This document shows positions 1-51,523 of a DNA stretch of 51,523 nucleotides, piece after piece; the first letter of the stretch is position 1; each line of letters starts with the position of its first letter. The translations under genes were made by a program, and so were the position numbers. A model generated the notes under the pieces. The model was not told the origin of the DNA. It searched no databases and saw nothing but the letters and a program-made list of their open reading frames with translations. This DNA is from Chiloscyllium plagiosum. Lineage: Eukaryota. The stretch covers positions 63,967,905-64,019,427 of the forward strand of contig NC_057718.1 in NCBI RefSeq assembly GCF_004010195.1, written 5' to 3'.

Positions 1-329
1 AATTAATGCCAGCTACTACTGTCGAACTGATTATCATCTTTAAGTGTGTATTTGCATTCTTTGAATTTTATTTGAGATTGTAAAATATTGAACTAATGTT
101 TTTAGCAATGAATCTTAATCTCCTTTTCCTCTTTGTTTTATTCTGCTTTCTATGCGTGATTTGGAATTTAATTAACCTTTTTAACTAACACTTTCTGGTT
201 CATATCCTGCACGCATCATCATTCATTTTTATAATCTGTTTTTGGAGATAAACAATTACTTTTGTGCAAATCCCAGATCCCTGCAGAAGGCATTACAGCA
301 AAGTCATTCTTATCGCAGTTTGTTTCGGG

Positions 330-3300
330 GAAAACTGCATTGAATGCCGAGAGAAGGAAGGGAATGTGTAACCATCAGGCAGTCCAAGAGAAACAGGCAT
401 GTGGTTCAGGAGCCACCTAGGGTCCCGCTCGCAAATCAGTATTCCAGTTTGGAGGTTGATGCGGGCATTTGCTCCTCCAGAGAGTGCAGACAGAAAATCA
501 GCAAGCGTGTGTAGAAAGGGAGGAAGACTAGAAGGACAATAGTAATAGGAGATTGTGGAGTTAAGGGAACAGATAGGCTCTACTGCCTACATGACTCCAG
601 GATGGTGTGTTGCCTCTCTGATGTTAATGTCTGGGATGTCACTGAATGGCAGCAGGGATAATAAAGTAGAGGTCATGGTACATGTTGGTATCAAAGACAT
701 AGGTAGAGAAGGATGAGGTCTTGCATCAATAATTCAAAGAGACAGCAGACTAAAAAGCAGCTCCTCTCGGATTGTAATCTCTGGATTATTCCCAGTGCCA
801 AATGCTAGCGAGCACAGAAATTGGAGAACAGTGCAGCTGAATGCATGGCTTTACAGTTGGTGCAGGGGAGGTTAGTTTAGATTCCTGGATCTCTGGGAAC
901 ATTTATGGGAAAGGTGGGATCTGTACAAGTGGGATGATCTATTCTGAACCAGAAGTAACATTCTTGTAGGTTGACTTGCTGGGCTATTGGGAGGAGTTTA
1001 AAGTAATTCAGCAGAGGGAGGAGACACAGACTGTTGGCAGAATAAGAGCACTGAATAATACAGGAAAACAATCAAGTTAGAGGGAGTGTGGCTGTATTAA
1101 TTTTCAAGGGAGTGAAGCAAAGCTGGATGGTCTTTACTTTAATGCCAGGAATATAACAGGCAAAGCAGCTGAGTAAAGGGTGATGATTGACAAAGAATGA
1201 ATGATATAGTAACCATCACAGATTGACACTAAGCAGATGAGTTAAGGGTGATGATTGACACATGGATGTGTCATGTAGTAACCACCACAGAGATGTGGTT
1301 GAGGGAGAAAAAGGGTTGGCAACTCGCCATTCTGCAATATAGAATCTTCAGACAAGACAGGGGAGGGGATAAAACAGGAGGAGGCATCGCACTATTTGTT
1401 AAAAAGACAGTTACTGCAGTAAGGAAATATGATATCTTGGAGGCAATATCGAATGAAGCTTTATGAGTAGAGCTTAGCAATAAAAAAGAGGGCAGTCACA
1501 TTGCTAATCAGTTATTATAGAGAGGGGATTTTAGAAAACTAAGGCAGGATCTGGCCAAAATAAACTGTGGGAAAATCTACAGAAGAGCAGTGGGGACGTT
1601 CAAACAGGAAAAGTGGAAGGACTAAAGCCCAGAGAGCCATGGATGACCAGAGATATTCAGGATACTATGAGAAGGAAAAGAGAGGCTTTTAGCAAGTACT
1701 AGATGAATAAATCAGCAGAGGCATTAGTGAAGTATAGAAAGTGCAGGGTGGAGCTTAAGAACGCAATTAGGAAAACAAAGAAGAGATATGAGAAAGCTCT
1801 GTCTGCTAAAAGGAGGGAAAATCCCCAAGATATTCTATAAGTATATCAATGGGAAGAAGATAAACAGGGAAGGATTGGAGTCCATTTGGGATCAAGCAGC
1901 AATCTATGGGTGGAGCCAGAGAACATTAGTAGAGTCTTGAACCAACCCATCACATTGTCTTCACCCAAGACAACATGGATGAAGGTTTGCAACCCAGGAG
2001 GACAGACTGCGTGGCACTTGAGCAAATTGACATATGGAAGGAAAGGTATAGGAGGTGTTAGCAGGCTTAAAAATAGACAAATCTCCATCTCGTGATAAAT
2101 TGTGTCCCAGGATACTGCGTGAGGCAAAGGAGGAGTTTGCAGGGGCACCTATCCAAATTTTTAATTCCCCTCTAGGCACGAGGAAGATTCCAGAGGATGA
2201 AATAGCTAATGTGGTTTCAATGTTTGAGAAGGATTGCAAGATAAGCCAGAAAACTATAGACCAGTGAATCTCAAGTCAATGATAGGGAAACAATTGGAGA
2301 AAATTCTGAAGGAGAGCATCTAGCTCCATTTGAAGAGGCAAGGCTTGATCAGGGATAGTCAACATGGCTTTGTCAGAAGGAAGTCATGCCTAACAAATTT
2401 GATTGAAATTTTTGAAGGGGTGAACAGGTGTATAGATGAGAGTGCTGTATTTAATATAGTTTATGTAGATTTCAGTAAAACCTTGGACAGGGTCCCACAT
2501 ATAGACTTATTTAGGAAACATTTGCACATGGGTTACAGGATAATTTGATAAAGTGAATTCAAAATTGGCTCAGTCGTGGGGGACAGCAGGCAATAACAGA
2601 AGACTGATTTAGTGACTGGAAACCAGTGTCCACTGGTGAGCCACAGGAAACTGTGCTGGGTCCCCAGTTATTTATCACTTATATAAATTTGGGGCAGAGA
2701 TGGCAGAGATTCCCTTCTTACCTGGTGTGGCCTACATGTGACTGCAGATCCATAGTAATGTGGTTGATTCTTTAAATGTCCTCTAGGAAATTAGGGACAG
2801 GCAATAAAATGCTGGTCTAACCAGCGAACATCCCGTGAATGAAGGAAAAAAATGACATAGATGACTGGGTGGGTGTGGGGGGGATGTTGGATTGGCAAGT
2901 TTGAGGATTGGTTGGGTAGCTTACAATGAGGTTGAGTATCTCAGCTTACAAGACAATACAAACAGGATAGTAAAATGGGCAGAGAAGTGGCAGATGGAAT
3001 CTAACCCTGAACAGTGTGAGGTGATACACTTTGGAAGGAGTAATTTGAAAATGAAATATTCAATGAATGGCATGACACTAGGCAGTTCTGTGGAACAAAG
3101 GGACCTTGAACTTTTTGTCCCTAGATTTCTGAAGGTGGAACGGCATGTTAGTAAAGGCCATTTGGGATGAAAAAGGCCTGTGGGATGCTTGCCTTTATCA
3201 AATCAAGGCATTGATTACAAAAGCATGGAAGTCACGATGGAGTTGTATCAAACTTTGGTGAGAGCACAGCAAAGTACTGTGTGCCACTGTGGTCACATTA

Positions 3301-3800
3301 TAGGAGGGATGTGATTGCACTGAATGGGTGCAGTGGAGATTCACCAACTGCTACCAGGGGTGGACAATTTAGTTATGCACAAAAGTTAGATGGGGTTGGG
3401 TTATTTTAATTGGAGCAGAGAAGACTGGGGGCTGATCTGATGGAGGTGTCCAATATTATAAGGGGCATAGATAGAGTTTATAAGGAGTAGCTGTTCCCTT
3501 CAGTTGAAGGATCGGTCATGAGGGCACACAGGTTCAAGGTGAGGGGCAGGAGGTTTATGGGGGAATGTGAAGAAAAACCTTTCTACCCAGAGGATGGTGC
3601 CAGTCTGGAATATCCTGCCTGGGAGGGTGGTGGAGGTGAATTGTCTCATATTCTTTAAAAAGTACTTAGGTGAGCACTTGGTACTGCATAATATGTAAGG
3701 CTGTGAGCCAAGTGCTGGTAAATGGGATGAGGTTGAAAGTCAGGTATTTCTCACATGATGAGGTAGATTTGATGGGCGGAAGGGCCTCTCATGCACTGCC
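330..3800 (+). mobile_element. Near full-length decayed CR1 LINE (ORF1 with SGNH esterase-like region, ORF2 APE endonuclease and reverse transcriptase, 3' UTR)
   Basis: ORF1 remnants (IVIGD at ~540, HVG..DIG at ~680). APE start FYFNARNI at ~1130 and YRIFRQDR..GGGIALFVK. RT remnants DSQHGFVRRKSCLTNLIEIFE and VYVDFSKTLDRVPH, then WAEKWQMESNPEQCEVIHFG. Many stops and frameshifts; internal deletion near 1520. Confidence 0.95.
2689..2849 (+). mobile_element. 3'-end fragment of a second CR1/L2-clade LINE family inserted into the CR1 RT
   Basis: Interrupts the host coding run TATATAAAT|GACATAGATGAC (YINDIDD). Ends in TTAGGGACAGGCAATAAAATGCTGG...GAATGAAGGAAAAAAA and is flanked by AAAT (2685-2688 / 2850-2853). 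Its tail resembles the reverse complement of ~10140-10180. Confidence 0.8.
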
Positions 3801-3937
3801 TGGGTCTAAGGGCCATTCATGCAGAATTCACTGGAAAAAATCAGAGTCACAATTTTGTTGTTTGTAGTGGAAACAAGTCATTATTGTTCTGCCTGACTTT
3901 CCCAATCACCTACCACCTTCCCCAGCACTTAAGGAAC

Positions 3938-4238
3938 AGGATGGCACAGTGGTTAGCACTGCTGCCTCACAGTGCCAGAAACCCAGGTTCAATTCCCGCC
4001 TCAGGCAACTGTCTGTGTGGAGTTTGCACATTCTCCCCATGTCAGCGTGGGTTTCCTCCGGGTGCTCCGGTTTCTTCCCACAATCCAAAAATGTGCAGGT
4101 TAGGTGAATTGGCCATGCTAAATTGCCCATAGTGTTAGGTGTAGGGGAATGGGTCTGGGTGGGTTGCTCTTCAGAGGGTCGGTGTGGACTTGTTGGGCTG
4201 AAGGGCCTGTTTCCACACTGTAAATAATCTAATCTAAT
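3938..4238 (+). mobile_element. HE1-type (V-SINE) tRNA-derived SINE
   Basis: A box TGGCACAGTGGTT, B box GGTTCAATTCC, V-domain GTGTGGAGTTTGCACATTCTCCCC..GGGTTTCCTCCGGGTGCTCCGGTTTC, CR1-like tail and TAATCTAATCTAAT end. Confidence 0.95.
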
Positions 4239-5009
4239 GAGGAATAGGAGCATGGATAGACAATACATGTCACTGAGTGTCTCTAACAGGAGTAAGGCTG
4301 ATTTGGTGCTTCCATTTTACTTTCCTGCCCAATCCTCATATCCTTGATTCCTCAAGACATCAAATATTTTTCAATCCCAGCATCAAATACATCTATAACC
4401 TTCTGGAGTAGAACATTCCCAGTATTTAAATCTTTGAGTGAAAAGATTTCCTTCATCTCAGTCCTAAACAATACCTTATCCTGAGACACTATGTTTTAGA
4501 ATTACAGACAGCAAAAACAATCTTACAGTATCTATCATGTGAAGCCCCTTCAGGATCTTATATGCTTTAATGGGATCCACTTTTCATTTCTCTAAACTCC
4601 AGAGAATATAGGCCAGAATTATTCAACTGTTCACCAGAAAACAAGTCTCTCATTCCAGGCACTAATATACTGAACCTTCTCTACAGAGTTGAAATACAAA
4701 TATATCCTTCTTCAAATGTGGAGTCTCTATTCCTATACTCCAATCACCTTACAATTAATTAATGTTAATATGTAATTTGCATATGGCATGTCAATACTCA
4801 TTTTCCAAATTGCTCGCTGTATGTGTGCTTTATATGAGGACACTATCATTTCTCTAAACATCATTTATAAGTTTTCGTAAATATTCTATTCTTATGACCA
4901 AACTGAATGACCTCATGCTTTCCCTTATTATACTGCATTCACCACCTTGTTGTCTACTCACTTGACCCAAAAATCATGCATTGCTATGCTGCATTTGAAA
5001 GCGATCTTG

Positions 5010-5090
5010 AATTTGGTCTTTGCTGCCAGTCACATTGAAGACAGCACCAGAAATGTTTTGTTACCTTCATGGATCTGACAAAATATCCAT
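5010..5090 (+). mobile_element. Possible RTE-clade LINE RT fragment
   Basis: Reads LVFAASHIED...FMDLTK across a frameshift, resembling the RTE motif MIFAARQLQEK...FVDLTKAFD. Confidence 0.3.
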
Positions 5091-5101
5091 GATATTTGTC
5101 A

Positions 5102-5204
5102 GATAGGGTAGGAGTGTCAGTCTGGATGGGATGCTCATCGGAGGTTTGATGGGGACTGAATGGGCTGAATGGCCTGCTTCCACACTATAGGGCCTCTATG
5201 ATTC
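5102..5204 (+). mobile_element. HE1 SINE 3' fragment
   Basis: GTCTGGATGGGATGCTC..GGGCTGAATGGCCTGCTTCCACACT..CTCTATGATTCT, matching the 3' part of the SINE at 3938-4238. Confidence 0.8.
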
Positions 5205-5976
5205 TGAGTAGAATTCATCCTTTAGTCGAGGGACAGTCACGACTGCTGCTGAGTGTAGTGCAGTTTCTCAGTGTCCTCCTTACAACTTGTATTTCAGCCT
5301 ACCTCTGTATCATACACATACTTAGGATACATTAACATCTGTCACTTCATTTAGATTGGTAATATAAGGTTGTAAATAGCACAGATGCTTGTGGCACTCC
5401 ACCATTCACAGCCTGCCAACTTGAAAATAGTCCACTTATCCATATACTTTGCCTCTAGCCCATTAATCAATCCAGTGTCCGTGCTAATATATTGTCCACA
5501 ACTCCAAGAACCCATACCTTGCTGATTAACATTCAGTATGGCACCTTATCAAGTGCCATTTGGAAATCTAAGTATCTCTAAATCCACTTGTTCCCGTTCT
5601 CTAACTTTCACCTGCTAGTCAAATCCTCAAAAAACTCTAATAAACTTCCCAGTCATGATTTTCCTTCAGTGACAATACTTATTTTCTTTGATCATGCCAT
5701 GATTTACTAAGTGCCTTGTTGAGTCTACCTTCACGTTAGATTCCATCACTTTCCTGATGTCAGACTACCCGGGTCTGTTGTTCCATTTTCTCTCTCCCTC
5801 CTTTCTTGAACAACCCTGTCACATTCACCAACTTTAATCTGCTGGAACGGTTGCAGAATCTGGGGAATTTTGGAAAATCACAGCCAGCATTCCACTACCT
5901 TGGCTGCTCAAACCTTAGATATAGGCATTCAGGTCTACTGATGTGTTAAAGTTTAGCTCCTTAAGACTTTTTTTAG

Positions 5977-6032
5977 GTTCCCTACAGTATGGAAACAGGC
6001 CCTTTGGCCCAACAAGTCCACACTGACCCTCT
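5977..6032 (-). mobile_element. HE1 SINE 3' tail fragment
   Basis: GGAAACAGGCCCTTTGGCCCAACAAGTCCACACTGACCCTC is close to the reverse complement of 4174-4214. Confidence 0.85.
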
Positions 6033-7156
6033 AGTATTCTAGACTAGTTTCTGTAGTATTTTGTCTACTCTGATAATATTTGCCTTAATTTCTGACTCAT
6101 TCTCACATCTGGTAAGACGATACAGCCAACTTTTTAAGGGATGACATGTGATCGGTGAAATTAATGAAATACACAAAGTTCCTCTTCCTCCAGACAAACC
6201 CTTTGAAAGTAGCTGCAAGGTGGGTCATTGATGTTGTTTGACCTTTATCCCAAAGTGAAAGAGTTTACTGAACAACTGTCATAGTTTTCAGGTTTCCTGG
6301 CACCATGTTAGAGAAGGATTGCGTGTTAACATCAGGGCTGCTTAACTGCACTTCCAGACCTCTGAAATGCTTTATTAACAATTGACGTACAAGATTAAAT
6401 ACTTTGGACAATTACCAAAACATTTTACAATGCTTTAACTTACTTTGTTGCTCACGTGCTTTGGCAGATTGACAGAACACAGAAAGAAAGCATGCAGGTT
6501 TTTATCATGCCAGCAATCAAATCATCAAATTAGAATAATTAAGCTTGAGTGAAAAGCCAAACGACACTGCAATGTGACTGGTGTGAATATAATTAACCTA
6601 CAAGGCGCATTTTATTGAAATATGGCATGTACATATTTGTGTCTCATAAGAATAACTAATATGTTTACATTAGTTAGTATCTCTTGTGGAATAAAATCAC
6701 TCTGGCTGCTTGCATCATATTTAAACACTTATCAATGCACTCTCAGAAATAAATTATGTCATTCAGTGCAAATAGATCCAGCACTCAATAATACTTGGAG
6801 CAGTAAGTTCATTGTAGACACACTACCATTGCGGTTTTACCGAATGATAAGGCACGAGCCATACAATAGATGTCACTTCTCTTATTAATAATTGTGAATC
6901 CTTCCACATACTTGCATGCAGAGAACTGGCCTTGGAATGAATATATTTGATGTACACTATTCAGGGAAGTGAGCTGGTTTTGTTTAACTATTTCCTGGCA
7001 CTTTAGTCTCTGGGTGGTGGAAAGTTGATGTTGGAAAAACATGCTTGAGTTGAAAGAGTAGCTTGGACTCAAAAGTTTTTCTACTCAATGGTTAGACTGC
7101 GGCCAGCTACAATCCAGCCAATAGACTCAAGAATATTGTTGCATGTATTGTGCGAG

Positions 7157-8800
7157 ACAAAAAAAAACTGTAGATGCTGGAATCCAAAGTAGCAGGCAGG
7201 AGGCTGCAAGAACACAGCAAGCCAGGCAGCATCAGGAGGTGCAGAAGTCAATGTTTTGGGTATAACCCTTCTTCAGGACTGGGGGGTAAGGTTGAAGGGA
7301 GCTGCAGATAAAGGGGGTATGGGGGAGGGTTTTGGGAGGGGAGANNNNNNNNNNNNNNNNNNNNNNNNNNNNNNNNNNNNNNNNNNNNNNNNNNNNNNNN
7401 NNNNNNNNNNNNNNNNNNNNNNNNNNNNNNNNNNNNNNNNNNNNNNNNNNNNNNNNNNNNNNNNNNNNNNNNNNNNNNNNNNNNNNNNNNNNNNNNNNNN
7501 NNNNNNNNNNNNNNNNNNNNNNNNNNNNNNNNNNNNNNNNNNNNNNNNNNNNNNNNNNNNNNNNNNNNNNNNNNNNNNNNNNNNNNNNNNNNNNNNNNNN
7601 NNNNNNNNNNNNNNNNNNNNNNNNNNNNNNNNNNNNNNNNNNNNNNNNNNNNGTTGCACAGATGGTACCTGGGGGTTCAGGGGAGGTCGGTGGGGAGAAT
7701 GTCTCAAACCAAGGATTGTTGAAGGCAGAGAGGGGTGGGAAGGGGAAGATGTTCTTGGTGGTGGGGGTCTAGTTGGAGTTGGTGGAAGTATTTCAGGATG
7801 ATACGTTGGATGCGGAGACTGGTGGGGTGGAAGGTGAGGATTGCGTTTATTGCGTTTGGAGGGATGAAGTTTAGAGCAGTGGAACGGGGAATGGAGGTGG
7901 TACAGTGGATGGCTGTCTGGATGACAGAGGAGGAAAAGCACGTTGTTCAAAATAGGTGGACATCTGGGATGTCTCCTCGTCCGAGGACTGGAAAAATGGG
8001 TTGGAGCGCTTGCAGGATACTGGGAGGGAGGAGGTGTAGGAGGTAGTTAGGGGAGTCTGTGGGTTTATAATAAAAGTCTGATGGTAGACTGTCGCTGGAG
8101 ATGAAAGCAAAGAGGTCAAGAAAGGGGAGAGAGTTGTCTGAGATGGACCATGTTAAGTTAAGAGCGGATGGAAGTTGTTGGCAAAGTCGATGAACTGCTG
8201 CAGTTCAATCTGGGTGCAGGATGCAGCACCAACGCAGTCATTGATGTAACGGCAGAAGATTTGGGGAACAGTGCCTGTGTAGGTACTAATGAGGGACTGT
8301 TTAACATAGCCGACAAACAGACAGGGATAACTAGGGCCCATCCGCATGCCCATGGACACCCCCTGGATTTGGAGGAAATGGGAAGAGTTGAAGGAAAAGT
8401 TGTCAAGGGTGAGGACTAGTTCTGTGAGGCAGAGCAGGGTATTGGTGGAAGGGGACTGGATGGCTTTGTAGAAGAGGAGGAAGCTGAGGGCCTGAAGGCC
8501 GTCGTTGTGGGCATGGACGTGTATAAGGACTGTACATCCATTGTGAAGATAAAGCACTGGGGGCTAGGGAACTGGAAGTTACTGAAGAGGTGAAGGGCGT
8601 GGTTAGTGTCCCGGATGTAGGGGGAGAGGATGGAATTGAGATCGGAAGAAATGAGTTCGGTGGGGCAGGAGCATACGGAGGCAAGGGGTTGGCCTGGGCA
8701 GGTAGGTTTGTGGATCTTGTGGAGCAGGTAGAATCGGGCAGTGTTGGGGCTGGGGGACTATGAGGTCAGAGGTGGTGGAGAGGAGATTACCAGAAAAGTG
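7157..8800 (-). mobile_element. Penelope-like element, decayed RT and thumb region plus 3' terminal repeat (assembly gap 7345-7651)
   Basis: Minus-strand translation: NFSFNSSHFLQIQGVSMGMRMGPSYPCLFVGYV..RYINDCVG..FIDFANNFHP, then WSISDNSLPFLD..YYKPTDS. The terminal repeat carries a decayed hammerhead core at ~7247-7278. Confidence 0.92.
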
Positions 8801-9099
8801 CAAGACATGCTGGATGTTGAAGTAATTTGTCCATTCCATTTGTGCTGGTTTCTAGGGAAGACTGTGCACACGTTTGCATAGAGTTTACAGGAAACCAGCT
8901 GCTTCAAATAACGGAGATCATTGGGATATTCCATGGATTCAATAGATTCAAACTATTCTTGTTCTAATAGAACATCATTGGTAGATTCCACAGCATCATG
9001 TTCAGTCCTATTCAGCTGGAGCTATCCAAGTTTATAATGAATCCTACTCGAATAACAAATACTCTTCCTGGTTTTTATTGATTCTTTAATTTTGCTCAG

Positions 9100-9955
9100 C
9101 AAAGAAGGTTACCTCAGGTTACAACGGGATCTTGATCAGATGGGCTAATGGGCAGATGGAGTTCAATTTAGATAAATGTGAGGTGCTGCATTTTGGAAAA
9201 GCAAATCAGACCAGGACTTATACATTTAATAGTAAGGTCCTGGGAGGTGTTGCTCAACAAAGAGACCTTGGAGTGCAGGTTCATAGCTCCTTGAAAGTGG
9301 AGTCGCAGGTAGATAGGATAGTGAAGAAGGTATTTAGTATGCTTTCCTTTATTGGTCAGAGTATTGAGTACAGGAGTTGGGAGGCCATGTTGCGGCTGTA
9401 CAGGACATTGGTTTGGCCACTATTGGAATGTATTACAATTCTAGTCTCCCTCCTATCAGAAGGATGTTGTGAAACATGAAAAAAAATTTACAAGGATGTT
9501 GCCAGTGTTGGAGGGTTTGAGTGATAGGGAGAGGCTGAATAGGCTGGGGCTATTTTCCCTGGAGCGTTCAAGGCTGAGGGGTGACCTTATAGAAGTTTAT
9601 AAAATTATGAGGGGCATGGATAAGGTAAATAGACAAGATCTTTTCCCAGAGTGGGAAAATCCAGAATGAGAGGGCATAGGTTTAGGGTGAGAGGGCATAA
9701 ATTTAAAAGGGATCTATGGGGCAACATTTTCACGCAGAGGGTGGTGCATGTATGGAATGAGCTGCTAGAGAAAGTGGGGGAGACTGGTACATTTACAACA
9801 GAAAAGAGGGATCTGGATGGGTATATGTATAGGAAGAGTTTGGAGGGATATGGGACAAGTACTGGGATATGGGACTAGATTAGTTTAGGATATTTGATTG
9901 GGCATGGACTGAAGGGTCCGTTTCTGTTATGTATATCTTTATGATTTTATGACTC
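9100..9955 (+). mobile_element. 5'-truncated CR1 LINE
   Basis: QMEFNLDKCEVLHFG..QRDLGVQVHSSLKV..LYRTLV..RLRGDLIEVYKIM..FTQRVVHVWNEL, followed by a (TTTATGA)-type tail. Confidence 0.95.
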
Positions 9956-10002
9956 AATTATGGCTTGTTTGCTGACACAAGCATTCATTACGGCACTCAA
10001 TT

Positions 10003-10810
10003 AAAGCAAAACACTGTAGATGTTGGAAATCTGAAACAAAAATAGGAAGTGCTGGAGAAACTCAGCAGGTCTGGCAGTGTCTGTAGAGAGAAAAACAGTG
10101 TTAATATTCCAAATCTAGTATGACTTCTTCATTTATAGGTCTGGGCATCACTGACTAAACCCATCCCCAATTGTCCTGGAGAAGCTGCTGGTGAACTGCC
10201 TTCCTGAACTGGTGTCGTCCATGTGTTGTAGGTAGATGCTCATGCTGTGAGGAAGCATCAGGATTTGACTCAGCAACACTGAAGGAACGGTGAAATATTT
10301 CCATGTCATGATGGTGAGTGGCTTGGAGGGGATCTTGCAGGGGGTGTTGTTCCCATGTCTCTGCTGCCCTTGTCCTTCCACTAGGGATCATGGGTTTGGA
10401 AGGCACTATCTCAGAAGATTTGGTAAATTCCTGCACCACGTCTTGTAAATGGTATACAGTGCTGCTACTGATCATTGGTGATGGAGGGACTGAATGTTTG
10501 TGGATGTGGAACCAAGAAAGCAGGCTGTTTTGTCATGAATGGTGTCAAGAATCCAGAACATTGTTGGAGTTGCACTCATCCAGGCCATCATACCACTGCC
10601 TTGTGCCTTTTGGATGATGCACAAGCTTTGAGGAGTCATGAGATGAGTTAATCCCGACAGGAATCCTAATCTCTGACCTGCTCTTGCAGCCACTAATTTA
10701 TATAGCTGGTCCAGTTCAGTTTCTGGAGTCATTAGATTTAAAATGTTAACTCTGTTTCTCTCTCCACACATGCTGCCAGATCTGCTGCCTCTCTCTCTAG
10801 CATGTTCTTT
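10003..10810. mobile_element. Inverted pair of PLE terminal repeats (10003-10134 minus, 10722-10810 plus) split by a LINE insertion
   Basis: CAGCAGGTCTGGCAGTGTCTGTAGAGAGAAAAACAGTGTTAATATT is mirrored by AATGTTAACTCTGTTTCTCTCTCCACACATGCTGCCAGATCTGCTG. A decayed TGAAGAAGTCATAC core lies on the minus strand. Confidence 0.75.
10135..10721 (-). mobile_element. 3' part of a CR1/L2-clade LINE (same family as 2689-2849)
   Basis: Minus ORF AARAGQRLGFL..LTHLMTPQSL..KAQ..WMSATPT..LDTIHDKTACFLG is a post-RT region. The 3' UTR ends ..CAATTGGGGATGGG..GATGCCCAGACC. Confidence 0.85.
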
Positions 10811-11202
10811 TTTTATTTCCCTGATACGTTTCATCCATGTCACCTACAATGCAACCTAATTCAACTTCTGCTTCAGTTTTCGATATATCAACAGATTCTG
10901 GCTGGATCCAGCTGACCCAGAACAAGTATTGGAGACTGCAGCAAGATGTGTGTCTGTGTATGAGGGAAATAGTGGGAGTGAAAGTGTTAGTGAGAAAGGG
11001 GGAGTTACAGAAAGTGAGCAAAAGTATGTGTATGAGAATATATGTGTGAGATAGTGAGACAGATAGGGCATGAAGGACAAAAGTGTGCATGTGTGAGATA
11101 GTGAGAGAGAGGGGGAATGAAAAAGTAAAAGTATGTCTATGTGGGAAGTATATGAGTAAGAGGCAATTTGTGTGAGAAGGTGTCTGTATAAGAAAGAGAG
11201 TT

Positions 11203-13620
11203 AAAAATCACACAACACCAGGTTGTGGTCCAACAGATTTATTTGGAAGCACTAGCTTTTGGAGCACTACTCCTTCATCAGTTGCTATGGAGCAGGATCA
11301 TAGGACACTGAATTTACAGCAAAAGACTACAATGTCAAACATCTGAAATCATATATTGAACAAACCTAGATTACTGTTAAGTCTTTCATCTTTTAGAATG
11401 GGTTGCAGGTTTTGGTTCATTAATACGTAAATCCCAGGACTTCTTTTAAGTCACATTCTCAAGATAATTTAAGGCTTTATAAAAAAGGTGACATTTCCTG
11501 GGAAATTGTTGGAAACAAGGCAGGGCAGGTGACTGAGGTGTCAGTGGGGGAACAGTTTGGGGCTAGTGACCATAATTCTATTGGTTTTTAAAATAGTAAT
11601 GGAAAAGGATAGACTGGATCTGAAAGTTGAAGTTCTAAATTGGAGGAAGGCTAAATTTGACGGTATTAGGCAAGAACTTTCAAAAGCTGTTTTGGGGCAG
11701 ATGTTTGCAGGTAAAGGGATGGCTGGAAAGTGGGAAGCCTTCGTAAATGAGATAACCACAGTCCAAAGATAATATATTCTGTTAGGGTGAAAGGCTGGTA
11801 GGTGTAGGGAATGCTAGATTGACTAGAGAATTTGGGGTTAAGAAATAGAAGGAAGCATATGTCAGGTATAGACAGGATAGATTGAGTGAATACTTAGAAG
11901 AGTATAAAGGCAGTAGGAATATACTCAAGAAGGAAATGAGGGCAAAAAGGGGCCATGAAATAGCTTTGGCAAATAGAGTTAAGGAGAATCCAAAGGGTTT
12001 TACAAACACATTAAGGACAAAAGGATAACTAGGGAGAGAATAGGGCCCCTCAAAGATCAGCAAGGCGGCCTTTGTGTGGAGCAGCAGGAGATGGGGGAGA
12101 TACTAAATGAGTAATTTGCATCAGTGTGGAGAAGGACATGGAAGATATAAAATGTATGGAAATAGATGGTGACATCTTGAAAAATCTTACAGAGGAGGAG
12201 GTCTTGAAATGCATAAAGGTGGATGAATGCCCAGGACCTGATCAGGTGTACCCAAAAACGCTGTGGGAAGCTAGAGAAGTGATTGCTGGGCCCCTTGATT
12301 TGTATCATCGATAGTCAAAGGTGAGGTGCCGGAAGACTGAAGGTTGGCTAATGTGGTGCCACTGTTTAAGAAAGGTGGTATAGGCAAGCCAGGGAACTAT
12401 AGACCGGTGAGCTTGACCTCGGAGGTGGGCATGTTGCTGGAGGGAGTCCTGAGGGACAGGATTTACATATCTTTGGAAAGGCATGGACTGATTAGGGATA
12501 GTCAACATGGCCTTGTGCATGGGAAATCATGTCTCATGAACTTGATTGAGTTTTTTAAAAGTAACAAAGAGGATTGATGAGGGCAGAGTGGAGGACATGA
12601 TCTATATGGACTTCAGTAAGGCATTTTGGGAAAGCAAATCTGAGCAGGACGTAGACACTTAATAGTAAAGTCCTAAGGCGTGTTGCTGAACAGAGACCTT
12701 GGAGTTCATAGCTCCTTGAAAGCTGGGTTGCAGGTAGTTAGGATAGTGAAGAAGGTACTTGATATGCTTTCATTTTGGTCAGAGTATTGAGTTACAGGAG
12801 TTAGGAGGTCATTTTATGGCTGTACAGGATGTTGGTTAGGCCACTTTTGGAATTTTGCATGCAATTCTGGTCTCTTTCCTATTGGAAGGATGTTCTGAAA
12901 CTTGAAAGAGTTCAGAAAAGATTTGCATGAATGTTGTTAGGGTTGGAGGATTTGAGCTATAGGGAGAGGCTGAACAGGCTGGGGCTGTTTTCCCTGGAGC
13001 ATCGGGGGCTGAGAAGTGACCTTATAGAGGTTTAAAAAATCATGAGGGGCATGGATAGGATAAATAGACAAAGATTTTCCCCCCGGGGTGGGAGTGTCCA
13101 AAACTAGAGGGTATAGGTTTAGGTTGAGTGAGGAAAGAAATAAAAGAGACCTAAGAGTCAACTTTTTCACGCAGAGAGTGATGCAGGTATGAAATGGGCT
13201 GCCAGAGGAAGTGGTGGAGGCTAGTACAATTGCAACATTTAAAAGGCATTTGGCTGGGTATATGAATAGAAAGGGTTGAGAGGGATATGGGCCAAGTGCT
13301 GGCAAATGGGACTAGATTAGGTTAAGATATCTGGTCAGCATGGGCGAGTTGGACCAAAGGGTCAATTTCCGGGCTGTACATCTCTATGACTCCATGACTC
13401 TATCTCAGCTGAGACAATGTATTAAAGGTGTGAGGTTAGAACCTGTCTTTATCCCAATCTTCAATTTGACTGGTTTTATTTCCAAAGTAGGAATTTATAA
13501 AATGTTATGTGAATTGACTGTAAGAGAGAAAGAGAGACAGAGATAGACAGAGAGAGAAAGAGAGAGACTTTGTATGTAAGTGAGAAGGTGAGTGTGTGAA
13601 TCCTGAGAATGAGCTGGAAA
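11203..13620 (-). mobile_element. Terminal region of a second PLE family (11203-11494 and 13402-~13620), split by a CR1
   Basis: 11203-11282 is close to the reverse complement of 42341-42422 (hammerhead-type core CTGATGAAGGAG..CTCC.AAAGCTA). The sequence appears to resume across the CR1 at AAAAAAGGTGACAT|..|ATCTCAGCTGAGACAATG, followed by a GA/GT-rich tract. Confidence 0.75.
11495..13401 (+). mobile_element. 5'-truncated CR1 LINE with internal deletion of the RT core
   Basis: LNWRKAKFDGIRQEL, KCIKVDECPGPDQVYP, ANVVPLFKKG..PGNYRPVSLTS, DSQHG. DFSKA is joined directly to FGKAN at ~12625. (TCTATGAC) tail. Confidence 0.95.
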
Positions 13621-14102
13621 TACACTCACACTTCCATTCCCCATCCTTCTCAAAAACCCATGCATATGGTAGGCTGGGAAAGGGAGAAATCCCAGGCAGA
13701 AAGGCAAACACTTTTTTACTTTACTTTCATGTGAGCTCCAGTGCACCATCAGAGTGAACCAAGGTCAGTGCTAGTTAATCACAATACCTTCTCCCAGACC
13801 TGGCCTCCAGCATTTTGTGCCCTGTCTTAGCAGTAATACTCAAATTCCAAGAAGGTTTAAAACATAATCCACAAATACAAAAGTTGCTATTCTCCACAAT
13901 TGAATTTGAGAATCCAGATTATACTGATTCAGAAAGATTATACAACTTGCATTAAATCTTTTAGACACAGATCTTTCAGGGACTGGCAAGCATATTTTTA
14001 AAACATTTTAATATCAAAATATATTGGATTAATGATTGGATTGCACTATATTCTGGTGTGAGTTTTGCAACTCACTCACTATGTCCATTCATTTTAAAGT
14101 AT

Positions 14103-14870
14103 TGCTATGATTTTGGCAGAAGTCAGCAATGTTTGTTAATTTAGAATCTGAAAACTCGGGTATTTACTAAAAGACTGAATCCACAAGGTTCATAGTTTAA
14201 AAGAAAATAATTTTATTATACAAAATCTTAGGACATAAGTGCTAATAACTGTTCTTCACTTTAGTTATACTAAAGATATTAAAAGAACACAGTTGCTTTA
14301 CTCTGAACTGAATTTCTTAATTTGCTTCCTGCTTACATCCATTTGAGTTTAAATTCCAAAAACCTTAAGGCATTTATAAAAAATTGGAAGGCTAATCACC
14401 TATTTCAGTGATTCAGATAGGGGCTGAGAATATTGAGTTTTTTGCTTACCTCTGAGAAATTCCCTTTCATATCTCAAGGTTGTGGACTTCCCATCATGAC
14501 AGGCACTGCCAACATCTTGAGCATAGCCACCACTATTGCTTCTAATGCTCTTCAATTCTGGCTTCTTATACCTAAAGCATTCTCTTTCTTCTCAGCTTGG
14601 TTATCTCATAAGCTCCATTTGCTCTTAGGAGACTTTCAGCTAACAAGGTTTTAATACCCTTTCCATCAGCACACAGAATTTCAACTGAAGTTTTCTTGAG
14701 AGAGACATCTCCTGTGTTTATATTGTTCTGAAACATTACTGAGCCTGCAACTCTACTTACAGATTCACTTCATATTGACTCATTTTCTATTGTTTACCTC
14801 TGAGGAATTATGGTCACATGATCAGTTACTGCAAGCAAAGTACTTTATCTGAATCATATTTCAGAAAAAT
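14103..14870 (-). repeat. Probable decayed solo LTR
   Basis: Starts TGCTATGA (inverse of a TCATAACA-type LTR end). TTTTATTAT is an AATAAA on the minus strand. Ends near GGTCACATGA, like 28861. Layout is similar to 28190-28880. Confidence 0.4.
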
Positions 14871-15425
14871 CTACTTCTTAAAGGGGCTGTGATCCTGGCG
14901 TAAAATATGAGATTTTCACCAAAATCAGTTTTGGGGTGCACACTATGCAGAATGTAGTTTTCCCTGTGCTTACCTCATTTGATTGATAGTAACATTGGGT
15001 TGAGAGGCTTCGGTACTGTGTCATTGTTTTTCTTGCTGTCTGCAGTCTCTGTGCTAAGCAGGTGGCCCCACTGTTACTCTGGGCAGTCTACCAAAGAGCA
15101 GCAGGACAGCAGGAAGGAGGCAACAATCCTCTGGTGGTTGGAAGGTCTCATTGAAATATTGAGAAGGAGCATGTCACCTGGATTATGAATCTCTAGAGCC
15201 TGAACATGGCAGCACTGCAGCAAAACATGGAGAATCATTTGGTGGTGAATGAATGCATCTTCACAGTACATCGAATGTCCAAGAAACCAATTCAGTACAA
15301 TGTACCTACCACATCTCCATCATTTACCCAGCAGCACTCCTTATCACTCAGAACTGACTGCCTAACATTCATATATTCCACTTTATCCACAATCATCTAC
15401 CAATGCTGCCAATGTCTCACACACA

Positions 15426-15778
15426 GGATGGCACTGTGGCTCAGTGGTTAGCACTGCTGCCTCACAGCATCAGGGACCTGGGTTCGATTCCAGCCTTGGG
15501 CGGCTGTCTGTGTGGCGTTTGCACATTCTCCCTATGTCTGCATGGGGTTTCCCCTTAGTGCTCCAATTTCCTCCCACAGTCCAATGATGTGCAGGTTAGG
15601 TGAATTGGCCATGCTAAATTCCCCATAGTGTTCTGGGATGTGTAGGTTTGGTGCATTAGTCAGGGGAAATGCAGAGTAATAGGATAGGGGAATGGATCTG
15701 GGTGGGGTACTCTTCGGAGTGTCAGTGTGGATTTGTTGGGCCAAATGGCCTGTTTCCACATTGTAGAGACTCTAAGAT
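15426..15778 (+). mobile_element. HE1 SINE
   Basis: TGGCTCAGTGGTTAGCACTGCTGCCTCACAG, GGTTCGATTCC, V-domain and CR1-like tail. Confidence 0.95.
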
Positions 15779-16016
15779 GACTTTTCACTGCCTCCATACA
15801 TACCCACAATTCAGCCATGGTAGATACATCATCAAATATAGAGCCACACAACTGTAAGGTGCATCAATAATTAGCTCACAGATAACAAAAAAAAATTGGA
15901 CATTCTGGTTGGCCAGTTGACCATACTCCTTTCTACTTTGTTCTCAATGAATAGTTTTAACCGATGTAATATCAGACTTGACAATAACTGAAAACTTGAA
16001 TGGTACATTTGCGATT

Positions 16017-16495
16017 CTGTAACTTGTAACTGTGTATCTTTACCTGTCATGGCGTAAATAGACCTGTAACTGTGTAACTGTACCTAAAATCATATAACTA
16101 TACTTGCAACAGTGTAAATGCACCTGTAAACATGTACCTGTAATGGTGTAAATGTACCTGTAATTGTGTAACTGTACCCATATAACTGCACCTGTAACTT
16201 TGTATTTGTACCTGTGTTAACCATACCTGTAATGGTGTAAATGCACCTATAACTGTATAACTGTATCCATAGCAATGGTGTACAAGTACTGTAAGTTTGT
16301 AACTATTTCTGGAACTGTATAACTACACTTGTAATGGTGTAAATGCACATGTAATTGTATAGCAAAGCTACATAACTATGCCTGTAATGGCATAAACATA
16401 CCTGCATTTCTGCAACTGTATTTGTAATGGTGTAAATACACTTGTAACTATGTAACTGTATCTTTAACTGTAACTGTATTTATAACATGGTAAAT
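16017..16495. repeat. Degenerate minisatellite of ~20-bp monomers (CCTGTAATGGTGTAAATGCA and CCTGTAACTGTGTAACTGTA types)
   Basis: GTAATGGTGTAAAT recurs at 16140, 16229, 16331 and 16424, interspersed with GTAACTGT units. Confidence 0.85.
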
Positions 16496-16747
16496 CTGTT
16501 GGTAGCTGTATAGCAAATCAATTGAACAAAATTTGACCTTTCCTGATTTTTAGTCACATGAAGGCAAATATTGATGTGGGCCATTTCTATAAAGAATCAT
16601 TATCCATTGCTGTGGCTGTTCTCCCATTATCACCACTGGGAATGTATTTTAACATGCCCAAACATCTAGCCCTTGATGACAACACATTCTCTGCCAAGTC
16701 TTTTGCAGGTGTCAGTGACATCTGAACAGTCTCCACCATCAGGTTGG

Positions 16748-16837
16748 TAAAAACAATAACTGCAGATGCTAGAAACCAGATTCTGGATTAGTGGTGCTGG
16801 AAGAGCACAGCAGTTCAGGCAGCATCCAAGGAGCAGT
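16748..16837 (-). mobile_element. 90-bp PLE terminal fragment with a perfect 14-bp flanking duplication
   Basis: CACCATCAGGTTGG at 16734-16747 and 16838-16851. The insert matches the reverse complement of the PLE end at 21850-21900. Confidence 0.9.
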
Positions 16838-18436
16838 CACCATCAGGTTGGCTGCTGTCATGGAGAGCTAGATTCCACACATTCAGAGTCCGCTGGATAT
16901 ATGCATAGACCTGAACTATATCCGTGCAATCATCAGTGTTCAGCACCAATGGCAAGGCGATAGGAGAATAAGGGAACTTGACCTCACTCCTTGCTCCTTC
17001 CTGACAAGGATACAGGGCAATGCTAATGGCCAGAAACCAGAGAAGGAAGCAAGTACAGAACCCACAGAAATCTCTTCTCATGACTCTCCAGAGGTGACTA
17101 AGCCATACTCCTTCTCCCACTGCCCTGTAGGATTTCACGTTGAGGAGTGTACACCTGCTTCCCAGCAAGACACATTCAGCATCTATGTACCCTCTAAACA
17201 CAAAACCCACTGGGGGCACTAGACTAAAACTGCAAGACTAATAGGCTCCACTGTAGAGCAGGCTTTCTCCAGCCCAGTTACAGATACCATCCATTGACTG
17301 AGTGGTGTATCTCTTCACTTGACTGAGGACTACAGGCTGAGGCTTTGTAATATGATTATTTGGCTGAAACTCATGCAGTGTGTTTGTCACACATGCTGCT
17401 GGATCAAGGTGCAGGTGTGAGACTTATGACACACAATGCCACACAGCAACATGTCCAACCCCTTGTCTGGTAACTGCTGACAAACATAACAAGCTACCTC
17501 ATTCTGTGCCTGTGCTACATGCCAAGACAAAAGTTACTGTGAGCATGTCAGCTCTGGCTGAGGGGACAAGCTTAAAAATGGCAGAGGTGCTGTGAGCTTC
17601 AAAGTTAACATTAAGAGAGCAAGAAAGGAGCCATGAGAAGTCCCTTGAATAATCAAGATGAGTGTCCTCAAAGCAGCACCACATGAAAGGTTCCAATGTA
17701 ACCCAAAGTGCAGCACTAAAGTGCAGAACCATATTATAAGTGGACTGGGGATGTGGCATGGTGCAGTGGAGAAGGTAGTACTTGTCTGATGACATACTTC
17801 ATGGACACAGGTGGTTATTACCCAAAGAGCTTGCCCTGTGATGTCAAGGACGTTTGGACTGCTGTCCAAGCTGGAGGTCCAGAGGAGTTAGTGGTGAGCT
17901 ACTGTCACCAAATAACCATTCTGACTTTCACATTGGGAATTATTGCTGTCTAGTTTCTTTCTGGAAGGAGTAAATTGGAAATTGTATATCAATGAAGTGA
18001 GGTCAGTTACTACCGACATGGCAATGAAATAAAGGGTTGCAATTAGACCTCGCCCTGTTCACTTATGAGATTTTCATCTTGCTGTTCAAACTTGGCTGGA
18101 GAGTTGAAACTTTCTTCTCTCAGCATCAAGAATTTCATTCCTGCAGACCTCATCAGATTTTCCAAATTGGCTTATCAATGCCTGTTATTCAAGGGCTTGG
18201 AAGGTTCTGCCCATGTCAGAGAGGCCATATGATTGCAAGGATCCCTGGAATGTTGGTGATTGTGACATTAGCTGTAGCAAAATATAGAATTAGCAAGTTT
18301 TTAAAACATTAGATCAAAAGCTTTTGGGTTCTGTTTGATTGTAACTTGACTGAGGTCAGACTAAGTCTAGTCTCTCTTAGAAAAGGAGATTGTTCAGAAC
18401 AGTTAAGGAAATAGGTTCCCTCACTGAGACAGTGTA

Positions 18437-19858
18437 CAGAGGAATCTCGATTATCTGAATATCAATTATCCGAATTTTGGATTATCCAAAGAAGATCTCA
18501 ATGTCCTAAAGAAACATTACATCAAAGAGGTGTTTCCAACACTGATTGCGTCTTTTGTTTAAAATGAACCCAGCTTACTGAAATGCTGCCAAGAACAGTC
18601 CTGGACATCAATGGGAGCCCAGGCACTGTCTCCAAGTGACTGACTGCCTGCCTTGTCTCTCTCCCCACACTTTCCCTGGAGTTCTCCACAAGAGTGTACC
18701 CAAACCCTACTACCCCAGATAATCTCTCCAACATTGTCCTGTACAGGGCTGAGTGGGAATTTGTCAAAAAGTTGCAGTATAAAGTTGTGTGTGTGGTTGT
18801 GTGTGTGTGTGGGGCTGTGTGTGTGTGGGGCTGTGTGTGTGTGGGGCTGCGTGCATGTGGGGCTGTGTGTGTGTGGGGCTGTGTGTGTGTGGGGCTGTGT
18901 GTGTGTGGGGCTGTGTGTGTGTGGGGCTGTGTGTGTGTGGGGCTGTGTGTGTGTGGGGCTGTGTGTGTGTGGGGCTGTGTGTGTGTGGGGCTGTGTGTGT
19001 GTGGGGCTGTGTGTGTGTGGGGCTGTGTGTGTGTGGGGCTGTGTGTGTGTGGGGCTGTGTGTGTGTGGGGCTGTGTGTGTGTGGGGCTGTGTGTGTGTGG
19101 GGCTGTGTGTGTGTGGGGCTGTGTGTGTGTGGGGCTGTGTGTGTGTGGGGCTGTGTGTGTGTGGGGCTGTGTGTGTGTGGGGCTGTGTGTGTGTGGGGCT
19201 GCGTGCATGCGTGTGTGTGTGAGGGGCTGTGTGAGCGTGTGCGTGTGTGGAGGAACTGTGTGTGTGGGGGGGCTCTGTGTGTGTGCACACGTGTGTGTGT
19301 GGNNNNNNNNNNNNNNNNNNNNNNNNNNNNNNNNNNNNNNNNNNNNNNNNNNNNNNNNNNNNNNNNNNNNNNNTGTGTGGAGGGGGTGGTGTGTGTGTGC
19401 GTGTGTATGTGTGTGGGGGGGGTGCTGTGTGTGTGTGTGTTGGATGTGGGTTGTGGGGTTGGATGAGGTTGGAGGGGGTGGACTGGGGCAGGTGTGGGGG
19501 TGGATGGGGTGGGCAGGAGTGGGGATGGATGGGGAGGCGGGGCTCTCGCGCGGTGTGTTGCTGCCCTTCTCCTGAACGGGGAGCAGACTTAGCAAGTGCT
19601 CGATGTGTCAATCCCATTGAACTTGGGGGGTTGGGGGAGGCTTCAGCAATGCTGCAGGTACCTTACACACAACTGTGTCTCTGCTCAGACACAAACCCTG
19701 AAACAGAGAGAGGGAGTAAGGCAGGCAGAGTGAGGAGAAAGGAAACTTCAGAAAACCCTGTACCCCCGAGGAGAGGCATTGAATCAATTAACTGAATAAT
19801 CAATTATCCAAACTAAATACTGCCCACCCATTTTGTTCGGATAATTGAGGTTCCTCTG
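18437..19858. mobile_element. Non-autonomous Tc1/mariner-superfamily (pogo/Tigger-like) element or MITE
   Basis: TA target duplication (18435-18436, 19859-19860). 23-bp TIRs CAGAGGAATCTCGATTATCTGAA and revcomp CAGAGGAACCTCAATTATCCGAA with 3 transitions. Sub-terminal ATTATCC repeats. No transposase. Confidence 0.92.
18787..19440. repeat. 16-bp minisatellite (GGGGCTGTGTGTGTGT)n, ~24 near-perfect copies at 18811-19200, degenerating into (GT)n; gap 19303-19373
   Basis: Read directly from the sequence. Confidence 0.97.
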
Positions 19859-20389
19859 TAGTTTGTGAAACTTTCAAACAGAAGTGTTTGGTTAGAAATT
19901 GGTTATTCAAAGCAGAGAAAGTTTAAGATTTCACTTGTGTGTATTCAAGGAAAAAAACCTCATGGCTCATAGAATAGGAACTGAGAAGAAAGAGCTGTGA
20001 GTTAAGTCAAACCTACAAATTTAATAGGGAAATAAAGTTTTTCTAGATTTTGGTTACCTGTAAAGAGCAGGTGTTAGGGATTAGATGGGAGTTAGCTTTG
20101 CAGTGCATTTTGAAATCTTTCAAAATATTTAGATAGCTTGGCTTGATTTATTTTATTTTCATTTATTTTGTTCATTCACTTCTGTTCTGTTGTTAAATCC
20201 AAATATGCAGACTTGTGTGCTTAAGTTTCAGTGAAAAAAATTAATGTTAATTAAAACAAAATGAAACGTGATGTGTTAAGGTAGTTTTCATTTTGGGATT
20301 TGCCTTGGTCAGTAGTAACATCGGCTGTGATGATATGCAAGTTTTCAACAAGATCTATCAGTCAAGTTTGTGAATGAACAGAATTATAG

Positions 20390-21010
20390 TATTGTTATAC
20401 TCATTCCGTGATTAACAAACACAGCCAGGAATATAGAAGTATAAATGCTTATCCCACTAAATATCCCCATACACTACATAATACACACACACGACACAAA
20501 CACACACACGCACACACACAGTCTTTAGGGAAACAGATTACTCTGCTGAGATTGGCTTTTAAAATTAAAAAAGACACTTTCGCCACTGGGTTATTCTGTT
20601 GTACTTGTTTGCAAAATGGCAAGGTGTTGAATGTTCAGGATTTTGTTTCTTTGATGTCCTGCCACATGTTGTCAAGTATTAATCTGGTACAAGTTGTCTT
20701 TAGAATCTTGGAGACACAATTGGCTCAGGACATCTTGAGATGTACTTTCAATCATTTTTTTTTCAAAAACACCAATACATTTCATCCTGAAATCAATAAG
20801 AGTTTCCATGATGAGACTTTTCACATCATCTGGTACACAGGTATATTTTACAAAATTGTTCCACATCGTGGTAGAGACTTGGCCAGTAACAATATTGACT
20901 TATATGTAATTGGTTCTTCTGGATTCTGGTATGACTCATCACACTAAAGGTGTACTTACTATACAGGTATGGGTATATACTTCCTACTAATACTACTTAC
21001 AGAAAGCTTA
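20390..21010. repeat. Interspersed repeat, LTR-like, with (AC)n; related to 26829-27240
   Basis: Both share the order (AC)n-AGTCTT.AGG..GGTTATT..TGCAAAA..TGATGTC.TG.CACAT..TCAAGT..CTTGAGA..TTTCAAAAA, and both start TGTTAT. Confidence 0.6.
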
Positions 21011-21564
21011 ATATTGGTGTCACTCTCTAGTGGAAAAGATGTCTTACCCGGCAAGAAAGTTTGAGGAGCTGGTTGTGTATCCAAGTTTACTTGTTAAGGA
21101 GTAAGAAGTTAATTTTCCTTTTCAAATCTTGTGCAATTGCCACAATTATTTCTGCATGCTCACCCCAACGTTTAACTGTAACCTAACTTCACCACCAACT
21201 ACCTAACCTTGGCTGCTCTTTGCAAATTATTCAAGGATAAATCATTTACCTCCCAGAAAAGTCTTAGCAACTGCCAAAGCTAAATTTGTTGTCTCAACTG
21301 AATACTTCGCTGCAAGCCCCCAGTTTTTTCGGTAACTGAAGTTGGAGGAGTGCACTGTCTCTGTAATACCCACTACTCCACAGGTGACAACATGAAATAA
21401 AAATCCTTTTGATAGATGACCAATTAAATACTTTATATCTTAACATATTAATATGGTCAAAAAGAAGAATTCAATGTGAAGCATAAATTGCTTGTGGTTT
21501 ACAAAGGTGGTCAGGAAGAGTATCCTACCGAATACTAAGGCATTTAAAGTGTCAAAACTGAATG

Positions 21565-21900
21565 GGAGTCCACTCCCCTTCCCCCACCTCATCCTAGTTT
21601 CTAACCTCCAGCTCAACACTGTCCCCTTGTCTCGTCCGGACTTGTCCGACCTGCCCAGCTACTTTTCCACCTATCCACTCCACCCTCTCCTCCCTGACCT
21701 ATCACCTTCATCTCTTCCCCCACTGACCTATTGTACTCTATGCTACTCTATCCCCAATCCCACCCTCCTCTAGCTTATCTCTCCATGCTTCAGGCTCTCT
21801 GCCTTTATTCCTGATGAAGGGCTTTTGCCCGAAACGTCGATTTTGCCTGTCCTCGGATGCTGCCTGAACTGCTGTGCTCTTCCAGCACCACCGATCCAGA
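21565..21900 (+). mobile_element. PLE 3' terminal region
   Basis: C-rich tract, then CTGATGAAGGGCTTTTGCCCGAAACGTCGA and GGATGCTGCCTGAACTGCTGTGCTCTTCCAGCACC. Homologous to 40500-40847, which follows a GIY-YIG domain. Confidence 0.9.
21806..21843 (+). ncRNA. Minimal type I hammerhead ribozyme motif (intact core) in the PLE terminal repeat
   Basis: CTGATGA 21811-21817, extra A, stem II GGGC-TTTT-GCCC 21819-21830, GAAA 21831-21834, CGTC (ACGT palindrome; predicted GUC cleavage after 21838). Stem I is weak (ATTC/GATT). Confidence 0.7.
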
Positions 21901-22180
21901 AACTAAGTGTGGGGCCCTGGAAGGATGAAACTTGTGAATTAATAACTTGTAATAGGGAAATGGCTGATAATTAAGCAAATATTTTGTGTCTTTGCAGTGT
22001 AGGGCACTATAAGCATTGCAAAGATATTAGGTAAGCAAGATGCCAATGGGGAGCAAGGTCTTGCAGTAGCCTCTATCATGAGGCACAAGGTATTTAACAA
22101 ACTATTGAGCCTAAAGGTAGACAAGTTGCCAGGACCTTATGACCTGCATCCAGGGGTTTTAAAGAAAATGGCTGCTGGAA

Positions 22181-23087
22181 AGACCGTATCTTTATATTTT
22201 TCTGTATTTTTGGTTGTGGACTGAAAGGGGAATTGATCTGTTTAAAAAGCCAAGGATTGTTGTAGAATTGCTGTACTTGTTTTAAAAGCAAGTAACTTTA
22301 CATTTTTTGTCAGTGCTGTTCATGCAGTTGCTTGTTCAACACTAGGGGAAGTCTAGTTTGCAGACAAGCTGCAGCAAAGGGACATACATAAGTAGAGCTT
22401 TGACTGCAACAAGTATCTAATTGGTCTGTGGTCTATTGATCAATTTTGGTGACAAATGTTTCCTGCCTGCTCCACATATCTGAACTGTTGGGGATATGAA
22501 TGTTCAGAAGTAGGAATCGGAGCTCCACAAAGTCAGGAGCTTTTCTCTGCAGTAAAAAGCAAACTAAGCCTGAAGATAGATGGTTTATTATCCTCTTTCC
22601 GGTCGCTGTAAGTTGTGACTTTTAATTGACAAGTCAAAGATCTTTATAGCAGTCATCCACATGCTTCCTAAAAACAGGTGAAAATATCTGATGAAGGAAG
22701 ATCAAGAAGCAGGTTTCTGATCAAAGCAAATTCAATCTCAGTAAACCTTGTGGACAGGGACCAGTGCACTGCCTTCCCAGTCTTTCCTTCTGCCCATGAC
22801 ACCCATGTTTTATTCCCGTGTGTCAAGGGGGTGTTATGAGGTGGTTAGAGGTTCAACTTGTAGAGTTATATATCGATGCTTTACAATTACATATCTGTAG
22901 CTAGAATATATTGGTAATCAATAGACTTTCTTATTGAGTACAGAAACCTGATCTGTGCTTGCTGTCAACCTACATCTGGAGAAATAAATTGGAGAATTTT
23001 ACATATTTTTAAACATCTTTAACTTTCATGAAAATGCTGGGTAATATGGGGTTGGATTTCCAGTGGACTATCCCAGTGAGGCATAAT
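22181..23087 (+). repeat. Solo LTR-like repeat (copy 1), inserted in CR1
   Basis: Colinear with 48790-49697 (TATCTTTATATTTTT.CTGTATTTTT, TTTAAAAGCAAGTAA, GCAGACAAGCTG, CCTGCCTGC, GAAGATCA.GAA, TAAATTGGAGAATTTT, GATTTCCAG..CTATCCC.GTGA). Ends CATAATA. Confidence 0.75.
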
Positions 23088-23398
23088 ATTATAGAGACAT
23101 TGGCATCTGCTAAAATATTTCAGAACCTATAGGATTCCAGGAGGGCTCCAGCAGATTGAAAAGCCATTTAAAAAGGGAGGGAGAGAGAAAATAGCAAACT
23201 ACAGGCAGTTAGCCGAACACATGTCATTTGAAAATGCAGGAAGGGGGAAGGGGGAGAAAGCAAGACATTTGGGAAGCTTAATATAATCAATCAGACTCAG
23301 CATGGTTTTGCGAAAGGAAAATCAGGTTGGGCAAATGCAATGGAGGTCTTTGAGAATCTAACTGCACTTGCAGTTGTTAGAGGGGGACGAGTAGATTT

Positions 23399-23860
23399 GA
23401 GTCGAAAAGTGTGGTACTGGAAAAGCACAACAGGTCAAGCAGCATCCGAGGAGTAGGAGAGTCGATGTTTCAGGCATAAACCCTTCTTCAGGAGTGTGGC
23501 TGGGGTATGGGGTGGGGTCTGGTTGGAGAATAGGGCTGAGAGATAAATAGAAAGGTGGGAATGGGGGCAAGATTGCTGGGAGGGTTATAAGTGGATGTAG
23601 GTCAGTGGTGATGGTGAAAGGTTGGGGGGGTGTGGAGCAGATAGGTGGGAAGGAAGATGGATAGTTGGACATGTCAAGAGGGCAGTGCTGAGTTGGAAGG
23701 TCTACCACATACACAAAATCCACAACCTGACTGTCCCATTCAACCCATCATCTCCGCGATCCAACTGTCCAACTCGGTTGATGTCTGATCTACTGTGCTT
23801 TTCCAGCACCACACTTTCCAACTCTGATTTCTCCAGCATTTGCAGTTCTCACATTCTCTC
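23399..23860. mobile_element. PLE fragment with inverted termini
   Basis: Minus-strand terminal repeat (GAAAAGCACAACAGGTCAAGCAGCATCC..GATGTTTCAGGCATAAACCCTTCTTCAGGA) followed by a plus-strand end (CTGTGCTTTTCCAGCACC..CAGCATTTGCAG). Flanked by GG.AC.AGTAGAT on both sides. Confidence 0.85.
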
Positions 23861-24633
23861 AGGAACTAGTAGATGTGTGTTTGGATTTTCAGAAGGTATT
23901 CAATAATACACCACACAAAAGATTGCTCAAGGTGGGAAGCTATTGCATTTGAGGTAATGCATTAACAAGGATTGAGGATTGGTTGACACAAAGAAGACAG
24001 AAATTCAGAATTATTGGGTCTTTTTCAGGTTGGAAAAACATGGTCAGTGGAGTGCACAATCCTCATTCCTAGGTCCTCAAATATTGACTTACAAAAGGGG
24101 CAGCGTGTAATGTATCCATAGTTTTTGAGGAAACAAATATTCATGGGAGGGTATTTGTGATGAGCACAGAAGGAGTCTGCAAGGAGATATTGATAGTTTG
24201 AGTGAGTGGGCAAAATCATGGTAGATGGAGTATATTGTCAGAAGGAGTGAGGCCATGTACTTCCATTAAATAATCAAAAGGCAGATTGCTATTTAAGTGG
24301 AGAGATAATCCAAAGAAGTGCAGTACAGAGGGATTTAAGTGTTCTCATGCATGAAATACAAGAAGTTAGCATGTAGATGCAGCAAATAATTAAGAAGACA
24401 AATGGAATGTTGACCTTTACTTCAAAGAGATTGTAGCTTATAAGTGGGGAAATCTTGGAACAACTGTTGGTGAGGCCACATCTGGAGTACTGTGTACAGT
24501 TTTTGTCCCCATATTTAAAAAAGAATATATTAGTACTGGAGGCAGTTTGAAGAGATTCACCAAGCTGATTCCTGGAATGAAACAGGTGACTTATCGAGAA
24601 AGGTGAGCAGATTAGCTATTTATACATTACAGT

Positions 24634-24946
24634 GGTGGGCGGCACGGTGGCACAGTGATTAGCACTGCTGCCTCACAGCGCCAGAGACCCCGGTTCAATT
24701 CCCACCTCAGGCGACTGACTGTGTGGAGTTTGCACGTTCTCCCTGTGTCTGCGTGGGTTTCTTCCGGGTGCTCCGGTTTCTGCCCACAGTCCAAAGATGT
24801 GCAGGTAAGGTGAATTGGCCATGCTAAATTGCCCGTAGTGTTAGGTAAGGGGTATGGGTGGGTTGCACTTCGGCGGATCGGTGTGGACTTGTTGGGCCGA
24901 AGGGCCTGTTTCCACACTGTAATGTAATCTAATCTAAATCTAATCT
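24634..24946 (+). mobile_element. Young HE1 SINE
   Basis: Full A/B boxes and V-domain, many retained CpGs, (TAATC)n tail. Confidence 0.96.
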
Positions 24947-24969
24947 TTAAAAGAATAAGGAGTGTTCTT

Positions 24970-26446
24970 AGAGTCATAAAGTCATAGAGATGGACAACAT
25001 GGAAACAGACCCTTTGGTCCAACTCGTCCATGTCAACCAGATACCCCAATCCAATCTAGTCTCACCTGCCAGCATCCAGCCCATATCCCTCTAAACCCTT
25101 CCTATTCATATACCCATCCAGATGCCTTTTAAATGTTGCATTTGTACTAGCCTCCACCACATCCTCTGGCAGCTCATTCCATACACGTACCACCCTCTGC
25201 ACAAAAAAATTGCCCCTTAGGTCTCTTTTATATCTTTCCCCTTTCACCCTAAACCAATGCCCTCTAGTTCTGGACTCCCCCACCCCAGGGAAAAGACTTT
25301 GTCTATTTATCCTACCCATGTCCCTCATGATTTTATAAACCTCTATAAGGTCACCCCTCAGCCTCTGACACTCCAAGGAAAACAGCTCCAGTCTATTCAA
25401 CCTCACCCTATAGCTCAAATCCTCCAATCCTGGCAACATCCTTGTAAATCTTTTCTGAACCCTTTCAGGTTTCGCAACATCTTTCCGATAGGAAGGAGAC
25501 CAAAATTGCATGCAATATTCCAAAAATGGCCGAACCAATGTCCTGTACAACCACAACATGACCTCACAACTCCTGTACTCAATACTCTGACCAGTATAGG
25601 AAAACATACCAAATGCCTTCTTCACTATCCTATCTACCTTCGACTCCACTTTCAAGGAGAAAGTAGAACCAGTTCACCAAAGTCTCCAAAGCATATAAGT
25701 CCTGTTAAGATTTGCTTTTCCAAAATGCAACACCTCACATTTATCTAAATTAGACTCCATCTGCCACTCCTCAGCCCATTGGCTCATCTGATCAAGATTC
25801 TGTTTTAATATGAGGTAACCTTCTTTGCTGTCCACTACACCTCCAATTTTGATGTCATCTGCAAACTTACTAACTATATCTCTTATACTCACATCCAAAC
25901 CATTTATATAAATGATGAAAAGTAGTGGACCCAGCACTGATCCTTGTGACACTCCACTGGTTACAGGCCTCCAGTCTGAAAAACAACCCTCCACCACCAC
26001 CCTCTGTCTTCTACCTTTGAGCCAGTTCTGTATCCAAATGGCTAGTTCTCCCTGTTTTCCATGAGATCTAATGTTGCTAACCAGTCACCCTTGGGGAACC
26101 TTGTCAAACACCTTAATGAAGTCCACATAGATCACATCCATCGCTCTGTCCTCATCAATCCTCTTTGTTATTTCTTCAAAAAACTCAATCAAGTTTGTGA
26201 GACATGATTTCCCACACACAAAGCCATGCTGACTATCCCTAATCAGCCTTTGCCTTTCTAAATACATGTACACCCTGTCCCTCAGGATTCTCTCCAACAA
26301 CTTGCCCACCACTGACGTCAGGCCCACTGGTCTATAGTTCCCTGGCTTGTCGTTACCACCTTTTTAAAATAGTAGAGCTACGTTAGCCAACCTCCAGTCT
26401 TCTGGCACCTTACCTGTGACTATCGATGATACAAATATCCCAGCAA
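24970..26446 (-). mobile_element. Relatively young 5'-truncated CR1 LINE (RT largely readable)
   Basis: WRLANV, DSQHGF.CGKSCLTNLIEFFE, VTSGVSQGSVLGPLLFIIYIN..SKFADD, and a 197-aa open C-terminal frame at 25062-25655. Confidence 0.97.
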
Positions 26447-26828
26447 ATTGAAACATACAAGGTCCTGAGTAAGCTTGACAGGGTAGGTGTTGAGGAGATG
26501 TTGTCACTATTGGTGAATCCCGAACTAAGTACATAGTTACAGAGTAAGAGGACACTCGTTTAAAACTGAAACGGAAAGGAATTTCTTCACCAAACGGGCC
26601 GTGAATGTCTGGAATTCTCCACCTCCAAAAGTAATGGAAGCTAGATCACTGAAATTATTTCAAGAGGAGGTAGATGGATTTTTATTAAATATCAGGGAGT
26701 TGAGGGCTGTGAGGAGCTGGCATGAAAGCAATTAAAGCCTGCAGCAGATCAGCCATGATCTTATCGAATGGCAGGGCTGGTTTGATGTGCCAAATGGACC
26801 ACAACTGCTGCTATTCCTTCTGTCCAAT

Positions 26829-27240
26829 TGTTATCCATATCAAGCTTTAAACACAATATTTTTTGAACAGGTTTCTTAATTCACACAGTTACTGACTTTT
26901 AATCAAAATAAATCTTATTCAATGAAGATGCAATAATTTGTTAAGATACACAGGCAGTAATATAAAGTACAAATGATTATCTCTGTAAATAACCCAACAC
27001 ACATGGAAACACACACACACACATCCACATACAGTCTTCAGGAAAATAGGAAAAAATCAGATTTCTCGGTTATTTTTGAATGCAAAAAGTGTGAAATGTT
27101 TCAAAGTCTATTGCTCTGATGTCTTGGCACATATAATCAAGTTGCTAATCATACAGGATTGTCTCTGTAGTCTTATAGACACAGGTTGCCCAGAAAATAT
27201 AGTCTTGAGACATTTTTTCAATATTTCAAAAAACAAATAG
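26829..27240. repeat. Interspersed LTR-like repeat with (AC)n; related to 20390-21010
   Basis: Colinear similarity with ~20500-20770. Confidence 0.55.
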
Positions 27241-28189
27241 GTCTGATACTGAACTCAACTAGCTCTGCCTCAAATGGTGGTAATGCTATTTGTATGCTAA
27301 ACAAAAAGATGTGAAATATATTCTCTTCTCATTTATTTATTCCAGTTATTACTGTGTAGGATGCTAAAAGAATGATGCCCTGCTTATGCTCTAAAGCATA
27401 ATGGACATTGTTTCAAATGATCATGATTAAATAATGCTACATTTACAAGCAGATATCTGCTTATAACTGCAATCAACATATAACATTACGACAATGTAGT
27501 TTATGCATGTATAAATCAATCACTATGTCTACAACAACACATTGTCAATTAATCTACCCAAATTAATACTTTAATGAAACAATCTGAGATTATGAATAAG
27601 AAAGTGCCCAGACTTATCTCCTTTGGCATGAACAAACATTATAAAGATGCTTTAAGCTATTGAACAACCATTTGAATATTAGCATGCACATGTTTTAAAC
27701 ATTGACCTCATGTTTCCGTTTGTAATTCACCTATGCCTACAGTTGGGGCTTCAAAATTGAGCAGTATAAAGTTCAATGAGTTTCAGTGTTTTTCGTGGAT
27801 TGAATTTTCTATAATAACTATACTTTACTCTTGCTTTTCTGATTATGTGTTCTCTTTCATGTGCATTTTTATACACCTCATCCCCATTTTCATGAGGTGG
27901 ATAATCCTAACCCCATTTTGGAACCATTTAAGATCTGGATATTTTTGGAAACTTACTATCAATTTTAAGGCTAAGGATGCCAAACCTTAAAGTCACTGAA
28001 TGGATCTGAAGCTGAGATTAGTACTTGTCCCCACATAGACTTCTTTTTAACTGGTTTCAGCCAAGTTGTAATATCCGAGTTTAAAAACAGAAAATATTTG
28101 AAATATCTAACAGACTTCCCATCACCAGGGCAGAGAGAAACAGAACTAAAGTTTTGAATCAAAAATGATACTTTAATTATCTTTGTACA

Positions 28190-28880
28190 GTTATGATCTC
28201 AGATGTAGCTCACACTGGACAAGTCAGAATCCAGAATGAAATCTGACTTCATAGATCATAAGTTTAATTTTAATAGTTGTTTAGTGTGGTGATTAATCAC
28301 TGAAAACATACACATGAGGCTGCAAATGATCTTTAACAAAGTAACAGATTTTTATTATTGAAAATAAATCAAATAAAGCTATCAGTTACATATAAATGAT
28401 AATTCTGAAAGGTCTTTAAAAGAATAGCAAAATATAATTTCAACCTTTTTTCCCATAAAATCTATCTTTACTTAGCTGGATTTTCTCAACCTCTCCTACT
28501 TGGTCAGCTGTGATAGTTATATTACTTATTACTGAATCTGTTGCCATGAAACCTTTTCAGTTTTGATTGTCTAAACCTCTTTTGAGTTCTAACAACTTGA
28601 AGACTTCTTTAAAAACGCTCACAGCTTAGAAGTTTCACGAAACAAAGCCACGTTTACTGAAGTAACTGATTCCCTCAGAACGGAAATATTGATTCCTTTG
28701 CGAGGAGGAACCTATTCTCTTTTCTGAGCTGAACTTCTGATTCTTCTGAAGTCACAGGCTAAACTAATGACCTCGATCCAATTTTCTCTGTCTGTTGTAA
28801 ATTCAGCAGCATAAAAAATGTATTCATTAGCAACAGACGTGTGCTGCTAGCCACTGGACTGGGTCACGTGTATTCATGAT
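28190..28880 (-). repeat. Probable solo LTR
   Basis: Starts GTTATGATC, the inverse of the GATCATAAC end at 48601-48609. GGACAAGTCAGAATCC mirrors GGAATCTGACTTATCC (48539-48554). AATAAA on the minus strand. Confidence 0.55.
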
Positions 28881-30045
28881 GACAGAATGGTAGACATGGT
28901 CTATATGGACTCCAGCAAGGCATTCAACAAGGTTCTTCATGGTGGACCGATTAGCAAGATCAGATCACATGGAATCCAGGGAATGTTAGCCATATCATTA
29001 CAAAATTGGCTTGAAGGCAGGAGACCAAGGCTGGTGGTGCATGGTTTTTTTTCGGACTTGAAGCTTGTGACCAGCGGTGTGCAGTAAGGATCGGTGCTGG
29101 GCCAACTGTCTTTTGTCATTTATATAAAATGATATAAATGATCAGAATGTGAATGTAGGAGGCATGGTTAGTATGTTTGTAGACGACAGCAAAACTGATG
29201 GTGTAATGGACAATGAAGAAGGTTATCTTAGAGTATAACAGGACCTTGATCAGATGGGCTGATTTATTTATCAGAGGTGTTGCATTTTTGAAAGGCAAAT
29301 TGGAGCAGGACTTGTACAGGGGGAGCGTTGATGAACAAAGAAATTTTGAGATGAATGTTCATAGTCCTTTGAAAGTGAAGTCACGATAGACAGGGAAATG
29401 AAGAAGGCATTTGGTACACTTGCCTTTATTGGTCAGTGCATTATGTTTAGGAGTTGGGAGGTCATGTTGTGTCTGTACAGACATTGGTGAGGCCACTTTT
29501 GGAAGACTGCATTCAATTCTGGTCTCCCTGCTATCGGAAAGCTATTGGCAAACTTGAAAGGGTTCAAAAAAGATTTACAAGCATGTTGCCAGGGTTGGAG
29601 GGTTTGAGCTACAGGGAGAGGCTGAAAACACTGGGAATTTTTCCCAGGAGCATCGGAGGTTGAGGGGTGACCTTATAGAGGTGTATAAAACCACGAGGAG
29701 CATGGATAGGATAAATAGCCAAGGTCATTTTCCCAGGGTAGGAGAGTCCAAAACTAGAGGGCATAGGTTTAAGGTGAGAGGAGAAAGATTTCAAAGAGAT
29801 CTAAGAGGCAACCTTTTCTCATAGAGGGTGGTGTGTGCATGGAATGAGCTGTCAAAGGACATGGTGGAGGCTGATACAATTAAAACATTTAAAAGGCATC
29901 TGAATGAGTACATGAATAGGAAGGATTTAGAGCCATATGGGCCAAATGCTGGCAAATGAGATTAAGATTAATTTAGGATAAGTTTGTCAGCATGGACAAG
30001 TTGGACCTAAGGGTCTGTTTCCATGCTGTACAATTCTGTGACTCC
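28881..30045 (+). mobile_element. 5'-truncated CR1 LINE
   Basis: VDMVYMDSSKAFNKV.H, VTSGVQ*GSVLG, FVDDSK, LVRPLLE..IQFWSP, plus 3' UTR and tail. Confidence 0.95.
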
Positions 30046-30477
30046 AGAAATGGACATATTTATATCATTGTTCCAAATGACTTTCTACAGAAGACCATGT
30101 GAAACAATGTAAATTTTAAATTATGTGGAAGCACATAGAGGAATCAAGCATAGAATTTACATTGGTAAGTAACTCATTACAACATTAATAGTTTAGAAAA
30201 AGTCTGATTATAAGCCAGAGCAAGTTTGCTAAGTTTAATGGATAATGCATAAATAATATTAGAGATATAAAAATTCCGGTTCTATTTGATTTTAATGTGT
30301 TGGAGAATGTGTGCATAGTAAATGATAACCTTAGAGGGTGTTATAATGCACCTGCTTTTATCCCGACAACAATCTGTGTTTTGATATCTGCAAATACCTT
30401 GAAGGGTGTGTTAATTAACTGACTGTTAATCTTTATCGAGCTTGATAGGTTGTGTTGAATTAATCCCATGAATTGAA

Positions 30478-31031
30478 GTCAGTCATTGAGTCATAGTCAT
30501 AAATGAAAACAGACCCTTCGGTCCAACTAATTGTTTAATCTTTTCAAACTTATCCACGCAGACCAAGTTTGCCAAACTTAACTGGTCTCACTTTCCCATA
30601 TTTGGCCCATATCCCACTAAACATTTCCTATTCATATACCTATCCAAATGTCTTTTAAGTGTTGAAACTGTACCTGCATCTATTGCTTCATTTGGCATTT
30701 CATTCCAAATACAAACCTCTCTCTCTCTGTGAAAACGTTGTCTCTTGGGTCACTTTTAAAACTTTCTCTTCTCACCTTAAAACTATGCCCCCTAGCTTTG
30801 AACTCCCCACCCTCAGGAAAAGACCTTTACTATTTACCTTATCTATGCCCCTCATGAACCTGTAAAAGGTCACCCCTTAACCTCCTACTCTTCAATGAAA
30901 AAAGTCCCAGCCAATCCAGCCTATCCTTTTAGCTCAAACCCTCCAATGCCAGCAACATTCCGGCAAATTCTTTTTGAACCCTGTTCAATTTAATAATATC
31001 CTTCTTATAGCAGGGTGAACAGAACTGTACA
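30478..31031 (-). mobile_element. CR1 LINE 3' portion running into an assembly gap
   Basis: Tail at 30478-30500. VQFCSPCYKKDIIKLNRVQK on the minus strand. Confidence 0.93.
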
Positions 31032-31531
31032 NNNNNNNNNNNNNNNNNNNNNNNNNNNNNNNNNNNNNNNNNNNNNNNNNNNNNNNNNNNNNNNNNNNNN
31101 NNNNNNNNNNNNNNNNNNNNNNNNNNNNNNNNNNNNNNNNNNNNNNNNNNNNNNNNNNNNNNNNNNNNNNNNNNNNNNNNNNNNNNNNNNNNNNNNNNNN
31201 NNNNNNNNNNNNNNNNNNNNNNNNNNNNNNNNNNNNNNNNNNNNNNNNNNNNNNNNNNNNNNNNNNNNNNNNNNNNNNNNNNNNNNNNNNNNNNNNNNNN
31301 NNNNNNNNNNNNNNNNNNNNNNNNNNNNNNNNNNNNNNNNNNNNNNNNNNNNNNNNNNNNNNNNNNNNNNNNNNNNNNNNNNNNNNNNNNNNNNNNNNNN
31401 NNNNNNNNNNNNNNNNNNNNNNNNNNNNNNNNNNNNNNNNNNNNNNNNNNNNNNNNNNNNNNNNNNNNNNNNNNNNNNNNNNNNNNNNNNNNNNNNNNNN
31501 NNNNNNNNNNNNNNNNNNNNNNNNNNNNNNN

Positions 31532-32075
31532 GCCTGACATTGGTGTTGGGCAAGTTGTTGGAGGGAATCCTGAGGAACAAGGTTTACCTGTATTTGGAAA
31601 GTCAAGGACTGATTAGGGATAGTCAGCATGGCTTTGTGTGTGGGAAACCATGTCGCACAAACTTGATTGAGTTTTTTGAAGAAGTAATGAAGAGGATTGA
31701 TGAGGGCAGAGTGGTAGATGTGATCTATATGGACTTCAGTAAGGCATTCAGTAAGGTTCCTCGAGGGAGACTGGTTAGCAAGGTTAGATCTCACGGAATA
31801 CTAGGAGAACCAACCATCCGGTTACAGAACAGGCTCAAAGGTAGAAGACAGAGGGTGGTGGTGAAGAGTTGTTTTTCAGACTGGAGGAGTGCCACAGTGA
31901 CCAGTGGACTGCCACAAGGATCGGTGCTAGGTCCACTACTTTTCGCAATTTATATAAATGATTTGGATGTGAGCTTAAGAAGTATATTTAGTAAGTTTGC
32001 AGATGACACCAAAATAGGAGGTGTAGTAGACAGCAAAGAAGGTTACCTCAGATTACAACAGGATCTTGATCAGAT
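31532..32075 (+). mobile_element. CR1 RT segment (open frame)
   Basis: DSQHGF..NLIEFFEEV..DFSKAF..VTSGLPQGSVLGPLLFAIYINDLD..SKFADDTKIGG..LQQDLDQ. Confidence 0.96.
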
Positions 32076-32445
32076 GGAGAAAGTGATGTCTGCAGATGCT
32101 GGAGATCAGAGCTGAAAATGTGTTGCTGGAAAAGCGCAGCAGGTCAGGCAGCATCCAAGGAGCAGGAGAATCGACGTTTCGGGCATGAGCCTTTGGAATG
32201 CTTTGGAGAAAGTGAGGAGTGCAGTTGCTGGAGATCAGAGTTGAGACTGTGGTGCTGGAAAGGCACAGCAGGTCAGGCAGCATCTGAGGAGCAGGAGAGT
32301 ATGGAGCGGATATATAGGAAAGGTGATAGACAGGTCAGAGGGCGGTGCCAAGTTGGAGGCTTGGGAGTGAGATAATGCGGGATGGGGGGAAATGAAGAAA
32401 CTGGTGAAATCCACATTGATCCCATGTGGTTGCAGGGACCCAATT
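32076..32445 (-). mobile_element. PLE terminal repeats in partial tandem
   Basis: Two successive copies of GGAGAAAGTGA..TGCAG.TGCTGGAGATCAGAG..GCTGGAAA.GC.CAGCAGGTCAGGCAGCATC at 32076 and 32205. The first includes GACGTTTCGGGCATGAGCC. Confidence 0.9.
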
Positions 32446-32584
32446 GCCATCTCTTTCCAGTGACCTTACTAGTACTGCAGTCCGTATTTGACAGCTATCA
32501 CTTTACTTATTTGGCTGCTTCTTTGAAACTTTCTCAGAGACCCCCAGAGAAGTGGAAGCCTCCAGTAAAGTTTTCTTGGTCTCG

Positions 32585-32650
32585 TGGATCAGTGTGGACC
32601 TTGTTGGGCCAATGGTCTGTTTACACACTGGAGGACCTCTATGATTCTAT
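32585..32650 (+). mobile_element. HE1 SINE tail fragment
   Basis: TCAGTGTGGACCTTGTTGGGCCAATGGTCTGTTTACACACTG..CTCTATGATTCT. Confidence 0.75.
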
Positions 32651-33074
32651 TTGGTTAATGCATCTGGGTTTTGTCCTGCTTGATTTCCCACCCATTAAAA
32701 TTGATAGAACGCAAAGCTAATCTTCACCTTTGATACTCCAGTGACTATGTTTCAGCTACAGATTGTAAAATTCATTCAAATCAGTTACCTGGGGCTTTGC
32801 ACAAGTATAAAATGGAAGCTCATGTGTTATGTGACTGACTCATGTGGAGAAGCTGCTTCACATATAATTTGATTTTTTTTTTAAATTGTGCATTTATCCA
32901 TCCATTAGAAACATCTCTGGTTTGTGCTAACATATTGATGGATAAGATAATTAAATTGAATGCTAATGAGAACAAACAAGAATAGTTTCCTTGGTAACAC
33001 TGGCAAGAAACAAACTGTAAGCAGTGTACTCCAGCTTTGCAAGGGTTTGACCATTTAAAGTTTAAACTGAAATT

Positions 33075-33400
33075 TTGGTGCAGTACTGAGGGAGTGCTGC
33101 CTTTCAGATTAAACATTAGCCCAACGGCATTGTGACATGAAAGAGTCAAAGCCCCATTTTGAAGAAGAGAAGAAGAGCTGGCTAATATTTATCAATCATC
33201 TCTGAACACAGACAAGCTAGTTATATCTTATTGCTATAACTGAGAGTTTGCTGTGAGTAAATTGACTACCTCATTTCCTCTTTGCAATTATTCTTCAAAA
33301 GTCAGAAATTCCTCTTTTGGTATTTTACTCCTCAAAAGTACTTTCTTGGCTGTATTATGAAATTGTGAAAGGAACTATATTAATGCAAATCATTTCTTTA
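33075..33400 (+). mobile_element. Ancient Deu-domain SINE (SacSINE1/AmnSINE1 superfamily), decayed
   Basis: GTGCAGTACTGAGGGAGTGCTGC, TTTTGAAGAAGAG, CTGGCTAATATTTATC, ATTGCT..GAGTTTGCTGTG..AAATTG, TCAAAAGTACTT..TTGGCTGTA, GTGAAAGG..CTATAT.AATGCAA, in the order I recall for Deu-SINEs. Confidence 0.8.
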
Positions 33401-33940
33401 TTTTAATTCTTAGATGCTTGGGATGCAAAATTCATTCATTTTTTTTTCTTTAGGCATGGAACCGCAGTTGACTAATTGTCTACATCCATTGGATATGGGG
33501 GATGTGTAAAACAGAAAATTGCTTATCCATTTCATATTTCTATGTGTGCACTAGTAGGCTGACTTCCAGATCTGAATTTACTACCCTTTAAGGGGTGAGA
33601 GTGAGGAAAACCTGCTTAGATACAACTGTCATCAACCTTACATTGCACAGCCTCTAGCCAAGTGTGAGGAAAGAAGAGTGAAGCAGTGAACAAGGCGCAA
33701 ACAAAGGTTCACCAGGTGGGCAAGAATAGAGAGATTGAGGAATCTGTTATGTCGAGCTACTTGGCCAATGATTGCTGTTTTTTCTGAACAACACAATTAC
33801 TGACCAATTAGCCTGTCAATCAGAATGGTCCATGTGCTAAATTTTGACACTGATCATTCCAACTGATGTGCTACTCAGCCAATGAGCTCTAGCCACTATG
33901 GAGGTAAATGCCCAAATGATTAGGACTCAATAGGCTGAAT

Positions 33941-34125
33941 GAGCTGAAAATGTATTGCTGGAAAAGCGCAGCAGGTCAGGCAGCATCCAAGGAGCAGGAG
34001 AATCGATGTTTCGGGCATGAGCCCTTCTTCAGGAATTCCTTAATTCCTGAAGAAGGGCTCATGCCCGGAACGTCGATTCTCCTGCTCCTTGGATGCTCCA
34101 GCATCTGCAGTCCTCACTTTCTCCT
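33941..34125. mobile_element. Palindromic PLE-derived mini-element with hammerhead cores on both strands
   Basis: Arms 33982-34037 and 34042-34097 are reverse complements (54/56) around a CCTT spacer. Confidence 0.93.
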
Positions 34126-34185
34126 TTGAATTGAAATCAAATGTATTGCTGGTATTTTGAATGCAAGCTAAATACCTGGAAGTTA

Positions 34186-34452
34186 CAGTGGCATTGTGGC
34201 TCAATGGTTAGCACTGCTGCATACAGTACCAGAGACCCTGGTTCAATTTCAGCCATGGATGACTGTCCATGTGGGGTTTGCAAATTTTCCCTGTATCTGC
34301 ATGGAATTCCTCTAGATGCTCTGGTTCCCTCCTAATGGTCCTGGGATATGCAGGCTAGGTGAATTAGCCCTAGGATAGGGTAGGGGGTTCAGTGAGGGTG
34401 GGAGCCTCTCCAGCGGGTTGGGTGGGCTGAATGAGTGTGCTTTCATGCTGTA
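34186..34452 (+). mobile_element. Older HE1 SINE (followed by a CR1 3' UTR remnant to ~34560)
   Basis: TGGCTCAATGGTTAGCACTGCTGC, GGTTCAATTTC, decayed V-domain. GATCAGCCATGATCTCATTGAATGG at 34490. Confidence 0.85.
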
Positions 34453-35769
34453 TGGTGTAAAGATAGGAAAGTGGAGTTGGGAGTTGTCGGATCAGCCATG
34501 ATCTCATTGAATGGCAGAATGAACTCAATGGTCTGAAGGTCTACTTTGTCCTCACCTTATGGTCAATTGTAGCAGCACAGCAATATCTGTAGGGGTGATG
34601 CTGGACCTACTATTGCAGGCGTCAGTAGGGGGAGTAAAACATCCAACTCTGGAATGCAATGCAGACTGTATTACCACTAAAAACCTTGTCCAGCATGTGT
34701 GGCACGTGTAAGGAATGCCCTAGAGGAGGGCATAGGTCTAAAATACGCAAGAAGACTAAATGTTTGGAGAAACCAAAAATGCTGCATTTAAAAAAGATCC
34801 AAGCAGGGAATAAGTGAAAGACATGCAAGCCTGTCAATGAAACCCAAGAAGTAAATAATACCTTCCAGCTTGCAGACCCGAGTCAGACAATACACATAGT
34901 CAAGTTGACATGCCACATCGTTGCCAGCAAAAAACTGAAACCTTTACCTCCATCTAAATTAAATACTCTAAAATGAATGGACAATATGCCATGTATGTCA
35001 AGATTGACACTGGAGCAAGAACAAATATAATCTCTTTATGCATCTTGCACGAGATGTACTCAGGAAACTGGCACAATGTGGTACAGTCCAAATATGATAA
35101 GCTAACTGCTTACAACAGCCCTGGCATCCCATGCATTGGTATTTTCGATCTTAAATGTTGATACTGCTCCTCTGGATGACCACGTGGAGCCTTTCATTGA
35201 TACAGTAAGACTTCTACCGTTGACCTATCAGCATCACAGATCTAAGTATCATGACAAGTGACAAAGTAACAAATATGATCATTTAAACACCAATGATTTC
35301 AAATTGCAGTATTTAGTCTATCCATGTCCTGGCTATCCTCTACCAGGTTTCATTCTGTTGGTAGCTTTAAAGGCAATATATTTTATATTCAAAAGATAAT
35401 GTCCATCTCAGCATTGACTTATAAATTCAGTATACTGCTCATCTTCAGGATAAGCTCAAACTGGTATTGAATTCCATGGTACAAAACATCATTGTTCACA
35501 AAATTAAGCTTCACACTGATTTGGAAAACTCCACTACTTGTGTTTAGAATAAAGAAGGAACTCTATGTTTCCTTTGAGTTCGAAGGCACTGGGGTAAAGC
35601 ACTGGAAGTCAAACCCCACTATCTCTGGAGTCATCACAAACATTAAAGAATTTATGAAAGCGTGCAAAATTCCCCAGTTTATCTGTCTTTTTAGATGCAA
35701 ATTTCTGTACTTAATAAAAATCATTAGCTATTACAAATAAATAGATTTTAGCTATTGATAAACAATTAT

Positions 35770-36040
35770 AGGACAGAGATGAGGAGAAACTTCTTCACCC
35801 AGAGAGTGGTGGCTGTGTGGAATGCTCTGCTCCAGAGGGCAGTGGAGGCCCAGTCTCTGGATTCATTTAAGAAAGAGTTGGATAGAGCTCTCAAGGATAG
35901 TGGAATCGAGGGTTATGGAGGTAAGGCAGGAACAGGATACTGATTAAGGACGATCAGCCATGATTATATTGAATGGTGGTGCAAGCTCGAAGGGCAGAAT
36001 GGCCTACTCCTGCACCTATTGTCTATTGTCTATTGTCTAT
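35770..36040 (+). mobile_element. Young short CR1 3' fragment with target-site duplication
   Basis: RTEMRRNFFTQRVVAVWNAL, (CTATTGT)n tail, AATTAT at 35764-35769 and 36041-36046. Confidence 0.95.
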
Positions 36041-37105
36041 AATTATGAATTGTCAGCATATAACTCTACTGGTTGAAATTGTAACCCTCTAAACTTTTCC
36101 CCACACATACATGTAGACAGATCCAAAACAGCCATGGGTATTTTGGGTTGACAGTTCACTGCTGTCTGTCTACTCTGTTCTCTGAGATGATCCTTGTGGC
36201 TTGCCAAGACTTGTCACTCCTCAATCTTTCTTCTCCATGTACTTTCACCTATTTGCAGGAGGTACAGAGCAACTGGTTCATAATTTGTAAAATCTCTGAC
36301 TTATTAGTTAAAAGTCATAGCAGTGAGGGAAAGTAAATTGTATTTCTTTAGGTCTTTAGGTCTTCTGCAGAGAGAAAGCCAGCACCTTGCTTTTGAAAGA
36401 TCTGAAGACTTCTGGCTAGCTCATTCACAACCACAAGCTGTTCAACCAGCTGGAGCCAAGCACATAGATATTGGCAGACAAGAGGGCTTTGTCACTGAGT
36501 ACTGGCTATTACTTCACAGTCCAATCAGCAACTTGTTGCCAGCCAAATCTAATGTTGTACCACCCACCCCCCACCCCACCCCACCCCTCCCCTCTTGTCC
36601 CCACAGGTGCCAGTTCGTCTGCAACTAATCGTCTCCACTGGTTGAACAAAGCAGCAGTATAAATATCATTAACACTAAGTTTTAATAGCTTGCTCTTAAA
36701 AAGCATAACCATCTCTTCCACAATTTATGTTTTTTTTTAAACAGTCCTTTTGTCATTTCTGCCATCAAGCAAAAATATCAAAAATAAACTTACTGTCTAT
36801 ACACAACTGAACATGACATGAAAAAGATGTTCACAAAGAGTCATATCCTGGGAAAGCTTAATTTCAAGTCCTCAGGTGCCAACATTTTTTCTAATCTCAA
36901 TGCCAAGAATGTTATTGGTTGACCCACCTTTGCTCAGAGTCACTTCTGGAATTCCTTTCTGTGTGTACTGTTTTCTCAGATTGCATTTCGATTGTTTGAC
37001 AGCCAGGATACATTCCAACAACTTATGGACCATATCAGACAGAATCTATCAGGTTGTCTCAATATTGCAGATGACATTGTGGTCCTTCAGCAAACTAAGC
37101 AGTCA

Positions 37106-37343
37106 TCTTATGACAGTGACAAGAAACCACAGTCTTATTTGTGGCTTTAAGAGAATTATTTTGTGTTTTTTTTAAATGAAGAGAGGTTGAAACAGATGTA
37201 CCAAGCAGTCTGTTTAAACCAATAAAGTTAACAGCTTGTGAAGCCCTGTTTTTTTTTAGAAGTTGGAACAATAGAAGCAGCATGAATGGAGGGATCAAGC
37301 TGCCACACAACCAGGATTTTTCGTTTAGCTATTGGGGTTGTGA

Positions 37344-37384
<41 letters not shown>

Positions 37385-37733
37385 ACAGCTAAAAGCTGGA
37401 GTTCTCTCCTGCTGCTAGAATTGCTTGTGAGACTATCTATTTGACTGAGTTTGCTTTTGCCAAGGGTGTGCTTATGGGATGTTACTATATTGGAACAATT
37501 AATGACTAGGTTATTATTTTGTTAAGTATTTCAATAGAGTTCCAGTTAAGCTAATGCTTTTTTTTTGTCTATATGTTAACTAGTGTTTGAATAAAGTGTG
37601 TTTTGCTTCAAGTTTAACCAATCGAATCGCATCCATAATGCAATGCCTGGCCCTTGTCTTTAAAATAAGAAAAAGTTAGGGTCTAGGCTATTACCTTGAT
37701 ATATTTTGAGATAGTTTGGTGTGGTCCATAATA
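37106..37733 (+). repeat. Solo LTR inserted in the Gypsy RT, containing a (TC)n microsatellite at ~37348-37381
   Basis: Separates IADDIVV from the downstream RT/RNase H region. Ends are TcTTATGACA and CCATAAtA; AATAAA at ~37590. Confidence 0.65.
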
Positions 37734-38494
37734 CATTTCAACAGCAAATATGTCAAATCAACATGAGCTAACTCAACTTCTTTGCATCACTCCACTCTTC
37801 CAATGCTACTGGACCTGATCCTAACAAAAGTAGAAGATGGACAAAAGGTGCCCACACTGCAAGAAGAAAGTGACTTTTAAAGATGTCTCTGTTTCTTCAA
37901 CATTTTAGCCTTGTATATTCTGAATTTTGCAACCAAATTCTCTCCTCTTTGAGACTTGATCCACAAAGATATACCATTTATATGGCAGAGGATCACCAGC
38001 ATTTTTTAAACACTCAGAAACAAGTTATCTTCCATTAAGTATATTCATCAATAGTATGATCCCTCCAAACTTACCACCTTGGAGCCTGGCTATTACAAGG
38101 TAACAAGCCTATTGAGTTTGGTACTGAAGACATTACAACATCGCAGACACCAATTCAAATGGAGAAAGAGAAACCCTTGTTCTAGTTCTCCGAATGCAAA
38201 AGTTCAACAAATACATATTTGACAAGCATTTCATTGTTCATACTGACCACAAATTGTTGGAAGTAATCTAACCCAGTGTGTAAGCCAGATTGTTTATCTA
38301 AACTGAGGTGTCAGATTGATGTACAACAGAGAGTTGTTAATAAACTTCAAGATACTTATCTCAGTAAGAACCAGACTGACTGTGGCATATGTTACTAGGG
38401 CTAACGTATAGAAAATCACATCGCATCAACATGTTTTCTTCATACCTTAACTTGTTAAAAAGAAAAGTCATCCTTAATGCTTTGGCAAACTAAA

Positions 38495-40127
38495 TCTCTA
38501 GCAACTGCTGTGAGGTTTCTTGCTGAAGAGACATGAAATGTTAAGGATCTGGAATTGGGGCTGGATGAATTTCAGATTATTCGGGAGGTGGAGGGGATTA
38601 TTGAGAGGCGGTATTACAGGGAGGTAGTCACACCTCAGGTAAAAGAAGAAGGTAGATGGGTTACCAACAGAGGATGGAAAGGGAACTGGCAGGCAGTGCA
38701 GGAATCCCCTGTGGCTGTTCCCCTCAACAACAAGTACACCATTTTGGATACCGTTGTGGAGGGATGACTTACCAGGGGTAAGCAATGGGGCACAGAATCT
38801 GTCCCTGTTGCTCAGAAGGGAAGGGGGAACAGGAGCAGAGCTTTATTCATTGGGGACTCCATACTTAAGGGGGATAGATAGAGGTTCTGTGGGAATGAGA
38901 GAGACTCCCAGGTGCCAGAGTCCACGATATCTCTGATCGTGTTTTCAGGATACTTGAGGGGGAAAGGGAGCAGCCCCAAGTTGTGGTCCACATTGGCACC
39001 AATGACATAGATAGGAAGAGAGATGGGGACTTAAGGCAGAAATTCAGGGAGCTAGGATGGATGCTTAGAGCTAGAACAAATGGAATTGTTTTCTCTGGTT
39101 TGTTGCCGTGCCACATGCTAGTGAGGCGGGGAATAGGGAGAGAGAGGAGTTGAACACATGGCTACCGGTATGGTGTGGAGGGAGGGTTTTGGATTCCTGG
39201 ATAGTTGGGGCTCTTTCTGGCTCTCTCTGCAAACAGGATGGTCTACACCTGAACCCAAGGGGTACCAATATCCTGGGGGAGAAGCTTACTCATGCTCTTC
39301 AGGAGAGTTTAAACTAATTCAGTAGGGGGATGGGTACCTAAATTGTAGTTCAAGTATACAGGAGGTTGAGAGTAGTGAGGAAATAAGATGTTAAGGTGGC
39401 AAGAAGGCACTGGCAAGCAATAAGTTGCTTTGAAGTGTGTCTACTTCAACGCCAGGAGCATCCGGAATAAGGTGAGTAAACTTGCAGCATGGGTAGGTAC
39501 CTGGGATTTCGATGTTGTGGCCATATCCAGACATGGGTAGAGCAAGGACAGGAATGGTTGTTGCAGGTTCCGGGATTTACATGTTTCAGTAAGAACAGAG
39601 AAGATGGTAAAAGGCGGGGGGGGGGGAAGGGCGCGGGGTAGCATTGTTAGTCAAGGACAGTATTACAGTTAAGGACTCATCTACTGAGGTAGTATTGGCT
39701 AAGATTAGAAACAGGAAAGGACAGGTCATCCTTTTGGGAGTTTTTATAGGCCTCTGAATACTTCCAGAGATATAGAGGATAGGATCACAAAGATGATCCT
39801 CAATAGGAGTCAGAGTGACAGGGTAGTTGTCATGGGAGACTTTAACTTTCCAAATAGTGACTGTGAATACTAATATTCAAGTACATTAGATGGGTCAAGA
39901 GCAAGAGTTATTTGCTGGGGGAAAAGCAATTACGATGCAATTAGACAAGATTTAGGATGCATAGGATGGGGAAGGGAACTGCAGAGGATGGGCACAATAG
40001 AAATGTGGAGTTTATCAAGGAACAGCTACTGTGCGTTCTTGATAAATATGTACCTGTCAGACAGGGAGGAAGTTGTTGAGTGCAGAAGCATTGGTTTACT
40101 AAGGAAATTGAATCTCTTGTCAAGTTT
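38495..40127 (+). mobile_element. CR1 LINE 5' half (ORF1 with esterase-like domain, APE endonuclease)
   Basis: RWVTNRG..QAVQESPVAVPLNNKYTILD, IGDSIL.G.DR, VVVHIGTNDI, DGLHLNPRGTNILG, CVYFNARSIRNK, GVFYRP, VVMGDFNFP. Confidence 0.95.
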
Positions 40128-40847
40128 TGCATGCCCATACCTCCCCCCTTACTTCCCTCCAAGGCCCCAAGGGATCCTTCTATATCCACCACAAATTCAC
40201 CTGCACCTCCACACACATCATTTACTGCATTTGCTGCACCCGATGTGGCCTCCTCTATATTGGGGAGACAAGCCGTCTACTTGCGGAACGTTTCAGAGAA
40301 CACCTCTGGGACACCTGGACCAACCAACCCAACCGCCTTGTGGCTGAACACTTTAACTCCCCCTCCCACTCCACCAAGGACATGCAGGTCCTTGGACACC
40401 TCCATCGCCAGACCATAGCAACATGACGGCTGGAGGAAGAGCGCCTCATCTTCCACCTAGGAACCCTCCAACCACAAGGGATGAATTCAGATTTCTCCAG
40501 TTTCCTCATTTCCCCTCCCCCCACCGTGTCTCAGTCCCAACCCTCGAACTCAGCACCACCTTCCAAACCTGCAATCTTCTTCCCGACCTCTCCGCCCCCA
40601 CCCCACTCCGGCCTATCACCCTCACCTTAATCTCCTTCCACCTATCACATTTCCAACGCCCCTCCCCCAAGTCCCTCTTCCCGACCTTTTATCTTAGCCT
40701 GCTTCGCACACTCTCCTCATTCCTGAAGAAGGGCTCATGCCCGAAACGTCAATTCTCCTGCTCCTTGGATGCTGCCTGACCTGCTGCGCTTTTCCAGCAA
40801 CACATTTTCAGCTCTGATCTCCAGCATCTGCAGTCCTCACTTTTTCC
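40128..40847 (+). mobile_element. 5'-truncated Penelope-like element: GIY-YIG endonuclease and 3' terminal repeat
   Basis: FTCTSTHIIYCICCTRCGLLYIGETSRLLAERFREH..VAEHFNSPSH, followed by a C-rich tract, hammerhead core and terminal repeat. Confidence 0.96.
40718..40755 (+). ncRNA. Minimal type I hammerhead ribozyme motif (intact core)
   Basis: CTGAAGA 40723-40729, extra A, stem II GGGC-TCAT-GCCC 40731-40742, GAAA 40743-40746, CGTC 40747-40750. Stem I is poor. Confidence 0.65.
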
Positions 40848-41755
40848 TTAGTAAATTTATGGACAACACTCAGGTCGGTACAGTCATGGATAGTGCTGAA
40901 GGATGTTGTAGGTTACAGAGGGACATAGGTCAGCTGCAGAGCTGGGCTGAGAGGTGGCAAATGAAGTTTAATGCAGAAAAGTGTGAGGTGATTCACTTTG
41001 GAAGGAGTAAGAGGAATGCAAAGCACTGGGCAAATGGTAAGATTCTTGGTAATGTAGATGAGCAGAGAGATCTTGGTGTCCACGTACACAGATCCCTCAA
41101 AGTTGCCACCCAGATTGATAGGGCTGTTAAGACGATATTAAGAAGGTGTGTTAACATTTATTAGTAGAGGGATTGAGTTTCAGAACCATGCGGTCATGCT
41201 GCAACTGTACAAAACTCTGGTGCAGCCACACTTGGAGTATTGCATGCAGTTCTGGTCACCGCATTATAGGAAAGATGTGGAAGATTTGGAAAGGGTTCAC
41301 AGAGCAGATGTTGCCTGGGATGGATTGAAGGTCTTACAAGGAAATGTTGAGGGACTTGAGGCAGTTTTTGTTAAAGAGACAAAGGTTAAGAGGTGACTTA
41401 ATTGAGACATATAAGATAATCAGAGGGTTAGATATGGTGGACAGTGAGAGCCTTTTTCCTCAGATGGTGATGGCTCGCACGAGGGGACATAGTTTTAAAT
41501 TGAGGGGCGATAGATATAGGACAGATGTCAGAGATAATTTTGTTACTCAGAGATTGTAGAGGTGTTGAATGCACTGCCTGCAAAAGTAGTAGACTCACCA
41601 ACTTTAAGGGCATTTAAATGGTTATTGGATAGGCATATGGACGAGAATGGAATAGTGGAGGTTAGATGGGTTTCAAATTGGTTTCACAGGGTGGCACAAC
41701 ATCGAGGGCCGAAGGGCCTGTACTGCATTGTAATGTTCTATGTTCTATATTCTAT
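40848..41755 (+). mobile_element. CR1 LINE 3' part, (TTCTATG)n-tail subfamily
   Basis: SKFMDNTQVG..WAERWQMKFNAEKCEVIHFG..LYKTLVQPHLEYCMQFWSP..TRGHSFKL, and tail TGTTCTATGTTCTAT. Confidence 0.95.
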
Positions 41756-42294
41756 AAATGCTCACAAGAAATCTGATTGTTTTGCAGAGGGTTGGCAATA
41801 GTCTTTGTTTAGAAATTGGAAATATTGGAAATGTTCAGTGTGTCTGGCAGTATCTATGCAGAGAGAAACAGCAGTTGGTTAACCTTTAACAAGAATAGTG
41901 CAGATTGTAGACCTGAAGCATTATCTGCATGAATGCCTTCTGGGTTGATGAGTTTTTTCAGCATTTTCTCTTTATGTTTCAAATTAGATCTCCTATTACA
42001 TGCTCCCTGGTGTGCTTTTATGAGTGTGGTTAGTTTCAATTTTAAATGAGAAAATATTTGTTATACGTTGCAGTTTCTTTTGGCTAACGATATCACTTAT
42101 ATGGATAGAATTAGTACATTATTGTTGGTGAATTGATTGGTGCTAATTTGCTGGAATGTTTTAAACTTGGAAGTGAAGTCATCAATTACGTGCTATTAGA
42201 GTATGCCATTGTTAGTTCCAAGTATTCCAATTTGTACAGATGACTCTTGTTTGTAGTGTCTGTGAGATTCTGGGTTTTTTGGACATTTTTACAG

Positions 42295-42425
42295 CTTTTG
42301 CTATAAATTCTGTGTGTTACAATCTTATACTCCACAGCCACCTAATGAAGGAGCAGCGCTCTGAAAGCTAGTGCTGCCAATTCAACCTGTTGGACTATAA
42401 CCTGGTGTCGTGTGATTTTTAACCT
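42295..42425 (+). mobile_element. Terminal repeat of the second PLE family with a mutated hammerhead core
   Basis: CAGCCAC-CTAATGA-A-GGAGCAGCGCTCT-GAAA-GCTA-GTGCTG; inverse of 11203-11282. Confidence 0.8.
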
Positions 42426-42629
42426 TGTCCAAATATTTATTGGGTTCAAGTAAGCCGAGCTGATTGCATTAGATGAACAAACAAGTAGTGTTTGTCTGAC
42501 AAAGTTGTGGTTATAAACCATACTGAAAACTGGGCTTTTGGTGGATTTTTTGAATAGAGCTATAAAGAACAAAATCCAAGATTGGTTAATTTGTATAAAC
42601 ATTTCAGCCCCATTATGACTATTGTTCCC

Positions 42630-42787
42630 AATTCCCACCTGGGAACCCTCCAACCACAAGGGATGAACTCAGATATCTCCAGTTTTCTCATTTCCCCTCC
42701 CCCCACCTTGTCTCAGTCAAATCCCTTCTCCTGCTCCTTGGATGCTGCCTGACCTGCTGCGCTTTTCCAGCAACACATTGTCAGCTC
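42630..42787 (+). mobile_element. Internally deleted PLE 3' fragment (hammerhead removed)
   Basis: Matches 40451-40540 joined directly to 40753-40815. Confidence 0.9.
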
Positions 42788-43145
42788 TTATCCAAAGTGG
42801 GACAAAGTGAGCAGATTATTGCTTAACAAGTGATAACACTGTTGATGATGCCTTCCACGTTTTCACAGATGATCAGAAAATGAATGGAGGTATCATCTGG
42901 ATTCCTGCCTGCGTGCCCAATATTTGGCATGAAACCCAAATTTCTGTTGACAATCCAACCTGCTGCAGGGGATCTGATTGGCTACACTGAGCTGGTGGGA
43001 GTAGTGGGTTGGAGGGGTGGGAACAGCTGGAGTCTGTTTGGGGTGATGAAGTGTTTGTGTGGGAGAGCAGCAAATGAGTGTAGGAGGAAGGGGTACCCTG
43101 TCAACAGCAAATCGCAGAGAAAACCTTAAAATCTACTTAGGGCTT

Positions 43146-43470
43146 TATCATAGAATCCCTACATTGAGGAAGCAGGCCATTTGGCCCATCAAGTCCACAC
43201 TGACCCTCTGAAAGACATCCCATGCAGAGCCACTCCCAATCCCAACCTCATAATCCTATATTTCCTGTGGGTAATCCACCTACACATCCCTGAACACTAT
43301 GGGCAATTTAACATGGCCTAACCTGCACATCTTTGGATTGTGGGAGACCCAGACCCACATAAACATGGGGAGAATGTGCAAACTTCACATAGTCATCCAT
43401 GGCTGGAATCAAACTCAGGTCCCTGGTGCTGTGAGTCAGCAATGCTAACCATCCAGCTACCATGTCGCCC
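43146..43470 (-). mobile_element. HE1 SINE
   Basis: Reverse complement of the A/B boxes, V-domain and tail. Confidence 0.9.
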
Positions 43471-43711
43471 ATATTGGTTGGAGTTTTATGGCTTTCCATC
43501 TCCCAATAGTAGGCAGCGAATTTACTTCTTACCTATTGCTGAGAAAGTTTCCCAGAGTCAAGAATGCATCAGGGAGCCATCCAGATGTAACCAGTTTCCT
43601 GGCTTCCTGCCTCCAAGCCTGCCATCACAAAGCTCAGTGTATGATTATGCATTAGTATGGGGAGCTAGCTATGTGAGATATTGATTGGAAATTAGCAGGG
43701 CATTAGACAAT

Positions 43712-43905
43712 TGTTGAAAGAACACAGCAAGCCAGGCAGCATCAGGAGTTGGAGAAATCAATGTTTTGAGTATCAACCCTTCTTCAGGACTCAAAGAAAT
43801 GTTAATACCCAAAATGTTGATGTCTCCACCACTTGCTGCCTGACTTGCTGTGTTCTTCCAGCCTCCTGTTTGTCTGCTTTGGATTTCAGCATCTGCATTT
43901 TTTTT
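43712..43905. mobile_element. Older palindromic PLE terminal-repeat pair
   Basis: GAAGAACACAGCAAGCCAGGCAGCA-like arm ..ACCCTTCTTCAGGA, mirrored by ..ACCCAAAATGTTGA..TGCTGCCTGACTTGCTGTGTTCTTC. Same family as 7157-7280. Confidence 0.85.
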
Positions 43906-44671
43906 GTCTCGAACTATTAGACAATTGTTGCTCTGTAATGGGTGTCACAACAGATGTGAGAGAGGGTTTGAAGGAAAGCAGCGATCTTGTTCAAGAAGGA
44001 ACCAGCAACAGCATAAAAGGCAGATTATTATGAACGTAAGGATTGGCAGGACATGGAGGCAGTGCTGGAAGGAGGGGCAGCGCTAAATCAAATATAGAAG
44101 TAAGAACAGAGCTGGACTTGGGGATTTTACAGAACTAGAAAATTGCAGTGGGGGTGGTTCAGGTCTGGAATGACGAACAATGACCAGAGGAGAGTACCCA
44201 GAGTGCTGTGGGATTTCATGGACTGGCAGGAAGTTAGGTGAGGTTAAAGACTGATCCAAGAAAATTACCCAGCCCAATATCGCTGGGCTAATCCCTGAGC
44301 AGAGAGATGGAAGGTAATGAAGTATGGATTAGAAATCAGTGACAGAGTAAGGATGTAGTTGATGAGGTGGTCTCATAGCATACAAAGGAGTGCTGTAATC
44401 ATTTATATCTAATGTGAAAATGTGAATGGCCATTAAAATGCCAGTTGTTTATTTGAATATTTTGGTTCAGAGTTTAAAATATGTCACCATCCATGAAGTT
44501 GCATACAAAGACTTCTGCCTGTGCTGTAATATGTGTCAAAATGTCTTTTCAGGAAGAATCGGTACTAAGTTGTTGTCTGGTTCTGGATTATATCACACAT
44601 CATTGGTGCTCACCACCAATTTCTGGTAATTTTCAGCTGAATGTTACTGGGCTCACACTGCCAACCTGCAG

Positions 44672-44685
44672 CCACTAGAGGGAGC
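44672..44685 (+). promoter_or_regulatory. Candidate CTCF binding site
   Basis: CCACTAGAGGGAGC closely matches the CTCF core CCASYAGRKGGCRS and lies in non-repeat DNA. Confidence 0.5.
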
Positions 44686-44929
44686 AGTAATTCATATCTT
44701 TTCATGGGATAGTTAGCCTTAGTCCGCAAAGCACATTAGGCATTTTTTAAACTGCTGGTTTCCGTAAGTTAGGCATAATCACACTCTGACCTCAGTAGCT
44801 TCACTAAGCGTATTTTTTCAGCTTTCCAGACGACTGGCTGAATGCCACTTAGTACGTAATGAGAGGCGCCAGACAATATGATGTGATCCAGAACCATTAC
44901 ATTTACATTATATGGAAAACAACACAGAA

Positions 44930-47900
44930 AAACATAGAAAATAGGAGTAGCAGTAGGCCATTCGGCTTGATCCACCAATCAAAGTGATCATCCAACTCAG
45001 TATCCTGTTCCCACTTCCTACCATACCCTATAAGGTGCCTTTAGACCTATGATCTATGACTAAATCTTTCTTGAAAACATTCAAGGTTTTGGTCTCAACC
45101 GCTTTTTGTGGCAGTCAGTTTCACAGGCTCACCACTCTCTGAGTGAAGAAGTTTCTACTCATCTTAGTCCTAAATAGTCTACACCATGTCCTTAGATTGT
45201 GACCTTTGATTCTGGTCTCTCTCGTCACAGAGTCAGAGACTCATACAGCACAGAAACAGATCCTTTGGACCAACTCGTCCGTGCCAATCAAGTTTCCGAA
45301 ACTAAACTAGACCCACTTTCCTGTGTTTGGCCCAGATAGAGTCATAGAGTCATACAGCATGGGAACAGACCCTTTGGTCCAACCAGTACTTGCTGAAGAT
45401 ATTTCCAAACTAGACTAGACCCACCTACCTGCTCCTGACCCATATTCCTCCAAACCTTTCCTATTCATGTACCTATACAAAAGTCTTTTAAACATTGTAA
45501 TTGTACCCACATCTACCACTTACTCAAGAAGTTCATTCCACATGCAAAATACTCAAGGTAAACATTTTGCTTCCCATCCCTTCTTTAAAATCTCTCCCTT
45601 CTCACATTAAAAATGTGCCCCCAGTCTCAAAATCCCCCATCCTAGGGAAAAGACAGCTACTATTAGCTCTATTTTATAAACTTCTATCAGGTCACCTTGC
45701 AATCTCTTGCACTCCAATGAAAAATGCCCCAGCCTATCCAGCCTTTCTTTATAACTCAAACCTTCCATACTCAGCAACATCCTGTTAAATCTCTTTGATA
45801 CCCTCTCCAGCTTAATAATATGCTTCCTATAAGTGGGCAAACAGAACTGGACACAGTATTCCAGAAGAGGCCTCACCAATGTCCTGTACAACCTCAACAT
45901 GACTTCCCAACTCCTATACTCAAATGATTGAACAATAAAGGCAAGAGTGCCAAATGCCCTTTTCACACTCTATCTATATGTGATGCAAACTTCGAAGAAT
46001 TATGTACCTGTACCCCCAAGTCCCTCTGATCTACAACACTAGCCAGGGCATGACCATTAATTGTATAAGTCCTACCCTTGTTTGTTGTACCAAAATGCAA
46101 TACCTCACATTTATCCAGATTGAACTCCATCTGCCATTTTTCAGCCCATTGACCCATTTGATCAAGATCCCTTTGTAATCTTAGAAAATCTTCTTCATTG
46201 TCTACTATGCCAAAAATGTTGGTGTCATCCACAACTTACTAACCACACCTTCTATACTCTCATCCAAATCATTTATATAAGTGACAAACAAAAGAGGACC
46301 CAGTACATACCACTGTGGAACATCACTGATCACAGGCCTCCGGCCCGAAAAGCAACCTTCCACCATTACTCCATGTCTTGCCATTATGCCAATTATGTAT
46401 TCAATTGGCAAGCTCACCCTGAATTCCATGCGACCTAACTTTACTAAATAGTCTTCGAACTGGAACCTTGTCAATGGCTTTCCTGAAGTCCAAAAAAAAA
46501 ATACCCATTGCTCTGCCATTATCAATCTTGATGGTAACTTCCTCAAAAAAACTCAAACAAGTTTATGAGACATGACTTTTCTTGCATAAAACCGTGCTGA
46601 CTATCTTTAATCAGTTTTTGCCTCTCTAAATGTCCATAAATCCTATCTTTTATAATCACCTCCAACAAATTACCCACAACTGAAGTCAGACTCACAGGTC
46701 TATAGTTCCCCAGTTTCTCCTTACAACCTTTCTTAAACAAAGGTACAACATTAAGTACCTTAGTCATCAGGATCATCCTTCCTGCATTTACCTTCTCGGA
46801 TCCTGTCAGAATTTTAGAGGTTTCTATGAGATCCTTTCTTATTCTTTGAAATGCAAATGTATATAGTTTTCACAGATCCAATATCTCTTTGTACCATAGC
46901 CCTGCAATCCCAAGAACCAGTCTGGTAAACCGCCATTGCACTCCCTCTATAGCCAGAACATTCTTCCTCAGATTAGGAGACCAATACTGAACACAGTACT
47001 CCAGGTGTGTTCTAGCCAAGACATCCATCAATTCCTATATAATTACAGCAGGACCTCCACGCTTCTATTCTCAAATCCTCTCGCTATGAAGATGAACACA
47101 CCATTTCCCTTCTTCACTGCCTGAGCAATTGTATGTTTACTTTCAACGACTAGCATACAAGGACACCAAGTTCTCATTGCACATCCCCCTTTTCCCGATC
47201 TATTGTCATTCAGATAATAGTCTGCTTTCCTGTTTTTTTTCGACCAAAGTGAATCACCTCTCATTTATCCATATTATACTGTATCTGCCATGCATTTATC
47301 CACTCACTCAACTTGTCCAAATCACACAGCAAAATATTTGCATCCCACTCATATCTCACCCAGCTATGCGTAGTCTCTGCAAACTTGGAGATATTACACT
47401 TGCTTCCCTCAGCTAAATCACAAATACATATTGTGAAAGCTGGGGTGCAAGCACTAATCCTTGTAACACTTCACTGCCTGTCACCTGGAAAAAGACGTGT
47501 TTATTTCTCCTTTTTGTTTCCTGTCTATCAGCCAGTTCTCTATCTATATCAGTTCATTATGCCCAATCCCATGCACTCTTAATTTGCTCTTATGTGAGAC
47601 TTTATCAAAAGCCTTCTGAAAGTCTAAATAAACACCACATATAGATTCCTTTTATCAAATCTACCAGTTATATCCTCGAAAAATTCCTGTAAATTTAATG
47701 AATGCAATTTCCCTTTCATAAATCTATGCTGACTCTGTCCAATCTTTTCTTGTTTTCCAAGTGCTCCATTATTAACTATTTTATGATGGACTCTAGCATT
47801 TTCCCTACTATCAATGTCAGGATAACCAGTTTATAATTCCTTGTTTTCTCTCTACCTCCTTTTTTAATAGTGGACTTACATTGGCTACCCTCCCATTTTT

Positions 47901-47945
47901 TGGAACTGTTCCAGAGTTCATAAAATCTTGAAAGATAATATGCAG
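44930..47945 (-). mobile_element. Old CR1 LINE (44930-45227 and 46767-47945) hosting a younger CR1
   Basis: 3' UTR at 44930-45060. Minus-strand KKGGREKTRNYKLVILTLIVGKMLESIIK and FIARGFE.RS.EVLL. The host resumes across a GTCA duplication. Confidence 0.88.
45228..46762 (-). mobile_element. 5'-truncated CR1 LINE with a second CR1 3' tail stacked at 45228-45336
   Basis: NVVPLFKKG..NYRPVSLTS, DVPQ..VLGPLLFVTYINDLD, DDTN, LYRTLVRPLLEYCVQF. GTCA at 45224-45227 and 46763-46766. Confidence 0.93.
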
Positions 47946-47959
47946 TTTCAATACCTTTT

Positions 47960-48785
47960 CTGAAGTTTCCTAAGGCATTTCTATTACTACAATAGTGTCT
48001 TATTGCAATAACAGCTATGATGAAATATACAAATATATATATGTACTTTAATATCATTTATTGTGAGTTTGTTTCCTTGGAATTTTAAGTTAACATATGG
48101 ATTTGTTTTGAGTTAATATATTTTAAAAGTATTACCAAAATTCCTGGGTTCTTTGGAATTAGTCTTTCTCTCTCTCTCTCAGTCTTCCACTTGGAATTGA
48201 GTTGGACTGGATCTTGCTAGAAGTACAGCACTTTCTTAGATTAGTAATACTATTAATAAGCGGCACCAGGGTGTACTGATTCAGACCCACAGCTGTTGTT
48301 TTAGTTCAATGTATGAACAGTGAGTGGATCATTACTACTGTGTGTTTAAAAATATTTGAATCTGTATTAGAAGGGAATAAAGAGGGCTCTTTTTACACTT
48401 GTATATCTTCATTTCTGTTGTTCATAAACTTTTGTTTTGTTTTATTGTTAGGCAAACATTGTGTGATTATGTTTTAATAAAAGATCATTTTGGTAAATGT
48501 TTTTAAAAATTATGATCTACCCAGCCAGGTTCCTGTTGGGAATCTGACTTATCCTGTAGTATAATTCACTGTACATTCCCCATAATAATTGGGGTCACAA
48601 GATCATAACAACTGGGATCTCATCATCCATGATCTTTGAATTAATGACGAGAAATTGATGCTGAGACATAAAGCAGTTGTTTTGTGGTGAAGTTTACTGT
48701 GTGACATTTGAAAAAAGCTTGGAATGTGGTGAGTTTCCTGGAAGTGGAAGATATAACAAAGCATGTTATTTCCTTTATGATAGTA
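47960..48785 (+). mobile_element. Gypsy 5' end: LTR, decayed primer-binding site and start of gag
   Basis: The LTR ends GATCATAACA (48610) and is followed by TGGGATCTCATCATCCATGAT, resembling the tRNA-Pro PBS TGGGGGCTCGTCCGGGAT. SFLEVEDIT at ~48732 resembles a shark Gypsy gag N-terminus. Confidence 0.5.
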
Positions 48786-48789
48786 GCCT

Positions 48790-49697
48790 TTGTAAAAACC
48801 ATATCTTTATATTTTTCTGTATTTTTCATTATGGATTGAAATGGGGAAAGGGCTGGTTTAACAGTCAAGGAGTATTGAAGAAGTGCTTCAATTTTTAAAA
48901 GCAAGTAAACTGACACATTGTAAATGCTGTTTACAAAACTGTTGGTTGAAGAAGTACAGAATGCCTCAGTGCAGACAAGCTGGAGCTAGAAGACTGTATA
49001 CAAATGAATATTTGGCCAGCACAAGTAGCTAATGAGTTTTGTGAAGTCGTGACCAGTTATTGATGATAAAGGCCTCCTGCCTGCCAACAATAATGCCATT
49101 GACTCCAAGGTAGCTCAACAGCTTGTGAGTACAAATGGTCATTTCAGAGCCATTGGACTTCTGGAAGGAAAGGAGCTGTTTTTGTTCGACAGTAAAAAGC
49201 ATTTTAAGCCTGAATGTAGCCAATTTCTTTATCGTCATCAGTTTCTGTAAGCTATGACGTTTGGTTCTGAACCAGTCACCATTTGTCGACTGGAGAGGGA
49301 AGATCAGGAATCACATTCTGATAATCAAAATGATTGTCTCAGCTAACCCTGTGGACTGAGACTGTCAAAACTGCTTTCCCCGTCTTTCCTTCCACCAAGA
49401 CCACCCATTTTCCTTGGGTCTGCCTGTCTCTGACTGTCTGTATGTGTGTGTAGAGGGAATGTTTTGTGAGAGGTTTAGAGTTTTAACCAGGAGAGTTATA
49501 TGTCAATGATTCACAATTGTTTATAAATAGAATCCTTGTTAAGTACAGAAATCTGGTCCATGTTTTCTGTCAATCTAGGTCCAAAAAACTGGTAAATTGG
49601 AGAATTTTGTGTATTTTTATAAAATCTTTACTTTTTGTGCCGACTCTGGGAGTAAACAGTTTTGATTTCCAGCATGCTATCCCGGTGAAGTGTAACC
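48790..49697 (+). repeat. Solo LTR-like repeat (copy 2 of the family at 22181-23087)
   Basis: Colinear similarity over ~900 bp. Starts TGTAAAAACC and ends GTGTAAC. Confidence 0.75.
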
Positions 49698-49810
49698 CTT
49701 TTCTCCTTTGTTGTTTAGGCATCCTTCTTTTTGCTCATTAAAAATAACAACTTTCTTGAATTTTCTATTCATTCAGTTTCCTTATTGATTCCCATGTGAC
49801 CATTTCAATA

Positions 49811-50080
49811 CATAGAACATAGAACATAGAAGAATACAGCGCAGTACAGGCCCTTCGGCCCTCGATGTTGCGCCGATCCAAGCCCACCTAACCTACACTA
49901 GCCCACTATCCTCCATATGCCTATCCAATGCCCGCTTAAATGCCCATAATGAGGGAGAGTCCACCACTGCTACTGGCAGGGCATTCCATGAACTCACGAC
50001 TCGCTGAGTAAAGAACCTACCCCTAACATCTGTCCTATACCTACCCCCCCTTAATTTAAAGCTATGCCCCCTTGTAATAG
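49811..50080 (-). mobile_element. Very young short CR1 3' fragment
   Basis: TRGHSFKLRGGRYRTDVRGRFFTQRVVSSWNALP is open, the sequence is CpG-rich, and the tail is (CATAGAA)3 on +. Confidence 0.96.
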
Positions 50081-50083
50081 CAT

Positions 50084-51126
50084 GTAACTCTGTGTGTGAG
50101 ATGGTAAACGTATCTGCTGGGGCTGCTGCTTCAGAGTTTTGATTCTTGATGCTCATCTAAATGCATTTTAAAAATTGACAGAGTACTGTTTCAGATTTCT
50201 TCTATATGATTTTCTTCAGTTTCTCAGATTTTTTCTCTCATTTTGTGTTTAAAACTGCTGATTCCATAGTATTTCTTTCCAGGTAAATTCTACAATATTT
50301 TATTAAGTTTCTTTCTTGTCGTAAAATATTTTAATTGATGACCTTCAAAGACAAACTCACAAGCATTGAATATGCTCTTTAAACAATTATATAGTCTGCA
50401 GATTACTCTTCTGACATACCTATATTCATGGGTACACCCATTAGGACACTCATCACATTGAGGTCCATACACCTTCTGTTCACTTCACCTGTACAGCAAT
50501 CTTTTTAATATTAGAATCCATCGAATCATAGAGTTCCTACAGTGTCGAAGCAGGCCATTCAGTCCATAGAGTCCATACTGATCCTCCAAAGAGGACCCCA
50601 CCCAGACCCACTCCCATTCCCCTACTCTGTCCCTGCATTTGCAATGGCTAATCCACCTAGGCTGCACATCTTTGGACAGTGGGAGAAAACTGAAGCACCT
50701 CGAGGAAACCCATGTAGACATGGGGAGAATGTACAAACTCCACCCAGACAATCACCCGAAGGCAAAATTGAACCTTTGTCTCTAGTGCTGGGAGGCAGCA
50801 ATGTTAACCACTGAGCCACCATGCGGCAATTCCATCCTTTGTAAATTTAAGCTCTAAATGCAAATTGGAATCAGAATCATTCTTTGAGATATTACCTCTT
50901 CATTCTTCCTTTAATTTAAGCTTTTCTCCTTCCTAGTCATGTCTGTCTTTATTCTCTTCGGAATTCAACATTTTTAAATTCCCTATTTCCAGTTCTTTTC
51001 CTTTCTTTGCTATTGCCAAATCTCTTTGTTTTTCTTTCTCCTCACTTTCTAATTCAACCTTTCTTATTTCCAGTTTTCTTCTCCTTACTTTCTCCACTCT
51101 TTCTATTTCTTTTATCTCTGTTTTAT
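50084..51126 (-). mobile_element. Decayed Gypsy gag (coiled-coil plus capsid/SCAN-like region), split by a SINE
   Basis: Minus strand: RKLEIRKVELESEEKEKQR, then KIAVQVK*TEGVWT..SVLMG..SEE*SADYIIV.KSIFNACEFV.EG and HLDE..AA.ADTFTISH. This matches the recalled gag pattern KIA..MKWP..W..LLQSVL.G..Y..VK.AIL.AYELVPEAY..HL.E..AA.LAD.Y.L.H. Confidence 0.8.
50523..50828 (-). mobile_element. HE1 SINE
   Basis: Reverse complement of TGGCTCAGTGGTTAAC..GGTTCAATTT..V-domain..tail. Confidence 0.92.
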
Positions 51127-51523
51127 AGACCCATAGAATCATAGAGATGTACGTCATGGAAACAGATCCATGCCGACCAGATATCCCAACCCAATCTAGT
51201 CCCACCTGCCAGCACCCGGCCCATATCCCTCCAAACCCTTCCTATTCATATACCCATCCAAATGCCTCTTAAATGTTGCAATTATACCATCCTCCAATGG
51301 CAGCTCATTCCATACATGTACCACTTTCTGTGTGAAAATGTTGCCCCTTAGGTCCCTTTTATATCTTTCCCCTCTCACTCTAAACCTATGCCCTCTAGTT
51401 CTGGATTCCCCGATCCCAGGGAAAAGGCTTTGTCTATTTATCCTATCCATGCCCCTCATAATTTTGTAAACCTCTATAAGGTCACCCCTCAGCCTCTGAC
51501 ACTCCAGGGAAAACAGCCCCAGC
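51127..51523 (-). mobile_element. CR1 LINE 3' end (runs off the window)
   Basis: MRGMDRINRQSLFPG.GESRTRGHRFRVRGERYKRDLRGN; near-identical to 24970-25390. Confidence 0.96.

Follow-up and report, generated by a model that had tools for sequence, protein, structure and literature searches.

Mostly mutated minimal hammerheads of Penelope-like retrotransposons in the Chiloscyllium plagiosum genome and a likely origin of their short copies from capped, uncut RNA

The window analysed here is a stretch of 51,523 nt from Chiloscyllium plagiosum (GCF_004010195.1, NC_057718.1:63,967,905-64,019,427, forward strand), for which an original prediction had listed hammerhead ribozyme cores in ten entries, equal to 11 cores as the entry at 34004-34074 counts twice. 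The positions of all 11 cores were confirmed in the window sequence. A hammerhead descriptor that required at least 4 bp in stem II and tolerated a single mismatch in CUGANGA/GAAA fitted nine of them (C3 at 21811, 34047, 40723, and 42342 on the + strand and at 7276, 11281, 23491, 34032, and 43787 on the - strand) but neither 10100 (-), where decay was too advanced, nor 32172 (-), which was without the CUGANGA box; it gave one further, unrelated match at 20832 (-). Twenty shuffles of the window yielded a mean of 1.35 descriptor matches and none with the palindrome. Perfect boxes were present in only four of the window cores and were combined with a self-complementary helix III in only two, 40723, which had lost the first stem I pair, and 21811, the sole core identical to its family majority, whose stem I carries the U.U mismatch of the family. 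A profile search of the window displayed six pieces absent from the original prediction (10726+, 16837-, 23763+, 32299-, 42726+, and 43794+). An Rfam search of the window gave no match to a hammerhead model, and Rfam microRNA matches at 34006-34073 were rejected as the region is a head-to-head inverted pair. The ribozyme-like motifs of the window are real, and most of them are mutated (Table 1).

Table 1. Penelope-like pieces identified in the window, in window coordinates.
Feature	Position	Strand	Core	Evidence
5'-truncated Penelope-like element: broken RT frame 7653-8809, assembly gap 7345-7652, 3' UTR, core, tail	7165..8809	-	7250-7276 (-), GGGT/ACCC family; G12 and helix III mutated	tblastn and blastn vs locus L086
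Old decayed family E terminal-repeat copy	10048..10131	-	catalytic boxes unrecognisable	profile, E 5.7e-13
Partial family E terminal-repeat copy	10726..10787	+		profile search
AGCT family (D) copy with 213 nt 3' UTR; short 3' end	11199..11494	-	11253-11281, G12 mutated	
Terminal-repeat piece beginning behind core	16760..16837	-	no ribozyme	homology to element and profile search
Family B copy with 237 nt 3' UTR; short 3' end	21574..21892	+	21811-21838	
Terminal-repeat copy	23409..23503	-	23464-23491, helix III palindrome broken by CpG decay	
RT scrap and terminal repeat, facing away from 23491 copy (inverted structure)	23701..23858	+	core-less	
Family A copy cut within core, tail present	32076..32194	-	no CUGANGA box	
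GIY-YIG frame end and 3' UTR joined to post-cleavage repeat, in tandem before 32194 copy	32205..32444	-	no core	
Family A head-to-head inverted pair, folding into 57-bp hairpin (-122 kcal/mol, z -18.9)	33942..34125	both	34032 (-), helix III mutated; 34047 (+), A13 mutated	
5'-truncated element: GIY-YIG remnant, 3' UTR, core, tail	40133..40848	+	40723-40750	82% to L086 over 736 nt; Pfam GIY-YIG 1.8e-05 at 40112-40423
AGCT family (D) copy; short 3' end	42295..42424	+	from 42342, G5 mutated	
GIY-YIG frame end joined to post-cleavage repeat across short direct repeat	42639..42792	+	deleted	
Second head-to-head inverted pair	43711..43900	both	43787 (-), G12 and helix III mutated; decayed partner from 43794 (+)	

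Judged from their sequence surroundings, these motifs represent minimal hammerheads carried by the terminal repeats in several Penelope-like retrotransposon families, as originally predicted and as borne out by sense cores situated 160-180 nt behind RT/GIY-YIG reading frames. A sense core followed the RT match at 17 of 20 RT loci, with an 18th added by profile search, and was also present at 16 of the 20 loci selected through the N-terminal motif. At locus L086, a single frame encoded RVT_1 (1.2e-08) and, C-terminally, GIY-YIG (2.9e-04, falling slightly short of the curated cut-off), and its translation included a CX4CxxC linker between RT and endonuclease plus a CCHH motif. GIY-YIG matches upstream of the cores were in sense versus antisense orientation in 49 versus 9 of 213 A/B copies, 2 versus 0 of 9 in family C, 6 versus 2 of 54 in E, and 4 versus 0 of 18 in F; the six sense and six antisense matches among 80 family D copies were uninformative, so that the link of this family to the frame is weak by count. 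The main family was ordered as core, insertion end points at approximately +92 and +128, start codon at approximately +170, and reading frame; start codon and frame lay downstream of the core at 23 of 30 loci, one continuing into the RT N-terminus. Both end points, like the core, were found again 160-180 nt behind the RT/GIY-YIG frame. The anatomy of the element was pieced together from partial copies, with assembly gaps in all 20 N-terminal-motif loci, and no intact full-length element with two flanking direct repeats was found among 70 loci examined, where both halves were seen separately and assembly gaps were present. The elements likely belong to the Neptune clade, which is marked by a CX2-5CxxC linker, also found in Nematis (PMC8557442), and by a CCHH motif; Neptune and Poseidon are given as the only clades found in vertebrates by Li et al. 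(2026; 10.64898/2026.07.22.740005).

Family majorities displayed the layout of a minimal type I hammerhead (CUGANGA, stem II, GAAA, palindrome, UH, and short stem I), with a stem I of 3-4 bp that was without canonical loop contacts and mismatched in families A and B. Subfamilies differed in stem I, which was perfect with GAAT and mismatched (U.U) with GATT. The self-complementary ACGT and AGCT sequences predicted after GAAA were confirmed as family majorities. Regarding the claimed stem II covariation, GGGT/ACCC and GGAGC/GCTCC were truly compensatory while GGGC-TTTT-GCCC and GGGC-TCAT-GCCC differed in the loop only; comparison across families revealed compensatory change in stem I as well. 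The conservation test proposed with the original prediction gave constant boxes and covarying stems, an excess of core conservation across families, contrary to the outcome named there as refuting. A count gave 47 intact motifs in 765,625 nt versus 0-1 in 10 shuffles. Within family A, non-CpG core changes were below flank changes (5/470 versus 28/858, p 0.015), which may reflect residual subfamily differences or some selection on copies; G12 lies in a CpG and decayed like flank CpGs (24/114 versus 40/172). A first within-family conservation test was set aside as inflated by flank differences between subfamilies.

Minimal hammerheads in Penelope repeats are already published: Cervera and De la Pena (2014; PMC4209133) described them from the pseudo-LTRs of Penelope-like elements in metazoans. 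Features in common with that description include the type I layout, an unpaired base between 9 and 10.1, the G10.1-C11.1 pair, a palindromic 15.2-16.2, a short stem I, many families, and mostly single motifs with some close opposite-strand pairs. Unlike the set described there, stem II had 4-5 bp in most families of this genome and the two commonest families carried a U.U mismatch in stem I. The numbers also differ: against the approximately 4,000 (coelacanth) and 9,000 (Xenopus) motifs reported, 80 evenly spaced genome samples put the genome-wide totals near 840,000 remnants and 210,000 intact motifs. That paper does not appear to name any shark genome, but shark examples may be found in its figures S2-S5 or in the tables of Li et al. 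(2026). The density emphasized in the original prediction was real and the genome-wide population very large, but the window held 12 core-covering copies versus 12.5 expected from the samples, equal to the genome average of roughly one motif per 4 kb. A special hammerhead cluster was rejected on these counts; the window itself is ordinary.

Insertion ends pointed to the RNA that was copied. Two 3' end peaks approximately 35 nt apart were identified in families A/B (78 and 80 of 212 copies), D (29 and 28 of 81), E, and F, and the same ends recurred in RNA reads; an optional tail of 30-40 bp is a published signature of Penelope-like elements (PMC11167929; PMC8557442). Adjacent inverted partners accompanied 43 of 122 A/B copies and 17 of 38 D copies. 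The 5' ends lay at most 17 nt from the core in 42 of the 43 inverted A/B copies and no more than 13 nt away in 25 of the 63 remaining A/B copies, three of these 67 having no upstream alignment. Many copies carried an additional G and started 4 nt ahead of the core: the foreign base at -4 was G in 67, A in 18, and T in 15 among 100 matches listed of 5,359 places, compared to G 21 and A 19 one base further up (Fisher p 0.004). In solo copies, G occurred in 10/12 versus 11/37 (p 0.002), and the G-bearing copies had unrelated flanks. Family B showed a smaller G excess (G 28, A 17, C 55; n=100), and in the GAAT subfamily, where palindromic junctions inflate A, G and A were equal (45 each, T 10); the extra-G counts cover families A and B. 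Where junctions are inverted, the opposite arm can serve as template for the G. A look for empty-site alleles in DNA sequencing runs gave joints dominated by repeats.

The 5' breaks numbered 286 at the predicted cleavage site, 171 one base before, and 354 two bases after, such that no pile-up marked the cleavage site. An excess of 5' ends at this site in the perfect-stem subfamily (135 versus 29) was rejected as evidence: most of the listed matches were inverted junctions formed via stem I microhomology or point mutants, about 24-27 of 100 had unrelated flanks (5/17 in a further check), and the comparison control needs a CpG. A search with one exact pattern for fusions of U6 to the cleavage site gave two matches that looked unrelated, which speaks neither for nor against such fusions. 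As 5' ends occurred at -4 with an extra G and did not accumulate at the cleavage site, reverse transcription probably copied the front ends of RNAs that were capped and uncut, and many short copies are likely copies of this part of the element RNA. An extra cap-derived G at the 5' junction likewise marks full-length L1 insertions as reported in PMC11702581, with the difference that it marks the whole 6-kb element in L1 and would here mark 95-135-nt internally primed copies. A literature search found no paper on cap-marked short copies.

Overall, it is very probable that the window contains mostly mutated Penelope-like insertions, likely of the Neptune clade and likely with no function at the locus, whose short copies derive from capped, uncut 5' ends. 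According to the mechanism proposed, the element endonuclease would cut the target and either of the two internal end points would be where RT starts, a course shown in vitro for PAc, the Poseidon element of Anolis carolinensis (Frangieh et al., 2024; PMC11167929). A start in the 3' repeat would generate ordinary 5'-truncated copies with a UTR or coding remnant (7276, 11281, 21811, 40723, and 42342), and a start in the 5' repeat would run off at the capped RNA 5' end after 95-135 nt, leaving short copies with a start 4 nt ahead of the core and often with a cap-derived G. Head-to-head pairs (34032/34047 and 43787/43794) would arise if priming took place at each end of the cut. The RNAs serving as templates would be uncut, and the ribozyme would be maintained by selection on active master elements rather than on dispersed copies. 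PAc is described as sharing a hammerhead at the RNA front, two internal RT start sites defining the optional tail, templates that are mainly uncut RNA, and cutting and extension of both target strands. It differs in its Penelope/Poseidon clade and a start codon inside stem II, compared to a frame with a Zn-finger linker and a start approximately 170 nt behind the core in the shark; cap-marked short copies do not appear to be among the features mentioned for PAc in PMC11167929.

A more specific form of the mechanism is favored by a small margin, in which transcription would start at the 5' arm of stem I (TCATTC), the mRNA would begin with the ribozyme, and internal priming would yield cap-marked "strong-stop" insertions of 95-135 nt, numbering in the hundreds of thousands, plus head-to-head pairs. 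TCATTC at the presumed start is taken by us to be an initiator-like motif. If correct, cleavage would be a decapping switch on the element's own RNA instead of a template-making step, and the number of hammerhead motifs in this genome would exceed the published counts compared here. What the hammerhead does in Penelope elements is treated as unsettled in PMC8557442.

The short copies could also be ordinary 5' truncations of the 3' repeat, made as RT stalls at the stem II hairpin or an upstream pyrimidine tract, with pairs arising from self-priming or fold-back and no capped front end involved. Severe 5' truncation is normal for these elements (PMC8557442), palindromic junctions have been ascribed to self-priming (in PMC3846280), and microhomology was used at many junctions, yet stalling gives no reason to expect that solo copies favor a single base position and carry an added G there, or that a start codon follows this same repeat; this origin is judged improbable. 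A lower probability still is given to the suggestion of the original prediction that short copies are retrozyme-like non-autonomous elements, which would form tandem transcripts, self-cleave as dimers, circularize, and reinsert. Non-LTR retrozymes (Cervera and De la Pena, 2020; PMC7229834; Li et al., 2026; 10.64898/2026.07.22.740005) are likewise non-coding, hammerhead-bearing, related to Penelope repeats, and of very high copy number, with 126,247 motifs reported in axolotl; they stem from Penelope repeats and are stated to have been detected in one cartilaginous fish (10.64898/2026.07.22.740005). Internally deleted mini-elements with at least two same-strand cores 200-430 nt apart also exist in this genome (L272, L275, L278, L290, L301, and L302). 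However, retrozymes are described as 150-450 nt tandem arrays with canonical hammerheads and circular RNAs, whereas the shark copies are solo or inverted minimal motifs matching the ends of the autonomous coding element letter for letter. Head-to-tail units each with a hammerhead were rare: 41 close same-family pairs among 250 core-covering copies were head-to-head versus five same-strand within 600 nt, and the window has no such close same-strand pair of whole cores. The copies were not regarded as retrozymes because close neighbors are head-to-head rather than tandem. The 6-bp stem I and loop contacts of the canonical hammerhead were also absent, junctions fell elsewhere than the cleavage site, and the start-codon region occurred 734 times versus 69,815 cores.

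The least probable reading is that dispersed copies are host regulatory ribozymes cutting pre-mRNA or releasing small RNAs. It could draw on 2,953 repeat-derived reads on both strands in one poly(A) single-cell run and on the slightly better kept non-CpG core positions; the read ends were without pile-up in one poly(A) run, a library type unable to show cleavage ends. Against it, Pfam searches of 69 window frames and the longest 145 of 385 flank frames, in which short exons could be missed, found no host exon in the window, the nearest gene found was Brachyury at about 40 kb, and RNA depth on single-copy window bins was zero in 2% of one run. Intact cores in the window amounted to 2/11, and an inverted pair transcript would have only one sense core, locked in a hairpin, such that the intronic setting and pre-mRNA cleavage raised in the original prediction were not upheld. 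In addition, solo minimal hammerheads showed no in vitro cleavage in the account of PMC4209133, and the anole hammerhead is reported to have required the element's protein (PMC11167929).

With about 800,000 dated insertion junctions, this genome would allow sequence tests of the proposed RNA start, the uncut template, and inverted-end formation. The GAAT (perfect) and GATT (mismatched) stem I subfamilies constitute a natural pair for cleavage comparison, and dsRNA could be supplied on a large scale by the inverted pairs.

All loci of the original prediction were present in the window, together comprising 11 hammerhead cores (named here by the coordinate of C3), 9 of which matched a descriptor of the minimal hammerhead when a single mismatch in the boxes was tolerated; shuffled controls gave a mean of 1.35 matches and none with a palindromic helix III. 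The boxes were perfect in four cores, two of which (21811 and 40723) also kept the palindrome, the first stem I pair being lost in 40723, and the main damage to the window cores was CpG decay in CCCGAAACGTCG. Profile matching recovered 17 terminal-repeat pieces in the window, of which 12 cover the core. The window motif is real and of a known kind, and the window itself is ordinary. Across the majorities of the hammerhead families, the boxes were constant. Covariation was seen in stem I (ATTC/GAAT, AGTT/AACT, CAC/GTG, and CCA/TGG; window copy 7276 has AGTC/GACT), in stem II, and in helix III (ACGT or AGCT), bearing out the predicted self-complementary helix III and, in part, the predicted covarying stem II. 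The constant boxes and covarying stems therefore indicated selection of the fold in master lineages. The third stem I pair was a U.U mismatch in the two commonest groups, A and B (67/108 and 71/97 copies), and the GAAT subfamily had four perfect stem I pairs in 52 of 60 copies. In single copies, G12 decayed at the flank-CpG rate, and non-CpG core sites seemed better preserved than flanks, an effect inseparable from subfamily differences. Elsewhere in the genome, a young subfamily with loop CTGT, GAAT after the cut, and a perfect 4-bp stem I occurred at L121, L125, L133, L137, L189, L195, and many reverse transcriptase (RT) loci; family F, whose longer stem II begins GTTAC, occurred at L155, L162, L169, and L197 and was absent from the window.

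The very large genomic population that had been proposed was supported, whereas an unusual density in the window was not. Exact matches in the 3.56 Gb genome numbered 69,815 for one 28-nt pattern and 5,318 for one AGCT-family pattern (0 for both reversed-pattern controls). Sampling the genome at even intervals (80 stretches of 10 kb, with 765,625 non-N bases in all) gave 189 core-covering copies and 47 intact motifs, compared with 0-1 intact motifs after shuffling; this extrapolates to ~210,000 intact motifs (154,000-278,000) and ~840,000 remnants (725,000-969,000) genome-wide. Window density equaled the genome average, with 12 core-covering copies versus 12.5 expected and 2 intact versus 3.1. 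In the publications found, counts reached at most 9,000 for minimal motifs (Xenopus; PMC4209133) and 126,247 for canonical hammerheads (axolotl; PMC7229834). One 10-kb stretch, L138, held six intact AGCT-family cores, far over the family average.

The carrier is Penelope-like: RT and GIY-YIG coding remnants precede two window copies in sense, and a sense core lay downstream in 17 of 20 loci chosen by RT similarity, 160-180 nt behind the frame end wherever that end was intact (of the other three, two had assembly gaps there and one had a core found by profile). Sense GIY-YIG remnants were also upstream in families C, E, and F; the count for family D was uninformative, three D copies having a remnant at similar distance. 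The element protein carries a CX4CxxC linker and a CCHH motif, consistent with Neptune, or else Nematis, by the PMC8557442 definition. In every family tested, 3' ends fell on one of two points ~35 nt apart, a spacing that corresponds to the Penelope tail; in an anole element, the tail marks two RT start sites (PMC11167929). A few copies extended beyond the tail to a start codon ~170 nt behind the core and then a frame, reaching the RT N-terminus in one locus. No intact full-length element was found among the loci examined. Three junctions had deleted the hammerhead, two with a short direct repeat at the join.

Coordinates of element remnants and other repeats (window positions unless a locus is named)
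Feature	Position	Strand
RT remnant preceding a copy	7653-8809	-
GIY-YIG remnant preceding a copy	40133-40564	+
GIY-YIG frame end joined to post-cleavage repeat, hammerhead deleted	42639-42792	+
GIY-YIG frame end joined to post-cleavage repeat, hammerhead deleted	32205-32444	-
GIY-YIG frame end joined to post-cleavage repeat, hammerhead deleted	L183:4267	-
LINE-type RT element fragments	9090-9900, 12298-13402, 24969-26436, 28872-29983, 30544-32076, 45377-46869, 51158-51522	both
Dispersed tRNA-like SINE copies	3935-4232, 15430-15775, 24641-24931, 50637-50827	
16-bp minisatellite, 32 copies	18786-19285	
Degenerate 20-bp array	16021-16467	

About two-thirds of A/B copies had a 5' end no more than 17 nt before the core, most frequently 4 nt before C3 (-4), where the first foreign base was G in 67 of the 100 matches listed (hand count); one base further upstream the G:A ratio was near 1. 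In solo copies with unrelated flanks, G was found in 10/12 versus 11/37. Family B gave a weaker signal, and in the GAAT subfamily palindromic junctions made it less clear. Reads of RNA from dispersed copies broke off at the same place (40719), although family B reads also diverged there. In L1, cap copying is known to leave an extra G (PMC11702581). Breaks at the cleavage site (286) showed no excess over nearby positions (171 and 354) and were >10-fold rarer than those at -4 (5,359, counted with three allowed bases and a different pattern); thus, judging from these junctions, the templates were probably uncut RNAs, in agreement with in vitro results on the anole element. The copy number and the likely cap-marked short copies go beyond the published work found.

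Behind the observed anatomy, ends, arrangement, and decay, target-primed reverse transcription may start at two internal sites that each repeat contains, such that a start in the 3' repeat would yield truncated copies with UTR and one in the 5' repeat short cap-marked copies. Inverted pairs would result if both ends of a double-strand cut served as primers; self-priming has been proposed as their alternative origin (PMC3846280). Among 250 core-covering copies, same-family neighbors within 600 nt formed 41 head-to-head versus 5 same-strand pairs, and the transcript of a head-to-head pair holds one sense core within a long hairpin and no dimer. Internally deleted mini-elements with 2-4 same-strand cores 200-430 nt apart (L275:1370-2270; L272, L278, L290, L301, and L302) lie outside the window and are the best candidates in the genome for dimer cleavage or retrozyme birth. 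The start-codon region had only 734 genome matches. Given the mostly head-to-head arrangement and rare mini-elements, the predicted retrozyme-like reading therefore fails for the bulk of copies and for the window.

The intronic setting considered originally was not upheld, as the window frames scanned against Pfam contained no host exon and Brachyury (T-box transcription factor T) ends ~40 kb beyond its right end, with minus-strand exons at L115:133-5808, ~40-46 kb past that end (best PDB match E 1.5e-61). No RNA depth was found on single-copy bins of the window (one poly(A) run). The LINE-type fragments, with an RVT_1 match at 25677-26084 (7.8e-15), are presumably CR1-like, and the SINE copies are taken to resemble shark HE1 SINE. 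At L119:5839-6747 (-), a 303-aa frame with a ZCCHC3-type RNA-binding domain and zinc knuckles is likely a LINE ORF1.
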